Virus record (IMG/VR): IMGVR_UViG_3300045988_025432
Coordinates: 1-33,013 of that record
Length of the DNA: 33,013 nt
Source of the DNA: a virus
Strand: one strand, 5' to 3'
In this document: one piece after another, positions 1 to 33,013 of the stretch
Layout of the letters: each line of letters begins with the position of its first letter
How positions within the stretch are numbered: the stretch's first letter is position 1
Translations under genes and position numbers: made by a program
Notes under the pieces: model-generated
What the model was told of the DNA's origin: nothing
What the model saw: only the letters and a program-made list of their open reading frames with translations
Databases searched by the model: none

Positions 1-2
1 AA

Positions 3-137
3 TTAATTGAAGCAATTAACAACAATCAATTCAATAAAATCGGTCATTACAACTATTGTTTGAACAGATTAGACACGATTGTTAAAGAATCAAAAAATAC
101 ATTAAGTCTATTAAGAAATAACTTAAAAGAAGATTAA
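3..137 (+). CDS. 3' end of a CDS that starts upstream of the window (hypothetical protein, partial)
   Basis: The frame is open from the window edge to TAA 135-137 (..LIEAINNNQFNKIGHYNYCLNRLDTIVKESKNTLSLLRNNLKED*). No family recognised. Confidence 0.4.
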   Translation, partial: LIEAINNNQFNKIGHYNYCLNRLDTIVKESKNTLSLLRNNLKED

Positions 138-154
138 TAAGGAGGACACAAGAA

Positions 155-439
155 ATGACAAACGAACAAATCATACAAAATGAAAAGAAGTTATTAGGCA
201 TGGGAGAATTTGAACCATTGCACACATTCGCTAAATGGAAAGAAATGGGATTCAAAGTTAAAAAAGGTGAGCATGCTACAGTTTGCACAAAACTTTGGAA
301 ACGCAAATCAAAGAAAGTTGAATCAGTTGATGGAAAAGAAGCTGAAGAAAACAATTTCTTCTTAGCAAAAGCTTTCTTATTTAAGCTAGACCAAGTTGAA
401 AGAATTGAAACCAAAGGCAAACCACAATTAATGAATTAG
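155..439 (+). CDS. Possible ArdC-N-like (DUF1738-type) ssDNA-binding domain protein
   Basis: ATG preceded by an AAGGAGG SD. The motif HTFAKWKEMGFKVKKGEHA resembles the ArdC N-terminal domain signature. Motif-level recollection only. Confidence 0.35.
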   Translation: MTNEQIIQNEKKLLGMGEFEPLHTFAKWKEMGFKVKKGEHATVCTKLWKRKSKKVESVDGKEAEENNFFLAKAFLFKLDQVERIETKGKPQLMN

Positions 440-488
440 TCGAAATAAGCCGAAAGGCTTATCTGCTAGAGATGACCTACTAGCACTG

Positions 489-641
489 ATGATGACAGGT
501 TATGGAGGTGAAACAATAATAGATGCAAGAATTTTCGAAGCTTTAGGCTTACTTGAAAAGAAAGGCTATGAGCTATCTGAATTCGATAAAGGGTATATCG
601 CTTGTATCCTTAACGAATCCAAAAAAGAAGAAAAGAGGTGA
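489..641 (+). CDS. Small hypothetical protein (50 aa from the first ATG; the frame is open from 435)
   Basis: ATG ATG at 489-494, stop TGA 639-641, fills an otherwise empty gap. The frame is open upstream to 435 with coding-looking sequence but no canonical start, so the true start is unclear. Confidence 0.25.
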   Translation: MMTGYGGETIIDARIFEALGLLEKKGYELSEFDKGYIACILNESKKEEKR

Positions 642-646
642 ATGAA

Positions 647-826
647 ATGACTAGAACGTATTTTGTAACCTTCGATGTGACTGCAAATGTCACATTCGAG
701 GTTGAAGCACATGACAGTGCAGAAGCAAAAGAAATTGCAAATCAATTGAATGTTAGAGATTTGCAAGAAGTGAATAAAATCAATACATGTGAATCTAGGA
801 TGGAGGTGAACGAATATGATAATTGA
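647..826 (+). CDS. Hypothetical protein
   Basis: ATG 647 lies 6 nt after AAGAGGTG. The track's GTG 638 sits inside that SD. No family recognised. Confidence 0.5.
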   Translation: MTRTYFVTFDVTANVTFEVEAHDSAEAKEIANQLNVRDLQEVNKINTCESRMEVNEYDN

Positions 827-1070
827 TTACAAATCATATTTAAATAAAGACGATTTGGTAAAGGTGTTTGATATGAGCGAATTGTCAAAAGACCGACAAA
901 GACACCAATCAAGCAAGATTATGAAATCAGTTAGAGAGTTCTATAAAGAAGAAACAGGTACTGCTTGGGAAGACACATTTGTATATAGAAATGTTAATCA
1001 GAATGTAATTCCAACAGAATATTTCTTGAAGTGTTGTCCTGAAGCTAGAAAGTCATTTAGAAGGAGTTAG
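816..1070 (+). CDS. Hypothetical protein
   Basis: ATG after a GGAGGTG SD; overlaps the upstream gene by 11 nt, consistent with operon packing. Confidence 0.5.
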   Translation: MIIDYKSYLNKDDLVKVFDMSELSKDRQRHQSSKIMKSVREFYKEETGTAWEDTFVYRNVNQNVIPTEYFLKCCPEARKSFRRS

Positions 1071-1072
1071 TT

Positions 1073-1303
1073 ATGCAAGATATAAGAATGAATGCAATAC
1101 AGGATGATGAGATGGAGTTGAGCATTTATCCATTTAATCCAAAGCGAATACATTTAAGCAAAGAAGAAAAGGAACTGTTAAGGGAACAAAGGTATCAAAA
1201 AAGAATCACAACAGGAATAAACATTATGTTATTCGCAACAATTATGATTCTACTTATTTCAATAGCTTGTTTGGGTAAGTCGTATGCAATGTTATTTCTA
1301 TAA
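1073..1303 (+). CDS. Hypothetical small membrane protein
   Basis: ATG after an AAGGAG SD. C-terminal hydrophobic segment INIMLFATIMILLISIACLG. Confidence 0.5.
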   Translation: MQDIRMNAIQDDEMELSIYPFNPKRIHLSKEEKELLREQRYQKRITTGINIMLFATIMILLISIACLGKSYAMLFL

Positions 1304-1402
1304 AAAAAGAGGTGCGTACTCGACAAAGCACGCACACACAAGAAATGACGTTCTTAAAATAAGAACACATACATTATAGCAGATTAAAAGGAGAAACGGA
1401 AG

Positions 1403-2068
1403 ATGGAAGAAAAGAAAATGAATGTATATGAAAAGCTATCTCATATACAAAACGAAATGAAAGTGGGGAAGAATCAATATAACAAGTTTGGTAAATATAG
1501 TTATAGGTCGGCAGAGGATATCTTAGCAGAAGCAAAAAAGATTTGTGTTAAGTATAGAGCAACTCTAATCCTTACTGATGAAATTGAAGTCATTAAAGAT
1601 AGATATTATGTCGTAGCAAATGCAATTTTAAACGATTGGGATTCAAATGAATTAATTCAAGTAAAAGCAATGGCTAGAGAAGAAGAAAATAAAAAAGGTA
1701 TGGACGCTTCACAAGTTACAGGTTCATGCAGTTCATATGCTAGAAAATATGCGTTAAACGGTTTATTCAACTTAGATGATACAAAAGACGCAGATACAGA
1801 TGAACAACATGAAGCAATTCAAAATGCACAAACAAAACAACAGAAATCAGAAAACAATGACAAGTTGAATGAAATTCGCATGAGGTGTTTTAAAGCGCAA
1901 AATGAATTACAGAAGCTAGGAATTGATACACATTCAGAAGCGTTTTGTGAGCATTTAAAAGCCGAATATAAAATCAGTTCACAAGATATTCCTAATCTAA
2001 ATGGAAACGGTCTAGTTGGATTAATTAAGGCGTACGGAGCTATTTACAAAGAAAATGCGGAAGCATAA
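1403..2068 (+). CDS. erf: ERF-family single-strand annealing recombinase
   Basis: N-terminal pattern NVYEKLSHIQNEMKVGKNQYNKFGKYSYRSAEDIL plus QVTGSCSSYARKYALNGLF is the classic ERF (essential recombination function) signature. Good SD. Confidence 0.8.
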   Translation: MEEKKMNVYEKLSHIQNEMKVGKNQYNKFGKYSYRSAEDILAEAKKICVKYRATLILTDEIEVIKDRYYVVANAILNDWDSNELIQVKAMAREEENKKGMDASQVTGSCSSYARKYALNGLFNLDDTKDADTDEQHEAIQNAQTKQQKSENNDKLNEIRMRCFKAQNELQKLGIDTHSEAFCEHLKAEYKISSQDIPNLNGNGLVGLIKAYGAIYKENAEA

Positions 2069-2081
2069 GGAGGAAAGAAAA

Positions 2082-2387
2082 ATGGAATTAGTAAACGTAA
2101 CAAATGGACAAATTGAAATTCAACAGGAAGCATTAAGCAAATTGAAATCATTTCAAGAATACAAAAAGGAAATGGACAAATTAGAAAAAGATATTAAGAA
2201 GAATATCTTAGAAGCTATGGAAAAGAACGGTATCAAATCATTTGAAAATGATGTTGTGAAAATTGCATATGTAGAACCATATACAAGAACAACTATTGAT
2301 ACAAAGTTAGTGAATGAATTAGGTCTTATGCACCAATTAGCAAAGGAAACACAAGTTAAATCTAGTGTTAAGGTAACTTGGAAATAA
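2082..2387 (+). CDS. Hypothetical protein
   Basis: ATG 2082 lies 7 nt after AAGGAGGA; the track's ATG 2055 has no SD. Lys/Glu-rich, no family recognised. Confidence 0.5.
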   Translation: MELVNVTNGQIEIQQEALSKLKSFQEYKKEMDKLEKDIKKNILEAMEKNGIKSFENDVVKIAYVEPYTRTTIDTKLVNELGLMHQLAKETQVKSSVKVTWK

Positions 2388-2674
2388 AACGAGATAAGTC
2401 AATTTTACAAAAAGACATGTCTAAATGTTATGTATGTGGTTCAACTTTAGATTTGCACACGCACGAAATTTATTTCGGCACTGCAAACCGAAAAAAATCA
2501 ATTGAGCATGGGTGTTATGTAAGATTATGTGCTAGACATCACAACATGAGCAGTGAAGGAGTTCACTTCAATCACAAATTAGACATGAAACTAAAAAAGG
2601 AATGCCAACAGGCGTTTGAAGAAGAACACACAAGAAATGAATTTATGAAGATATTTCATAAGAATTATTTGTAG
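2378..2674 (+). CDS. Small Cys/His-rich (HNH/zinc-finger-like) phage protein
   Basis: CYVCGS..HTHEIYFG..NRKKSIEHGCYVRLCARHH is an HNH-like metal-binding pattern. The start is ambiguous: TTG 2378 is only 3 nt from AAGGT, in-frame ATA 2384 (ATAA overlap with the upstream stop) has 9-nt spacing, and ATG 2417 has no SD. Confidence 0.5.
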   Translation: MEIKRDKSILQKDMSKCYVCGSTLDLHTHEIYFGTANRKKSIEHGCYVRLCARHHNMSSEGVHFNHKLDMKLKKECQQAFEEEHTRNEFMKIFHKNYL

Positions 2675-2683
2675 GAGGTAAAT

Positions 2684-2914
2684 ATGCATTCATACAATGT
2701 TATCACGAATCAAGAATCATATCCTAGAGAAATCTATTATTCTCAAGCTAAAAGGATTGAGGATTTAGAAAATTACATCATGGATGAGAATTTCAATCCG
2801 TATCAAGATTCATGGACGGATGTTAATAGAATGAAAGAGCTAGGAATTACAGAAGAGCAAATGGAACTTTTCAGAATTCAAAAATTTGAAGAAATGGAGC
2901 AAATGAGATTTTGA
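2684..2914 (+). CDS. Hypothetical protein
   Basis: ATG after a TAGGAGGT SD; no family recognised. Confidence 0.5.
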   Translation: MHSYNVITNQESYPREIYYSQAKRIEDLENYIMDENFNPYQDSWTDVNRMKELGITEEQMELFRIQKFEEMEQMRF

Positions 2915-3450
2915 AAACAAAATTGATAGGTAACTTCATCCGAAAATCAAGAAACGAAGATGGAAACCTAGAAATAACATTTGAATTGACTGATAAAACA
3001 TATGAATATTACGCTCAGGCCCTCAAAAAAGGGGCATATAGTGTAGTTATAGATTCGGTTAAAGATTTACGTACACTTAAACAAAATAACCTTATGTGGG
3101 GCTTAATTGGAGATATATGTAGCAATGAAAACGCAAGCCATAGAGACACGTGGGATATGTACTGCGAGTTTTTGAGAATGGCAAAGCAAAAATATACATA
3201 TGTTTTAGTCGTTAAAGAAGGCTACGACGATTTATGTGTTGCGCATGGAGTTAGAGCAGTACAGGCGTTAGGTACAGAAACAAGAGAAAACGGAAAAGAA
3301 TTTATAAAATGTAGAGTATTTATAGGTAGTTCACGGATGAGCACAAAAGAAATGGGAAATTTAATTGATTGCATATTATATTATGCGGAACAATTAGGAA
3401 TCAACACTAAATACTACTTAGATGAAGGAATAAAAGGGGAAGAAAAATAA
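2911..3450 (+). CDS. ninB: NinB/Orf-family recombination mediator
   Basis: RTLKQNNLMWGLIGDICSN and IGSSRMSTKEMGNLIDCILYYAEQLGI align with lambda Orf (RSLDQNRKLWACLGDVSRQ and GQSTSRMRVGEFAELLELIQAFGTERGV, from memory). TTG start in a TTGA overlap with the upstream stop. Confidence 0.7.
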   Translation: MKTKLIGNFIRKSRNEDGNLEITFELTDKTYEYYAQALKKGAYSVVIDSVKDLRTLKQNNLMWGLIGDICSNENASHRDTWDMYCEFLRMAKQKYTYVLVVKEGYDDLCVAHGVRAVQALGTETRENGKEFIKCRVFIGSSRMSTKEMGNLIDCILYYAEQLGINTKYYLDEGIKGEEK

Positions 3451-3827
3451 AGTTTGTAATCAAAGGAAAGCTAGATGGATTGAATGAATATATTAATGCT
3501 TGCAGAACGAATCGTTACAAAGGAGCAGAAATGAAGAAAAAGAATGAGCGATTAGTTATGGCCTATATATTACAGGCAGTAAACTTTGGTGAAATTTACG
3601 AAGTTAAGAACTACCCAATTAAATTAAATATTAATTGGTATGAGCCGAATTCAAGGCGTGATATTGATAACGTAACATTCGCAACTAAATTCATTCAAGA
3701 TTCATTAGTTAGAACAGGAATACTTGAGGATGATTCAAGAAAATACATTAATCAAGTGAATCATTCAGTATTTACTGATAAACAAAATCCAAGGATAGAG
3801 GTAGAAATTCTGGGCGGAGGTGATTAG
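3447..3827 (+). CDS. rusA: RusA-like Holliday junction resolvase, predicted ATA start
   Basis: KFVIKGKLDGLNEYINA..RRDIDNVTFATKFIQDSLVRTGILEDDSRKYI..NPRIEVEI fits the Firmicute-phage RusA pattern. The frame is open only from 3426 and has no ATG/GTG/TTG before TTG 3480, which would remove the conserved first strand. ATA 3447 overlaps the ninB stop (ATAA) and lies 6 nt after AAAGGGGA. Confidence 0.7.
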   Translation: MKFVIKGKLDGLNEYINACRTNRYKGAEMKKKNERLVMAYILQAVNFGEIYEVKNYPIKLNINWYEPNSRRDIDNVTFATKFIQDSLVRTGILEDDSRKYINQVNHSVFTDKQNPRIEVEILGGGD

Positions 3828-3828
3828 A

Positions 3829-4500
3829 ATAGCAGAACTAAAGAAATCGTATTACGCAATAATACCTGCAGAAGTTCGATATGATGAAGAATTGCCACCA
3901 AACGCAAAACTATTGTATGGAGAAATTACATCATTGTGTAATGAAAAAGGATATTGTTGGGCAACAAATCAATATTTCGCAGATTTATATAAAGTTTCTA
4001 AAATTACAGTAAGTAGATGGATTAGCATTCTAAACAAAAAAGGATATATTGCCGTAGAAACACTGTATAAAGAAGGAACAAAAGAAATTATCGGAAGGCA
4101 TTTATATATTGTAAATACCCCTATTAACAAAAATGTTAAAGATAATAATAAAGTTATTAATACTAAAATTAATAATAAATTAAAAGTAAGTAAACATAAA
4201 TACGGAGAATATCAACACGTTCTATTAACAGATAAAGAACACACACAACTATTAGATTTATATGGTGATTCATTAGATGAGCATATAAAGATATTAGATG
4301 AGTATATTGAAACGAGTGGAAAGAAATACAAGAACTATTCACTAGTAATTCAGAAGTGGGTACATGATGAATGGACTAAAAGAAATAAAGATAAGCCTAT
4401 CACACTTGATTCAAAGTTTTATGCAGAGCAAAACACAAAAACAGATAAAGAAGTACAGGATGAATTTAATAGGCTTAGAGCACAACTGTTTGGTGCATAA
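3829..4500 (+). CDS. Phage replication protein / replisome organizer (N-terminal winged-helix), predicted ATA start
   Basis: AKLLYGEITSLCNEKGYCWATNQYFADLYKVSKITVSRWISILNKKGYI is the typical HTH replication-organizer N-domain. GGAGG 3816-3820 overlaps the track's GTG 3820 and lies 8 nt before in-frame ATA 3829 (context AATAGCA). Confidence 0.6.
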   Translation: MAELKKSYYAIIPAEVRYDEELPPNAKLLYGEITSLCNEKGYCWATNQYFADLYKVSKITVSRWISILNKKGYIAVETLYKEGTKEIIGRHLYIVNTPINKNVKDNNKVINTKINNKLKVSKHKYGEYQHVLLTDKEHTQLLDLYGDSLDEHIKILDEYIETSGKKYKNYSLVIQKWVHDEWTKRNKDKPITLDSKFYAEQNTKTDKEVQDEFNRLRAQLFGA

Positions 4501-4513
4501 AAGGGGTGAATAA

Positions 4514-4720
4514 ATGATTAATTGGATTTGTGGAGCTATATGTGGAAGTGTTGCAACACTTCTTCTATATAGCATAATGGTAGGAAAAAGGATTCAAGAA
4601 GAACAAGACAAAGCTTGTAAATGTATTTTTAAATATGAAGAATACAGAAGAAGAATCAGAACTTTAGAATATGAAAAAAAGAAATTAGAGTATGACTTGA
4701 AATCTGCTCAACAGAGGTAA
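4514..4720 (+). CDS. Small membrane-anchored coiled-coil protein (hypothetical)
   Basis: ATG after an AAGGGGTGA SD; N-terminal TM segment WICGAICGSVATLLLYSIMV followed by a charged helix. Confidence 0.5.
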   Translation: MINWICGAICGSVATLLLYSIMVGKRIQEEQDKACKCIFKYEEYRRRIRTLEYEKKKLEYDLKSAQQR

Positions 4721-4725
4721 TCAAT

Positions 4726-5343
4726 ATGGACTACATGATGTTAGAACCTTATACAAATGAATTTAAAGGGTTTGTAAGTGATGAAAAGGTAATGGATGAG
4801 TTAGGGTTAACGAAAGCACAATTCGACGCACACGTTATGTATCAACGACTATATAAAGGATGTGTGTTGATTGAAGATGAAGCAGACGAAAAGAAAGCGA
4901 GCGATACAGAAATGTACGAATTAATTGAAACATCCAAGACAGGCAGAAGATGGTACATTTCAAATCGTTTAAATGTAATTTCAGTTAGTAAAGATGGAGT
5001 TAAAAGCAAGATTCATCCTTCATTTGATAAAAGAGCTTACAGAGTTTGTATAAATGGGAAGATGTATCAACTATACAGATTAGCGTATAAAGCTTTTATC
5101 GGTGATTTAAGTAGAAGTTACAAAGTTCGTTTAAAAGGGAAGAAACACGTTAAGAATTTATATCTTGTAAACAATGGTGTTGATGGTGGCAAGGCATGTC
5201 AAAAGAAAGTTGTATTGAATGGGGTTGAATATGAATCAATCGCACAATGTGCTAGAGCAACAGGATATACACCAACCGCAATATCGATTATGTTGCGAGG
5301 GATTGTAAAGAATAGTTTAGGTGTTAGATACGCAGAGGTATAA
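4726..5343 (+). CDS. Homing-endonuclease-like DNA-binding protein (NUMOD4/HNH_3-like core, NUMOD1-like C-terminal HTH); catalytic motif not evident
   Basis: RRWYISNRLNVISVSKDG..YRLAYKAFIGDL resembles NUMOD4/HNH_3 endonucleases. C-terminal VVLNGVEYESIAQCARATGYTPTAISIMLRG resembles NUMOD1. I could not see a clean HNH triad. Confidence 0.35.
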   Translation: MDYMMLEPYTNEFKGFVSDEKVMDELGLTKAQFDAHVMYQRLYKGCVLIEDEADEKKASDTEMYELIETSKTGRRWYISNRLNVISVSKDGVKSKIHPSFDKRAYRVCINGKMYQLYRLAYKAFIGDLSRSYKVRLKGKKHVKNLYLVNNGVDGGKACQKKVVLNGVEYESIAQCARATGYTPTAISIMLRGIVKNSLGVRYAEV

Positions 5344-5345
5344 AA

Positions 5346-5804
5346 ATGAATAAAGAACATAAATGTGATGAATGTAAATACGAATATTTATCAAAAGAAG
5401 AACATCCTTGTAATGTATGCAGATGGAGATTTAAAGAAAGAAAATTAGTTGTATTAGGAAAAATAAACTACTTTGAGCCTAAAGAAGAAAAAGGACTAAA
5501 TAAATGTATAAGATGTAAATACGAACATGATTCTGCAATTGATGAACCATGCGTGAGTTGCAGTAAATCAACAAGTCATTTTGAGCCAAAAGAACATGAT
5601 GAAATCGACATGGTCAATCATCCACAACATTACAGTGCTCATGGTATTGAGCCAATTGATTACATTGAATCACATAACCTTAATTTTAATTTAGGAAATG
5701 TAATTAAATATGTATCACGTGCTCCATACAAAGAAGCGAAATTAGAAGATTTGAAAAAGGCATTATGGTATTTAGAAAGAGAGGTCGAAAGACATGACAA
5801 GTAA
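5346..5804 (+). CDS. Zinc-ribbon plus DUF3310-family phage protein
   Basis: Several CxxC pairs in the N-terminus. C-terminal NHPQHYSAHGIEPIDYIESHNLNFNLGNVIKYVSRAPYKEAKLEDLKKALWYLEREV matches the DUF3310 pattern (P.HY..e.i..i...f..gN.iKY..R...K...eDl.KA..Yl). Confidence 0.6.
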   Translation: MNKEHKCDECKYEYLSKEEHPCNVCRWRFKERKLVVLGKINYFEPKEEKGLNKCIRCKYEHDSAIDEPCVSCSKSTSHFEPKEHDEIDMVNHPQHYSAHGIEPIDYIESHNLNFNLGNVIKYVSRAPYKEAKLEDLKKALWYLEREVERHDK

Positions 5805-6303
5805 AGAATATGAATTAATTAAAGACATGCTAAAAAGACAAGAAAAGTTAGATAAATCAATTATGAGTGCATACGGATTAAAGAAGATTACTGATGATAA
5901 ACTCGCTTTTGCAATCCTTGACGAAGTAGGAGAGTTAACACATGAATTAAAAGGAGATTGGTGTTGGTGAAAAAAAACACAACCTCCGGTAGATATGGGA
6001 AAGGTATTAGGCGAATTAGTTGATATTTGGCATTTTGTATTAAGTTATCAAAATAATATCAACCTTGGCGAAATGTCATTGTATGAATTTGAAAAAGAAA
6101 AAAGTGAAGTCAATGGAATATTGTTACCAATGAGAGCAGAATCTTTACCTTATGTATTGGCTTATATAGCTTCCTGCGGTCATCATATGCTTGAAGCATT
6201 AATTGCAATCTCAGAATACTTAGGTTTCACAATTGAGCAAGTATATGAATGCTATTGTGATAAGAACAAAATCAACTATCAAAGGCTAGAAAGTGGGTAC
6301 TAG
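5794..6303 (+). CDS. dut: Dimeric (all-alpha, dUTPase_2-type) dUTPase interrupted by one in-frame TGA at 5968-5970
   Basis: ATG 5794 lies 8 nt after GAGAGGT. LAFAILDEVGELTHELKGDWCW[TGA]KKTQPPVDMGKVLGELVDIWHFVLS matches staphylococcal-phage dimeric Dut ..FKNWKKKPGKPLDVQLDELADILAF (from memory). The TGA sits at the conserved Trp, and both halves share one frame. Confidence 0.65.
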
Positions 6304-6306
6304 GAT

Positions 6307-6573
6307 ATGTGGGTTAGGAGTCAAGACAGAAAGATTTTAACAGAAATTCATGATGTAGAAATTGATAGCGGATTTAAAGTTTGGGGTAGTGGTTCTTTAA
6401 TTGGCGAATATTCTACAGAAGAAAAAGCGTTGAAGGTTCTAGATAGAATTGAAGAACTTATTGAGAATCAGTGCGGATTAACGTTCTATATGCCTGTAGA
6501 TGATGAAGTGGTAACAGTAAAGAAAAGAATCGACTATGCAGAATTTCGAATGTTAGAAGAAAAAGAAAAGTGA
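6307..6573 (+). CDS. Hypothetical protein
   Basis: ATG close after the upstream stop; tiling ORF; no family recognised. Confidence 0.5.
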   Translation: MWVRSQDRKILTEIHDVEIDSGFKVWGSGSLIGEYSTEEKALKVLDRIEELIENQCGLTFYMPVDDEVVTVKKRIDYAEFRMLEEKEK

Positions 6574-6585
6574 GGAGATGGAAGT

Positions 6586-6756
6586 ATGACGGAAAAAGAT
6601 TTAGATGAATTTGAAAAAGAATTCGGATTTAAGTTGTTGCCTACATCATTCAAAAAGCCTTTATCAGAAATCACAAAAGAGGAATACAGAGAGCGTATTG
6701 AATACTTATACAACGCAATTATTAATGATGATTCAAATGAGGAGGATGAAGTATGA
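6586..6756 (+). CDS. Small acidic hypothetical protein (56 aa)
   Basis: ATG 6586 after a GAGGAGATGG SD; its stop overlaps the next start (ATGA). Not in the ORF track because it is under 60 aa. Confidence 0.45.
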   Translation: MTEKDLDEFEKEFGFKLLPTSFKKPLSEITKEEYRERIEYLYNAIINDDSNEEDEV

Positions 6757-7052
6757 AAGATAAAGAATTGAAAAAAAACTTAGAAAAGGGAAGAAAAAAG
6801 CAAAGAGAAGATGCTATAAAAATAAATACTTTTATCAGATTAGATAAAAGCAGTGCTTCTGAAATCGATAAACAAATTGAGCAAACTTATTTATCTTTGC
6901 AAAAGAATATTAAATTTGTCTGTACTAATAAAGACTTGATGAACAGTATGCTAGATGAATTAGACTATATTGTTTACGCATCGAAACTATATGGTGGAAA
7001 GCATGTTATGGAAGAATTAGATAATCGTTACAAAAATAAATTAATGAGTTAA
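6753..7052 (+). CDS. Hypothetical protein
   Basis: ATG after a GAGGAGGATGA SD; no family recognised. Confidence 0.5.
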   Translation: MKDKELKKNLEKGRKKQREDAIKINTFIRLDKSSASEIDKQIEQTYLSLQKNIKFVCTNKDLMNSMLDELDYIVYASKLYGGKHVMEELDNRYKNKLMS

Positions 7053-7065
7053 AAGGAGAATGAAA

Positions 7066-7548
7066 ATGATTAATGTAGCAGTAATAGCAGGACATCTAAC
7101 TAAAGATGTTGAACTATCAAAAACGCAAAATGGAAATAGCGTAGCAAAGTTTACAGTAGCAGTAAATGGATACAATGACACTACAGATTTTATTAATTGC
7201 GTAGCATGGAATAAATTAGCAGATATCGTAAATATGTATTGTAAGAAAGGTGATTTAGTTACAGTCGAAGGAAGAATTAGTGTTAGAAATTATGAGAATC
7301 AACAAGGGCAGAAAGTGTATATCACTGAGGTGGTAGCTAGTAACGTACAATTACCGCCTAAAAACGCTTCTAATGGGCAGAATTACAATTCTAATGTAAA
7401 TACATATCAACAACCTAATCAAGTGAATAACAACACTTACGGCGTTCAAAATACATATACGCAACCTAGTTTGACACAACAAATTGCACAACAAGAATAT
7501 AGCAATGGAAGTGATTTAGATATTGCTTCAGATGATTTACCATTCTAG
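7066..7548 (+). CDS. ssb: Single-stranded DNA-binding protein
   Basis: OB-fold pattern MINVAVIAGHLTKDVEL..FTVAV..DFINCVAWNKLADIV..KKGDLVTVEGRI..R.YENQQGQKVYITEVVA, a Q/N-rich linker, and the acidic tail DDLPF typical of bacterial and phage SSB. Confidence 0.9.
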   Translation: MINVAVIAGHLTKDVELSKTQNGNSVAKFTVAVNGYNDTTDFINCVAWNKLADIVNMYCKKGDLVTVEGRISVRNYENQQGQKVYITEVVASNVQLPPKNASNGQNYNSNVNTYQQPNQVNNNTYGVQNTYTQPSLTQQIAQQEYSNGSDLDIASDDLPF

Positions 7549-7560
7549 GAGGTGGCTTCA

Positions 7561-7755
7561 ATAGAAATGAATTATGAAGAAAGGATTAAAGAGTTAATTT
7601 CTAAAAACAATAGACTAGGAAGGAAGAATATTGAATTGGAGCAGACTTTAAAAGAAAGAAACGCAACAATTCATACTCAAGCTAAAGAAATCAAGAAATT
7701 AAGAAGTGAAGTTGGCGAATTAAAGGATAGATTGTATAAGGTATACAGTTCATGA
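7561..7755 (+). CDS. Small coiled-coil protein, predicted ATA start
   Basis: GGAGG 7548-7552 overlaps the track's GTG 7552. In-frame ATA 7561 (context TCAATAGAA) is 8 nt downstream; the next ATG (7567) is 14 nt away. Confidence 0.5.
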   Translation: MEMNYEERIKELISKNNRLGRKNIELEQTLKERNATIHTQAKEIKKLRSEVGELKDRLYKVYSS

Positions 7756-8078
7756 GCACATATGAAGATATTAAGAGACACTTCTTGTGTGAATGCCAAT
7801 CGTACACATATTATGAGCAAAAGATAGCAGAGCTACAAAGGGATGAAGCAATTTATCCTTTAAAAGCCGAGCTATTCTTAGCTCATGCAGATTATGCAAG
7901 AAGAATGAACTATGTAAAAGACAAATTAAGCCAACTTGATGATACAACTCGAGCCATGATTGAGTATAGATATATAAAGGGATTCAGTGCAGAAAAAACA
8001 TCTAATATTGTAGGTTATGCACGAGAAGAGATTCCAAGAAAAATAAATAAGAACTTAAAGAAAGTGCTCACATTGTGA
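7752..8078 (+). CDS. ArpU/RinA-like late transcriptional regulator (sigma-70 region-4-type HTH)
   Basis: ATGA overlap start. C-terminal RAMIEYRYIKGFSAEKTSNIVGYAREEIPRKINKNLKKV is a sigma region-4-like HTH. It sits at the early/late boundary ahead of the packaging genes. Confidence 0.5.
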   Translation: MSTYEDIKRHFLCECQSYTYYEQKIAELQRDEAIYPLKAELFLAHADYARRMNYVKDKLSQLDDTTRAMIEYRYIKGFSAEKTSNIVGYAREEIPRKINKNLKKVLTL

Positions 8079-8087
8079 GCATTTTTT
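8065..8087 (+). terminator. Rho-independent terminator
   Basis: TGCTCAC (8065-8071) pairs with GTGAGCA (8075-8081), 3-nt loop, then TTTTTT 8082-8087. The stop codon of the upstream gene lies inside the stem. Confidence 0.65.
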
Positions 8088-8089
8088 CA

Positions 8090-8098
8090 TGTAATAAT
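8090..8098 (+). promoter_or_regulatory. Extended -10 promoter (TGtAATAAT) for the tRNA gene
   Basis: TG-n-AATAAT ends 7 nt before tRNA position 1 (8105), so the transcript could start at or next to the mature 5' end. Confidence 0.4.
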
Positions 8099-8104
8099 TG
8101 TTTT

Positions 8105-8180
8105 AGCAGGATAGAGCAGTAGTAGCTCACTAGTCTTATTAGCTAGAGGTCGAATGGTGCAAATCCTTCTCCTGCAACCA
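8105..8180 (+). tRNA. Initiator-like tRNA with anticodon UAU (decodes AUA), encoded CCA
   Basis: Hand-folded cloverleaf. Acceptor AGCAGGA/TCCTGCA: A1xA72 mismatch, then 6 Watson-Crick pairs including G2:C71 and C3:G70. T8 A9. D stem GAGC/GCTC (A11:T24), D loop AGTAGTA. Anticodon stem CTAGT/GCTAG, loop CTTATTA (anticodon TAT 8137-8139, T at position 37). Variable loop AGGTC. T arm GAA(T)GG/CCTTC with one bulged T, T loop TGCAAAT. A73 plus CCA. Blocks GAGCAG, GTAGCTC, AGGTCG, CAAATCC and GCAACCA match E. coli and B. subtilis tRNA-fMet as I recall them. Atypical points: no GG in the D loop, G at position 55, pyrimidine at 37, and only one of the three initiator G:C pairs in the anticodon stem. 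Confidence 0.7.
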
Positions 8181-8262
8181 TGTTTACAAAGCCTATGAGC
8201 AAGTCCTTTCCGAATTAGATATTAAATACCAACAATTGCATACAATTAGGCTTTGATATATT

Positions 8263-8287
8263 ACCGAGCGTTTGTCTCGGTTCTTTT
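8263..8287 (+). terminator. Rho-independent terminator downstream of the tRNA
   Basis: ACCGAG (8263-8268) pairs with CTCGGT (8276-8281), 7-nt loop, T-rich tail TTCTTTT. Confidence 0.5.
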
Positions 8288-8305
8288 AATAATAAGGAGG
8301 AGAAT

Positions 8306-8557
8306 ATGGGTTCAAAAGAATTTCAAGAATTAGCAATGAAAGCAGTATTTCAAGTAAACCCAAATATTGCAATCAGTGAAATGTTCGTTGTGGTGATGTT
8401 TAAAGTGCTTCAAAACAATAAAGCATTCATTAGTGCTAAGAGCACAGATAACTATTACGAAGTAACGTATAACGGCGATAAAAAGGAATTATACGTTGAT
8501 GAATACATCAAGAATACAAATACTTGTCTAAATGTAGATGGCGCTCTATGGTTTTAA
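8306..8557 (+). CDS. Conserved small phage protein of unknown function
   Basis: ATG after an AAGGAGGAG SD. The VLQNNKAFIS....DNYYEVTYNGDKKELYVDEY pattern recurs in Firmicute phages as I recall; no function known. Confidence 0.5.
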   Translation: MGSKEFQELAMKAVFQVNPNIAISEMFVVVMFKVLQNNKAFISAKSTDNYYEVTYNGDKKELYVDEYIKNTNTCLNVDGALWF

Positions 8558-8571
8558 AAAAGGGGGATAAA

Positions 8572-9044
8572 ATGGAGATTATTAGATTAAAAATCAATGA
8601 CATTACACCTTACGAAAAGAACGCAAAGATTCATACTGAAGCACAAATTGAACAAATTAAGAAATCTATTCAAGAATTCGGCATGAATGACCCAATCGCA
8701 GTATGGGGGGGAACAATACCATAGTTGAAGGACATGGGCGATTAGAAGCCTTAAAGCAATTAGGCTATACAGAAGTTGACTGTATCAGACTAGACCATTT
8801 AACAGATGAAGAAAGAAAAGCTTATACACTTGCTCACAATAAAATCAATATGAATACAGGATTCGACATTGATTTATTGGATGAAGAATTAGACAGTATA
8901 GAAGATATTGATATGGAAGATTTCGGATTTGAAAGCGTAGAAAATATTGATTTGAATAGTTTTTTTGAAGATTCAAATTCAACAAGTGAAAAAGAACCGA
9001 AAAAAATTCAGTGTCCTCATTGTGGTGAATGGTTTGAACAATGA
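8572..9044 (+). CDS. ParB-like nuclease-domain protein with C-terminal zinc ribbon, split by a frameshift in a G7 tract (8705-8711)
   Basis: ATG 8572 after AAGGGGGA. IRLKINDITPYEKNAKIHTEAQIEQIKKSIQEFGMNDPIAVW continues as GGNNTIVEGHGRLEALKQLGYTEVDCIRLDHLTDEERKAYTLAHN only in the -1 frame (track ORFs 8524-8724 and 8703-9044). One extra G would restore a single ORF. Ends with CPHCGEWF. Confidence 0.65.
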
Positions 9045-9101
9045 AACTGTTTTTAGCAGGATGTCTTTCGGGGGGGGCACAAAACATAGTGCGTAAGAAT
9101 T

Positions 9102-9299
9102 ATGAAATTGTATCTAGCAGGAGGACAAGCACAACGAAAGACGGCTATCCCTAAAGTAGGAGAAGATATGAAAATGTATTTAGCGTCTGTTTCGAGACTT
9201 GAAACAGATTTAAAAGCAGAGAGTGGAGGATTAATGAAAGCATATCTAGCAGAGAGTGGAGGATTAATCTTCAATGACGCTAACATATTGCAATCATTC
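9102..9299 (+). repeat. Three 66-nt-phased copies of the dpdA 5' end (ATGAAA-NNN-TAT-YTA-GC..), plus a 20-nt exact direct repeat 33 nt apart
   Basis: ATGAAATTGTATCTAGC at 9102, ATGAAAATGTATTTAGC at 9168, ATGAAAGCATATCTAGC at 9234, all in one frame (MKLYLAGG / MKMYLAS / MKAYLAESGG). GCAGAGAGTGGAGGATTAAT occurs at 9216-9235 and 9249-9268. A perfect 8-bp hairpin TCTGTTTC/GAAACAGA lies at 9186-9208. Confidence 0.8.
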
Positions 9300-9947
9300 T
9301 ATTATGTGGATGACTTCACTCGAAATATAATCATCCCAAATTGTAAGGATTTCTTATTAGATAGTGGAGCATTTACATTTATACAGAATGCGAAACACGT
9401 TGATTGGGATGAATATGTAGAAAAATATGCAAAATTTGTTAGAGAAAACAAGATTCAGAAATATTTTGAATTAGATATTGATTCAATCGTTGGATTAAAA
9501 GAAGTAGAACGATTAAGAACGAAACTAGAAAGATTAGTTGGTTGGCAATGTATTCCTGTATGGCACAGAAGCAGAGGAATGGATTATTTTATAAAGCAGT
9601 GTGAAGAATACCCTTATATAGCAATCGGTGGAATCGCAATCAAAGAAATAAAGCAAAATGAATATCCTATCTTTAAAGTGTTGATAAAAGAAGCACATAA
9701 AAGAAATACAAAGGTACACGGCTTAGGTTTCACACAATTAAAGAAACTGAAAATGTATAACTTTGATTCTGTAGATAGTTCATCATGGGTTAGTGGCAAT
9801 AGATTCGGTGCTATATATTGGTTTAACGGAGAAACTTTAGAAAAGATAAATAAACCAAAAGGAAAACGAGTGAAGAGTTCACAAACTGCTATAAATAACT
9901 TTATACAGTGGAAGAAATTCGCTAATTATGTAGAAAGGACATATTAA
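9168..9947 (+). CDS. dpdA: DpdA-type (TGT-like) DNA 7-deazaguanine transglycosylase
   Basis: NILQSFYY..FLLDSGAFTFIQN (TGT-type DSG catalytic Asp motif), IAIGGIA, and FDSVDSSSW fit phage/bacterial DpdA. The start is ambiguous: ATG 9168 has the best SD (TAGGAG, 6 nt), ATG 9234 gives the minimal conserved protein, and ATG 9102 has no SD. Confidence 0.65.
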   Translation: MKMYLASVSRLETDLKAESGGLMKAYLAESGGLIFNDANILQSFYYVDDFTRNIIIPNCKDFLLDSGAFTFIQNAKHVDWDEYVEKYAKFVRENKIQKYFELDIDSIVGLKEVERLRTKLERLVGWQCIPVWHRSRGMDYFIKQCEEYPYIAIGGIAIKEIKQNEYPIFKVLIKEAHKRNTKVHGLGFTQLKKLKMYNFDSVDSSSWVSGNRFGAIYWFNGETLEKINKPKGKRVKSSQTAINNFIQWKKFANYVERTY

Positions 9948-10250
9948 ATGATTGAGAATAAAGAAAAAGTAAAATATATCGAAATGTATCCAAAGGCAAG
10001 ATGTTTCTGCCCTATTGGCAAAGCATGGTACACGAATAGATTTAAAGTATCAGTATTCCCTAGAGATTGTTATTTCGATTATCTAGATGTAGAGAAATTT
10101 ATTAAAGAAGAAATTGAAGGAAAAAGCTTAACAATTGAAGGAGCTTGTAAGAAGTTATATGACTATTTGAAAAAAGATGTTGAAGATATTCAAGTAGAAT
10201 CACACGTAAATGACGCAATTCACTTTCCTGTAAAGGTATTAATTGATTAA
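9948..10250 (+). CDS. Small T-fold protein, possibly QueF-like (preQ0 reductase-like)
   Basis: CFCPIGKAWYTNRFKVSVFPRDCYFDYLDVEKFIKEE aligns by eye with B. subtilis QueF [37 protein letters not shown] (from memory). It lies between dpdA and queT. It is shorter than canonical QueF. Confidence 0.35.
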   Translation: MIENKEKVKYIEMYPKARCFCPIGKAWYTNRFKVSVFPRDCYFDYLDVEKFIKEEIEGKSLTIEGACKKLYDYLKKDVEDIQVESHVNDAIHFPVKVLID

Positions 10251-10722
10251 TGAGGAAGCATTAATAAAGAATCAAACAATTAAGACAATTTCAATGAATG
10301 CAATCGTATGTGCAATGTATGTTGCATTATGTGTAGCACTAAATCCAATTAGCTTTGGAGCATTACAATTTAGAGTAGCAACTCTATTGTTACCATTAGG
10401 ATTTCAAGATAAGAGATTTGCAAATGGAATTATTCTAGGTGTAATCTTAGCAAACTTAACAAGTTCACTAGGATTAATTGATGTATTGGTTGGATTTACA
10501 ATTCAATTTACAATGTATTATTTATTCCCATATTTTATTAAGAATAAATGGATTCATGGAATTGCTTATGCAGTATTAAGTGGAACGCTAGTAGCATTAG
10601 AATTATTATCAGTATTACACATCCCATTCTTATATTCATTTATTACAGTAGGATTAAGTGGACTAATCTTATATGAAGTAGGGAATGTATTATGTACAAG
10701 ATTATTGAAATACATTGATTAA
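10243..10722 (+). CDS. queT: QueT-family queuosine-precursor transporter (ECF S-component-like membrane protein)
   Basis: About 150-160 aa, all hydrophobic helices. NAIVCAMYVALCVALNPISFGALQFRVATLLLPL matches the QueT signature (..aAlYv.lt..p.sfg.iQfRvsE.l). The start is ambiguous: TTG 10243, in-frame ATA 10264 (7 nt after GAGGA), or ATG 10294. Confidence 0.6.
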   Translation: MINEEALIKNQTIKTISMNAIVCAMYVALCVALNPISFGALQFRVATLLLPLGFQDKRFANGIILGVILANLTSSLGLIDVLVGFTIQFTMYYLFPYFIKNKWIHGIAYAVLSGTLVALELLSVLHIPFLYSFITVGLSGLILYEVGNVLCTRLLKYID

Positions 10723-10737
10723 AGGAGTGATAGACAC

Positions 10738-11106
10738 ATGGCAAGCAAAAAATTTATTAATCAAAAACAGTTTGAGCAACTATGCCAAATTCAATGCACA
10801 AAGGATGAAATTTGCGCCGTGTTAGATGTATCAGACAAAACATTAGACAGATGGTGTAAAGAAACATATAAAACGTCATTCTCCGATATTTTCAGACAAA
10901 AAAGGCAAGGAGGGTGTGCAAGCTTAAGAGCGAAGCAGTGGAAGTTGGCTTCAAAGAGTCCTGCTATGGCTATTTTCTTAGGTAAACAATTCCTAGGTCA
11001 AACGGATAAGGTAGAAACACATTTTGACGCTTCAGAAGTAAATGCAATTAATAAAGCTATGATTACAGATGTAGCAAAAGAAAGAAGAATTGAAGATTTT
11101 GAATAA
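10738..11106 (+). CDS. terS: Terminase small subunit
   Basis: N-terminal HTH (QFEQLCQIQCTKDEICAVLDVSDKTLDRWCK) and LRAKQWKLASK.SPAMAIFLGKQFLGQTDK, a typical TerS pattern, immediately upstream of TerL. Confidence 0.75.
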   Translation: MASKKFINQKQFEQLCQIQCTKDEICAVLDVSDKTLDRWCKETYKTSFSDIFRQKRQGGCASLRAKQWKLASKSPAMAIFLGKQFLGQTDKVETHFDASEVNAINKAMITDVAKERRIEDFE

Positions 11107-12424
11107 GCCTGCGCCTTTCAATCAAAAGCAATTAACTTATCTTAAAAAAACATTTGATTCATGGCTTAATGTATTAGAAGGTGGCAAGCGTGGAGGAAAG
11201 AACGTACTCAACACATACGCTTTCTGTATTGCATTAGAAACACATCCGGATAAATTCCATTTGATAGCAGGAACAGATACATCATCTGCACGTGTTAATA
11301 TTGGAGATTGTAACGGATACGGATTGCAGAACTATTTTGCTAACAGATTCAAAGTAGGGAAGTATGAAGGTAAAGACTGCTACTACATCAATACAAAGGT
11401 AGGAGAAAAGGTTGTATTCTTTGCCGGTGGTGCTAAGAAAGGCTCAGAGAATGCAATACATGGTTATTCATACGGCATGGCATACATTACAGAAGCAAAC
11501 CTTTGTTGCATAGAGTTCTTGCAAGAAGTGATGGATAGAACGATAGCGTCAAGCAATCGAAAGATATTTCATGATTTAAACCCAAAAGGAAAGAATCATT
11601 GGTATTACACAGATTTCTTGAAATATCATGAGGAGCAACAGAATAAAGATTCTACATATGGTTATAACTATGGGCATACCACCTTAGTTGACAATTATTC
11701 TTTAAGTGATGAGCAGATAAGAACGGTCTTGAAATCATACGATAAGAATAGCGTTTATTACAAAAGAGATATAAAAGGACAAAGGGAAGAAGCCGAAGGA
11801 CTTGTATTCCCTTATTTTGCAAATAACTGCAAACCTTACCTATTCAAATATCAGAGTCTAAAAGAAAAGATGAAGGAAAAAGGAAAAAGGTTCAGTCATT
11901 TAATTATTGGAGTTGACTTTGGAGACAATGGTTCAAAGTATTCATGGCACTTAACAGGGTTTACAAATGATTGGGATTATATGTGGGCACTTGATGAAGG
12001 AGACATGGCAAAGTCAAATGCAATAGACGCAACAAAGTTCTGCAAAGCATTTGTAAGGTTCTATAAGCGTTGTATTGAATGTTACGGATATGTAGAATGG
12101 ATATTTCCGGACAGTGCTTCTAATACATTAATAAACACGCTTAGAGCTTATTTCTATGCCGAAGGATTAGACGGAAGTATAATTGCACCGGTTAAGAAGA
12201 ATGAGCTAACAGACCGTCCTATAACGGTTGATAGCTTACTTGTTACAGGTAGATTGAAAATAGAAGAACACTGTAAGAACTTAATAAACGCATTGAGCGA
12301 ATTGGTATGGGATGAAAAAAAAGACATTCCAAAAGATGAGAACGTAAACAATATCAATGATGATTGGGATTCGTTCTGCTATACATTTATAACCCATAGT
12401 GGATATATAGATTTAAGGAGGTAA
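11090..12424 (+). CDS. terL: Terminase large subunit (PBSX/XtmB-like)
   Basis: Walker A-like EGGKRGGKN, ATPase and nuclease halves of typical length (444 aa), located between TerS and portal. Confidence 0.85.
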   Translation: MKILNKPAPFNQKQLTYLKKTFDSWLNVLEGGKRGGKNVLNTYAFCIALETHPDKFHLIAGTDTSSARVNIGDCNGYGLQNYFANRFKVGKYEGKDCYYINTKVGEKVVFFAGGAKKGSENAIHGYSYGMAYITEANLCCIEFLQEVMDRTIASSNRKIFHDLNPKGKNHWYYTDFLKYHEEQQNKDSTYGYNYGHTTLVDNYSLSDEQIRTVLKSYDKNSVYYKRDIKGQREEAEGLVFPYFANNCKPYLFKYQSLKEKMKEKGKRFSHLIIGVDFGDNGSKYSWHLTGFTNDWDYMWALDEGDMAKSNAIDATKFCKAFVRFYKRCIECYGYVEWIFPDSASNTLINTLRAYFYAEGLDGSIIAPVKKNELTDRPITVDSLLVTGRLKIEEHCKNLINALSELVWDEKKDIPKDENVNNINDDWDSFCYTFITHSGYIDLRR

Positions 12425-12427
12425 GAA

Positions 12428-13831
12428 ATAGAAACATCTAACACACGTAGACCGTGGTTTCAGAATTACCTAAACGATAGAGGGTATTATGTAGACACAA
12501 ACGCAATTGAAATTATTGAATTGTGCAACAAGTGGTACACGAATACCGAAACAGAATTTCATACGGCATACACCTTGAATAACGAGGAATACACGCTAGA
12601 TAAAACAGACTTTGCAAAGCGTTTATGTGAGGATGACGCAAACCTAATTGAAATCCTAGATATAAACGCTACAGAGGATAGCGTTACAAATGACATTATT
12701 TCAGACATTCTAACAAAGAATAGATTTGATGTAATGTACAGAAAACAGGTTGAGCAAATGTCTGCAAATGGTACTGTAGGAGCTTATGTAACGGTATCAA
12801 ATGCCGAGATTTATGAAGATGGTACATTCAGTGGAGGAGAAATCAGAATCAATTATTGTGATTCAATGAATATCCTTCCATTAACTGTTATAAATGATGA
12901 AATTGTGGAAGTTGCTTTCGTTGGAGTAAATTATGAGAAACTAAAGAAAGTATATGTGATGGTCATGTTCTTAAAAGGACAAGACGAAAGATATATTGCA
13001 GAAACACATTACTTCAAAGACACAGGCGAGGAAATAAAAGAACGTGCTCAGATTGTTCAACTAGATGTAGTTAAACCCTTTGCAATTATGAGAAATGCAA
13101 AGGTAAACAACTTACAAATGCAAGGGTACGGCTTACCTAAAATTTGGAGTGCAATCGCTCCTTTAAAGACAATTGACCTAACAATGACAATGTGGAATCG
13201 AGATTTATTGAAGTCAGATAAAATCGTTCTTGTGAATGAAGCATTAATGCAGAAAGACGAGAATGGAAAGATTAAGATGAATCCACAAATGAAAAAGATT
13301 TTTGTTCAGTTAGGTAGAGACAAGTTACCGGAAGAAAAAGCTTTATGGCAAGAATACAATCCAACAGTTAGAACACAAGAAGTTGTTCAATCACTAGAAA
13401 CTGCTTTAAGCATCTTATCAATGATGTTTGGATTCGGCACAAAGAAATACACGTTTGAAAGTGGAAGAATTGTGACGGCTACAGAATACATTGGTGAGAA
13501 TCAAGACGCAATGAAGGAAGTAAACTCACAACGTAAAGAATCTACGGCTTATATTCAAGATATCATTCAAGCAATAGCATACTTCTATGAATTAACACAA
13601 GGCAGAAAGCTTAATATCAATTCATTAGATATTGCAATTGATTATGATGATACATATATAGAGGATAAGCAAAGCACTGCACAAGCGTTAAGAAATGACG
13701 CACTTACATTTGATATTCCAAGATTGAAAATTATGTACTTTATGAAACAATACGGATTTACAGAAGAAGAAGCAACGGAATTATTAAACGAAGAAATTCA
13801 AGATGATGGAGAGGGGGATGACGAAGAATAG
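12428..13831 (+). CDS. Portal protein (SPP1 gp6-like), predicted ATA start
   Basis: Size and position fit a portal. The frame opens at 12425, right after the terL stop. The 31 codons before the track's TTG 12521 read as coding (ETSNTRRPWFQNYLNDRGYYVDTNAIEIIE) and contain no ATG/GTG/TTG. AAGGAGG 12415-12421 lies 6 nt before ATA 12428. Confidence 0.8.
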   Translation: METSNTRRPWFQNYLNDRGYYVDTNAIEIIELCNKWYTNTETEFHTAYTLNNEEYTLDKTDFAKRLCEDDANLIEILDINATEDSVTNDIISDILTKNRFDVMYRKQVEQMSANGTVGAYVTVSNAEIYEDGTFSGGEIRINYCDSMNILPLTVINDEIVEVAFVGVNYEKLKKVYVMVMFLKGQDERYIAETHYFKDTGEEIKERAQIVQLDVVKPFAIMRNAKVNNLQMQGYGLPKIWSAIAPLKTIDLTMTMWNRDLLKSDKIVLVNEALMQKDENGKIKMNPQMKKIFVQLGRDKLPEEKALWQEYNPTVRTQEVVQSLETALSILSMMFGFGTKKYTFESGRIVTATEYIGENQDAMKEVNSQRKESTAYIQDIIQAIAYFYELTQGRKLNINSLDIAIDYDDTYIEDKQSTAQALRNDALTFDIPRLKIMYFMKQYGFTEEEATELLNEEIQDDGEGDDEE

Positions 13832-14634
13832 CAACTACATATTTTCCATTCGTCTCAAGAAATGGCGATAGATTAGTATTATATGACGCTTTCAGAAGAT
13901 TGTTCTCAAGCTACTTTACAAATGGCGTGTTCGTAGATGATTCTAGTTCAGACCATTTAAGAGTTGAGAAAGCTCAAGGCTTAACCTTAACAGTTAAAGC
14001 AGGACGAGCAAACATTAATGGAGCGTTCTATTGGCAGAAGGATGATGAAACCATCACACTAGAAAAGAATAGCGCAACTAAAAGCTACAACATCATTCTT
14101 AGATTGAATGATAATGACGCATATAGAAATATCACATTAGTGGCTAGTGATATCAATGATGGAATTACAAGAAATGATTCTATTTACGATTTAGTACTAG
14201 CTACAGTCACGGTTACAGGCAATGCAAGCGAAGTTAAAGGCTCAGATATTACAGATACAAGATTAGATTCTACACGTTGTGGAGCAGTTACAAGCGCTAT
14301 TAAGAGCGTACAATCGTTGGATTTGTTCACTCAAGTAACGGAGTTATTCAAGGAAATTAAGACCCAAAATGAATCTGAAATGAATGCAAATAGAACAGAA
14401 TTCAATGATTGGTTTGAAACTGTAAAAGATACGTTAGACGCAAATACGGCAGGAAAGTTATCCAATAGAATTTCAAACATTGAAAAGATGATTATGGAGA
14501 ATCATTTCACTACGATTCTATTAACAGAAGATGGAACACTAGTAGATGAGAATGGTCATGAAATTTTAGCCGATTGGGCGTATGAAGTTGATGAAGGTGA
14601 AGTAGGTAAAGATTGGACTTACAAGGTGAAATAG
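13828..14634 (+). CDS. Fibre/receptor-binding-module structural protein, predicted ATA start
   Basis: The N-terminus (M)ATTYFPFVSRNGDRLVLYDAFRRLFSSYFTNGVF is a motif I recall from Firmicute phage fibre/baseplate proteins. There are 24 codons without a canonical start before TTG 13900. ATA 13828 overlaps the portal stop (ATAG) and lies 9 nt after GGAGAGGGGGA. Confidence 0.6.
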   Translation: MATTYFPFVSRNGDRLVLYDAFRRLFSSYFTNGVFVDDSSSDHLRVEKAQGLTLTVKAGRANINGAFYWQKDDETITLEKNSATKSYNIILRLNDNDAYRNITLVASDINDGITRNDSIYDLVLATVTVTGNASEVKGSDITDTRLDSTRCGAVTSAIKSVQSLDLFTQVTELFKEIKTQNESEMNANRTEFNDWFETVKDTLDANTAGKLSNRISNIEKMIMENHFTTILLTEDGTLVDENGHEILADWAYEVDEGEVGKDWTYKVK

Positions 14635-14645
14635 AGGATGTATAT

Positions 14646-16652
14646 ATGAACATTATTGAAGTCGATGTAGGAAAGACAAAGCTATTTAGCATTGGGCAAC
14701 AATACAATAACAATGCATTAGTTATTCATTTTGTAAATTTGCCGAATCAAAAGAATAAATACATCTATTATAAAATTGATGATATTGAAGAAGAAATTCC
14801 TTTAGTGAGTGATTTATTTATTGCATCTAGACCATTAATGCTTCACAGTGGAGAAGTTAAAGCACAAATTATCACACGTGATGAGAACAATTCAATAATT
14901 GAATTAACAAAGAATTTCACAATGAGAATACAACCTAGTAATTATAGTGGTATTGGAGAGGATGAGAACTATCCGGATGACCCAAATATCAAGAACTACT
15001 ATGTTAAAATTGACGGAAAGATTCAATCAATGGATGAATTGATTGCTTTGGTCCAATCTAAATTGGATAACGGAGAATTTGTAGGTGTTCAAGGCCCGAA
15101 AGGTGAAAAAGGCGACCCCGGTGATGTAACTGAGGAATACAGAAACTTGGCTAATCAAGTCGCACAAAATGCAACAAGCGCTCAGAAAGCTTTGGATGAT
15201 ACGAAAGAATTTGTGAATCAAACAAAAACAGAATTGAATCAAATCAAAACTGATACAAGTGCATTAAAAGATGAAGCTAATACAAGCGCAGTAAATGCGA
15301 AAGCTTCAGAAGATAAAGCAAAGGAATATGCCGACAATTTGCAAGCATCAACTGATGATATTAGTAAACTAAAGGAAGATTTAGTCGCAAATACAAAAGA
15401 AGATGCAAAGACGAAACGAAGTCTATCGGCGTTGTGGGCTTTAAATAATGGTATCTCTTATAGATTTGAAACTGATTCAGAAAAAGCTTATCAGAAGAAA
15501 GTTCTGAGCGGTGCTAAGTTGGCTTCTGTTAATAAAGTCGGTGGAAAGACGATTGTTATGAATCAGATTTTTAAAATCGCATCAATCAGTGCAAACGGAT
15601 TAACCTTCTCGGTTGACAGTGATGGTTTAATTACAATAAATGGAACAGCATCATCTTATTTTGCAACATTATCACAAATTAATGACTTGCAAAATAAAGA
15701 AGGTAAATTTTTCGCCAAAATGACAATTGTTGAAAATCCAAACACTGTAGCATTTAAATTTGGATATACAAACAGAAATAAATTTACGGATGCTATATCA
15801 AGCGGAAGCACTAGTACTATATTCACACAAACTAATGCAGAATTAGCTAAAGCTAAATATCAAGGAATCGCAGGATTTCAAGAAGGTACGGTATTTGACA
15901 ATGTAAAAGTGAAAATCATGATATTTAACTTAACCAAAATGTTCGGTTCAGGAAATGAACCTACAACTCCGGAAGAGTTTGAAGCAATGTTTCCAAACGA
16001 CTACTACGCATACAATGAAGGAGAATTAATGAGTATGAGCGTAAATGATGTAGTCTATACTGACACATCTAGCAATCAGAACTCGCACCAAATCCCACAA
16101 TCAATCCTAAGCTTAGATGGCTATGGATGGAGTGCAGGAACGGCTTATAACTATGTAGATTTTGAAAATAAGAAATATTACAAGTGCGTTGATAAAGTGA
16201 ATTTAGGTACTTTAGATTATCAAAACGGCAATAATGTAAGCTTTGTATCAGAAGGTTTAAAAGGATATAAATTAACGAACAAATATTCTACCGTTCCAAA
16301 TATTGTTTGCAAAAAATATGAAGCAAAATCACAGAACCAAATGCGGGGCAATAAAGATGTAACTGGAATCTCTGTAAATGCACTTAGCGATGGGTATTTA
16401 TACATCAATGATTTGTCATTTAGTGATGCCGAATCGTTTAAGAATGCTTTACAAGGAGTTTATCTATATTACGAATTAGCCGAACCAATCGTAACAGATA
16501 TATCAGATATTATCGGAGATACATTCCAAGAATCTTTAAATGTTGAGAGTGGCGGAAGTTTAACATTTAAAAACACAAATGGAGACGGATACAGAATCGC
16601 AGTACCTAGCGATATTCAATACACAGTCGCGTTAAGCGAGGTGAACGCATAA
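14646..16652 (+). CDS. Tail (or head) fibre protein with a short collagen-like segment and coiled coil
   Basis: GVQGPKGEKGDPGD collagen-like triplets, a long heptad-like region (15150-15420), and a large C-terminal beta-rich domain. ATG 14646 is preferred over the upstream GTG/ATG at 14613. Confidence 0.6.
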   Translation: MNIIEVDVGKTKLFSIGQQYNNNALVIHFVNLPNQKNKYIYYKIDDIEEEIPLVSDLFIASRPLMLHSGEVKAQIITRDENNSIIELTKNFTMRIQPSNYSGIGEDENYPDDPNIKNYYVKIDGKIQSMDELIALVQSKLDNGEFVGVQGPKGEKGDPGDVTEEYRNLANQVAQNATSAQKALDDTKEFVNQTKTELNQIKTDTSALKDEANTSAVNAKASEDKAKEYADNLQASTDDISKLKEDLVANTKEDAKTKRSLSALWALNNGISYRFETDSEKAYQKKVLSGAKLASVNKVGGKTIVMNQIFKIASISANGLTFSVDSDGLITINGTASSYFATLSQINDLQNKEGKFFAKMTIVENPNTVAFKFGYTNRNKFTDAISSGSTSTIFTQTNAELAKAKYQGIAGFQEGTVFDNVKVKIMIFNLTKMFGSGNEPTTPEEFEAMFPNDYYAYNEGELMSMSVNDVVYTDTSSNQNSHQIPQSILSLDGYGWSAGTAYNYVDFENKKYYKCVDKVNLGTLDYQNGNNVSFVSEGLKGYKLTNKYSTVPNIVCKKYEAKSQNQMRGNKDVTGISVNALSDGYLYINDLSFSDAESFKNALQGVYLYYELAEPIVTDISDIIGDTFQESLNVESGGSLTFKNTNGDGYRIAVPSDIQYTVALSEVNA

Positions 16653-16654
16653 TA

Positions 16655-16801
16655 ATGACAGAAACACAAATTAAAATGATGGAAAAGTTAGGCTTATCAA
16701 AAGAAGATTTTGAGCCTATCAATAAAGAAGAATTACTTGAAGAAGCGTATTTAAAAGCCGAATACAATTCGATTTTAATTGAGCAATTAATGGAGGAATA
16801 A
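16655..16801 (+). CDS. Small hypothetical protein (48 aa)
   Basis: ATG 16655, TAA 16799-16801; fills the gap after the fibre gene; below the track length cut-off. Confidence 0.4.
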   Translation: MTETQIKMMEKLGLSKEDFEPINKEELLEEAYLKAEYNSILIEQLMEE

Positions 16802-16803
16802 AC

Positions 16804-16941
16804 ATGATTTATAGATTAATGAAAAAGAAGATTCAACGTGAAGGATTGACGGAAGAAAATAAAAACCTATTAGATGTATATTTATTGGGTAATAGAATTA
16901 CGCAATCTCAATACAAAGAATTAATGCGATTGGTAAATTAA
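16804..16941 (+). CDS. XkdX-like small protein (45 aa)
   Basis: ATG 5 nt after GGAGGA. The C-terminal ..LLGNRITQSQYKELM resembles the XkdX family ending (..g.IT.eeY.eIt). Confidence 0.45.
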   Translation: MIYRLMKKKIQREGLTEENKNLLDVYLLGNRITQSQYKELMRLVN

Positions 16942-16988
16942 ATAAGAATATAGTTGATTAATTGAATATAGAAAAAAGGAGGAATAAC

Positions 16989-17858
16989 ATGCCAGGAAAA
17001 CAAGTAACAGAATTAGACGCATTGCCTAGTTTTACAGATACAAGCTTATTGCCTGTACACAATGGTGCAGGATTGAAAAAAGGTCTTTTATCGCAACTAG
17101 CTAATTATTTAGGAACTAAATTCAGTAATCCGAATTTATTGATTAATCCGGATTTTAAAATCAATCAAAGAGGAAACACAACATACACGAAAGATAATCA
17201 AGGACCGGCTATCTATACCGTAGATAGATGGGTAGTGTGGAATGGTACATTAGATGCCAATTCGATGTTATTAAAAGCGTATGATTCAGGCATTGGATTA
17301 ATAATGCAGAGACTTGAAAATAAAATAAATGGTATATCTACAGTATCCTTTGAAGTAAGTTCAATATCAGGAACTCTAACTGCATTAGCTAGAGGTACAA
17401 GTGGAAATAGCTTAGGCGAGATTAGTGTTACACAAAAAGGAATCTATCAATTTACTGCAAACGGAGAAATTTCGGATATCACATTTAAAATATCTGCAGG
17501 TGGAAGCGTTACATTTGCTTGGGCAAAACTAGAACATGGCTCAATCGCAACTCCATTTGTTGCTCCAAATCCGGCAGAGGAATTAGTTAAATGCAAGCGA
17601 TATTATAATCGCATTTATTTCTATCATGTATTTTATTCGGCAACTTCTAACTTTGATTATTCATTTTCTCATGTGATTCAAAGTATGCGAACAAAGCCTA
17701 CTGTAAAGCTTTCGCAATCTTCTAGTAGCGGTTTATCAAAATACTCGGCATCCGTGAATACTGATAGTGGATTAACAGTAATTACTACTGCTACCACAAG
17801 CAAAGTTGGAAACTGTAATACAGGTGGAATTGTTGAGTTAGACGCAGAAATCTATTAG
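16989..17858 (+). CDS. Fibre / receptor-binding-like protein
   Basis: ATG 16989 after AAAGGAGGA. N-terminal QVTELDALPSFTDTSLLPVHNGAGLKKGLLSQLANYL and the later KLEHGSIATPFVAPNPAEELVKCKRYY are motifs common in Firmicute phage fibre/RBP proteins. Confidence 0.5.
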   Translation: MPGKQVTELDALPSFTDTSLLPVHNGAGLKKGLLSQLANYLGTKFSNPNLLINPDFKINQRGNTTYTKDNQGPAIYTVDRWVVWNGTLDANSMLLKAYDSGIGLIMQRLENKINGISTVSFEVSSISGTLTALARGTSGNSLGEISVTQKGIYQFTANGEISDITFKISAGGSVTFAWAKLEHGSIATPFVAPNPAEELVKCKRYYNRIYFYHVFYSATSNFDYSFSHVIQSMRTKPTVKLSQSSSSGLSKYSASVNTDSGLTVITTATTSKVGNCNTGGIVELDAEIY

Positions 17859-17867
17859 GAGGAAGCT

Positions 17868-18215
17868 ATGGAGAACGAATATAAAGTATACGTATCCTTA
17901 CAAGATGGATACATCACATCTATTAATTCAGAAATCTTTTTATCACAAGAAGAAATTCAAACAATGGCAGAGATTGACAAGGGACAAGGAGATAAATACG
18001 CTCATGCTCAAAGTCAATATCTAGAAAAAGGATTGGTTGACGAACACGGAAGATATAACTATAGATTTTTAGAAGGTAAAGTGGTTGAGGTTGCAGAAGC
18101 AGACAAACCAACAATTGAAGAACCAAAGGCAGTACCAACTGAGCAAGAGAAGATTAACGCACAATTAATGCTACAGATTGCACAGTTAAAAGCTCAATTG
18201 AATGGGGTGAAGTAG
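17868..18215 (+). CDS. Hypothetical protein (fibre-module accessory)
   Basis: ATG after TAGGAGGAAG; no family recognised. Confidence 0.45.
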   Translation: MENEYKVYVSLQDGYITSINSEIFLSQEEIQTMAEIDKGQGDKYAHAQSQYLEKGLVDEHGRYNYRFLEGKVVEVAEADKPTIEEPKAVPTEQEKINAQLMLQIAQLKAQLNGVK

Positions 18216-18216
18216 T

Positions 18217-18336
18217 ATGAGTTATGAATTAATTAAATCGTATTATGAATTAGGTTTATTTACAAAGAGCGATTTAGAAATCTTTGCTTCTATCGGATGG
18301 ATTACAGAAACTCAGAGAAAAGAATTAATTAAATAA
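18217..18336 (+). CDS. XkdX-like small protein (39 aa)
   Basis: MSYELIKSYYELGLFTKSDLEIFASIGWITETQRKELIK fits the XkdX pattern (..ik.yY..g.yt..dl..fv..g.IT.e.y.el). Below the track cut-off. Confidence 0.5.
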   Translation: MSYELIKSYYELGLFTKSDLEIFASIGWITETQRKELIK

Positions 18337-18353
18337 GCTTTAAAAGCGTTTTA

Positions 18354-18375
18354 AAGGGCATTTAAGCCCTTTTTC
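18354..18375 (+). terminator. Rho-independent terminator closing the fibre cluster
   Basis: AAGGGC (18354-18359) pairs with GCCCTT (18366-18371), 6-nt loop, T tract to 18374. Confidence 0.6.
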
Positions 18376-18392
18376 TGTAGGAGGGTATATAA

Positions 18393-19577
18393 ATGTTAAG
18401 TGAAGAAGAACAAAGGGAACAAGAACGTAAAAAAAGGCAAGAAGAAAGGAAGCAAGAACGTCTAAAAAAGCAAATCGAGAAAAGAAGAAAGCTTGAAGAA
18501 AGAGAAAGAAGAAGTGTAAAGCGTGCAAGTGTATTTGAATTAGGAATGATGATATTCATTTCAAATAAAATTCGTGAAGCTTTAGAAAAAGCCACCGAAG
18601 AAAACGCAAAATTTAATGAGATATTGGCAAAATCACTCGTAGATTTGCGTAAATTCACAAAAAAAGAATCAAAAAGCCTAAAAAAAGATGTAATCAAGGA
18701 ATCAAAAAAGGATTTTGAAGAAAATAAGAATGGAACACTTGATTTAATTCAAGAAGCAACTAAAAAAAAGATGGATGGAAGCCTTGCAAAACATATTGCG
18801 TATGTGAATCCACAGAAAGATACCGCAAAGCGTTGGAAGAAATACATCAAGACAAGTGCAAACACGTATGCAATCTGTAAAGATAAACTACCGGTATTCT
18901 TTACAAAGGTAGTTCAAGAAGAAGTTAAAAATGTAGTAGGTGGTAAATGTACAATTGATGATTCTTGTAGAAAAGCTATTTCTAAACTAGCATACAGTGG
19001 CGTAAAGATTGTTGAATATGATACAGGCGTTAAAAGAAATGTGGATGTATGGGTAAGACAACAAATGCAGTACGCAGAAAAAGAATCATCACAAGAAATT
19101 AACAATAAATGCGCTAAAGATATGGGTGTTACTGTATTTGAGTTTGACGCTCACGCAAACGCACGTCCAAGTCATAAGAAATGGCAAGGGAAGCGCTATG
19201 ACACACAAGGGAAACTATATCCTAGCTTGTTTCAGTTAACACATGGAGAAGAAAAAGACTATGGATGTAGACACTTTGCACAACCTGTTTGGGATATTGA
19301 TATGCCTTATGCCTACACAAAAGAACAGTTAAAGAATATTGATACAAAGCCTTTCACATTCCAAGGAAAAGAATATGAAGGATATGAAGCTAGGCAGTAT
19401 CAAAGAGAACTAGAAAGAAATATCAGAGCGTTAAAAAGGGAAGTAATCTTATTAGACAATCAAGGATTAGGCAGTACAGAAGCTAAAATTAAGCTAAAAC
19501 ACGCAAATGCAACGTACAAAGCTTTCAGTACTGAAATGGGAGACAGGGTGCACTACGATAGACTTAGAATTGGCTAA
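18393..19577 (+). CDS. Head morphogenesis / minor capsid protein (SPP1 gp7-like)
   Basis: FEFDAHANARPSHKKWQGKRYD matches the gp7/Mu F-type motif (H..aRP.H..w.Gk.y). Highly charged N-terminus. Confidence 0.7.
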   Translation: MLSEEEQREQERKKRQEERKQERLKKQIEKRRKLEERERRSVKRASVFELGMMIFISNKIREALEKATEENAKFNEILAKSLVDLRKFTKKESKSLKKDVIKESKKDFEENKNGTLDLIQEATKKKMDGSLAKHIAYVNPQKDTAKRWKKYIKTSANTYAICKDKLPVFFTKVVQEEVKNVVGGKCTIDDSCRKAISKLAYSGVKIVEYDTGVKRNVDVWVRQQMQYAEKESSQEINNKCAKDMGVTVFEFDAHANARPSHKKWQGKRYDTQGKLYPSLFQLTHGEEKDYGCRHFAQPVWDIDMPYAYTKEQLKNIDTKPFTFQGKEYEGYEARQYQRELERNIRALKREVILLDNQGLGSTEAKIKLKHANATYKAFSTEMGDRVHYDRLRIG

Positions 19578-19580
19578 AAC

Positions 19581-19595
19581 GCTCACATTGTGAGC
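19581..19595 (+). promoter_or_regulatory. Hairpin/palindrome GCTCACATTGTGAGC, identical to the core of the 8065-8081 terminator
   Basis: Exact 15-nt copy of 8067-8081. 6-bp stem and 3-nt loop directly after a stop codon, but with no clean T tract. Confidence 0.4.
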
Positions 19596-19672
19596 TATTA
19601 TTCAATATAAAATATAGTTAGCCAAAACCATACCGGAGAAGATTCGGTTTACAAATAACTTTAGGAGGGCAA

Positions 19673-20257
19673 ATGAAAAACATTATTGAAATTTTAAAAG
19701 AATCAAACATTGAATTAACCAAAGAACAAGAGGAATCAATTACAAAGCTAGTAAATGACAACTATAAGACGATTGCAGAGTTCGACAAGCAAAAAGAAAA
19801 GCTATCTTTAGCAGAGAACAACGCAAAGGAAATTCAAACAAAGTTTGATGATTTCAAGAAAAGCTATGATGGAGTTGATGTAGAAGAGTTGAGAAATAAA
19901 ATCAATACATTGACGAATGATATTGACACACAAAAGACAAGCTACGAAACTCAGATTAGCAAAATGAATCTTGATTCCGTATTAAGTGCAAAAGCCAAAG
20001 AATACGGATGTAAAGATTTCGATTTAGCAAAATCACAATTCAACTATGATGATTTACTAAAATCAAAAGACCAAACAAATGATATTGACAAAGCTTTCAA
20101 AAATTTGAAAGAGAATAAGCCAATCTTATTTGAAGATGAACAAACTGAGCCTACTGTTAAAGGCAATATTGTTGGAAACAGTGGACAAGGAGCAAACCCA
20201 AACGCCGAAGATTTATTATTAAGACAAGTAATGGGTTTAACTACAGAGAAGAAATAA
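19673..20257 (+). CDS. Scaffolding protein
   Basis: Helical, Lys/Glu-rich 194-aa protein immediately upstream of the major capsid gene. Confidence 0.6.
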   Translation: MKNIIEILKESNIELTKEQEESITKLVNDNYKTIAEFDKQKEKLSLAENNAKEIQTKFDDFKKSYDGVDVEELRNKINTLTNDIDTQKTSYETQISKMNLDSVLSAKAKEYGCKDFDLAKSQFNYDDLLKSKDQTNDIDKAFKNLKENKPILFEDEQTEPTVKGNIVGNSGQGANPNAEDLLLRQVMGLTTEKK

Positions 20258-20270
20258 GGAGGATTAATTA

Positions 20271-21140
20271 ATAGCGAATGAAATTGCATTAGCTAAAACG
20301 TATGTTTCAAATCTTGATGAGGTATATAAATTAGCTTCAGTAACGGGTGATTTAAATGCAGACGCTACAATGGTACGAGCCGGAGCAAACGCAAAAGAAA
20401 TTATCTATCCACAAATTTCTGTTAAAGGTTTAGGAAACTACGATAGAAATAGCGGATATACATCAAACTCAGTCAAATTGGAATGGAAGACTGCTACATT
20501 TGATTACGATAGAGGAACAAAAATTGCAGTAGATACACAAGACAATGCAGAATCAATGAATATTGCGTTCGGTAGAGCAGGAGCAGAATTAATGCGTACA
20601 AAGGTAGCACCGGAAGCAGACGCTTACACGTTCGCTAAAATTGCCGGTACAACAGGAATCACAAAAGTTTCAGAAGATTACGCAAGTGCGGAAGAATTTT
20701 TGAGTGCATTATTAAAAGCCGTTACTCAAATGGATGAGGATGAAGTTCCTAGTGAACAACGTATCTTGTATGCTACGCCTACATTATTAAATGGAGTCAA
20801 GGCATTAGATACTTACAAATCACGTGAAGCTTTACAAGGATTCGCAAAGGTAGTTCCTGTACCTGCTAGTCGTTTCTATACAAAGATTAAATTGTTGAGT
20901 GGAGCAGATACAGAAGCAGAAGGTGGATATACTAAAGCAGAGGATGGGCACGTTATCAACTTCTTGATTGTTCATAAACCTTCTGTTATGAAATGGGATA
21001 AACACACTGTTTCAAATGTGATTCCTGCAAGCAATAACATTGAATCAGATTCAGATGTATTGAAATATCGTAAATATGGAATCGTTGATGTATACGCAAA
21101 TAAGGTGGCAGGTATCTACTTATCTGCTAGTGCGAAGTAA
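20271..21140 (+). CDS. Major capsid protein, predicted ATA start
   Basis: Position after the scaffold gene, and NYDRNSGY..DYDRGTKIAVDTQDNAESMNIAFGRAGAELMRTKVAPEADA is capsid-like. The frame opens at 20268. The 33 codons ((M)ANEIALAKTYVSNLDEVYKLASVTGDLNADAT) before ATG 20370 contain no canonical start. AAGGAGG 20256-20262 lies 8 nt before ATA 20271. Confidence 0.8.
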   Translation: MANEIALAKTYVSNLDEVYKLASVTGDLNADATMVRAGANAKEIIYPQISVKGLGNYDRNSGYTSNSVKLEWKTATFDYDRGTKIAVDTQDNAESMNIAFGRAGAELMRTKVAPEADAYTFAKIAGTTGITKVSEDYASAEEFLSALLKAVTQMDEDEVPSEQRILYATPTLLNGVKALDTYKSREALQGFAKVVPVPASRFYTKIKLLSGADTEAEGGYTKAEDGHVINFLIVHKPSVMKWDKHTVSNVIPASNNIESDSDVLKYRKYGIVDVYANKVAGIYLSASAK

Positions 21141-21274
21141 TGGCAACGGTAATCGGATGGGGTTATCCTTCTATTACTAAAGAGGATAAAGAACCCACGG
21201 TTAATGAAGAAGTAAAAGAAGAACCCACAAAAGAAGAAGAGGAAGCTAAACCTCAACCAAAAAAGAAAAAATAG
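21140..21274 (+). CDS. Small Glu/Lys-rich protein (44 aa)
   Basis: ATG overlaps the capsid stop (TAATG); ends with KKKK. Below the track cut-off. Confidence 0.4.
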   Translation: MATVIGWGYPSITKEDKEPTVNEEVKEEPTKEEEEAKPQPKKKK

Positions 21275-21294
21275 CATAAAAAGGGGGTTGTAAA

Positions 21295-21642
21295 ATGAAC
21301 AATATTTTAGATTGGGAATATTACAATTCCCATTTTCCTAAATTTGATGAAAATCAATTCAATCAGTATTCTTACAAAGCAGAGGCAATTGTATTGAAGT
21401 ATGTGAATGTTGATTCTATTAATGAACAAAACGAAAGTGCTTTAAAAGATTGTATTTGCGATATCTTAAACAATGTAATCTTTCAAGATTCAATTGATGG
21501 TGTATCAAGTATTTCAAATGGTGGATATTCCAAAAGCTTTACAAACACTACACACTCGGATAAAAGGAACATGCTTGAGGATATCATAGCCTTTTGGTTA
21601 GGAGATACAGATTTAATGAAAGAAAGATGGATTGCATTATGA
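21295..21642 (+). CDS. Head-tail connector/adaptor protein (assigned by position)
   Basis: First gene after the capsid gene, good SD (AAAGGGGG). Assignment by synteny only. Confidence 0.45.
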   Translation: MNNILDWEYYNSHFPKFDENQFNQYSYKAEAIVLKYVNVDSINEQNESALKDCICDILNNVIFQDSIDGVSSISNGGYSKSFTNTTHSDKRNMLEDIIAFWLGDTDLMKERWIAL

Positions 21643-22058
21643 TAGGATTTTTTGAAGATTCAATCACACTTGTAAATCACTACTATGATACATTGACGAG
21701 AGAAGATAGGTTTCAAGCTTCTATCCTTGATAAATGTATGTGGAGACAATCAACTGTTAGAACTGCAAACGGTAATATTCTGAGCATAGCCACATCCACA
21801 AATATTACCATTCTATATCGTGAAGGATATGTTGAACCTTACGCATATGCAAAGCTTTCAAATGATGAGAAGCAAAAACATTTCACATTGAATACAGATA
21901 AAACAGATTTCGTATTCTTTGGAGAAGTGAAAGAAGATTTATCCACAATTAAAGCAATAAACGAAGCTAAAAAGAAATACAAATGGACAACGATTCAAAG
22001 CGTAACAGATTGTACGAATGTAGATATGTTGAAGCATTGGGAGGTTGTCGGTCAATAG
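21639..22058 (+). CDS. Head closure/stopper-type protein (assigned by position)
   Basis: ATG 21639 in an ATGA overlap with the upstream stop. Synteny-based call. Confidence 0.45.
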   Translation: MIGFFEDSITLVNHYYDTLTREDRFQASILDKCMWRQSTVRTANGNILSIATSTNITILYREGYVEPYAYAKLSNDEKQKHFTLNTDKTDFVFFGEVKEDLSTIKAINEAKKKYKWTTIQSVTDCTNVDMLKHWEVVGQ

Positions 22059-22417
22059 GTATCAAAGTTAAGCTTGATGTTAAATCACTTCAAGAATTTA
22101 AACAATCAAGAGGACTTGAAGAACGTGGACGAGTTCAACAAATGATTGATTCTGAAGTCATTAGGCTTATGACCCCCTATACGCCTAGAGACACCGGAGC
22201 ATTAATTAACTCTGCTACACGATTAACACAAATTGGTAGTGGATTAGTAAAGCAAGGTGGACCAAGTGCACCTTATGCAAGACGTTGGTATTACAACAAA
22301 GAGAATGCTCATTTTGTAGGTGGTAAAACAGACCATTGGTTTGAAAAAGCTATGCGAAATGGTGGAGAAGAAGCAATCTTGAAAAAAGCACAACAAATGA
22401 TAGGAGACGGAGAATGA
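22055..22417 (+). CDS. HK97 gp10-like head-tail joining protein, predicted ATA start
   Basis: MTPYTPRDTGALINS and APYARRWYYN fit the HK97 gp10 family pattern. ATA 22055 overlaps the upstream stop (ATAG) 10 nt after GGGAGG. The alternative ATG 21983 would need a 76-nt overlap and has no SD. Confidence 0.55.
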   Translation: MGIKVKLDVKSLQEFKQSRGLEERGRVQQMIDSEVIRLMTPYTPRDTGALINSATRLTQIGSGLVKQGGPSAPYARRWYYNKENAHFVGGKTDHWFEKAMRNGGEEAILKKAQQMIGDGE

Positions 22418-22833
22418 CAGTATCAAAAGCATTAATCCAATGGTTATATGGCTATGGAAATATACAGATAGATGAACGTATTGAAACGGATGTTTTAGCG
22501 CAACAGGCTATCTCTTATGCGTTGTATAAAGAACCTAACGCAATTGTAGATACATACATTGACGGCTCTCAAATGCGTACTGAATATTACACGTTTCTAG
22601 CTCGTAGGAATACACAAATTGAAACCGAAAGGCAAGACAACAATTCTTTCTTAGAAGAATTAGGAGAATGGATTGACGAAAAGAATTTAAACGGAGAATT
22701 ACCACAACTAGACGGAAACAGATATTGTGAGGATGTTTCCGTTTCAAGTGGCTTATATCTATACACAAATGAGGATAGTCAAGCAGTATATGCCTTGACT
22801 ATTCAAATCAAATACAGAAAGGAGCTTAATTAA
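22414..22833 (+). CDS. Tail completion/terminator-type protein (assigned by position)
   Basis: ATGA overlap start; directly precedes the major tail gene. Confidence 0.45.
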   Translation: MTVSKALIQWLYGYGNIQIDERIETDVLAQQAISYALYKEPNAIVDTYIDGSQMRTEYYTFLARRNTQIETERQDNNSFLEELGEWIDEKNLNGELPQLDGNRYCEDVSVSSGLYLYTNEDSQAVYALTIQIKYRKELN

Positions 22834-23339
22834 TAGCAACTCAAGGGACCGAAGTAAGTACAGGACAGACAGTCAAGAAGTATATGATTGGATTGTTCTT
22901 AGAAATGGGAACAGGTTATAAGCGAATTAAGAAGTCTACAACTTTAGATATTTCATTTAACAGTGAAACTGAAACTTATGATTTTATCGCAGATAAGAAC
23001 CCAACAGAATCATTGAAAAGTTATTCACCTCAGATTTCGCAAGATTTAACAATGATTAAAGGTGAAGATGATTTTGAATATATTTATGAACAAATGATGA
23101 AATCCGTTCCTAACAATGAAGAAGTAAATACAAAATCTTTAATTGTATTCATGTTTGACGGAGATAAAACAAAAGGCTATAAAGCGTGGGAAGTTGACTC
23201 TAAATTAATCTTTGACACATTGAGTGGCGTTGATTCAAAAATCAACTTTAACATTAACTTTGCAAGCGATATTCGTGTTGGTATTGCAAAGGTAGCAGAT
23301 GGAACAGTGACATTCACAGAAGGTACATCAGAAGTATAA
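22833..23339 (+). CDS. Major tail (tube) protein, predicted ATA start
   Basis: Position upstream of the chaperone pair and tape measure gene. The frame opens at 22830. ATA 22833 (context TTAATTAATAGCA, the same as the capsid start) lies 8 nt after AAGGAG. The first ATG (22884) has no SD. Confidence 0.65.
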   Translation: MATQGTEVSTGQTVKKYMIGLFLEMGTGYKRIKKSTTLDISFNSETETYDFIADKNPTESLKSYSPQISQDLTMIKGEDDFEYIYEQMMKSVPNNEEVNTKSLIVFMFDGDKTKGYKAWEVDSKLIFDTLSGVDSKINFNINFASDIRVGIAKVADGTVTFTEGTSEV

Positions 23340-23357
23340 AGAAAGAAGAGGTAAATC

Positions 23358-23720
23358 ATGAATAGAATTACGTATGAAGGGAAACAGTATGAAATCCCAC
23401 CTAAAACAATTGAAGTTTTAAAAGCAGAGGACGCTTGTAACGCATTTCACGCTACACATGAAGAAGCATATCGAGCAAAATTCGACTATCTGAAAACAGT
23501 ATTAACAGATGAACAAATTGAAAGCATGTTAGGAAGCGTAGATATTGAACAAGTAGATTTAATGGAAGTGTTGTATATTGTGAATTTAATTGATGAAGAA
23601 TATTCAAGAAGAACAAATGAGCAAACAATGAAGAAAGCTAGAACATTAATGAACGATAAAGCAATCAAAAGCTTAATTGATGCAAGCAATGCAGTTTCAA
23701 AGATTACGGAAAAGAAATGA
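23358..23720 (+). CDS. Tail assembly chaperone (assigned by position)
   Basis: 120-aa acidic protein between the tail tube and tape measure genes. Confidence 0.5.
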   Translation: MNRITYEGKQYEIPPKTIEVLKAEDACNAFHATHEEAYRAKFDYLKTVLTDEQIESMLGSVDIEQVDLMEVLYIVNLIDEEYSRRTNEQTMKKARTLMNDKAIKSLIDASNAVSKITEKK

Positions 23721-24280
23721 TTGATTTACGGACAAAAGGCTTGCCAAATAGCATACAGTCGCTAGATGGCGAGCCTATTTTATTAAATACAGATTTTCGG
23801 TTGTGGATTCGCTTCTATGAAGAATTTGAAAGATTCAATAATCATGTTATTGATGAAATAGATTGTTCTTATTTATTCGTGGATGAACCGCCTATCATAG
23901 ACAAGCATATTTTAAAAGAGTTAGAACGATTCCTATATAATCCTTCTAGCACGCCTAGAAGTGATTCTACAGGTGCTAAGACATTAGACTATGTACAAGA
24001 TGGTGAATATATTTATTCGGCTTTTATGCAACTTTACGGCATTGATTTAACGGAATGTGATATGCATTGGCACAAATTCTTAGCACTAGCCAATAATATA
24101 GTTGGTGATTCAACTTTATGGGGATATGCAAAGAGCGTTAGAGGATATGAAAAACCTTCAAAGAATGATACGCAAGATAAGGCATATCAAAGAGCAAAAG
24201 AAGCGTGGTCTTTCCCAATCGAGTTGACAAAAAGGGAGCAAGAAATGAAAGATGAATTTGATTCATATTTTGATGTTTAG
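23717..24280 (+). CDS. Gp15-like tail assembly protein
   Basis: ATGA overlap start. Position immediately upstream of the tape measure gene, Trp/Phe-rich pattern reminiscent of the Phage_Gp15 family. Confidence 0.45.
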   Translation: MIDLRTKGLPNSIQSLDGEPILLNTDFRLWIRFYEEFERFNNHVIDEIDCSYLFVDEPPIIDKHILKELERFLYNPSSTPRSDSTGAKTLDYVQDGEYIYSAFMQLYGIDLTECDMHWHKFLALANNIVGDSTLWGYAKSVRGYEKPSKNDTQDKAYQRAKEAWSFPIELTKREQEMKDEFDSYFDV

Positions 24281-24300
24281 AAAAGGAGGTGGCAAATTGA

Positions 24301-26880
24301 ATATCAGATGGAACATTAAAGTTTGAAACAAAGATAGATACAAGTGGTCTAGAGAATGGTATTAAATCTGTAAAGGTTGTATCAAGTGAAGCCACAAATG
24401 CTATTAAAGAAACTTCAAAAGCGATTGATAAGCTAGGTTCTGATGGTTCAAAAGCACCACCAAAGATTAAAGATAAACTTAAAGATTTAAACGAAGAGCA
24501 AAAGAATACACAGACAGAAACGCAAGAAACAGGTTCTAAATTTGATGTATTTAAGCAAGTAGGTAACAGTGCATTAGAATCAATTCAAGGTGGATTTGAT
24601 GGACTATTAGGAAAGATTCAGAATATTAGTCCGGAAGCTAGTGCAATCACTGAAACCTTAACAGGATTAGGCGTAGGAGGTGTTGTTGGTGTTACTGCCG
24701 TAGCCGGAGCTATTGGTGGAATGGCACTAGCAATTAAAACAGGTGTTAATCAAGCTATTGAATTAGATGACGCTATGGCTAAATTCCAAGCTCAGACAGG
24801 TGCTTCAAGTAATGAAATGAGCAAATTTAAAAACATTGCTCGTGATGTTTGGTCTAATAATTTCGGTGAAGATGTTTCAGATGTTGCCGATATGATGGGC
24901 AGAGTCAAGCAACAAATGCAAGGCATAAGTGATGTTGATTTAAAGGATGTTACTGAGGATTTATTGACATTAAGAGACACATTCGGAATGGACGAGAACG
25001 AAACATTAAGAGGTGCTCAACAATTAATGAAGCAGTTCGGAATTAGTTCTAAAGAAGCTTTTGACCTTATGGCTACAGGTGCTCAGAATGGTTTAAACAA
25101 ATCAGATGAGTTAGGCGACAACATTTCAGAATACTCCGGTAAATTCAAGCAAGCAGGATATTCGGCAGAAGAATACTTCCAATTAATGCAGAATGGATTA
25201 GATGGTGGAGCTTATAACCTTGATAAAGTAAATGACGCAATCAACGAAGTTACCACAAGGTTAGTCGATGGAACTATTGAAGGAGCTTTAGATAGTTTTG
25301 ATACCAAGACGCAAGATGTCTTTAAAGCTTGGCAAGAAGGAAGAGCAACTCAGAAAGATGTTGTGAATGCGATTGTTGAGGATATTTCTAAGACAACAAA
25401 TGAGCAAGAAAAGTTGAATAAATCGGCAACGGCTTTCGGTACAATGGGAGAAGATTTCAACGCCGGATTCATTCAGTCCTTAACGACAGTAGGGAATAAA
25501 TATAAAGATGTAGAAGGGGCAATGGATAAAGTCAAAGAAATTGCAAATGGTGGCTTAAAGAACGCTTTAAGTGGCTTAGGGCGTGCATTTCTTGATTCAT
25601 TTACTCCAATAGGCGAACTTATTACCCCTATTCTTGCAGGTATCATTGGATTGATTACAGTAGCTATACAAGGTATTCAACAAGGATTTGCTAAAGTTGG
25701 TGATGTAATTTCAAGTGTATTAAGTAAGATTGATACAAGTGGAATTACAGAATTAACAAGTCAAGTTTCCGAAGTGTTAGCACCTTCCTTTGATAAAGTA
25801 AAAGACGCAATCGACAAAATGAAAGTTGCACTTGAACCTATTGCAAAAGATATATTAAGCAAGATTATTGATGTAATTCAAAACATTGTGAATCAAGCTC
25901 AAAAGATTTTAACAGTGGTAGGTCCACCGATACTTTCTGTTTTAAAGAAAATCATTTCAACGGTTTCGGAATTTATGCCTTTAATCACATCTATATTGAC
26001 TATTGTCGGAAGTGTTGTAAGTGGAGTTATTTCATTTATAAATATGGTAGTCACATATACCGGAACGGCAATCGCAACGGCAATGGGATTTATCATGCCT
26101 ATTGTTCAAATCATAGCTACAATCGTAGCGAATATTTGGTCTGTAATATTAACGGTTGCTCAGAATATTTGGAGCAAAGTTAGCGAAGTAGTTACTGCCA
26201 TTATTGGATTCGTAAGCAATTTGTTTAAAACAGTTTCGGACATCATAAACAATATTTGGAGCAAGATTCAAGACGCAATGAATAGAGTCGGCGATAAGGT
26301 AAAAGGTGTTATTGATAATATCAATAAATATTTCAATAATGTTAAGAGTACTGTTTCTGATGTATTCAATGGCATTTGGTCTAAGGTCCAAGGTGTGATG
26401 GACAATGTAGGAAATAAAATTTCAAATGTTCTACAAGGAATACAGAATTCATGGAGCGGTTTAAAAGGATTTGTAAGTGGTGTATTTGGTGGAATTGAAG
26501 GAGCAGTTAGTTCATTAGTTGGAAGTGTAAAAGGAATGGTAAATGGTGTTATCGGTGGTATTAACGGTGCAATCGGTATCATTAATAAAATCCCGGGAGT
26601 TCACATTGGAAGGATTCCAAGACTAGAGCGTGGCGGTGTATTGAAGCGTGGTCAAATCGGTTTATTAGAAGGTAATGGAGCAGAAGCAGTCGTACCATTA
26701 GAAAAAAATAAAGCGTGGATTCGTGCCGTAGCTAAAGATATGGTCCAAATCATGCCTAGTGTAACAACAAATAACAACGGACAGACTATCAACTTCTACA
26801 ATAAAGTTCAAAGTCCGGATGAAATCGCTAGAATGTTACGTATGCAAGCAAGATATGGATATGGAGGTGTAGTTCAATAG
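24301..26880 (+). CDS. Tape measure protein, predicted ATA start
   Basis: Length, a Gly/Ala/Val-rich TM-like core, and repeated NIWSK motifs. The frame opens exactly at ATA 24301 (preceded by TGA). The next 140 codons ((M)SDGTLKFETKIDTSGLENGIK.., a typical TMP N-terminus) contain no in-frame ATG/GTG/TTG. The AAGGAGGTGG SD is 8-11 nt upstream. Confidence 0.85.
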   Translation: MSDGTLKFETKIDTSGLENGIKSVKVVSSEATNAIKETSKAIDKLGSDGSKAPPKIKDKLKDLNEEQKNTQTETQETGSKFDVFKQVGNSALESIQGGFDGLLGKIQNISPEASAITETLTGLGVGGVVGVTAVAGAIGGMALAIKTGVNQAIELDDAMAKFQAQTGASSNEMSKFKNIARDVWSNNFGEDVSDVADMMGRVKQQMQGISDVDLKDVTEDLLTLRDTFGMDENETLRGAQQLMKQFGISSKEAFDLMATGAQNGLNKSDELGDNISEYSGKFKQAGYSAEEYFQLMQNGLDGGAYNLDKVNDAINEVTTRLVDGTIEGALDSFDTKTQDVFKAWQEGRATQKDVVNAIVEDISKTTNEQEKLNKSATAFGTMGEDFNAGFIQSLTTVGNKYKDVEGAMDKVKEIANGGLKNALSGLGRAFLDSFTPIGELITPILAGIIGLITVAIQGIQQGFAKVGDVISSVLSKIDTSGITELTSQVSEVLAPSFDKVKDAIDKMKVALEPIAKDILSKIIDVIQNIVNQAQKILTVVGPPILSVLKKIISTVSEFMPLITSILTIVGSVVSGVISFINMVVTYTGTAIATAMGFIMPIVQIIATIVANIWSVILTVAQNIWSKVSEVVTAIIGFVSNLFKTVSDIINNIWSKIQDAMNRVGDKVKGVIDNINKYFNNVKSTVSDVFNGIWSKVQGVMDNVGNKISNVLQGIQNSWSGLKGFVSGVFGGIEGAVSSLVGSVKGMVNGVIGGINGAIGIINKIPGVHIGRIPRLERGGVLKRGQIGLLEGNGAEAVVPLEKNKAWIRAVAKDMVQIMPSVTTNNNGQTINFYNKVQSPDEIARMLRMQARYGYGGVVQ

Positions 26881-27746
26881 ATATCAATAAAGTAAGAGTT
26901 ATTGTCCGTAGGGATGATGGCAAAGAATTTGAAATTGATAACAAAAGATGGAGAATACCGTCTAGTGATGGCTTAGATGGATTTGATTATGTAGCACCTT
27001 CATATACTACCCAAGACAATGCATTCGGAAATGGTGCTAGATTAATTGGTTCACGTATTCCAACGAAAGAAAGAAGCGTGAAAGCTACCTTTAAAGGCTC
27101 GCTAGAAGAAAAAAGAGAAGAAAGGGAGAAGCTACGGCGCTTCTTCCAATATTCTCATATATTTGATGTGATAGTTGAGTACATGGGAGAAAAGAAATAT
27201 TGTAGAGGTCGTTTATATGCGTATAGCTTGCCTACAGTTAACATCTACAAAGATTTAGAGCTTAACTTTACAATTCTATGCACACAACCTTTATTGCTTT
27301 CATTTGATGATTTTGCAAGGAATATCGCAGAAATTGGTGAAGGTTTAGCGTTCAACTTTGAAATACCGGAGACAGGTGTAAACTTTGGAACATTTACATT
27401 CGCTAGAGAAATCTATATTGATAATCAAGGTGATACAGAAACATACTGTAGAGCCGTTATTGAAGCGTTTGGAGAAGTAACGAATCCAAAACTATTTAAC
27501 AAGGATAAATATATTCGTGTATTAGATACACTACACAATGGTGATGTATTAGAAATTGATTTAGTTTCTGAGCCTATTTCGATTAAAAAGAATGGTGTGA
27601 ATTGTATCGGCAAAGTTGACAGAACCTCATCATTCAATGATATGACGATTCAGTTAGGTGAGAATATCATAGGATATACGGCAGACAATGGAGATACGAA
27701 TCTAGCTTGCACGGTTTATTACAATGAAAGGTATTTAGGTTTATAG
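26877..27746 (+). CDS. Distal tail protein (Dit-like), predicted ATA start
   Basis: Follows the TMP gene. 67 coding-looking codons ((M)DINKVRVIVRRDDGKEFEIDNKRWRIPSSDGLDGFD..) precede the track's GTG 27078 with no canonical start. ATA 26877 overlaps the TMP stop (ATAG) 9 nt after GGAGG. Confidence 0.7.
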   Translation: MDINKVRVIVRRDDGKEFEIDNKRWRIPSSDGLDGFDYVAPSYTTQDNAFGNGARLIGSRIPTKERSVKATFKGSLEEKREEREKLRRFFQYSHIFDVIVEYMGEKKYCRGRLYAYSLPTVNIYKDLELNFTILCTQPLLLSFDDFARNIAEIGEGLAFNFEIPETGVNFGTFTFAREIYIDNQGDTETYCRAVIEAFGEVTNPKLFNKDKYIRVLDTLHNGDVLEIDLVSEPISIKKNGVNCIGKVDRTSSFNDMTIQLGENIIGYTADNGDTNLACTVYYNERYLGL

Positions 27747-27747
27747 T

Positions 27748-28761
27748 ATGTCTTATTTTGGATTAGATAAAGATTTCAATATTGTTACACATCTAGCACC
27801 TTATAACGTGCAGTGGAATAGACGATATTATGAAACAGGAGATTTCGAGATTTATATTGATATAGGGCAGTATTCAAGCGATATTAAATATATTTATTCA
27901 ACTGAGGACAAAGAGCTAGGAATTGTAGAAATACCACATTATTCGGTTTCAAATAACACGAAACAAATGTTGTTAAAAGGTTCTTTCTTTGAAAAGATTC
28001 TAGCAGATGATTGTATTTATCCTACATTTGCAAGTAGTGGAAAAATTGTTGATGTAGTCAAAAAGCTATTAGACAAGTATTGCTCATGGGAAATGGGGTA
28101 TAGATATGATGAATCCATTACCGATAGAGTAGACTTTCAAGAAACAGGAGAAAACCTTGACAAGAAGTTATATGAGTTACTCTATCCGTTAGAATTATCT
28201 TTCCGTATAGAATATGACTATGTGTCAAGTACGTTCACATTCGTGTTGTATAGAGGTCGTGACTTAACTCAGAACAACGTAGATGGAAACAACTTTGTCA
28301 CATTCTCTACAGAGTTTGGAAACATTGAAGAACCGGATGTAATGATTGACTCAAGCAAATACAAGAACTATGCTATCATTTGTGGTGAAGGGCAATCAGA
28401 AGAGCGTATTTATGTTGAATATGACGCTAGAATAGATAAGAATGAAAAAATCAAAAAGTTGTTCGTAGACGCACGTTCTGAGCGTATGGGGGATGATGTG
28501 ACACTTGAGGATTACAAGAAAGCATTGATTCAAAAAGGAATTGAAAAACTAGCAGATTGTCAAATTCAAGAAAATGTGAATTTTGGATTGAATACTGATT
28601 CATACGAATACAAGGTTGATTTCGATTTAGGTGATAAAGTTGATGTTATAGTAGCAGATATTGGACTAGTAATGACTGCGAGAATTAGAAATATATTTGA
28701 AGTCATTAAAAGTGGATATAGAACCTTAGAATTAGAGGTTGATAATTTAAAAATCATGTAA
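27748..28761 (+). CDS. Tail-associated (Tal-like / ReqiPepy6 Gp37-like) protein
   Basis: Position after Dit, 337 aa. Family call from weak recollection of the N-terminal pattern. Confidence 0.5.
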   Translation: MSYFGLDKDFNIVTHLAPYNVQWNRRYYETGDFEIYIDIGQYSSDIKYIYSTEDKELGIVEIPHYSVSNNTKQMLLKGSFFEKILADDCIYPTFASSGKIVDVVKKLLDKYCSWEMGYRYDESITDRVDFQETGENLDKKLYELLYPLELSFRIEYDYVSSTFTFVLYRGRDLTQNNVDGNNFVTFSTEFGNIEEPDVMIDSSKYKNYAIICGEGQSEERIYVEYDARIDKNEKIKKLFVDARSERMGDDVTLEDYKKALIQKGIEKLADCQIQENVNFGLNTDSYEYKVDFDLGDKVDVIVADIGLVMTARIRNIFEVIKSGYRTLELEVDNLKIM

Positions 28762-28773
28762 GGAGTGAATTTA

Positions 28774-29274
28774 ATAGAAAAGAAAAATGGAGGATTTAAA
28801 CAAATAGCAAGAAGTATGTTTTTTCTAGATAAGATTAATGCAATGTGTGGTGTTGCCGTAGCCGTATTAACATACGTATTAGGTGAACATTGGTATTTAT
28901 TCGCATTCTTCTTATTTATGAATGTAGTGGATTATATTACAGGGTGCATGAAATCGGCGATTAATCACAAAATCAATAGCAATAAAGGATGGATTGGAGT
29001 CCTTAAAAAGCTAGGCTATTGGATTATGATTGTAGTTGCGTTCACATTCAGTGCATTCTTGGTTGAGATTGGAAAAATGCTAGGAATTGATTTCCATGTA
29101 TCTACATTGTTAGGTTGGTTTGTGTTAGCTTCGCTATGTATTAATGAATCTCGTAGTGTTATGGAGAATTTATTACAATGTGGTTACAATGTACCAAAAG
29201 CATTAACTAAAGGTTTGGAAGTAGCGGATAAAATCGTTAACGAAGACAATGACGAATCAAGTACCTTGGAATAA
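28774..29274 (+). CDS. Holin (phage_holin_4-type), predicted ATA start
   Basis: Several TM helices plus GWIGVLKKLGYW and the INESRSVMENL motif typical of this holin family. AGGAG 28761-28765 overlaps the track's GTG 28765 and lies 8 nt before in-frame ATA 28774 (context TTAATAGAA). Confidence 0.7.
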   Translation: MEKKNGGFKQIARSMFFLDKINAMCGVAVAVLTYVLGEHWYLFAFFLFMNVVDYITGCMKSAINHKINSNKGWIGVLKKLGYWIMIVVAFTFSAFLVEIGKMLGIDFHVSTLLGWFVLASLCINESRSVMENLLQCGYNVPKALTKGLEVADKIVNEDNDESSTLE

Positions 29275-29515
29275 GATTATTTTAGAAGAGTTCATTAATC
29301 TAGCTTTATTAACTAAAGATGAAGAAATGATTCTAAGAACAAGAATATACGGATGGACAGTTAGAGAACAAGCCGACAAATTAAATATGAGTGTTTCTAG
29401 TGTGAATAGAATTATTAAAAGGATTAAGAACAAGTATGATGAAGTAGAGAAGTATAGCGCAGTCCTACCACCAAGAAAAAGCAGTGAAAAAGAAACGTAT
29501 TTAGATGAGAATTAA
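29249..29515 (+). CDS. Small sigma-region-4/HTH regulator
   Basis: LTKDEEMILRTRIYGWTVREQADKLNMSVSSVNRIIKRIKNKY is a region-4-type HTH. It overlaps the holin 3' end by 26 nt. Weak SD, so the start is uncertain. Confidence 0.45.
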   Translation: MTNQVPWNKIILEEFINLALLTKDEEMILRTRIYGWTVREQADKLNMSVSSVNRIIKRIKNKYDEVEKYSAVLPPRKSSEKETYLDEN

Positions 29516-29540
29516 GAGGTTGAAAGACCTCTTTTTTTTG
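29514..29540 (+). terminator. Rho-independent terminator
   Basis: AAGAGGT (29514-29520) pairs with ACCTCTT (29527-29533), 6-nt loop, T8 tract. Confidence 0.7.
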
Positions 29541-29548
29541 ATATTTAT

Positions 29549-29593
29549 TTGACATTAATGTGGAAACAAATTGAAATTGCTCATGAATATAAT
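29549..29593 (+). promoter_or_regulatory. Candidate promoter(s) for the accessory cassette
   Basis: TTGACA 29549-29554, 17 nt, then TGAAAT. Also TGaaTATAAT at 29584-29593. Located between a terminator and the next SD. Confidence 0.4.
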
Positions 29594-29617
29594 TAAAGGT
29601 GTAAAGAGGTGAGCGAA

Positions 29618-30043
29618 ATGTATAATCCAATTAATGACAGAATTAACAATTTAATGAATCAAAAGCAAATGATTGAATCGCAATTACAAAACATTCAACA
29701 ACTAGCGAATATTCCACCTATTAACATCAACAACCAAATCACGCCTAACATGGCATTGAATGATTTTAATGGTAAGTGGGTCAATAATGAACAAGAAGCA
29801 AGGAATATGATGGTGAATGGTTTGCCTAGTATTATGCTAGATAGAAATGATTCAGTATTCTATATGAAGTCATTAGACGGCAGTTTCAAAAAATACAGAT
29901 TCCAAGAAGAAACAGAACCGAAGAAAGATGGTATAGAACAACGCTTAGACAAGCTAGAAGCTATGATATTAGGTCTAACAAACGGAAGCAATATAAATAC
30001 AAAGGCAGAGAAAGAAACGCCTAGAAAGGAGCTTAAAGCGTGA
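29618..30043 (+). CDS. Hypothetical protein (accessory cassette gene 1)
   Basis: ATG 6-7 nt after AAAGAGGTG. Q/N-rich N-terminus; no family recognised. Confidence 0.5.
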   Translation: MYNPINDRINNLMNQKQMIESQLQNIQQLANIPPININNQITPNMALNDFNGKWVNNEQEARNMMVNGLPSIMLDRNDSVFYMKSLDGSFKKYRFQEETEPKKDGIEQRLDKLEAMILGLTNGSNINTKAEKETPRKELKA

Positions 30044-30249
30044 ATCCTTTAATGAATATGATGAACCCTCAACAAATGTTGTTGGGTATGTTACAACAAA
30101 GAAATCCACAAGCATTTAATCAAGTTCAACAATTAATGCAATGTGGGCAGAATCCCCAAGTATTGCTTAATAATATGATGGGGCAGTTAACGCCACAACA
30201 AAAACAACAATTTGAAAATGTGGCTAGTCAATATGGGCTAAAACGCTAA
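30040..30249 (+). CDS. Small Met/Gln/Asn-rich protein (accessory cassette gene 2)
   Basis: GTG start in a GTGA overlap, 8 nt after AGGAG. Low-complexity MNPLMNMMNPQQMLLGMLQQRNPQ. Confidence 0.45.
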   Translation: MNPLMNMMNPQQMLLGMLQQRNPQAFNQVQQLMQCGQNPQVLLNNMMGQLTPQQKQQFENVASQYGLKR

Positions 30250-30273
30250 TTGCGTTGAAAGGAGGAAATATAA

Positions 30274-30885
30274 ATGGAAAGCATGAATGGTATTCAACCA
30301 ATGTACGATTTAGCAGACAGAAACAACAATGAATTTGGTGGAGGATATTGGATTTGGATTATCCTGTTATTCTTGTTATTTGGTGGAAATTGGGGTAACA
30401 ATGGAAACTTGCAAAATGACGAATTAATGAATCAAGAATTTATTAAACGTGATTTGTTCAACACAAATCAGAATGTATCTAGCCAAGGTTTCCAAAATTC
30501 AAGAGACATTCTAGAAAGCCGATACACGACACAATTGGGTTTACAGAATCTAGGTCAACAGAACCAAGAATGTTGTTGTGCGACGCAAAGAGCGATTGAT
30601 GGTGTAAATACACAAGGCTTCAAAAACACGTGTGATATTACCACTGCAATCCATGCAGAAGGCGAAGCAACAAGAGCATTGATTAATGCTAACACAATGC
30701 AAGAATTACGTGATAAATTAGCAGACAGTGACAGAGATTTATTAACTGCAAACTTCCAATTAAGTCAACAGGCGCAATCTGCTAATATCATCAATACATT
30801 ACAACCAACGCCAAAGCCTGCATATCTTACTTGCTCACCTTATTATGCATACAATATGACAGGTTGTGGATGTAACCAAATCTAG
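30274..30885 (+). CDS. Membrane-anchored Cys-containing protein (accessory cassette gene 3)
   Basis: Strong SD. GGGYWIWIILLFLLFGGNWGNNG TM/Gly-rich segment reminiscent of tiny YjcZ-like sporulation peptides, then a Q/N-rich domain with a CCC motif and a C-terminal CGC. Confidence 0.5.
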   Translation: MESMNGIQPMYDLADRNNNEFGGGYWIWIILLFLLFGGNWGNNGNLQNDELMNQEFIKRDLFNTNQNVSSQGFQNSRDILESRYTTQLGLQNLGQQNQECCCATQRAIDGVNTQGFKNTCDITTAIHAEGEATRALINANTMQELRDKLADSDRDLLTANFQLSQQAQSANIINTLQPTPKPAYLTCSPYYAYNMTGCGCNQI

Positions 30886-30968
30886 CTCGAAAGAGATTAG
30901 GCAATAGCCTTTGGATTATAGGGTAGTCGAAAGGCTACCCATTTATTTTATATAGGAGGAAAAGAAAA

Positions 30969-31388
30969 ATGATTAATAGTATAGCAACGGCAATTCAGAC
31001 AGTAGCAAATGGACAAAATGTATTATTTCCAACGGATAGAGTAAGGACGAAATCTTGTCAATGTGCTTGTAAAGGTTGGCTCGCTCATGATGTAGGAAGT
31101 GGATTATTTACGTTAACAAAACAAGGAATCTATGAGGTAGAATATACGGCAGATATTACAAGCGCAACGGTAGGAGTCGCTTCTTTAGAATTAGAACAGA
31201 ATGGAGAAGCAGTAGGAGGAACAGAATCTTTATATAACGTAGCTACTGCAAGTGCATATGGAAATGTTAGTGGAGCTACATTGATTCAAGTACCTTGTGG
31301 AGCTTCTTACACAATCACGCTAGGAAATAACAGTGGCTTAGATTTATCTGTTCAAAATGCAAATATCATCATTAAGAAATTAGCGTAG
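30969..31388 (+). CDS. BclA C-terminal-domain-like (C1q/TNF-like jelly-roll) protein
   Basis: FTLTKQGIYEVEYTADITSATVG..LEQNGEAVGGTES..ANIIIKKLA parallels B. anthracis BclA-CTD FVISETGFYKITVIANTATAS..IQVNGVPVPGTGS..ASIIIEKVA (from memory). No collagen-like region. Confidence 0.55.
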   Translation: MINSIATAIQTVANGQNVLFPTDRVRTKSCQCACKGWLAHDVGSGLFTLTKQGIYEVEYTADITSATVGVASLELEQNGEAVGGTESLYNVATASAYGNVSGATLIQVPCGASYTITLGNNSGLDLSVQNANIIIKKLA

Positions 31389-31395
31389 GTGTATC

Positions 31396-31833
31396 ATGCA
31401 AGAGGTTAGAAAAAGGAATCTAGACCTCTTAACGGAAGCAATGAGAGGACTAGAAAAAGGATACAATGATTTAGATTTTAAAGTCATGAGCCAAGCTTTA
31501 GACAATATCAAAGATATTGATACAATACTAGCTATGAGTGATGGAAGAACGGCTATAAACGCATTAAGAACAAATGATACAGATATTGAAGGAACAGAAA
31601 TTGATGACAATATCGCATTGATGAATAGCCATTTTAGAAAATACATAGAAGCAAAAAAAGAATATCGAAAAGATAATAATGAAATAGATAAGCGAAATTC
31701 TATTCGTGAATTGGAAGCTTTCTTAAGCGCTATGTATGGAATTTTAGAAGAAATGAAAACGTCTAGTGATTTTCAAGAAGAAAGAGAAATGGTAAGAGAT
31801 AAATTAAGAGAAATGTTCTCAGTATATCAGTGA
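31396..31833 (+). CDS. Hypothetical helical protein (accessory cassette gene 5)
   Basis: ATG after TAGGTG; no family recognised. Confidence 0.5.
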   Translation: MQEVRKRNLDLLTEAMRGLEKGYNDLDFKVMSQALDNIKDIDTILAMSDGRTAINALRTNDTDIEGTEIDDNIALMNSHFRKYIEAKKEYRKDNNEIDKRNSIRELEAFLSAMYGILEEMKTSSDFQEEREMVRDKLREMFSVYQ

Positions 31834-31847
31834 CAAAAAACCTCTTT

Positions 31848-31860
31848 TATGTGCTATAAT
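31848..31860 (+). promoter_or_regulatory. Extended -10 promoter TATGTGCTATAAT upstream of the endolysin gene
   Basis: Perfect TGcTATAAT at 31852-31860. The same 13-mer recurs at 32713-32725. Confidence 0.55.
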
Positions 31861-31883
31861 TGGCATATAAAGGAGGATTTTTA

Positions 31884-32645
31884 ATAGATTATCAAAGCTT
31901 TAAAAAAGCCGTATTAGGCAAAGCATTCGATTTAGACCATGCATATGGTGCTCAGTGTTGGGATGGAGGCATGAAATATTTAATCGATTTAGGCTACAAA
32001 GCTATCCATTGTACAACAACTGGCTATGTAAAAGATATTTGGAATAATCGAAAGACAAATGGAATTTTAAACTATTGTAATGAGGTCTCAATTATGCAAC
32101 CTGGTGACATTGCAGTATTCAAGGAAGTAGCAGGATGGACACCGTATTCACACATTGCGATTTTCGATTCAGACATTGATGGTAAGTTCGGTTGGTTCTT
32201 AGGACAGAACCAAGGTGGAAAAGGTGGAGCATTCAATTTAATTAAATTGCCTTATTATGCAACCTTTGATACTGCGTTTAGACCTAAATGTTTCGCAAAT
32301 ACAGGAGCAGTTAAACCAAGTATTCCACAACCTGTAGAAGCAATTGACCAAATCTTGCACGCAGGAAGCTACGTAACATCCGTACAAATGAAGATTGGCA
32401 ATCAAGGATTGAAACAAATCAATGGCGATTTATGCGCATACCTTGCACAATTAGGTGGTTGGTTTCCAATTCGTTTAGTCGACAAAGTTCGCTATTCTGA
32501 TGGATATAATGATAACGTATTGCATACAACAAATGCCGTTGTCTATGTTACAAGAATTCGTGTTGATGAAGTCAACGTACAAAAGAATCTTGCGAAAATC
32601 GGTGGAATTTGGGTAAATTGTGACCCATTAATTGAAGTAGCATAA
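31884..32645 (+). CDS. CHAP-domain endolysin with a C-terminal cell-wall-binding domain, predicted ATA start
   Basis: DLDHAYGAQCWDGG (catalytic Cys) and YSHIAIFDS (His) are CHAP motifs. AGGAGG 31871-31876 lies 7 nt before in-frame ATA 31884 (TTAATAGAT). The track's TTG 31860 lies inside the -10 hexamer and upstream of the SD. Confidence 0.8.
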   Translation: MDYQSFKKAVLGKAFDLDHAYGAQCWDGGMKYLIDLGYKAIHCTTTGYVKDIWNNRKTNGILNYCNEVSIMQPGDIAVFKEVAGWTPYSHIAIFDSDIDGKFGWFLGQNQGGKGGAFNLIKLPYYATFDTAFRPKCFANTGAVKPSIPQPVEAIDQILHAGSYVTSVQMKIGNQGLKQINGDLCAYLAQLGGWFPIRLVDKVRYSDGYNDNVLHTTNAVVYVTRIRVDEVNVQKNLAKIGGIWVNCDPLIEVA

Positions 32646-32681
32646 ATTACATATAAAACATTCAACTATTTTTCGTATATT

Positions 32682-32710
32682 AGACCGTATAATTCTGTAC
32701 GGTCTTTGTT
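32682..32710 (+). terminator. Rho-independent terminator after the endolysin gene
   Basis: AGACCGTA (32682-32689) pairs with TACGGTCT (32698-32705), 8-nt loop, TTTGTT tail. Confidence 0.65.
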
Positions 32711-32712
32711 TA

Positions 32713-32725
32713 TATGTGCTATAAT
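32713..32725 (+). promoter_or_regulatory. Second copy of the extended -10 promoter TATGTGCTATAAT
   Basis: Exact 13-nt repeat of 31848-31860, directly after a terminator and ahead of a structured non-coding stretch. Confidence 0.5.
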
Positions 32726-32731
32726 TTATAC

Positions 32732-32797
32732 GGCTTTGAGATTAATATCCATTTTGATATTAATCTATGGTAGCTCTGTTTATACAGGGCTTTTTTA
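32732..32797 (+). ncRNA. Candidate small RNA of about 65 nt (promoter to terminator, two hairpins)
   Basis: Predicted TSS about 7 nt after the -10. Perfect 11-bp hairpin AGATTAATATC/GATATTAATCT (32739-32766). Then terminator GCTCTGT/ACAGGGC (32773-32790) plus T6. No SD or plausible ORF inside. Confidence 0.4.
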
Positions 32798-32814
32798 TTT
32801 TCCTAAAAAAGTTC

Positions 32815-32843
32815 TTTACATGTACATACATGTATGTTATACT
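32815..32843 (+). promoter_or_regulatory. Sigma-A-type promoter TTTACA-17-TATACT
   Basis: -35 at 32815-32820, 17-nt spacer containing repeated ACATGTA, -10 at 32838-32843. About 50 nt upstream of the small toxin-like ORF. Confidence 0.5.
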
Positions 32844-32893
32844 ATATATGTGGTCAGATAAAGGCAAGGAATTAATGGAAAGGAGGATAGTCA

Positions 32894-33013
32894 ATGAGCC
32901 ACAAAAAAAGCAATCAGAAAGCAGAAAAGGTCAGTGTCTACTTAGAGATTGCTAAAAATGTTATTGAAATCATCGCATTTACAATAACAATTATAAAGAG
33001 CTTAGGGAATTAA
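32894..33013 (+). CDS. Small hydrophobic peptide (39 aa), Hol-Tox / type-I-toxin-like
   Basis: ATG 7 nt after AGGAGG. MSHKKSNQKAEKVSVYLEIAKNVIEIIAFTITIIKSLGN: polar head then one hydrophobic helix, resembling putative holin-like toxin (Hol-Tox) peptides. Stop at the last three bases of the window. Confidence 0.35.
   Translation: MSHKKSNQKAEKVSVYLEIAKNVIEIIAFTITIIKSLGN

Follow-up and report, generated by a model that had tools for sequence, protein, structure and literature searches.

Which codon starts the late genes of this phage, and what reads it? The 33,013-nucleotide stretch of DNA analysed here (the window; IMG/VR record IMGVR_UViG_3300045988_025432) represents the lytic portion of a temperate siphophage that is integrated in the gut bacterium Holdemanella (Erysipelotrichaceae). 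A first-pass annotation had proposed ATA as the start codon of 12 of its genes and, more weakly, of those at 2384 and 10264. All 14 positions carry an ATA in the proposed frame, 6-11 nt past a Shine-Dalgarno (SD) sequence, and the genes have no usable ATG, GTG or TTG (Table 1). The set includes portal, major capsid, major tail, tape measure, Dit, holin and endolysin, and covers nearly all essential virion and lysis genes; the case at 2384 is the weakest. On recount, these are 14 of about 54 genes (26%, compared with the one in five first estimated), carrying 35% of the coding capacity, and a 15th gene may start at 516. The window contains no in-frame stops, and the integrase, the repressor and some 16 genes of the host flanks all have canonical starts. 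Also encoded in the window are a DpdA/TGT-like protein and a QueT-like transporter.

Table 1. ATA-start genes and elements around the tRNA gene in the window. Counts after "A before ATA" are relatives with both A at position -1 and ATA.
Feature	Position	Strand	Context	Relatives
phrog_7566 gene, function unknown	2384..2674	+	weak SD; ATAA overlap with upstream stop	A before ATA, 12/12
RusA-like resolvase	3447..3827	+	ATAA overlap with upstream stop	A before ATA, 16/16
Replisome organiser or HTH_36 protein	3829..4500	+	GTG at 3820 inside SD	A before ATA, 13/13
Small coiled-coil protein	7561..7755	+	AGGAGG, 8-nt spacer; alternative ATG start downstream	A before ATA, 67/67
QueT-like membrane protein	10264..10722	+		same codon ATA in 11, ATG in 3; -1 always A
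Portal protein	12428..13831	+	AAGGAGG, 6-nt spacer; frame opens one codon upstream	A before ATA, 68/68
Fibre-like protein	13828..14634	+	ATAG overlap with portal stop	A before ATA, 64/64
Major capsid protein (MCP)	20271..21140	+	tblastn matches from residue 1	ATA in 35/35 close relatives; aligned to ATG of 38 distant homologues
Minor_capsid_2 (gp10-like) protein	22055..22417	+	ATAG overlap with upstream stop	A before ATA, 42/42
Major tail protein (MTP)	22833..23339	+		ATA in 37, ATG in 1
Tape measure protein (TMP)	24301..26880	+	ATA is first sense codon past in-frame TGA, 140 codons ahead of first ATG	A before ATA, 38/38
Distal tail protein (Dit)	26877..27746	+	ATAG overlap with TMP stop	
Holin	28774..29274	+		ATA in 30, ATG in 3
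Endolysin, N-terminal CHAP-type domain	31884..32645	+	AAGGAGG, 7-nt spacer	
Terminator-like hairpin and T-run	8062..8089	+	ends replication-gene block just ahead of tRNA	loop varies, stem preserved
Putative extended -10 promoter	8090..8098	+	TGtAATAAT, read from sequence	conserved; TGcGATAAT in some
Initiator-derived tRNA, anticodon UAU	8105..8180	+	Rfam RF00005 match, cloverleaf, tRNAfMet identity	
Terminator-like hairpin and T-run	8263..8290	+	downstream of tRNA	

The first canonical start lies 11, 31, 24, 33, 17, 140 and 67 codons downstream of the ATA at 3447, 12428, 13828, 20271, 22833, 24301 and 26877, respectively, exactly as first reported, and the frames of the portal, fibre-like, MCP, MTP and TMP genes open 0-2 codons upstream of it. 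The four stop overlaps previously described are present at 3447, 13828, 22055 and 26877, with a further one at 2384, and the MTP gene overlaps its upstream stop by one base. A strong GGAGG-type SD had been ascribed to all 12 main sites; this holds for ten of them (GGAGG, AGGAG or AGGAGG at 3829, 7561, 12428, 20271, 22055, 22833, 24301, 26877, 28774 and 31884), whereas at 3447 and 13828 the window has only a G-rich SD (GGGG), with GGAGG in relatives at the latter site. As a chance control we used 60 long plus-strand frames, 28 of which lack a canonical start behind an SD. ATA was the codon behind the SD in 12 of these 28, followed by TTA (seven, mostly the codon immediately preceding an ATA); no other codon exceeded four, with ATT and ATC, which are as AT-rich as ATA, at two or fewer, so that among non-neighbour codons only ATA rose above four.

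Gene callers place these starts elsewhere, and the ATA could be untranslated or an ordinary internal codon if the true starts were the canonical codons up- or downstream that such programs pick. Public gene calls do use these codons (MCP 256 aa, TMP 719 aa, Dit 187 or 222 aa), and at 7561, 3829, 28774 and 31884 a canonical codon lies within eight codons of the ATA. At 7561 an ATG lies two codons downstream, so the case for ATA depends there on SD spacing and on its conservation in 67 of 67 relatives. Against this reading, the canonical codons either have no SD or are located within it, and homologues cover the N-terminal extensions, which together with the substitution patterns described below makes it very unlikely.

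Four independent lines of sequence comparison (homologue alignment, substitutions, variation by codon position and the base at -1) show that translation of these genes begins at ATA. In the alignment, the 38 MCP homologues (32-57% identity) have their ATG at the position of the ATA, and Streptococcus phage lysins align to the endolysin from residue 3 with an annotated start one residue longer (within 1 residue of the ATA). For Dit, the homologue in Acutalibacter phage Fontainebleau has its start no more than 8 residues from the ATA and likewise overlaps its own TMP stop. Among 488 aligned start ATAs in close relatives, seven were replaced by ATG and none by ATT or ATC, whereas 3703 internal ATAs were exchanged for ATT (288) and ATC (250; together 538, about 14.5%), for GTA (71), and for ATG in just five cases. 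Between the ATA and the first canonical start, variation by codon position was 78:45:222 (p = 3.5e-34; variable sites 29:18:92 in the TMP extension), the third-position excess indicating that the N-terminal extensions evolve as coding sequence. Finally, position -1 is A in 486/486 aligned ATA starts of relatives, and in the window in 14/14 ATA starts compared with 15/37 ATG starts (p = 7e-5). In the TerS and fibre genes, C before ATG and A before ATA change over together among relatives.

The same substitution data bear on a changed genetic code, in which AUA would mean methionine in host or phage as it does in animal mitochondria, which start at AUA with a single tRNAMet. Internal ATA swaps with ATT, ATC and GTA and hardly ever with ATG, the host flanking genes have ATG as their start, and the phage tRNA described below has initiator rather than elongator features, leaving this explanation with hardly any probability. 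It is equally improbable that the ATA codons arose from errors in sequencing or assembly or from modified bases, as could happen if the DpdA-like enzyme of the phage introduced 7-deazaguanine and ATG was then read as ATA, a scenario suggested by the DpdA/TGT-like and QueT-like proteins of the window. The same ATA codons recur in some 70 independent assemblies, which come from several projects and differ in their flanks, the 224 internal ATG codons and 37 ATG starts of the window are intact, and a DpdA homologue occurs in just four viral contigs while ATA starts are clade-wide; moreover, miscalls cannot yield a matching tRNA anticodon and a coupled change at -1.

The first-pass annotation had also pointed to a UAU initiator-like tRNA, and the expected initiator hallmarks were indeed found. 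ARAGORN returned no tRNA on the window, missing the gene at 8105-8180, whereas the Rfam tRNA model RF00005 matched 8105-8177 with 48.8 bits (gathering score 29) and anticodon UAU. The tRNA has an A1xA72 mismatch, G2:C71, C3:G70, A73, an encoded CCA, a GAGC/GCUC D stem (A11:U24) and G30:C40. Judged by its sequence it is derived from a bacterial initiator, with 67-77% identity to E. coli metZ versus 46-56% to elongator Met, Ile1, Ile2 and Ala (52-55% for the Ile tRNAs). Among its variants, pairing in the cloverleaf reaches 99.5%, 13 of the 20 pairs show compensatory change, G2:C71 and C3:G70 are invariant, G30:C40 is present in 10/11, and the 1x72 mismatch takes the form C1xA72 in a sister lineage. 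Every copy recovered by three independent pattern scans keeps the UAU anticodon. The anticodon loop reads CUUAUUA, so that position 37 is U, which is highly unusual. The elbow is atypical, with a D loop AGUAGUA, a T loop UGCAAAU, a one-base bulge in the T stem and none of the canonical G18G19 and U55 contacts. Of the three G:C pairs that are canonical in the anticodon stem, the window's variant has one and another variant two. In E. coli, the middle G30:C40 pair alone suffices (PMC5389676). Terminator-like hairpins on both sides would make the tRNA a separate transcription unit; the putative -10 element, which a consensus promoter scan did not list, would set the transcription start at about 8105, the A1 of the tRNA.

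Could the host initiator tRNA(CAU) read ATA as a near-cognate codon, the phage tRNA being an elongator tRNA-Ile(UAU) for internal AUA? ARAGORN calls related tRNAs tRNA-Ile(tat), the phage has 130 internal ATA codons, UAU isoleucine tRNAs are known in Mycoplasma mobile and a B. subtilis suppressor strain, and the three G:C pairs of an initiator anticodon stem are not all present. Yet the 1x72 mismatch is conserved in two forms, A11:U24, G2:C71, C3:G70 and A73 are present, identity to tRNAfMet exceeds that to the Ile tRNAs, an elongator would be expected to have a purine at position 37, and the capsid gene contains no internal ATA codon. Wild-type tRNAfMet shows just 0.1-1% activity at AUA (PMC11744186), implausible for a capsid protein required in hundreds of copies, and A at -1 fits the phage U37, whereas the usual initiator has A37 and prefers U at -1. 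We regard this explanation as unlikely, although less so than the others.

Of 35 contigs whose capsid gene starts at ATA, 30 carried the UAU tRNA, and four of the remaining ones end before the tRNA position; of those whose capsid gene starts at ATG, 0/40 carried it. The tRNA and ATA starts go together across about 70 independent assemblies, as they do in the diverged sister lineage (L122/L096; 50-64% amino-acid identity), in which the UAU tRNA has diverged and portal, MCP and other genes start at ATA. Counting against the proposal, the tRNA was not demonstrated in a related contig with a mosaic left arm (L003), and the short flanks of further initiator-like UAU tRNAs from metagenomes contained no clear ATA starts. 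An observation that goes beyond the first-pass annotation is the covariation between U37 of the tRNA and the A that is invariant at mRNA position -1. Matching initiator-type tRNA and ATA starts are thereby shown to co-occur and, by comparison of relatives, to co-evolve; all computational tests run agree with the proposal of a phage-specific initiation system.

It is highly probable that the phage has a second initiator tRNA, derived from tRNAfMet with UAU in place of CAU, and that 14 genes have swapped ATG for ATA behind a normal SD. In the proposed mechanism, the SD would position the 30S subunit and the phage tRNA would enter the P site, where U34-A35-U36 would pair with A-U-A and U37 would add a fourth base pair by joining the invariant A at -1. 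This A(-1):U37 pair may compensate for the all-A:U codon-anticodon helix. IF3 would accept the complex because it checks codon-anticodon complementarity rather than codon identity; in a reconstituted system, initiation at AUA by an engineered tRNAini(UAU) is no less efficient than with AUG/CAU, and the strength of pairing is what IF3 monitors (PMC10158994). The 1x72 mismatch with G2:C71, C3:G70 and A73 should permit formylation and keep the tRNA off EF-Tu, leaving it no role in elongation, while internal ATA would be decoded by the host as ordinary isoleucine codons. We infer that the phage tRNA decodes the ATA starts and is charged most likely with isoleucine, possibly with methionine, before formylation. 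MetRS depends on C34, and IleRS acceptance of UAU varies by species, B. subtilis accepting it and E. coli poorly. The purpose of the arrangement may be to make phage late-protein synthesis dependent on, or insulated by, a private initiator. The phage could benefit through tight silencing during lysogeny, through timing, or by evading an attack on the host initiator tRNA. A simple late-gene switch does not fit, since four of the genes that start at ATA belong to the replication block, upstream of the tRNA gene. Our literature search found no published natural precedent; laboratory confirmation would make this the first "private start codon" known from nature.

Among the five E. coli tRNAs compared, tRNAfMet (metZWV/metY) is nearest to the phage tRNA and shares its 1x72 mismatch, G2:C71, C3:G70, A73, A11:U24, AGGUC variable loop and G30:C40. 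The phage-encoded tRNA differs in its UAU anticodon (universally CAU), U instead of A at position 37, one to two of three G:C pairs, non-canonical D and T loops and, probably, an amino acid other than Met. In engineered initiators (amber tRNA(CUA), tRNAini NNN, orthogonal initiation), an altered anticodon likewise shifts initiation to the codon that complements it, the AUA/UAU pair being functional in vitro and complementary pairs acceptable to IF3 (PMC10158994, PMC11744186), but these are laboratory constructs, whereas the phage case is natural, evolutionarily maintained, spread over 14 genes and accompanied by a co-evolved -1 base. Quadruplet pairing between -1 and nucleotide 37 in E. coli and chloroplasts, demonstrated with compensatory A37 mutants, also enhances initiation through complementarity, and an A37U mutant prefers A at -1 (PMC10018350); that known pair, U(-1):A37, is a modest enhancer, while the phage pair is reversed and invariant in the 486 aligned ATA starts. 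Like the suppressor-tRNA stop recoding of crAss-like and Lak gut phages, the phage tRNA would alter decoding of the phage's own genes, chiefly structural and lysis genes, and both cause gene callers to mis-annotate; recoding acts in elongation at in-frame stop codons, the system described here at initiation on a sense codon. The tRNA-Ile(UAU) of Mycoplasma mobile and of the B. subtilis tilS-deletion suppressor demonstrates that an unmodified UAU reads AUA and that some IleRS accept UAU, but these tRNAs have elongator architecture and act in the A site, in contrast to the initiator architecture found here. In mitochondria, where AUA is also a start codon, one tRNAMet reads AUA as methionine at internal and start positions via a modified C34; in the phage, internal AUA would remain isoleucine and a separate initiator is present.

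At all 14 positions for which the first-pass annotation had proposed ATA as the start codon, an in-frame ATA was present in the window. The strong Shine-Dalgarno (SD) motif said to precede 12 of these codons (GGAGG, AGGAG or AGGAGG, 6-11 nt upstream) was found at ten sites, whereas 3447 and 13828 have only G-rich sequence, with GGAGG present in relatives at 13828. In the genes for portal, major capsid protein (MCP), major tail protein (MTP) and tape measure protein (TMP), the reading frame opens 0-1 codons ahead of the ATA; 11-140 codons separate the ATA from the first canonical start 3' of it, and the overlaps with upstream stop codons as ATAG or ATAA are real, both as first described. Comparing 60 long frames showed 28 in which no SD is followed by a canonical start, and in 12 of the 28 ATA follows the SD; the next most frequent codon, TTA (7), is mostly the one directly preceding ATA, and ATT and ATC reach at most 2. 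At position +4, G follows ATA (ATAG) in 10/14 ATA starts versus 10/37 ATG starts, an excess for which the three or four stop overlaps alone do not account. Near the left end, a short frame preceded by GGAGG (7 nt upstream) and by A at -1 is a possible 15th ATA-start gene; it is kept in some relatives, and the region is rearranged in others.

Homology, substitution pattern, coding periodicity and the canonical starts in host flanks agree that these ATA codons are start codons: they stand at SD spacing, align with the ATG of homologues, interchange with ATG only, and coding periodicity begins with them. Read from its ATA, the MCP aligns to phage capsids from residue 1, and the same codon is ATG in 38 distant homologues from viral contigs (M-[A/P]-N-x-I-x-L-A) and ATA in 35/35 close relatives and in the sister lineage (L096/L122). 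For the ATA-start endolysin, Streptococcus phage lysins align from residue 3, their annotated start being one residue longer, and the homologue of the distal tail protein (Dit) in Acutalibacter phage Fontainebleau has its start no more than 8 residues away and likewise overlaps its own TMP stop. Usable N-terminal alignments of non-capsid ATA-start proteins to distant loci (tblastn) were few, and the alignment of the MTP homologue begins only at residue 29.

Among relatives with >80% identity, 3703 aligned internal ATA codons changed to ATT (288), ATC (250), GTA (71) and only 5 times to ATG, and thus behave as isoleucine codons. In contrast, the only change among the 488 aligned start ATAs was to ATG (7); none became ATT or ATC, where about 70 such changes would be expected of Ile codons. 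ATA/ATG polymorphism among relatives was seen for holin, MTP and the QueT-like gene (ATA in the window) and for the small terminase (TerS) and fibre genes (ATG in the window). Variable sites in the stretches between ATA and the first canonical start were distributed 78:45:222 over the three codon positions (p = 3.5e-34), and this third-position variation indicates that the stretches are translated in that frame. That the true starts are instead the downstream canonical codons is, in view of this variation, the homology and the substitution pattern, very unlikely. We give practically no weight to a mitochondrial-type code in which AUA means Met, since internal ATA codons are Ile-like, exchanging with ATT, ATC and GTA and hardly ever with ATG (5/3703). 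Stop-codon recoding was also rejected, as the frames are intact under table 11 and the sole tRNA is UAU, not CUA, UCA or UUA. The window holds 130 internal ATA codons; the MCP gene has none, against 13 per 1000 codons across the phage. In the host flanks, each of about 16 genes examined starts at ATG or TTG, as do the integrase and the repressor, so that in this sample ATA initiation is a property of the phage lytic genes, not of the host. Public gene calls (loci L160-L167) truncate or misplace the ATA-start genes, and database entries for this prophage are therefore systematically short at the N-terminus.

Features of the phage window and of two comparison loci, with gene-product lengths
Feature	Position	Strand	Full length	Length in public calls
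Possible 15th ATA-start gene	516-641	+	41 codons	
RusA	3447 (ATA)	+		98 aa
Initiator-derived tRNA, anticodon UAU	8105-8180	+		
Conserved spacer, CCA end to terminator	8181-8262			
DpdA/queuine-tRNA-ribosyltransferase-like gene (phrog_887)	9102-9947	+		
QueT-type transporter	10264-10722	+		
Large terminase, stretch with no SD-linked start and no ATA candidate	11075-11110	+		
Large terminase, start set by gene callers	11099 (TTG)	+		
Portal		+		418 or 436 aa
Fibre-like/tail-fibre genes (third product matches phrog_4492)	13828-17858	+	268; 668; 289 aa	
MCP	20271-21140	+	289 aa	256 aa
MTP	22833 (ATA)	+		
TMP	24301 (ATA)	+	859 aa	719 aa
Dit	26877 (ATA)	+	289 aa	187 or 222 aa
Initiator-type tRNA, anticodon UAU, with neighbouring tRNA, locus L152	9388-9543			
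Initiator-type tRNA, anticodon UAU, with neighbouring tRNA, locus L137	1478-1633			

The base preceding the start codon also set the two classes apart. A occupies position -1 in 14/14 ATA starts versus 15/37 ATG starts (Fisher p = 7e-5) and in 486/486 aligned ATA starts of relatives, and it precedes 33% of internal ATA codons. Where TerS and fibre genes switch between ATG and ATA, C-ATG becomes A-ATA (position -1 before the hyphen). Because A(-1) is complementary to nucleotide 37 of the phage tRNA, the start signal looks like a four-base A-AUA:U34-A35-U36-U37 helix. Experiments in E. coli have shown that translation rises when position -1 can pair with nucleotide 37, and that an A37U initiator favours A at -1 (PMC10018350).

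The initiator-like tRNA with anticodon UAU that had been noted in this window was confirmed, its anticodon loop CUUAUUA comprising the anticodon and U37. The Rfam model scores 48.8 bits at 8105-8177, with CCA next; ARAGORN found no tRNA in the window, missing the gene because of its atypical D and T loops. Position 1:72 is unpaired, as A1xA72 in the window and about 70 relatives and C1xA72 in the sister lineage, and the formylation determinants G2:C71, C3:G70 and A73 are invariant in 11/11 distinct aligned variants. The D stem GAGC/GCUC (A11:U24, read directly in the window and set by the search pattern in relatives) is that of E. coli metZ, elongators having GCUC/GAGC, and the variable loop AGGUC is a further initiator hallmark. 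A 1:72 mismatch instead of a Watson-Crick pair, A11:U24 instead of Y11:R24 and U37 instead of a purine set the molecule apart from elongator tRNA-Ile2. Identity of the tRNA and its variants was 67-77% to the E. coli initiator metZ and 46-56% to elongator Met, Ile1, Ile2 and Ala tRNAs; identity to E. coli ileX and ileV was 52-55%. Over the 11 distinct variants the cloverleaf is 99.5% paired, with compensatory change in 13/20 pairs, including a three-pair switch of the anticodon stem (CUAGU/GCUAG to UCGGU/GCCGA).

Several features depart from a textbook bacterial initiator. The anticodon is UAU rather than CAU in every copy, and in place of three G:C pairs at 29:41, 30:40 and 31:39 the window has A:U / G:C / U.G, and one variant G:C / G:C / U.G. 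G30:C40 is kept in 10/11 variants; this pair alone suffices in E. coli, and au/GC/gu anticodon stems occur naturally in mycoplasmas, relatives of Erysipelotrichaceae (PMC5389676). The elbow is atypical, with a D loop AGUAGUA lacking GG, a T loop UGCAAAU or UGCAAUU that has G in place of the near-universal U55, and a one-base bulge in the T stem (U, C or G across variants). This elbow might alter contacts with IF3 or the ribosome, and together with the anticodon-stem deviations it could impair tRNA function. The gene is flanked by two terminator-like hairpins, and 6 nt separate A1 from the end of a conserved TGn(A/G)ATAAT, from which transcription may begin at the first base of the tRNA. The spacer of about 85 nt that follows, which may share the transcript of the tRNA, contains no ORF; as it gave no Rfam match, a ribozyme or known RNA was rejected there.

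Three different pattern scans of the viral collection returned the same tRNA family, always with UAU. The tRNA was found in 30/35 contigs with an ATA capsid start; four others end before its position, and the fifth (L003) has a mosaic left arm using ATG starts. Conversely, it was carried by 0/40 contigs with an ATG capsid start, a comparison that the first-pass annotation had suggested. In 185,579 representative genomes the pattern occurred three times, all in unrelated high-GC MAGs. The sister lineage, with 50-64% protein identity to the window, has a clearly diverged tRNA (C1xA72 and normal D and canonical T loops) which keeps the CUUAUUA loop, and has SD+ATA at portal, capsid and other genes. 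Other initiator-like UAU tRNAs (L116/L154, L118/L156, L137/L152, L144, L077 and others) showed no convincing SD+ATA in short flanks, and we therefore make no claim of a general system. In the low-GC metagenomic lineage L152/L137, a perfect initiator-type UAU tRNA with C1xA72 and three G:C pairs lies 8 nt from a tRNA to which ARAGORN assigns a four-base anticodon (tgaa); the 12 kb covered there showed no ATA starts. Besides this lineage, about ten distinct initiator-like UAU tRNAs occur in metagenomes of 27-68% G+C (L116/L154, L118/L156, L144, L077/L094, L114/L119/L123, L115, L125, L133), and those scanned with ARAGORN were labelled tRNA-Ile(tat). Among them may be host initiator genes that simply carry a C34-to-T change, as well as additional private-start systems.

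The phage window (33,013 bp, 33.7% G+C, every gene on the + strand) begins with the recombination and replication genes Erf, NinB, RusA, replisome organiser and SSB; after the tRNA come a ParB-like nuclease, the DpdA/TGT-like enzyme and the QueT-like transporter, then terminase, portal, fibre-like proteins and head, neck and tail genes, and at the right end holin and endolysin. Fibre genes between portal and head morphogenesis are in an unusual place for a siphophage. The called start of the large terminase falls within the end of the small-terminase gene, and its translation is probably coupled to that upstream gene. Exact-protein look-ups showed the window to be part of contigs measuring 54-97 kb; upstream, ERZ28660323 scaffold_185 carries an integrase and a repressor. 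The element is bordered by host aroA/aroC/aroB on one side and cysK/metA on the other, and since identical copies of the flanking proteins are named Holdemanella sp. or H. porci, it is a prophage of Holdemanella (Erysipelotrichaceae). It is very common, one protein being indexed in 572 blocks of the collection; no INPHARED phage matched 22 kb of the window by megablast.

The DpdA-like gene and the QueT-type transporter together suggest 7-deazaguanine modification of the phage DNA, which raises the question of whether ATA is a sequencing or 7-deazaguanine artefact. This is extremely improbable: the codons recur in about 70 independent assemblies, internal ATGs are intact, the change at -1 is coupled, and the DpdA homologue is in only 4 viral contigs, the remainder of the phage being widespread, so that the DpdA/QueT module is mosaic. 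A-to-I editing of AUA was likewise rejected, in our own reasoning because the TadA motif UACG is missing at the sites.

Work with a reconstituted E. coli system showed that initiation at AUA by an engineered tRNAini(UAU) is no less efficient than that of the CAU tRNA at AUG, and that IF3, EF-G and RRF monitor pairing strength, not sequence (PMC10158994); a normal initiator reads AUA at only 0.1-1% (PMC11744186). On these laboratory results, the 14 genes would be nearly silent without the phage tRNA and, in its presence, would be translated from SD-positioned 30S complexes. The alternative, an elongator tRNA-Ile with the host initiator reading ATA, is unlikely given the initiator architecture, the match between -1 and U37 and the high capsid expression needed. 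We consider it probable, judging from sequence, that the phage has a natural orthogonal initiation channel: a tRNAfMet-derived initiator (C34-to-U) would read AUA as a private start via A-AUA:UAUU, probably with formyl-isoleucine, making virion and lysis production tRNA-dependent.

The usual element t6A37 is removed by U37. By our analysis Ile is the most likely amino acid of the tRNA, as Firmicute IleRS is able to accept an unmodified UAU anticodon (PMC3919564), which E. coli IleRS accepts poorly (PMC3575796); charging with Met would require an unusually tolerant MetRS. Such a tRNA could serve as a lock silencing holin, lysin and virion genes in the lysogen, time late-protein synthesis, supply a private initiator pool, or confer resistance to nucleases attacking the host initiator; as a precedent for the last, phage tRNAs with altered anticodon loops reportedly evade anticodon nucleases (PMC10264068). 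A simple early/late switch is argued against by the four ATA-start genes upstream of the tRNA.

If true, start-codon identity, so far reassigned by engineering only, would be reassignable in nature, and temperate phages would have a new mechanism gating or insulating lethal late genes; the channel would also be a new layer of phage gene control or of evading host shut-off. The tRNA and its A-AUA context would offer synthetic biology a ready-made orthogonal initiation pair. ATA initiation also accounts for the systematic mis-annotation of a very common human-gut prophage, hundreds of public assemblies having shortened calls for capsid, portal, tape measure, Dit and lysin, and it gives reason to look again at phage tRNAs called as tRNA-Ile(tat).

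To our knowledge, initiation in every known cellular organism relies on an initiator tRNA with a CAU anticodon; full-text searches of the published literature turned up neither a natural initiator tRNA with another anticodon nor a phage system of ATA starts. The phage tRNA would thus be the first non-CAU initiator in nature, and a natural second initiator serving a defined gene set would overturn CAU universality. In nature it comes closest to the universal CAU initiator, to mitochondrial AUA initiation and to the recoding of stop codons by phage suppressor tRNAs; in function it most resembles initiator tRNAs given altered anticodons in the laboratory. None of them is an initiator that evolved naturally, is encoded by a virus, has an anticodon other than CAU and serves a sense codon. 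As reconstructed from these genomes, the proposed system would be new in nature, with an engineered precedent for every mechanistic step.

Follow-up and report, generated by a model that had tools for sequence, protein, structure and literature searches.

The DNA analysed here (the window) is a stretch of 33,013 nucleotides with a tRNA gene of 76 nt, including an encoded CCA end, at positions 8105-8180 on the plus strand. The features surrounding the gene are the following:

8065..8087, plus strand: terminator-like hairpin TGCTCAC-ATT-GTGAGCA + T6, read from the sequence and kept in relatives
8090..8098, plus strand: extended -10-like box TGtAATAAT, read from the sequence and kept in nearly all relatives
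8263..8290, plus strand: terminator-like hairpin with T-run, between the tRNA gene and the next gene

The upstream hairpin (7 bp, 8065-8081, then T6) closes a gene whose product is weakly similar to region 4 of sigma-70 (E about 5e-4); the initial annotation had called this gene ArpU-like, which the weak similarity does not bear out. With the downstream site (8263-8281, then TCTTTT), the tRNA gene is bracketed by two terminator-like sites, as had been described. The extended -10 box, also recognized before, ends 6 nt and not 7 nt 5' of A1. It has no -35 box and was missed by a consensus promoter scan for which a -35 is obligatory. We infer that TGtAATAAT might act as promoter of the tRNA gene. 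The span of 8088-8180 originally assigned to the tRNA covers the gene and additionally takes in this promoter-like box. The host was read from prophage flanks as Holdemanella, a genus of the Erysipelotrichaceae, which is a family allied to the Mollicutes; the phage is a temperate gut phage of Holdemanella. Its integrase and the junction to the host genome are located past the lysis genes on the genome side opposite the tRNA, and an attP/tRNA remnant was rejected for this reason.

The Rfam model RF00005 (tRNA) matched 8105-8177 over its full length (1-71) with 48.8 bits, above the gathering score of 29 (E = 1.1e-7). ARAGORN, proposed as a check in the initial annotation, made no call at the gene with default settings and reported tRNA-Ile(tat) at exactly 8105-8180 with -ps90, where the label "Ile" is determined by the anticodon alone. 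A near-identity search with window positions 7000-10000 against 50,697 phage records gave no match, and a scan of genome contigs for an initiator-like UAU pattern returned 5 unrelated tRNAs and no prophage of the window's phage group. In a distant blastn search, the tRNA region matched phage tRNA-Met genes only. The 76-nt tRNA is too short as a blastn query and found no match in E. coli genomes; E. coli reference tRNAs were taken by coordinate for alignment.

The tRNA displays all the initiator features for which it had been singled out. Position 1:72 is an unpaired A1xA72, followed by G2:C71 and C3:G70, the D stem contains A11:U24, the variable loop is AGGUC, and the 3' end GCA-ACCA comprises the discriminator A73 and CCA. 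Five blocks that had been noted as identical to bacterial tRNA-fMet (GAGCAG, GUAGCUC, AGGUCG, CAAAUCC and GCAACCA) match the E. coli initiator metV exactly in the alignment. Overall, the window copy is 67% and one related variant 76% identical to metV, compared with 46-55% identity to E. coli metT, ileX, ileV and alaV. The anticodon loop is CUUAUUA in place of a CAU loop, which gives the anticodon UAU and U37. The departures from a canonical tRNA pointed out earlier are likewise all seen: the D loop is the 7-nt AGUAGUA without GG, the T loop is UGCAAAU (G55), one nucleotide is bulged in the T stem, and G30:C40 is the sole G:C pair of the anticodon stem beside A29:U41 and U31.G39. The canonical elbow (G18G19; U54-U55-C56) is thereby absent from the window copy. 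Canonical T loops are found in the variant L093 (UUCAAUU) and the relative L024 (UUCGAUU). The single-sequence fold energy of the window copy is no better than that of shuffles (z = -0.96).

An initiator covariance model (R1), for which 108 phage initiator-like tRNA(CAU) genes were used, assigned 80.0 bits to L093, 79.2 to L024 and 69.2 to the window copy, whose own margin over elongators is modest, with E. coli initiators at 95.3 bits and E. coli elongators at 61.4 or below. This check, also proposed initially, came out in favour of initiator type. No Watson-Crick pair exists at 1:72: A1xA72 is present in all UAU variants of the window's relatives and C1xA72 in L024, and most of the 108 phage initiator-like tRNA(CAU) genes have a mismatch there, which is A1xA72 in 9. 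The formyltransferase determinants G2:C71, C3:G70 and A73 are invariant in 13/13 aligned sequences. A11:U24 is invariant in the alignment as well, whereas the E. coli elongators used for comparison have C11:G24. Of the three consecutive G:C pairs of initiators (29:41, 30:40, 31:39), the window copy has one and other variants have two; 30:40 is invariably G:C, the A:U at 29:41 of the window copy is replaced by G:C in other variants, and 31:39 is U.G, or C:G in one variant. The anticodon is not the CAU that is standard for initiators but UAU in 11/11 variants and L024. Elongator tRNAs reading ANN codons typically have a paired 1:72, pyrimidine11:purine24 and a purine at 37 (t6A37), and the phage tRNA has A1xA72, A11:U24 and U37 at these positions. 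Together, these comparisons support the assignment of tRNA(UAU) as initiator-type and not as an ordinary tRNA-Ile.

All 75 related loci spanning this site contain the tRNA, 27 nt downstream of the preceding gene. In a cloverleaf alignment of 11 sequence variants, the distant relative L024 and E. coli metV, 99.6% of cells were paired, compared with 37-55% in slid controls, and 9 pairs changed on both sides, a number reached by 0/500 shuffles. The anticodon loop CUUAUUA is unchanged in 11/11 variants, the anticodon stem pairs 27:43, 28:42 and 29:41 switch together (three compensatory changes), and the bulged T-stem nucleotide varies freely. A bulged T arm with the loop UGCAAAU also occurs in L229, an unrelated phage initiator-like tRNA(CAU). 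L024 encodes a canonical C1xA72 tRNA(UAU, U37) and has ATA starts for TerS and portal. On this comparative evidence, the molecule is structurally a tRNA of initiator type.

The codon complementary to UAU opens many genes of the phage. [quoted passage not shown] In ~12 window genes ATA is the only SD-spaced start. The genes with ATA start are:

516..641, plus strand: small ORF (GGAGGT, 6-nt spacer)
3829..4500, plus strand: replication initiation protein (GGAGGTG, 7-nt spacer, A at -1)
7561..7755, plus strand: 64-aa coiled-coil protein (AGGAGGT, 7-nt spacer)
10264..10722, plus strand: QueT-like transporter (Pfam QueT)
12428..13831, plus strand: portal protein (AGGAGGT, 5-nt spacer, A at -1)
20271..21140, plus strand: major head protein (AGGAGG, 8-nt spacer, A at -1)
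22055..22417, plus strand: 120-aa head-tail protein (GGAGGT, 9-nt spacer; ATA in 29/29 orthologues)
22833..23339, plus strand: 168-aa tail protein (phrog_3099)
24301..26880, plus strand: tape measure protein (AAGGAGGTG, 9-10-nt spacer, A at -1)
26877..27746, plus strand: distal tail protein, Dit (GGAGGT, 8-nt spacer)
28774..29274, plus strand: holin (Phage_holin_4_1)
31884..32645, plus strand: endolysin (AGGAGG, 7-nt spacer, A at -1)

Three of these genes belong to the early region and precede the tRNA gene, a point that speaks against the reading proposed below. Homology fixes the N-termini of window genes at the ATA codon. Profiles align from residue 3 of the endolysin, residue 4-6 of the replication initiator (PHROG), residue 6 of the tape measure protein and residue 20 of Dit, and residues 2-288 of the major head protein align to positions 2-294 of 297 of the phrog_422 profile. 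The first ATG follows 33 codons downstream in the major head gene and 140 codons downstream in the tape measure gene; in Dit, the first canonical codon (GTG) is residue 68. The portal ATA is located directly 3' of the TerL stop codon, with the next canonical codon 31 codons downstream. ATA is the start in 49/49 portal orthologues, in 42/42 orthologues of the major head protein despite a variable second codon, and in 36/36 orthologues of the coiled-coil protein with variable spacer, the latter being less clean because of an ATG two codons downstream. The ATA of the replication initiator is kept in relatives with differing SD. At the same codon, orthologues of the 168-aa tail protein have 9 ATA and 1 ATG and those of the QueT-like transporter 6 ATA and 7 ATG, and a portal homologue with 43% identity (L046) has ATG at the equivalent position. 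The weakest case is ORF 516..641, with ATA in 4/4 members of a cluster of 4. Public gene calls truncate the portal, head, tape-measure and Dit proteins, giving a portal of 411-436 aa instead of 467. The ATA codons at 16649 and 16652 were rejected as starts since they are chance neighbours of a real start (ATA ATA ATG). For the listed genes, unlike 16649/16652 and the ATA codons of sister phages described below, an origin as chance neighbours of real starts was rejected. A code change to ATA = Met was also rejected because homologues have I, V and L opposite internal ATA codons; internal AUA amounts to 13 per 1000 codons and 18% of Ile codons. By the comparison of orthologues, ATA is a functional start codon in this phage.

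Across about 50 related loci, the SD-led starts comprise 565 ATG, 276 ATA, 28 GTG and 17 TTG, so that ATA makes up 276 of 886 or roughly 30%, and orthologues alternate between ATG and ATA in otherwise identical contexts. The ATA starts are preceded by A at -1 in 26/28 gene clusters, compared with 47/92 clusters with ATG (p = 4e-5). In tRNA-fMet, the nucleotide at position 37 is known to pair with the mRNA base at -1, and mutating A37 to U brings a preference for A there (PMC10018350). The match between U37 and A at -1 in the phage suggests a four-base pairing. In S. aureus, AUA combined with an extended SD reached 10-30% of AUG expression with the host initiator only (bioRxiv 10.1101/2025.06.19.660503); therefore, a special tRNA is not strictly needed by ATA starts. 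Taken together, the comparisons support that the ATA starts are real, numerous and tied to tRNA(UAU).

This tie was examined in phages with and without the tRNA. In 50 sister loci without UAU tRNA, ATA near an SD is only sporadic, and the 8 such codons inspected all adjoin a real ATG, leaving no true ATA start among them. In other phage lineages with an initiator-like tRNA(UAU) (L002, L003, L004 and L017), the short stretches examined contained no clear ATA start. The homologous tape-measure N-terminus of sister phages begins with ATG, GTG, AGG or AGC at the same aligned codon, and there start and tRNA correspond as follows:

Window: tape-measure start ATA, tRNA anticodon UAU
L116, L118 and L123: tape-measure start AGG, tRNA anticodon CCU
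L134: tape-measure start AGC, tRNA anticodon GCU in an 8-nt loop
L110: tape-measure start ATG, tRNA anticodon CAU

L120 and L131 have AGG starts for portal, head and minor-capsid genes. The SD-led starts of loci with a CCU tRNA include 13 AGG and 52 ATG, compared with 2 and 84 in loci without a tRNA. The sampling for initiator-like tRNAs with any anticodon covered 120 loci. Where GTC and AGG starts were sought beside GAC and CCU tRNAs from a random sample (L157, L176, L190, L211, L239), these tRNAs are situated at locus ends or the SD signal is weak, no SD-led starts were found on the strand examined in L229, L170 and L178, and for the initiator-like anticodons GAC and CAC only the tRNAs and no matching starts were found. 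At the level of comparison between phage lineages, tRNA(UAU) and ATA starts strictly co-occur and the anticodon covaries with the start codon. The initial annotation had suggested a tRNA dedicated to AUA initiation and linked to ATA-start genes, which the family-wide ATA starts and the co-occurrence support; the phenomenon extends further than then assumed, to CCU with AGG and GCU with AGC. We consider it probable that a phage family of initiator tRNAs with reassigned anticodons defines private start codons for key phage genes, often with four-base pairing via U37 and A at -1.

We propose, with a probability of roughly 80%, that the gene specifies an initiator tRNA carried by the phage and altered in its anticodon from CAU to UAU, which makes about a dozen ATA-start genes efficiently translatable. 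The tRNA would be transcribed in infected or induced Holdemanella, probably from its own extended -10 promoter, and aminoacylated with Ile or Met. MetRS normally requires C34, and t6A37, which helps IleRS in E. coli, is ruled out by U37; charging of tRNA(UAU) is therefore uncertain. Given the unpaired 1:72 together with G2:C71, C3:G70 and A73, formylation and rejection by EF-Tu are probable. The tRNA would then enter the P site of the 30S subunit and pair with an AUA located 5-10 nt downstream of a strong SD, where U37 would probably contribute a fourth pair by binding the A found nearly always in front of AUA starts. The genes served would be those for the replication initiator, portal, major head, tail, tape measure, Dit, holin, endolysin and QueT, which the host initiator alone would translate poorly. 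AUA would thus be a start codon private to the phage, with internal AUA remaining Ile. The benefit might lie in translational licensing or in keeping late and lysis genes tightly silent, or else the arrangement could be a simple neutral dependence once the tRNA exists.

The ATA starts could alternatively be attenuators that are weakly read by host tRNA-fMet via a strong SD, while the tRNA-like gene serves another purpose, for example as a decoy or as nuclease-resistant replacement for an initiator attacked by a toxin or anticodon nuclease. Some phage tRNAs are known to counteract defences directed at tRNAs, AUA behind an extended SD functions in S. aureus with no special tRNA, and some UAU lineages have no ATA starts in the DNA examined. 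However, the use of ATA by the most abundant virion proteins (major head, tail) fits poorly with attenuation, and we regard this explanation as unlikely given three independent pairings in which the anticodon is the exact complement of the unusual start codon, the match of U37 with A at -1 and the lack of ATA starts among the inspected sister phages without UAU tRNA.

That the gene encodes an elongator tRNA-Ile(UAU) which supplements decoding of internal AUA and resembles initiators by ancestry only appears quite unlikely. The ARAGORN label, the internal AUA usage given above, the alliance of the host family with Mollicutes and the existence of tRNA-Ile(UAU) in Mycoplasma mobile and in B. subtilis tilS suppressors would agree with it, but the 1:72 mismatch is conserved and such mismatches disfavour EF-Tu, A11:U24 is present and U37 replaces the purine, and the score in the initiator model is above that of every E. 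coli elongator. An elongator would moreover leave unexplained the ~30% ATA starts, the A at -1 and the pairs CCU/AGG and GCU/AGC. A functionless pseudogene in decay, an option left in the initial annotation, or an attachment-site remnant might account for the non-canonical D and T loops, the miss by default ARAGORN and the unremarkable fold energy, but is highly improbable for a nearly invariant tRNA present at all 75 loci, with an invariant anticodon loop, compensatory stem changes and a freely varying bulge, with its bulged T arm and UGCAAAU loop recurring in the tRNA(CAU) of L229, and with integrase and host junction elsewhere in the genome.

The proposed initiator tRNA(UAU) shares with bacterial tRNA-fMet of the E. 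coli metZWV/metY type the cloverleaf, the unpaired 1:72, G2:C71, C3:G70, A11:U24, G30:C40, the variable loop AGGUC and A73-CCA. It differs in being phage-encoded, in having UAU instead of CAU, U37 instead of A37 and A1xA72 instead of C1xA72, in retaining 1-2 of the 3 G:C pairs with U.G at 31:39, and in its short D loop without GG, G55 and bulged T stem. The elongator tRNA-Ile(UAU) of M. mobile and B. subtilis tilS suppressors has the same UAU-AUA pairing, whereas its 1:72 is paired and its position 37 a purine, in contrast to the initiator features and U37 of the phage tRNA. AUA also serves as a start codon in animal mitochondria, where AUG and AUA are both read by one tRNA-Met(CAU) carrying f5C34; the phage has instead a separate tRNA with a genomically encoded UAU. 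Lak and crAss-like phages recode stop codons by phage-encoded suppressor tRNAs. On our reading, in both cases a phage tRNA alters codon reading and late structural and lysis genes are dependent on it, but stop-codon recoding concerns termination and elongation (TAG or TGA as sense), and the UAU case initiation, with internal ATA unchanged.

Bacterial initiation is generally attributed to a single initiator tRNA(CAU), and AUA, like the remaining non-canonical starts, is regarded as a weak, near-cognate event. In full-text literature searches, no phage initiator tRNA occurring naturally with an anticodon other than CAU came up. The molecule is a variant of initiator tRNA, and the logic of the system is without natural precedent in the literature searched. 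If our reading is true, it would represent a natural, virus-encoded expansion of the initiation code, in which replication, capsid, tail and lysis genes are untranslatable without the phage tRNA; for phage biology, this would add a translational layer of gene control and a new dependence between phage genes. Such reassigned starts are invisible to standard gene callers, and public calls for these phages carry truncated portal, head, tape-measure and Dit proteins. For synthetic biology, such tRNAs could be ready-made orthogonal initiators, including ones with four-base pairing.

The closest parallel in logic is found in the laboratory. RajBhandary and colleagues reportedly engineered initiators with mutated anticodons, such as the amber initiator tRNA-fMet(CUA). 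The latter has been used for phage biocontainment (bioRxiv 10.1101/2024.07.29.605542). Here too, an altered anticodon creates an orthogonal start codon and renders the genes bearing it dependent on the tRNA. If confirmed, the phage tRNA would be part of the first natural orthogonal initiation system known to us, such systems otherwise being laboratory constructs only: in contrast to the engineered initiators, it is natural, conserved and co-evolved with a dozen phage genes, and it has an apparent fourth pair between U37 and A at -1.

Start codons were counted if they followed a Shine-Dalgarno (SD) core of 5 nt or longer at a distance of 4-10 nt and belonged to the initial 25 codons of an open frame no shorter than 60 codons. 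By this count the window has 23 ATG, 12 ATA and one GTG starts, any other counted codon being a neighbour of one of these. SD-led starts of the phage family as a whole comprise 565 ATG, 276 ATA, 28 GTG and 17 TTG. All genes of the window lie on the plus strand. The sites discussed below are:

8065-8087: hairpin followed by T6, 5' of the tRNA gene
8090-8098: TGtAATAAT
8105-8180 (+): 76-nt initiator-type tRNA gene, AGCAGGAUAGAGCAGUAGUAGCUCACUAGUCUUAUUAGCUAGAGGUCGAAUGGUGCAAAUCCUUCUCCUGCAACCA, anticodon UAU in the loop CUUAUUA
8181-8262: conserved 80-nt spacer from the tRNA to the next terminator-like hairpin, holding TTGCAT..(15 nt)..TATATT
8263-8290: terminator-like site 3' of the tRNA gene
8306-10722: DUF6275, ParB-like nuclease, DpdA-like guanine transglycosylase and QueT genes, directly downstream of the tRNA
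28774, 28804 and 28816: ATA, a second SD-spaced ATA ten codons on, and ATG of the holin gene

The sequence context of the ATA sites is that of a textbook start, as in ttaAGGAGGTaagaa-ATA of the portal and aaAGGAGGattaatta-ATA of the major head protein. Judged by profile alignment, homology fixes four N-termini at the ATA codon. The alignment begins at residue 2 of the major head protein (2-288 to profile 2-294), residue 6 of the tape measure, residue 20 of Dit and residue 22 of the portal, while the first canonical starts are an ATG 33 codons downstream, an ATG at codon 141, a GTG at codon 68 and a TTG at codon 32, respectively. The 43% identical portal of the sister locus L046 has an ATG at the position matching the window portal's ATA, and orthologous starts differ in being ATG or ATA while the surrounding sequence is identical, as in ataggaggaaaaaga-ATA/ATG-gctattgaa. 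Since internal ATA aligns with I, V and L in the same way as ATT and ATC, the genetic code itself is unchanged. Public gene calls truncate or shift the ATA-start genes of the family (L090-L099), so that the 467-aa portal is given as 436, 418 or 411 aa and the 289-aa head protein as 272-275 aa. The ATA/ATA/ATG series of the holin gene may be a dual-start holin/antiholin arrangement using both kinds of start codon. In the window and the family loci L048-L099, G is the +4 base after ATA in 17 of 28 gene clusters versus 21 of 92 for ATG, and the second codons after ATA are mostly GCN, GAA or GGN.

Within the window family, tRNA(UAU) and ATA starts always occur together. The pattern is repeated in L024, a distant relative with a tRNA(UAU), where TerS (X-AKGKYKEW) and the portal have ATA starts. 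No UAU tRNA is present in fifty sister loci retrieved with the L046 portal, where SD-near ATA codons number 0-2 per locus; all eight inspected adjoin a real ATG. In many sister phages an initiator-like tRNA gene lies ~1.2 kb 3' of the portal gene; these tRNAs share a D arm of GAGCAG..AGCUC and the variable loop AGGUC, and have C1xA72 or C1xU72. Their anticodon loops are different, namely AUCAUGU (CAU), UUCCUUG/U or CUCCUUA (CCU; L111-L118, L120, L123, L131, L140 and L147, labelled tRNA-Arg(cct) by ARAGORN) and 8-nt loops such as UUGCUUAG, UUCGCUUA and CACAUUCG (among L134, L121, L122, L127 and L133). The tape-measure N-terminus X-(A/S)DG(S/T)L(L/K)F(D/E)TK(L/I)DTSGL aligns across the window phage and its sisters; codon X always lies 6-10 nt after AAGGAGG and follows the phage tRNA.

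Table. Tape-measure codon X, phage tRNA and locus.
ATA; UAU; window
AGG; CCU; L116 (start 11155), L118 (17465), L123 (11482)
AGC; GCU-containing 8-nt loop; L134 (start 17390; tRNA 12628-12702)
ATG; CAU; L110
GTG; 8-nt loop CACAUUCG containing CAU (ARAGORN 'catt'); L133

AGG starts were also found for portal, minor-capsid and head genes of L120 and L131. In the phages with CCU tRNAs, AGG starts are SD-spaced and stand where homologues start with ATG or ATA; AGG is enriched, SD-led AGG and ATG numbering 13 versus 52 in these loci, compared with 2 versus 84 in tRNA-less loci. This covariation of anticodon and start codon across lineages is the strongest argument for a role of these tRNAs in initiation.

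The window tRNA has U37, which is very unusual in any tRNA. A stands at -1 in 26 of 28 ATA gene clusters versus 47 of 92 ATG clusters (Fisher p = 4e-5), and both ATA clusters without it have an ATG two codons later. CCU tRNAs with U37 likewise correspond to A-AGG starts (the tape measures of L116, L118 and L123, and three starts in L131), and the one CCU tRNA with A37, in L120, comes with no such rule. In E. coli, base 37 of tRNA-fMet forms a pair with the mRNA base at -1, and in an A37U mutant the preferred -1 base becomes the complementary one (PMC10018350). We infer that A-AUA pairs with UAU-U37, and four-base pairing would strengthen an all-A/U codon-anticodon helix.

We favour, with a probability of roughly 0.8, the reading in which the phage's initiator tRNA(UAU) starts translation at A-AUA codons led by an SD. 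A dedicated AUA-initiation tRNA had been suggested in the initial annotation, and the ATA starts, their co-occurrence with the tRNA and the covariation speak for it. MetRS normally needs C34, and U37 precludes t6A37. In the lysogen, the arrangement might license lysis and structural genes or silence them tightly; alternatively, ATG may drift neutrally to ATA once the tRNA exists, which would fit the frequent ATG/ATA polymorphism. One rival is attenuation, in which ATA starts are read weakly by the host initiator. With a strong SD, the host initiator alone gives 10-30% of AUG output at AUA in S. aureus (bioRxiv 10.1101/2025.06.19.660503). However, attenuating the major head protein is implausible, and the matched anticodons would be left unexplained.

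Comparison with E. coli K-12 tRNA genes, fetched by coordinate, points to an initiator-type molecule, in agreement with the first description of the gene. Identity to the initiator metV is 67% for the window copy and 76% for a family variant, versus 46-55% for both to metT, ileX, ileV and alaV. A covariance model was trained on 108 distinct phage initiator-like tRNA(CAU) genes, most of which have a 1:72 mismatch (AxA in 9). It gave 95.3 bits for the E. coli initiators, 80.0 for the family variant L093, 79.2 for L024 and 69.2 for the window copy, a modest margin over metT/metU (61.4), ileV (58.9), alaV (56.1) and ileX (44.7) in a test that is partly circular for the D arm and variable loop because the training genes were picked by those motifs. 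The direction of the tests is consistent, and by these comparisons the window tRNA has an initiator-type scaffold in which the anticodon has changed. It lacks the initiator-defining CAU anticodon and complete set of three G:C pairs; G30:C40 of the anticodon stem is invariant. An elongator Ile tRNA is contradicted by the 1:72 mismatch, A11:U24 and U37, even though ARAGORN at a 90% threshold reports tRNA-Ile(tat) with an identical cloverleaf.

At default settings ARAGORN called no tRNA in the whole window, and the Rfam tRNA model matched the gene over its full length (48.8 bits, gathering score 29). All tRNA features listed initially are present in the sequence. Because its single-sequence fold is no better than shuffles (z = -0.96), the case for a tRNA structure rests on relatives, and ~75 loci of the family were gathered by a pattern search of viral contigs, a TerL search and exact-protein look-up. 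The tRNA lies exactly 27 nt 3' of the gene for a 108-aa protein in 75 of the 75 loci holding that gene. Its 11 sequence variants share the loop CUUAUUA, and the anticodon stem comes in two forms, CUAGU/GCUAG and UCGGU/GCCGA, with three compensatory pair changes between them. At the T-stem bulge the variants carry U, C, A or GA, except for L093, whose T arm is unbulged and canonical (GGUUCAAUUCC); in L024 (TerL ~66% identical in nucleotides) 1:72 is C1xA72, the T arm is likewise canonical and the anticodon loop is unchanged. Taken together, the variants, L024 and metV pair over 99.6% of the cloverleaf, and both partners have changed in 9 pairs; pairing in slid controls is 37-55%. On this comparative evidence the window tRNA is a maintained RNA, and neither conservation nor covariation is compatible with a pseudogene, or with the decaying gene considered at first. 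An unrelated phage initiator-like tRNA(CAU, U37) (L229:6827-6898(-), also L170 and L178) shares the short D loop without GG, the extra T-stem nucleotide and the UGCAAAU T loop, so the unusual architecture recurs.

The tRNA gene is preceded by early genes, SSB, a 64-aa ATA-start protein and the 108-aa protein, for which the earlier label 'ArpU-like' is not established because it matches sigma-70 region 4 weakly (E ~5e-4). The flanking terminators noted earlier correspond to the hairpin with T6 and the downstream terminator-like site. TGtAATAAT would put the transcription start at or near A1, which might account for the purine at tRNA position 1. TTGCAT..TATATT in the spacer may be a late promoter with an immediate terminator. 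Downstream of the four genes at 8306-10722, which look like a 7-deazaguanine DNA-modification module (for the DpdA-like protein the NCBIfam match is weak and the PHROG match strong), follow TerS, TerL, morphogenesis and lysis genes. Prophage copies abut genes with products identical to Holdemanella proteins (Erysipelotrichaceae), and a circularly permuted contig encodes an integrase and an HTH repressor, so the phage is a temperate Holdemanella phage of the human gut.

Among the matches listed, 117 phage tRNAs are initiator-like, with 110 CAU, 3 GAC (L157, L211 and L239, loop UUGACUU), 2 CCU (L176 and L190), 1 CAC and 1 GUG anticodons; L155 has the loop CUCACAA, and L176 combines CCU with the acceptor stem of the window tRNA (A1xA72). 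With 7 of the 117 being non-CAU, reassigned initiators may be a recurrent minority. Unrelated initiator-like tRNA(UAU) genes with canonical T loops occur in phages (L002, L003, L004/L022 and L017; 29-64% GC) and bacterial genomes (L041-L045, MAGs and Roseobacter insulae); the short stretches examined near them gave no clear case of an ATA start. As in the initial annotation, where no described example was known, a full-text literature search turned up neither a natural initiator tRNA, of phages or bacteria, whose anticodon differs from CAU nor AUA or AGG initiation specific to phages. The molecule itself is a form of initiator tRNA, and the system implied by tRNA(UAU) and ATA starts is, as far as can be told, undescribed. 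The nearest known counterparts are amber-initiator systems built by engineering, among them a design of 2024 for the biocontainment of phages (bioRxiv 10.1101/2024.07.29.605542).

Follow-up and report, generated by a model that had tools for sequence, protein, structure and literature searches.

In E. coli, the A37U mutation of the initiator tRNAfMet raises the expression of mRNAs with A immediately upstream of the start codon (position -1), and the G(-1).U37 wobble works too (Hollerer & Jeschek 2023, PMC10018350). The same paper cites earlier work of Esposito et al. on -1:37 pairing in chloroplasts. In these studies, such quadruplet pairing modulates AUG starts only modestly, and in engineered strains. 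Engineered initiator tRNAs with a changed anticodon initiate at the matching codon, as in the amber initiator used for biocontainment (bioRxiv 10.1101/2024.07.29.605542) and in i-tRNA-AAC (bioRxiv 10.64898/2025.12.21.695813), and phage capsid genes have been made tRNA-dependent in engineered orthogonal initiator systems. Initiation at AUA by the host initiator only is known for native AUA/AUU starts of S. aureus (infC, ccpN, citZ), where AUA gives about 10–30% of the output of AUG (bioRxiv 10.1101/2025.06.19.660503).

The phage locus described here shares features with each of these systems. As in the quadruplet pairing, base 37 of the tRNA is complementary to the mRNA base just 5' of the start codon; in the phage, however, this would be a natural and nearly obligatory feature of a dedicated AUA initiator, seen as sequence conservation. 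An initiator-type body, an altered anticodon and non-AUG starts liken the locus to the amber and AAC initiators, but those systems are man-made with a host-supplied tRNA, whereas here the phage supplies the tRNA and about a fifth of its own starts are recoded. As in S. aureus, the setting is low-GC and Gram-positive, and the AUA codons follow strong or extended Shine-Dalgarno sequences. The S. aureus starts are rare, attenuating and without a dedicated tRNA, whereas those of the phage stand on the proteins it needs most, with a cognate initiator-type tRNA present. Because AUA read by the host initiator only yields 10–30% of the AUG output, it would hardly suit the gene of a major capsid protein. 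A phage initiator tRNA for AUA did not come up in full-text literature searches, and a phage AUA-initiator system is seemingly undescribed.

The window, i.e., the whole stretch of 33,013 nucleotides that was analysed, covers the greater part of a temperate, siphovirus-like prophage whose host is a low-GC bacterium of the human gut. Rfam model RF00005 finds a tRNA at 8105–8177 (48.8 bits, E=1e-7), and with the encoded CCA the gene extends to 8180. The tRNA gene and its immediate surroundings are as follows.

8065..8081, + strand: terminator-like hairpin upstream of the tRNA, T run on the + strand
8105..8180, + strand: prophage-encoded initiator-type tRNA, anticodon UAU, encoded CCA (Rfam RF00005, alignment, covariation)
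8135..8141, + strand: anticodon loop C32 U33 U34 A35 U36 U37 A38 (read directly and placed by RF00005)
8263..8281, + strand: terminator-like hairpin downstream of the tRNA

The preliminary description had placed an anticodon loop with U37 at 8135–8141, and the window indeed reads CTTATTA there. ARAGORN makes no call of the window tRNA and labels the homologous tRNAs tRNA-Ile(tat). The elbow of the window tRNA is odd, with a one-base bulge in the T stem and the T loop UGCAAAU. In the alignment of the family, 99% of the cloverleaf cells are paired and 8 pairs are compensatory. All 13 distinct tRNA variants, as well as a fourth lineage, have the CUUAUUA loop unchanged.

We aligned this tRNA with E. 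coli metZ, metT and ileX, which were fetched by coordinates. Its identity is 66–77% to the initiator metZ vs 47–56% to elongator Met and Ile2. Positions 1 and 72 are unpaired in all forms, as A1xA72 in the window, CxA in L092/L123 and GxA in L161-164 and L176-178; thus, the mismatch is kept across lineages while base 1 changes. The pairs G2:C71 and C3:G70 and base A73, which are formylation determinants in E. coli, are invariant in 13 of the 13 variants and the same as in metZ. The D stem carries A11:U24, again in 13 of 13, whereas metT and ileX have C11:G24; elongator tRNAs have a pyrimidine at 11 and a purine at 24. Long stretches are also held in common with tRNAfMet (E. coli metZ/metW/metV/metY), namely the D arm GAGCAG..UAGCUC, the variable/T junction AGGUCG and the 3' end GCAACCA. 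An elongator tRNA-Ile(UAU) would have a paired 1:72, needed for EF-Tu use, a purine (t6A) at 37 and pyrimidine 11 with purine 24. All three features are missing here, and the tRNA resembles such an elongator only in the anticodon UAU and in the ARAGORN name of its homologues.

It differs from tRNAfMet in being phage-encoded, in the anticodon (UAU in all members, not CAU), in U37 in place of A37, in U.G at 31:39, and in a mismatch that may be AxA, GxA or CxA where tRNAfMet always has CxA. Three consecutive G:C pairs at 29-31:39-41 are a hallmark of initiator tRNAs, and they are absent here: the anticodon stem has one G:C pair in the window (A29:U41, G30:C40, U31.G39) and two in a variant arm (G29:C41, G30:C40, U31.G39). 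The variant anticodon arm found in close relatives, GUCGGU CUUAUUA GCCGAA, is almost the same as the tRNAfMet arm. The tRNA is thus initiator-like, and it probably descends from a bacterial initiator tRNA by a change of the anticodon from CAU to UAU and of base 37 from A to U. A BLAST search of the tRNA against E. coli genomes gave no match, and the sole match among cultured phages was the tRNA-Met of Mycobacterium phage Phabba (79%). Genes for a formyltransferase, a synthetase or an initiation factor were not found in a scan of the window proteins that covered all but nine ORFs.

ATA starts were chosen by the Shine-Dalgarno match, its spacing and the open reading frame only, and the flanking context was ignored. 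This independent list contains 12 starts, all on the + strand. Nine of them are strong; those at 519, 7561 and 28774 are plausible, each with an alternative start nearby.

518..522, + strand: A-ATA-G, ATA at 519, 40-aa ORF; GGAGGTG, spacing 8; plausible only, in tandem ATAATA
3828..3832, + strand: A-ATA-G, ATA at 3829, replication initiation protein; GGAGGTG, spacing 6; PHROG match from residue 3-6
7560..7564, + strand: A-ATA-G, ATA at 7561, 64-aa ORF; AGGAGGTG, spacing 6; alternative ATG two codons on
12427..12431, + strand: A-ATA-G, ATA at 12428, portal protein; AGGAGGT, spacing 5; PHROG portal match
13827..13831, + strand: A-ATA-G, ATA at 13828, head morphogenesis protein; the contained TAG is the portal gene stop; supported by variation and PHROG
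20270..20274, + strand: A-ATA-G, ATA at 20271, major head protein; AGGAGG, spacing 8; PHROG 422
22054..22058, + strand: A-ATA-G, ATA at 22055, minor head / head-tail protein; GGAGGT, spacing 9; overlaps the upstream TAG stop; supported by variation, PHROG and orthologues
22832..22836, + strand: A-ATA-G, ATA at 22833, 168-aa protein, judging by gene order the major tail protein; AGGAG, spacing 8
24300..24304, + strand: A-ATA-T, ATA at 24301, tape measure protein; AGGAGGTG, spacing 9; PHROG match; the sole +4 exception in the window
26876..26880, + strand: A-ATA-G, ATA at 26877, distal tail protein; GGAGGTG, spacing 7; PHROG match; overlaps the tape measure TAG stop
28773..28777, + strand: A-ATA-G, ATA at 28774, holin; AGGAG, spacing 8; PHROG holin match; alternative starts are an in-frame A-ATA-G at 28803-28807 and an ATG at 28816
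31883..31887, + strand: A-ATA-G, ATA at 31884, endolysin; AGGAGG, spacing 7; PHROG endolysin match from residue 3

Comparison with about 38 close relatives showed that these ATA codons are genuine starts. In the stretch from each ATA to the first canonical start, variation falls mostly at third codon positions and no in-frame stop occurs. The ATA itself is invariant in these relatives except at 22833, where L029 has ATG; at this site, some relatives have A at +4. The portal ATA is the second codon past an in-frame stop, and variation by codon position is 3/4/18; the tape measure ATA adjoins an in-frame TGA, with 11/7/44. For the major head protein, the PHROG 422 alignment begins at residue 2, which is profile position 2, and the orthologues in two other lineages are likewise started by ATA. 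About 20% of the phage genes are ATA-started, including those for the portal, major head, tape measure and distal tail proteins, the holin, the endolysin and the replication initiator. Gene callers shorten such genes: public assemblies list a major head protein of 256 aa instead of 289 aa and a tape measure protein of 719 aa instead of 859 aa.

The base before the ATA is A in 12 of the 12 starts, exactly as previously proposed from the sequence. G at +4 had been counted in 10 of 12; the enrichment holds, and the count in the independent list is 11 of 12, with 24301 as the exception. The base composition assumed there (about 40% A and 20% G) agrees with the measured 39% and 20%. The preliminary description had also suggested comparing this context with that of internal in-frame ATA codons. 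It turned out that the 132 internal codons differ, so that this comparison does not refute the proposal: A is found at -1 in 34% of them, G at +4 in 31%, and both in 7.6% (10/132), giving Fisher p values of 7e-6, 6e-5 and 4e-10, respectively, against the ATA starts. The 39 ATG starts of the window have A at -1 in 49% and T in 31%, and A at +4 in 56% and G in 23%; they differ from the ATA starts with p = 0.0015 at -1 and 3e-5 at +4. When three lineages were pooled (29 ATA vs 62 ATG starts), p was 6e-7 for A at -1 and 8e-7 for G at +4, the pooled ATG starts having A 45%, T 27%, C 18% and G 10% at -1 and A in 61% at +4. The A-ATA-G context is thus genuine and peculiar to ATA starts.

The two flanking positions do not behave alike. 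Over the 36 ATA starts of four lineages, -1 is A in 35 and G in 1, and +4 is G in 25, A in 6, C in 3 and T in 2 (purines in 31/36). Within species, -1 stays A while the adjoining spacer varies freely; at the 7561 start, it is invariant over six spacer variants. Position +4 is polymorphic within species, and in one lineage it is C in both the portal and the tape measure gene. The context is also wider than had been noticed before, with T enriched at -3/-4 and A depleted at -2. The T enrichment lies outside what a loop-pairing model predicts and shows that something more shapes the context. An extension of the helix past -1, with -2/-3/-4 facing A38/G39/C40, was rejected, since it predicts U, C and G where a mixture, T and T are seen. 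Shine-Dalgarno energies are -13.0 kcal/mol for ATA vs -10.1 kcal/mol for ATG starts, a difference that is partly due to the criteria by which the ATA starts were selected.

The tRNA and the ATA starts co-occur across lineages. Four phage lineages carry the tRNA with the same loop, and each has 5–12 called ATA starts. In relatives at 42–46% portal identity, the 10 kb flanking the portal gene on each side contain no such tRNA, and ATA starts backed by a Shine-Dalgarno sequence were not found. The TerS gene starts with c-ATG-g in the window and with a-ATA-g in two other lineages. At sites that swap ATA and ATG, A at -1 often accompanies ATG too.

We propose that the phage initiator tRNA enters the ribosomal P site and begins translation at AUA codons led by a Shine-Dalgarno sequence. 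The codon-anticodon helix would consist of three A-U pairs, without a purine at 37 stacking on top. A fourth Watson-Crick pair, between A(-1) of the mRNA and U37 of the tRNA, would strengthen this weak helix, and such a pair may be why A(-1) is near-invariant at ATA starts, unlike ATG starts. The base at -1 is complementary to base 37 specifically at the ATA starts (A 35/36, G 1/36). From these comparisons, we consider it probable that a phage initiator tRNA with UAU and U37 initiates at AUA and that A(-1) is kept by pairing with U37; the initiator function, the -1:37 pair and the amino acid used are all inferred. The wider reading, which falls slightly on the doubtful side of even, is a private phage initiation channel in which the tRNA, maybe charged with isoleucine, would recognise a four-base A-AUA signal by a four-pair helix, and on which the capsid, tail, lysis and replication genes would depend.

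A conserved base at -1 matches base 37 by chance with an a priori probability of 1/4. At ATG starts, U(-1) is not enriched (31% vs 27% T in the genome), and so no -1:37 effect can be seen with the initiator tRNA of the host.

The preliminary description went further than a fourth pair. It had A-AUA-G pairing with U33-U37 in a helix of 4–5 pairs that would mark off start ATAs from internal ones. Its fourth pair, A(-1):U37, fits the 35 A and 1 G; the fifth, G(+4).U33, is poorly supported, and the five-pair helix as a whole is improbable. A-AUA-G can certainly be drawn antiparallel to U37-U36-A35-U34-U33, and +4 is enriched in G (11/12 in the window, 25/36 overall) and in purines. Such a G.U pair would be only a wobble, however, and A, the better partner for U33 and twice as common a base in the genome, is found in only 6/36; C or T stands at +4 in 5/36, and the base varies within species. 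In orthologue groups, +4 tracks the gene family and not the start codon, as in TerS, whose second residue is Ala whether ATA or ATG precedes it. U33 is a near-universal tRNA position that forms the U-turn and is not free for pairing, and the A-site codon begins with +4. The aligned E. coli initiator has U33 too, yet ATG starts favour A at +4 (61%); U33 therefore cannot account for a G preference that only ATA starts show. The preference itself is real but softer than that at -1, and it probably does not reflect a pair with U33; its source may be a stacking interaction with the weak A(+3):U34 pair, or GNN may be preferred as second codon. As to marking off internal ATAs, mostly the Shine-Dalgarno sequence would do this, as 10 of the 132 internal codons share the A..G context. 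The suggestion that tRNA and mRNA contexts co-vary is not supported, since U37 is invariant in every family member found; the claim rests on a single state, with zero observed covariation. Compact gene borders are a highly improbable source of the two bases. In this reading, A(-1) and G(+4) come from start/stop overlaps (ATAG, TAATA) or in-frame stops, and the TAG at +2..+4 is indeed the upstream stop in 3/12 (13828, 22055, 26877), an upstream TAA overlaps the ATA by one base at 22833, and an in-frame TAA or TGA occupies -3..-1 in 9/29 ATA starts. In the window, though, the +2..+4 TAG ends no gene at 8/12 starts, and -3..-1 is a non-stop in 11/12, with A(-1) found also in TTA, TCA, AGA, GAA and CTA. 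We rejected the stop-overlap reading, which covers only 3–4 of the 12 sites, the gene map showing A(-1)/G(+4) beyond functional stops.

It is also conceivable, but unlikely, that weak starts with strong Shine-Dalgarno sequences are read by the host initiator and that the tRNA is an elongator supplement for AUA codons. The flanking bases would then be preferences of the ribosome or initiation factors, or would reflect local openness of the mRNA at weak starts. The S. aureus starts with their extended Shine-Dalgarno sequences, the stronger energies at ATA starts (partly an effect of selection), the name tRNA-Ile(tat) for the homologues, and a T(-3)/T(-4) signal outside the reach of the tRNA agree with this. 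On the other hand, the 1x72 mismatch in three forms, G2:C71, C3:G70, A73 and A11:U24 fit an initiator, and a pyrimidine at 37 is ill-suited to an elongator decoding ANN codons. Moreover, ATA sits on the most abundant virion proteins, and the tRNA and the ATA starts co-occur, both being missing from more distant relatives. A somewhat less unlikely reading, still to be doubted, is that U37 is kept for evading host t6A modification or anticodon nucleases, or for synthetase tuning, while A(-1) is selected otherwise. Anticodon-loop changes by which phage tRNAs evade host tRNA-targeting defences are reported in PMC10264068, and U37 invariably occurs with U31.G39, which suggests that the loop-stem junction may have been remodelled. 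This reading leaves unexplained the 35 A and 1 G at -1, exactly the bases that pair with U, and the A37U/A(-1) complementarity works experimentally in E. coli.

If initiation by the phage tRNA through a -1:37 pair is true, this would be the first natural tRNA dedicated to non-AUG initiation that is known from bacteria or their viruses, and a mobile element with its own initiator tRNA could reassign bacterial start-codon identity, for which the literature searches likewise gave no precedent. Recognition of start codons as quadruplets would be proven in nature, by an evolved fourth pair; so far, such pairs are known only from engineered E. coli and chloroplasts, where their effect is modest. The question of how many bases define a start site would become directly testable where the effect should be large. 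Together, the tRNA and its start context may also offer synthetic biology and phage biocontainment an orthogonal initiation part that is ready for use.

Viral, metagenome and genome collections were scanned for initiator-like tRNAs with a CUUAUNA loop. The scan of 185,579 species representatives in the genome collection found zero copies of the tRNA. Initiator-like UAU tRNAs with A37 were found in L069, L070, L078, L082, L119, L154, L155 and several metagenome-assembled genomes, and the DNA examined around them shows no convincing ATA starts. Apparent ATA starts in L078 were rejected as internal codons; L119 and L078 are without Shine-Dalgarno usage. L154 looks TAG-recoded, and L189-L191 carry visible host flanks.

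Start-like codons were listed by Shine-Dalgarno (SD) match, spacing and open reading frame, with the flanking bases ignored. This gave 12 SD-backed ATA starts in the window (519, 3829, 7561, 12428, 13828, 20271, 22055, 22833, 24301, 26877, 28774 and 31884), and nine of them have no competing canonical start nearby; 519, 7561 and 28774 have one. Several of the ATA codons lie directly 3' of an in-frame stop, and the first ATG, GTG or TTG follows 17–140 codons on, as in the portal (12428) and tape measure (24301) genes. In about 38 close relatives (96–100% portal identity), the stretches from the ATA to the first canonical start vary mainly at the third codon position (first/second/third: portal 3/4/18, head morphogenesis 6/2/16, tape measure 11/7/44), contain zero in-frame stops and keep the ATA invariant. 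At 22833, ATG replaces ATA in one relative, L029, and between lineages ATA and ATG swap at orthologous starts. Position 2 of the PHROG profile meets residue 2 of the major head protein, and the endolysin profile alignment begins at residue 3. Judged by four independent kinds of evidence, the open frame, the coding variation, the ATA/ATG interchange and the N-terminal profile alignment, the window ATA codons are real starts. SD pairing is −13.0 kcal/mol at ATA versus −10.1 kcal/mol at ATG starts, a difference partly due to the selection of ATA starts by SD. Automatic gene calls in L187–L191, public assemblies carrying this phage, truncate the ATA-start genes: the major head protein has 256 instead of 289 aa, the tape measure 719 instead of 859 aa and the distal tail protein 187–222 instead of 289 aa. 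Tandem ATAATA behind an SD was seen at window 516–521 and 16649–16657 (at 16649, ATAATAATG), and in the related sequences L162 (1154–1159) and L177 (7671–7676). Such tandems could provide two adjacent start registers.

The window encodes a tRNA whose loop agrees with the reading in the preliminary description. The Rfam tRNA model (48.8 bits, E = 1e-7) places CTTATTA, 8135–8141, at C32-U33-U34-A35-U36-U37-A38, so that the anticodon is UAU and base 37 is a pyrimidine (U).

Features of the tRNA locus
8065–8081: terminator-like hairpin on one side of the tRNA gene
8105–8177, + strand: match to the Rfam tRNA model
8178–8180, + strand: encoded CCA, ending the tRNA gene
8263–8281: terminator-like hairpin on the other side of the tRNA gene

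ARAGORN gave no call for this gene, likely owing to the unpaired 1:72, the bulged T stem and the unusual T loop UGCAAAU. One cloverleaf fits 13 distinct variants of the tRNA, with 99% of cells paired and eight pairs changing on both sides; slid alignments gave 38–55%. The window-lineage tRNA has the D loop AGUAGUA (8118–8125) and the above T loop (8158–8164), and in the related L169 and the other lineages the D loop contains the usual GG and the T loop reads UUCAAAU or UUCGAUU. The changes G18-to-A and U55-to-G are found together in the window lineage, where one perhaps compensates for the other in the elbow of the tRNA. The one-base bulge in the T stem varies in identity (U, C or A).

We aligned the phage tRNAs with E. 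coli metZ (initiator) and with metT and ileX (elongators) from the annotated K-12 record. They are 66–77% identical to metZ versus 47–56% to the elongators. With the bacterial initiator tRNA they share the unpaired 1:72, G2:C71, C3:G70, A73 and A11:U24 in the D stem, and with the E. coli initiator the stretches GAGCAG..UAGCUC, AGGUCG and GCAACCA. The alternative anticodon arm of close relatives, GUCGGU-CUUAUUA-GCCGAA, nearly matches GUCGGG-CUCAUAA-CCCGAA of tRNAfMet. In bacteria, the 1:72 mismatch marks a tRNA for formylation and keeps it from EF-Tu. Here it is AxA in the window lineage and L169, CxA in L092/L123 and GxA in L161–L164 and L176–L178. Since 1:72 is unpaired in several different ways, selection acts on the mismatch itself. 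Unlike standard tRNAfMet, the phage tRNA has the anticodon UAU, and instead of the three anticodon-stem G:C pairs of the bacterial initiator it has one or two, with U31.G39 conserved. We therefore term it an initiator-derived tRNA, not a standard tRNAfMet; its most likely role is that of an initiator. A scan of the window proteins (all but nine ORFs) revealed no formyltransferase, aminoacyl-tRNA synthetase or initiation factor.

Using portal-based and loop-based searches, we gathered four lineages with portals 56–68% identical to one another. Each carries the tRNA just 5' of the packaging genes, with an identical loop CUUAUUA, and SD-backed ATA starts at many genes (12 called in the window, 11 in L162, 6 in L123 and 7 in L177). 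In the more distant relatives L160 and L180–L185, whose portals are 42–46% identical, no such tRNA lies within 10 kb on either side of the portal gene, and ATA calls are at background only, similar to ATT/ATC decoys; the portal start of L160 is a-ATG-a. The tRNA and the ATA starts co-occur across lineages. The ATA-start genes include the most heavily needed ones: major head, portal, tail, tape measure, holin and endolysin. In S. aureus, AUA read by the host initiator tRNA alone gives about 10–30% of the AUG output (bioRxiv 10.1101/2025.06.19.660503), and a dedicated tRNA therefore makes functional sense.

The preliminary description had A at −1 in all 12 well-supported ATA starts and G at +4 in 10 of them. 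In our independently picked set, A(−1) recurred at every start and the enrichment of +4 G held, with a count of 11 instead of 10.

Bases flanking start and internal codons in the window
ATA starts: n = 12; −1 A 100%; +4 G 92%; both 92%
Internal in-frame ATA codons: n = 132; −1 A 34%; +4 G 31%; both 7.6%
ATG starts: n = 39; −1 A 49%, T 31%; +4 G 23%, A 56%
Internal ATA versus ATA starts, Fisher p: 7e-6 (−1 A), 6e-5 (+4 G), 4e-10 (both)
ATG versus ATA starts, Fisher p: 0.0015 (−1 A), 3e-5 (+4 G)

The internal ATA codons show the context far less often than the starts, so the outcome named in the preliminary description as refuting it did not occur, and A-ATA-G is real and far beyond chance. Stop codons overlapping the start might produce both bases. 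The upstream gene's stop is a TAG at +2 to +4 in three of the 12 window starts (13828, 22055 and 26877), an upstream TAA shares one base with the ATA at 22833, and in three lineages an in-frame TAA or TGA lies directly 5' of the ATA in 9/29 cases. However, an in-frame stop occupies −3 to −1 in only one of the 12 window starts; with this single preceding stop and just 3–4 overlaps in 12, stop codons cannot be the general cause. In the same three lineages, T is found at −3 in 19/29 ATA versus 10/62 ATG starts (p = 5e-6) and at −4 in 16/29 versus 10/62 (p = 2e-4), and A is depleted at −2, giving the consensus TTNA-ATA-G. These signals are not predicted by loop pairing, so a further factor also shapes the context. 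A helix continued to A38, G39 and C40 predicts U, C and G at −2, −3 and −4, and the observed bases differ. The −4 to −2 signal can be seen at window 20267–20269, 22829–22831 and 31880–31882, and also in L162 and L123.

At the −1 position, the ATA starts of the four lineages have A in 35/36 cases and G in 1/36 (the L162 portal), precisely those able to pair with U. In L177, a GTG two codons 3' of one possible T(−1) start is an equally good candidate. ATG starts of the same genomes have A 45%, T 27%, C 18% and G 10%, with no excess of U(−1). Within species, the 7561 site shows six spacer variants beside −1 with A(−1) kept. The TerS start is c-ATG-g in the window versus a-ATA-g in two other lineages. 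A(−1) is usually retained when ATA and ATG swap at one site. U37 is invariant in the family, leaving no natural compensatory change, and chance alone would make a conserved −1 base complementary to base 37 in one case of four. E. coli tolerates the A37U change in tRNAfMet, and expression there increases when base 37 can pair with the −1 base; the G(−1).U37 wobble can be detected as well (PMC10018350). Earlier chloroplast work on a weak start codon, as related in that paper, points in the same direction. A fourth pair should count more here than at AUG, because the triplet is all A/U and there is no stacking by a purine 37. Of the extended helix proposed in the preliminary description, the four-pair part is well supported as a hypothesis and the fifth pair (+4 with U33) is not. 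We infer, with moderate confidence, that A(−1):U37 contributes to initiation.

The preference for G at +4 is real, though softer than the −1 signal. G is present in 25/36 ATA starts versus 21% of ATG starts (p = 8e-7, three lineages), with 11/12 in the window, 6/11 in L162 and 3/7 in L177. In one lineage, +4 is C in the portal and tape measure genes, and at three sites G is replaced by A or T within species. As a partner of U33, A would be better than G, and its genomic frequency is double that of G, yet +4 A occurs in just 6/36. The E. coli initiator likewise has U33, yet ATG starts favour +4 A (61%), and U33 therefore cannot explain a G specific to ATA. U33 is a near-universal tRNA position; its part in the U-turn and the place of +4 as first base in the A site count against the pair. 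A G(+4).U33 pair is very unlikely. Stacking on the weak A(+3):U34 pair and a benefit of GNN second codons are candidates for the source of +4 G. In orthologue groups, +4 follows the gene family and not the start codon (Ala2 of TerS with either start).

The phage tRNA would be charged, formylated and enter the P site, where it would start translation at AUA, with A(−1):U37 as a putative fourth codon–anticodon pair. Anticodon-swapped tRNAfMet of E. coli, reportedly studied by Schulman and by RajBhandary and colleagues, suggests by analogy that the tRNA may carry isoleucine. In full-text literature searches, neither an AUA initiator tRNA encoded by a phage nor systematic use of ATA starts by a phage was found described. 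The closest known cases are tRNAfMet itself, the −1:37 quadruplet interaction (PMC10018350), engineered initiator tRNAs with new anticodons (bioRxiv 10.64898/2025.12.21.695813), a phage made dependent on an engineered amber initiator tRNA (bioRxiv 10.1101/2024.07.29.605542) and native attenuating AUA starts (bioRxiv 10.1101/2025.06.19.660503).

Other initiator-type UAU tRNAs were also seen. The 96-kb metagenome contig L154 (reverse strand, 1–12309) has a canonical-looking initiator tRNA body with the anticodon UAU, C1xA72, three G:C pairs and A37. Many of its ORFs have an in-frame TAG just before them and no nearby start codon, which suggests TAG readthrough (recoding) in this phage; one ORF of 213 codons has zero ATG/GTG/TTG and opens with ATA right after TAG. 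Similar tRNAs with A37 (one with C37) occur sporadically in L110, L112, L113, L114, L146 and others, from metagenome-assembled genomes (Collinsella, Dehalococcoidia, Terracidiphilus), a Roseobacter isolate genome and metagenome contigs; no link to ATA starts was established for these.

The window is AT-rich (A 39%, G 20%, GC about 33%) and carries all its genes on the + strand, in a replication/recombination module (ERF, SSB, replication initiator, RusA) and a second module of packaging, head, tail and lysis genes. Among public assemblies, L188 is circularly permuted, spans about 38 kb and encodes an integrase and a repressor, and L189–L191 hold the same element integrated, its end adjoining bacterial metabolic genes (cysteine synthase-like PALP, homoserine O-succinyltransferase, Rrf2 regulator, xanthine/uracil permease). 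Because both states are found, the element is a temperate prophage. All relatives come from human-gut samples. Downstream of the tRNA by 1–2.6 kb lie a queuine tRNA-ribosyltransferase/DpdA-like gene (PHROG 887, 6e-59) and a gene for the queuosine-precursor transporter QueT (Pfam PF06177), at 9168–9944 and 10243–10719, probably a 7-deazaguanine DNA-modification module. The ParB-like nuclease at 8572–9044 is broken into two overlapping ORFs at a seven-G run (about 8706–8712), with PHROG 620 positions 7–50 on the first and 53–176 on the second. The split may stem from a frameshift, a phase-variable tract or a sequencing error. The overlapping ORFs 23358–23720 and 23681–24280, the latter matching Phage_Gp15, lie 5' of the tape measure gene and are arranged like the two tail chaperone genes that a programmed −1 frameshift usually links.

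Follow-up and report, generated by a model that had tools for sequence, protein, structure and literature searches.

Translation initiation at codons other than AUG is known from several systems. Engineered E. coli initiator tRNAs with mutant anticodons (amber and other non-AUG) move the start to the complementary codon after a Shine-Dalgarno (SD) sequence, and in animal mitochondria, whose code is reassigned, AUG and AUA are both read by one tRNA-Met that has a modified C34. At the other end of genes, phage suppressor tRNAs recode stop codons (TAG to Gln and TGA to Trp) and are proposed to gate late genes. The formylation determinants of bacterial initiator tRNA are G2:C71, C3:G70, and A73, and its 1:72 mismatch disfavors EF-Tu binding. 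Three consecutive G:C pairs serve in initiator recognition by IF3 and the P site (PMC2528185). Ordinary fMet-tRNA also initiates at the near-cognate codons AUA, AUU, and AUC, as with the AUU of infC and a T4 rIIB AUA mutant; an AUA mRNA performs about as well as an AUG mRNA in an optimized E. coli extract, and examples in vivo are at about 7 to 15% (PMC5499595). On B. subtilis ribosomes, a UAU anticodon that carries no modification binds strongly to AUA but weakly to AUG (PMC3919564).

The 33,013-nucleotide viral sequence analyzed here (IMG/VR record IMGVR_UViG_3300045988_025432; the window) is organized with open reading frames tiling the plus strand intact under genetic code 11, with no in-frame stops inside genes, and the only tRNA has a UAU anticodon. 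The in-gene stops and suppressor tRNA that mark phage stop-codon recoding are absent from the window. The tape measure protein (TMP) gene and about ten others appear to start at ATA (Table 1), and a phage-encoded initiator tRNA(UAU) is a likely reason.

Table 1. Positions of the ATA-started genes, the TMP start region, and the tRNA in the window
Feature	Position	Strand	Remarks
Replication initiation protein gene	3829..4500	+	SD + A-ATA-G; PHROG match from residue 4-6; ATA in 9/9 relatives
Phage tRNA, anticodon UAU (8137-8139), CCA encoded	8105..8180	+	Rfam RF00005, 48.8 bits vs gathering 29
Portal gene	12428..13831	+	SD + A-ATA-G; ATA in 38/38 relatives; first canonical start 31 codons downstream
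Head protein gene	13828..14634	+	ATA overlaps portal stop as ATAG; ATA in 38/38 relatives; codon-position pattern 4/1/14
Major head protein gene	20271..21140	+	SD + A-ATA; ATA in 33/33 relatives; codon-position pattern 6/3/19
Minor head or connector gene	22055..22417	+	ATA overlaps upstream stop as ATAG; ATA in 36/36 relatives
Probable tail tube gene	22833..23339	+	SD + A-ATA-G; 36 ATA and 2 ATG in 38 relatives
SD of TMP start, AAGGAGGTGG	24283..24292	+	Anti-SD duplex energy -17.3 kcal/mol
Out-of-frame mini-ORF, TTG + 8 codons + TGA	24297..24326	+	TTG at -4 relative to ATA
In-frame TGA directly 5' of ATA	24298..24300	+	Closes TMP frame upstream; TGG only in L002
ATA, proposed TMP initiation codon	24301..24303	+	39 ATA and 1 ATG in 40 relatives; aligned with homologue Met1
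TMP gene	24301..26880	+	859 codons; stop-to-stop ORF opening at ATA
Distal tail protein (Dit) gene	26877..27746	+	ATA overlaps TMP stop as ATAG, 9 nt after GGAGG
Holin gene	28774..29274	+	Probable SD + A-ATA-G start
Endolysin gene	31884..32645	+	Probable SD + A-ATA-G start; TTG 8 codons upstream, without SD

The start of the tape measure protein

The TMP gene sits between a Gp15-like gene (23717-24280) and an SPP1_Dit gene. A first-pass annotation had described it as an ORF that opens at ATA directly after a TGA and runs for 140 codons without a canonical start, and both coordinates and codons are borne out by the sequence: no ATG, GTG, or TTG stands in frame in codons 1 to 140, the first being ATG 24721. 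The chance of such a leader is about 0.003 at the phage-wide frequency of these codons (4.06% per codon) and about 0.0009 at that of the rest of the TMP gene (4.9%). The SD reported just upstream of the ATA is also present, as AAGGAGGTGG, with the end of its GGAGG 11 nt from the ATA and 7 nt, the optimal spacing, from the nearby TTG (24297-24299). This TTG is out of frame, as annotated, and opens a short dead end of nine sense codons (MNIRWNIKV) closed by TGA 24324-24326. A GTG at 24289-24291 lies in the TMP frame and overlaps the SD, with the TGA standing between it and the ATA.

TMP codons 2 to 140 are, by their pattern of substitution, coding and under purifying selection from codon 2 onward, because variable sites among the relatives are in excess at third positions (2/2/13 by codon position for codons 1 to 20 and 26/18/83 for codons 21 to 140) and no relative has a stop in the TMP frame, whereas the other two frames do contain stops. 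The protein matches Pfam PF10145 (PhageMin_Tail, E = 7.3e-24) at residues 185 to 380, and although tblastn yields hundreds of matches annotated as tape measure, these cover the conserved core only, from residue ~145 on, and the N terminus was therefore compared in metagenomic relatives; a megablast search of the region against the phage collection gave no match. The junction is carried by 40 distinct public contigs (Holdemanella-type prophage relatives), of which L001 has the single ATG, and the string TTGAATA is identical in all except L001 and L002, the latter with G for A at -1, which also changes the TGA. Distant TMPs start MADGTLKFDT or MSDGRVEY, with residue 2 of the query aligned to their residue 2, such that their motif M-[A/S]-DG-T-L-KF occupies the same position as I-SDGTLKF in the window, and sister phages L142 and L143 read ATG GCT GAY GGN where the window clade reads ATA (T/G)CN GAT GGA. 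Alignment to the TMPs of related phages, put forward in the first-pass annotation as a check, places homologue Met1 exactly on the ATA, and this comparative evidence establishes the ATA position as the predicted TMP N terminus.

Gene callers see the region differently, as ORF listings and public calls pick a 719-aa protein here and an 839-aa protein in most relatives (from an ATG at codon 21), which would agree with an untranslated 140-codon leader and a TMP made from ATG 24721 (719 aa), or with a junction created by sequencing error in a pseudogene. Such readings have a vanishing probability and are effectively refuted by the sequence comparisons: purifying selection acts across codons 1 to 140, the N-terminal motif is common to distant TMPs, and 40 contigs, independent and of several origins, share the same TGA/ATA junction, which removes the sequencing error that the first-pass annotation had named as one way in which it could be wrong. 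Its other proviso, a chaperone-TMP fusion, also fails, with two in-frame TGA codons to cross and no slippery site; the Gp15-like gene ends at TAG 24278-24280, the TMP frame is shut by TGA 24271-24273 as well as by TGA 24298-24300, and no heptameric slippery motif is present. An ATT at codon 21 was also considered as the TMP start and is ruled out by a weak SD (-7.7 kcal/mol) and by selection on codons 1 to 20.

Two readings invoke the canonical codons nearest to the ATA. A canonical start at -4 is kept beside the TMP ATA in all three ATA lineages (TTG in the window, ATG in L140 and L141) and is absent from the ATG lineages L142 and L143, and initiation at TTG 24297, ideally spaced 7 nt after GGAGG, could be followed by a +1 shift into the TMP frame within the first codons. 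This is highly improbable, because the changes seen at codons 2 and 3 (TCA/TCG and GAT/GAC) are synonymous in the TMP frame but nonsynonymous in the TTG frame and the shift would therefore be needed at the first codon, where no slippery or stimulatory motif is present; moreover, none of the other ten ATA-start genes carries a canonical codon at -4. The -4 ORF of L141 has only three codons, and L027 no longer has the mini-ORF stop, which means that a shift at that stop is not what is conserved. The loss in L027 also rules out a prfB-like +1 shift at GTT-TGA, and reinitiation after the mini-ORF is ruled out as there is no canonical start downstream.

An even smaller probability attaches to a start at GTG 24289 with TGA 24298 read as Trp, by leaky readthrough or under genetic code 4, to give MANW-ISDG. 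The relative with TGG for TGA, L002, was indeed called from the GTG (MEHWISDG), and MAKW and MANW stand in the database fragments P0121 and P0140, respectively, but the GTG overlaps the SD and so leaves no spacer, L038 has GTT in its place, and the TGA is kept in 39 of 40 relatives. Code 11 leaves other genes of the phage intact, with TGA as their stop, and nothing precedes M-[A/S]-DG in homologues.

ATA starts elsewhere in the phage

ATA starts are systematic in this phage as judged from its sequence, and include the TMP and about ten other genes. The window start table has 38 ATG, 11 credible ATA, 8 TTG, and 1 GTG; automatic picking gave 13 ATA, of which those at 8721 and 16649 were set aside, as a canonical ATG serves those ORFs. 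Scanning the 567 leader codons of 44 long ORFs identified six independent strong SDs, each pointing to an ATA, and almost all of the other scoring leader codons adjoin those ATAs or a nearby canonical start. Position -1 is A at all 11 ATA starts (and in at least 99% of relatives) compared to 18 of the 38 ATG starts. The ATA codons are kept in 31 to 38 of 31 to 38 relatives per site (nine of nine for the replication initiator) and are swapped only for ATG.

Protein profiles are consistent with these positions, with PHROG profiles starting at residues 2 to 6 of the ATA-started proteins, other than the tail tube. Residues 2 to 288 of the major head protein align to positions 2 to 294 of the 297 in phrog_422, and the tail tube match to phrog_3099 begins at residue 11, upstream of the first ATG (codon 18). 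Portal homologues with Met1 reach to within 0 to 6 residues of the ATA N terminus, and variable sites by codon position are 3/4/14. The Dit start is ATA in 36 of 36 relatives, with a pattern of 12/5/45 over the 67 codons before the first GTG. Two assignments are less certain, that of the minor head or connector gene, which has an upstream ATG (21983) within the same ORF, and that of the holin gene, with a GTG three codons upstream. About 38 genes of the same phage keep ATG, and the ATA channel is thus not exclusive.

Whatever the mechanism, truncation is systematic in the public gene calls of this abundant family of gut phages: the TMP is given 839 or 719 aa rather than 859, Dit 222 rather than 289, and the portal, in a cluster of 1406 member sequences, 436 rather than 467.

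A phage tRNA with anticodon UAU and its proposed role

The first-pass annotation alluded to a phage tRNA, and one with a UAU anticodon is indeed located in the window (Table 1). Default ARAGORN finds no tRNA in the window, and will miss this one in annotation whatever its role; ARAGORN -ps calls it tRNA-Ile(tat). It is present in 31 of 31 relatives whose locus covers the site, with compensatory changes in the anticodon stem and an invariant anticodon loop, CUUAUUA (UAU, U37). Across 12 aligned sequences, 95% of the cloverleaf cells are paired and 10 pairs have double changes. A promoter scan around the gene found none, just flanking terminator-like hairpins.

The tRNA has several hallmarks of initiators. 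The 1:72 pair is mismatched (A1 x A72 in the window and L140, C1 x A72 in L141 and L101) and unpaired in 11 of the 12 aligned sequences though base 1 varies (A, C, and U); G2:C71, C3:G70, and A11:U24 are each in 12 of 12, and A73 is invariant. Global alignment to E. coli tRNAs, taken by coordinate from the annotation, scores 24 against tRNA-fMet (38 for the variant form), compared to no more than 11 against elongator Met, Ile2, Gln, and Leu, and 11 against ileX; a BLAST search of E. coli genomes with the tRNA found no match. Four changes separate the anticodon arm of the variant, UCGGU-CUUAUUA-GCCGA, from that of fMet. Other initiator marks differ, with UAU and U37 where initiators have CAU and A37, and without three consecutive G:C pairs: pairs 29:41, 30:40, and 31:39 are A:U, G:C, and U-G in the window, such that only G30:C40 is retained, and G:C, G:C, and U-G in the variant and L141, which retain two. 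The marks of an elongator tRNA-Ile(UAU) are likewise missing (1:72 is mismatched, 11:24 is A:U, and position 37 is U). From these features, the body of the phage tRNA is derived from a bacterial initiator tRNA-fMet. Further oddities of the tRNA are U37, G55, U19, and a bulged T stem.

The best explanation, and one held with reasonable confidence from sequence, is that the phage supplies an initiator tRNA(UAU) by which AUA is read as a start codon. The TMP would be translated by independent initiation at AUA 24301, with the strong SD positioning the ribosome, and the AUA would be read in the P site by the phage tRNA, of initiator tRNA-fMet ancestry with UAU replacing CAU, rather than by host fMet-tRNA. 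This tRNA would also act at about ten other genes that have an SD and A-AUA, including those for the replication initiator, portal, two head proteins, major capsid, tail tube, Dit, holin, and endolysin, such that much of the lytic program would be translated through a private initiation channel. The retargeted tRNA may also have gained a fourth base pair, with U37 pairing to the invariant A at -1 in a 4-bp interaction, and the out-of-frame TTG at -4 could be a decoy that keeps TMP output low. The amino acid carried is more likely Ile than Met, because MetRS depends on C34, and if the proposal is true, ATA-started proteins may begin with formyl-isoleucine instead of formyl-methionine. The earlier conclusion of a noncanonical TMP start is thus upheld, with support from the coding leader, the Met1 alignment, the failure of both provisos, and the phage tRNA.

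It is possible, but unlikely, that host fMet-tRNA(CAU) initiates at AUA 24301 with a third-position mismatch, as a weak start giving low expression, and that the phage tRNA(UAU) is an elongator for internal AUA Ile codons. AUA is a documented occasional bacterial start that can work well in an optimized context (PMC5499595), few TMP copies are needed, and AUA is used 97 times internally in the long ORFs; the ARAGORN label of tRNA-Ile and the incomplete set of three G:C pairs also fit an elongator. However, ATA also starts the genes of the major capsid and tail tube, proteins of which hundreds of copies are required, and the tRNA body is initiator-type rather than Ile-type, with the 1:72 mismatch and A11:U24 kept in three diverged lineages despite the differing base 1. 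Furthermore, phages without a UAU tRNA in the stretch examined have ATG at the homologous genes, and the invariable A at -1 matches U37 but not the A37 of fMet-tRNA.

Initiation by the phage tRNA(UAU) is also consistent with its distribution. Two diverged sister lineages, the Amedibacillus prophage L140 and L141/L130/L101, have UAU/U37 tRNAs and ATA starts at the portal, capsid, TMP, and Dit genes, whereas L143 codes for an initiator tRNA with CAU and has only ATG at the homologous codons, and L142 has no tRNA within the stretch examined and only canonical starts. Genome comparison thus establishes that UAU-type tRNAs and ATA starts co-occur across phage lineages, although the three ATA lineages probably form one clade, in which case this may be a single evolutionary event, and the host could confound the association; the genes in about 4 kb of host DNA beside the prophage were uninformative on ATA starts in the host. 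More UAU initiator-type tRNAs are found in IMG/VR, GTDB genomes, and metagenomes (L081/L099, with high GC; L128/L139; L134/L137; L135; and L127/L138), as well as in genomes of Arsenophonus, Collinsella, Terracidiphilus, Arthrobacter, Roseobacter, and a Thermoleophilia MAG, but the loci of these further tRNAs are short, high-GC, or not SD-led, and the ATA-start test was SD-based.

More broadly, and somewhat more tentatively, this Erysipelotrichaceae phage clade (Holdemanella- and Amedibacillus-type prophages) plausibly runs a natural orthogonal initiation system, in which the phages captured an initiator tRNA and switched its target from AUG to AUA, genes for replication, the virion, and lysis moved to A-AUA starts, and their translation became dependent on, or tuned by, the phage tRNA. 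A nonexhaustive literature search found no report of a phage-encoded or other natural nonorganellar initiator tRNA that reads AUA. Confirmation would make this the first natural example found in which a virus changes the start signal of its genes by means of an initiator tRNA of its own, an initiation-side counterpart of phage stop-codon recoding. It would offer a means to gate or insulate translation of the lytic program, for example through independence from the host initiator pool, IF3 stringency, or nucleases targeting initiator tRNA, and would provide synthetic biology with an evolution-optimized orthogonal initiator/start-codon pair, possibly with a 4-bp A-AUA:UAUU interaction.

Comparison with known systems

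The closest relative of the phage tRNA is bacterial tRNA-fMet, its best alignment partner, with which it shares the 1:72 mismatch, G2:C71, C3:G70, A73, and A11:U24, as well as the D arm GAGCAG..TAGCTC, the variable loop AGGTC, and the 3' end GCAACCA. It differs in having UAU rather than CAU, U37 rather than A37, U-G at 31:39, and one or two of the three G:C pairs, and the family also has changes in its T loop and D loop. Like elongator tRNA-Ile(UAU), exemplified by the B. subtilis tRNA1-Ile G34U suppressor (PMC3919564) and by phage tRNA-Ile genes, its UAU anticodon would read AUA and discriminate against AUG, but the elongator body has a paired 1:72, Y11:R24, and a purine (t6A) at 37, none of which the phage tRNA has.

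Near-cognate initiation by ordinary fMet-tRNA likewise uses a noncanonical AUN codon after an SD, but those starts are isolated, usually weak or regulatory, and without a dedicated tRNA, whereas here there are many genes, including those of the most abundant virion proteins, and a matching tRNA. Animal mitochondria also have AUA starts read by the initiating tRNA, although the phage has a separate second initiator-type tRNA with U34 beside the normal one of its host. As in stop-codon recoding, a phage tRNA would alter the decoding of phage genes, most of them late, and standard gene callers misannotate them, but recoding acts at termination and elongation, and the system in the window would act at initiation, with no in-gene stops. 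The engineered mutant initiators are laboratory constructs, whereas the phage tRNA is natural, virus-encoded, and conserved, with about eleven native genes.

The start of the tape measure gene

The tape measure protein (TMP) gene, recognized by its match to PF10145 (E = 7e-24), has a Phage_Gp15 gene on one side and an SPP1-type distal tail protein (Dit) gene on the other. Reading of the sequence at 23600-24900 and a scan of all stop-to-stop ORFs bear out the first-pass annotation, which described an ORF opening at ATA directly after a TGA, with a sequence just upstream that is here read as the Shine-Dalgarno (SD), a nearby out-of-frame TTG leading to a short dead end, and 140 codons with no canonical start. 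The first in-frame ATG, GTG, or TTG is ATG 24721, and a run of this length has a chance of ~0.003 at the phage's own frequency of 4.06% per codon.

Positions of the ATA-started genes, the tRNA gene, and elements of the TMP start locus
Feature	Position	Strand	Remarks
Replication initiator	ATA 3829	+	SD then ATA at extreme 5' end of ORF
64-aa ORF	ATA 7561	+	SD then ATA; ambiguous
Terminator-like hairpin	8065-8081		
tRNA-Ile(tat)	8105-8180		ARAGORN -ps call; Rfam match 8105-8177
Anticodon UAU	8137-8139		
Terminator-like hairpin	8263-8281		
Portal	ATA 12428	+	SD then ATA at extreme 5' end of ORF
Head protein	ATA 13828	+	SD then ATA at extreme 5' end of ORF; ATAG overlap 13828-13831
Major head protein	ATA 20271	+	SD then ATA at extreme 5' end of ORF
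Minor head protein	ATA 22055	+	SD then ATA, less certain; ATAG overlap 22055-22058
Probable tube protein	ATA 22833	+	SD then ATA at extreme 5' end of ORF
gp15-like gene	23717-24280		Stop TAG 24278-24280
SD of TMP start	24283-24292		AAGGAGGTGG
Out-of-frame TTG ORF	24297-24326		9 codons; TTG 24297-24299, stop TGA 24324-24326
TGA closing TMP frame	24298-24300		
TMP	ATA 24301	+	SD then ATA at extreme 5' end of ORF; first codon 24301-24303, end 26880, 859 codons
Dit	ATA 26877	+	SD then ATA at extreme 5' end of ORF; ATAG overlap 26877-26880
Holin	ATA 28774	+	SD then ATA; less certain
Endolysin	ATA 31884	+	SD then ATA; less certain

Alignment to the TMPs of related phages, the check suggested in the first-pass annotation, places the ATA at the homologues' Met1. 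An exhaustive HMMER search with TMP residues 1-200 aligned residue 2-5 of distant TMPs with query residue 2-3, and their N-termini (MADGTLKFDTSID, MSDGRVEYEV, MGYDGSLKFDT, and MANDGTIAFD) resemble that of the window, I-SDGTLKFETKID. At the homologous position, two sister phages (L142 and L143) have ATG GCT GAY GGN, coding for MADG[T/S]L.

Protein searches returned over 100 TMPs that are 92-96% identical, encoded in Holdemanella assemblies and in metagenomes of the human gut. Most are annotated 20 residues short (839 aa) because they are called from an ATG at codon 21 (24361-24363). The window has ATT at this codon, and relatives have mostly ATG, some of them CTG; one TMP (P0003) is called as MSDGTLKF from the ATA position. 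Among 40 distinct contigs the start codon is ATA in 39 and ATG in one (L001), and the string TTGAATA is invariant except in L001 and in L002 (TTGGATA), so the sequencing error at the TGA/ATA junction that had been raised as a refutation is excluded. In L002 (about 3001-3015) TGG replaces TGA before the ATA, and position -1 is thus G; such rare variants are called as MEHW-ISDG (P0009), or as MAKW- or MANW-ISDG (P0121 and P0140), although some MANW-type proteins may be code-4 gene calls and not true variants, because the window's GTG GCA AAT TGA reads MANW in genetic code 4.

The leader behaves as coding sequence from its beginning. Variable sites across relatives at codon positions 1, 2, and 3 number 2, 2, and 13 in codons 1-20, and 26, 18, and 83 in codons 21-140. 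In codons 1-20, 52 differences are synonymous and 21 non-synonymous, and stops are absent; in the other two frames changes are nearly all non-synonymous and stops are present. TCA/TCG at codon 2 and GAT/GAC at codon 3 are synonymous in the TMP frame and non-synonymous in the TTG frame, and therefore translation in the TMP frame begins at, or immediately before, codon 2.

Other routes to the TMP fare poorly. A chaperone-TMP fusion made by frameshifting or readthrough from 23717-24280, the second refutation that had been raised, fails, as two stops (TGA 24271-24273 and TGA 24298-24300) close the TMP frame and no slippery site is present. Initiation at GTG 24289 with TGA readthrough is rejected, since this GTG and the SD overlap, one relative (L038) has GTT in its place, and the TGA is retained in 39/40 relatives. 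For initiation at TTG 24297 with a +1 shift, the synonymous codons 2-3 confine the shift to the first codon, and the mini-ORF stop is absent in another relative (L027). Starts at ATG 24721 or at the codon 21 ATT run against the selection on codons 1-20 and the common N-terminal motif. From these comparisons, ATA 24301 is very probably the TMP N-terminus.

Other genes with ATA starts

In a scan of all + strand ORFs for start candidates preceded by a strong anti-SD duplex, about ten genes besides the TMP have a strong SD followed by A-ATA, mostly ATA-G. The 44 long ORFs have 567 leader codons in all, among which six strong, mutually independent SDs each aim at an ATA, and the remaining scoring codons nearly all adjoin SD-linked ATAs or a nearby canonical start. 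PHROG profiles match the ATA-started proteins from residues 2-6 (in the major head protein, residues 2-288 cover positions 2-294 of the 297 in the profile). The N-termini of portal homologues that begin with a canonical Met lie 0-6 residues from the ATA-defined one, and their conserved F..YLN.RGY motif would be lost if the start were the first TTG. The leaders have the same third-position excess as the TMP, with variable sites at positions 1/2/3 of 3/4/14 (portal), 4/1/14 (head), 6/3/19 (capsid), 5/3/11 (tube), and 12/5/45 (Dit). ATA is retained at each site in 31-38/31-38 relatives, and the sole replacement seen is ATG (tube, 2/38; TMP, 1/40). Public calls truncate these genes: Dit is annotated as 222 aa, and the portal, whose cluster holds 1406 sequences, as 436 aa.

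The main alternative to a dedicated decoding system is that host fMet-tRNA reads these codons as near-cognates. AUA is usable as a start, with ~7-15% quoted in vivo and equality to AUG in one optimised extract (PMC5499595), but near-cognate reading leaves the presence of ATA at the capsid and tube genes unexplained.

A phage-encoded tRNA with a UAU anticodon

Default ARAGORN reports no tRNA in the window, but there is an Rfam tRNA match of 48.8 bits (gathering score 29), and ARAGORN with relaxed thresholds (-ps) reports a tRNA-Ile(tat). The gene precedes the packaging and structural genes and is flanked by two terminator-like hairpins; no sigma-70-type promoter was detected between them. The anticodon is UAU, as the loop is CUUAUUA, but judged from its sequence the tRNA body is initiator-like and not isoleucine-like. 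The acceptor has an A1 x A72 mismatch, G2:C71, C3:G70, discriminator A73, and the 3' end GCAACCA, and the body has A11:U24, a D arm of GAGCAG..TAGCTC, and the variable loop AGGTC. Among annotated E. coli tRNAs the best global alignment is with initiator metZ (score 24, and 38 for a variant form), whereas elongator Met, Ile2, Gln, and Leu tRNAs score 11 or less.

The tRNA is present in 31/31 relatives covering the site; nine sequence variants occur, and none alters the anticodon loop. Three compensatory double changes separate the two forms of the anticodon stem, CUAGU/GCUAG and UCGGU/GCCGA, and the latter arm differs from that of tRNA-fMet (UCGGG-CUCAUAA-CCCGA) by only four changes. In a 12-sequence alignment, 95% of cloverleaf cells are paired, with double changes at 10 pairs; 1:72 is unpaired in 11/12 even though three different bases (A, C, or U) occur at position 1.

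Against membership of the initiator class, the window's tRNA retains only one of the three G:C pairs and the variants two, position 37 is U, and this family has G55, U19, and a bulged T stem as further oddities. The three pairs are required for IF3 and P-site discrimination of initiators (PMC2528185), and this incomplete signature favors near-cognate reading by fMet-tRNA; that reading nonetheless leaves both the initiator-type body and the preserved 1:72 mismatch unexplained. Decoding of AUA by the phage tRNA is plausible in that, on B. subtilis ribosomes, a tRNA1-Ile derivative with an unmodified UAU anticodon showed strong binding to AUA and weak binding to AUG (PMC3919564). Taking these features together, we think it likely that the phage tRNA(UAU) acts as an initiator and decodes the AUA start codons.

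Lineage co-occurrence and start-site context

Portal homologues of 47-62% identity form two groups, with full N-termini or truncated public calls, and loci from both were fetched. L141, in the lineage of L130 and L101 (portal identity 62%), has a tRNA with C1 x A72 and loop CUUAUUA, together with ATA starts at its terS-like, portal, capsid, TMP (ATA GCT GAT GGA), Dit, and Tal genes. L140, a prophage in an Amedibacillus sp. genome (55%), has A1 x A72, the same loop, and ATA starts at its terS-like, portal, capsid, TMP (ATA GCA GAT GGA), and Dit genes. L142 (52%) has no tRNA within 10 kb and canonical starts throughout. L143 (47%) uses ATG throughout and has a phage-encoded initiator tRNA (7652-7725, between minor capsid and scaffold genes) with C1 x A72, a normal CAU anticodon, and all three G:C pairs.

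The L143 state is plausibly ancestral, and the likely history is of an ancestral phage with an initiator tRNA, one clade of which changed C34 to U and acquired U37 and U31-G39, with the start codons following. The co-occurrence probably reflects a single clade, which is a weakness of this evidence. The ATA gene sets vary by lineage (Tal is ATA in L141 and ATG in the window, and the homologue of the head gene at 13828 is ATG in L140 and L141), and therefore ATG and ATA have gone on replacing each other, as one would expect were both efficient with the tRNA present. Near-cognate reading by fMet-tRNA does not account for the lineage co-occurrence.

The TMP start differs from other ATA starts in its SD spacing, which is 11 nt after GGAGG and the longest among them (others, 6 to 10 nt), and it alone is accompanied at -4 by a canonical start codon (TTG in the window, ATG in L140 and L141). 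This codon is out of frame at optimal SD spacing, opens a mini-ORF of 3-9 codons in all three ATA lineages (L140, from 16988; L141, from 15516), and is absent from the ATG lineages. Hypothetically, it could be a decoy that captures some initiating ribosomes for a peptide of 3-9 codons, which would reduce output of TMP, a protein needed in few copies per virion.

Full-text literature searches (non-exhaustive) returned no report of a natural initiator-type tRNA, from phage or bacterium, whose anticodon is other than CAU and is paired with matching start codons; they did return work on engineered orthogonal initiators, AUA initiation in mitochondria, sporadic AUA/AUU starts in bacteria, and phage tRNAs. 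UAU initiator-type tRNAs, mostly with A37 and intact G:C pairs, are also present in unrelated metagenomic contigs, and others are in a few bacterial genomes, with the labels Arsenophonus, Collinsella, Terracidiphilus, Arthrobacter, Roseobacter, and Thermoleophilia (loci of both kinds: L081/L099, L128/L139, L134/L137, L135, L127/L138, and L118-L123); such systems may extend beyond this phage group.

Initiation by the phage tRNA(UAU) is also plausible in that anticodon-mutant initiators start at complementary codons, and engineered systems of this kind exist. Three starts overlap the upstream stop TAG as ATAG, an analogue of the familiar ATGA overlap, and this may partly explain the G at +4 in 10/11 window sites, which is a preference and not a rule, since the capsid site has C in most relatives. 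Position -1 is A at 11/11 ATA starts but at 18/38 ATG starts in the window (one-sided hypergeometric p about 0.001), is kept in essentially all relatives, and is A at 12/14 clear ATA starts of L140 and L141, a feature that near-cognate fMet reading leaves unexplained. Position 37 of the tRNA, facing mRNA -1, is U in place of the universal purine, so a four-base A-AUA:UAUU pairing between start site and tRNA is possible. This U37:A(-1) pairing would parallel the older proposal that A37 of tRNA-fMet is able to pair with U at -1.
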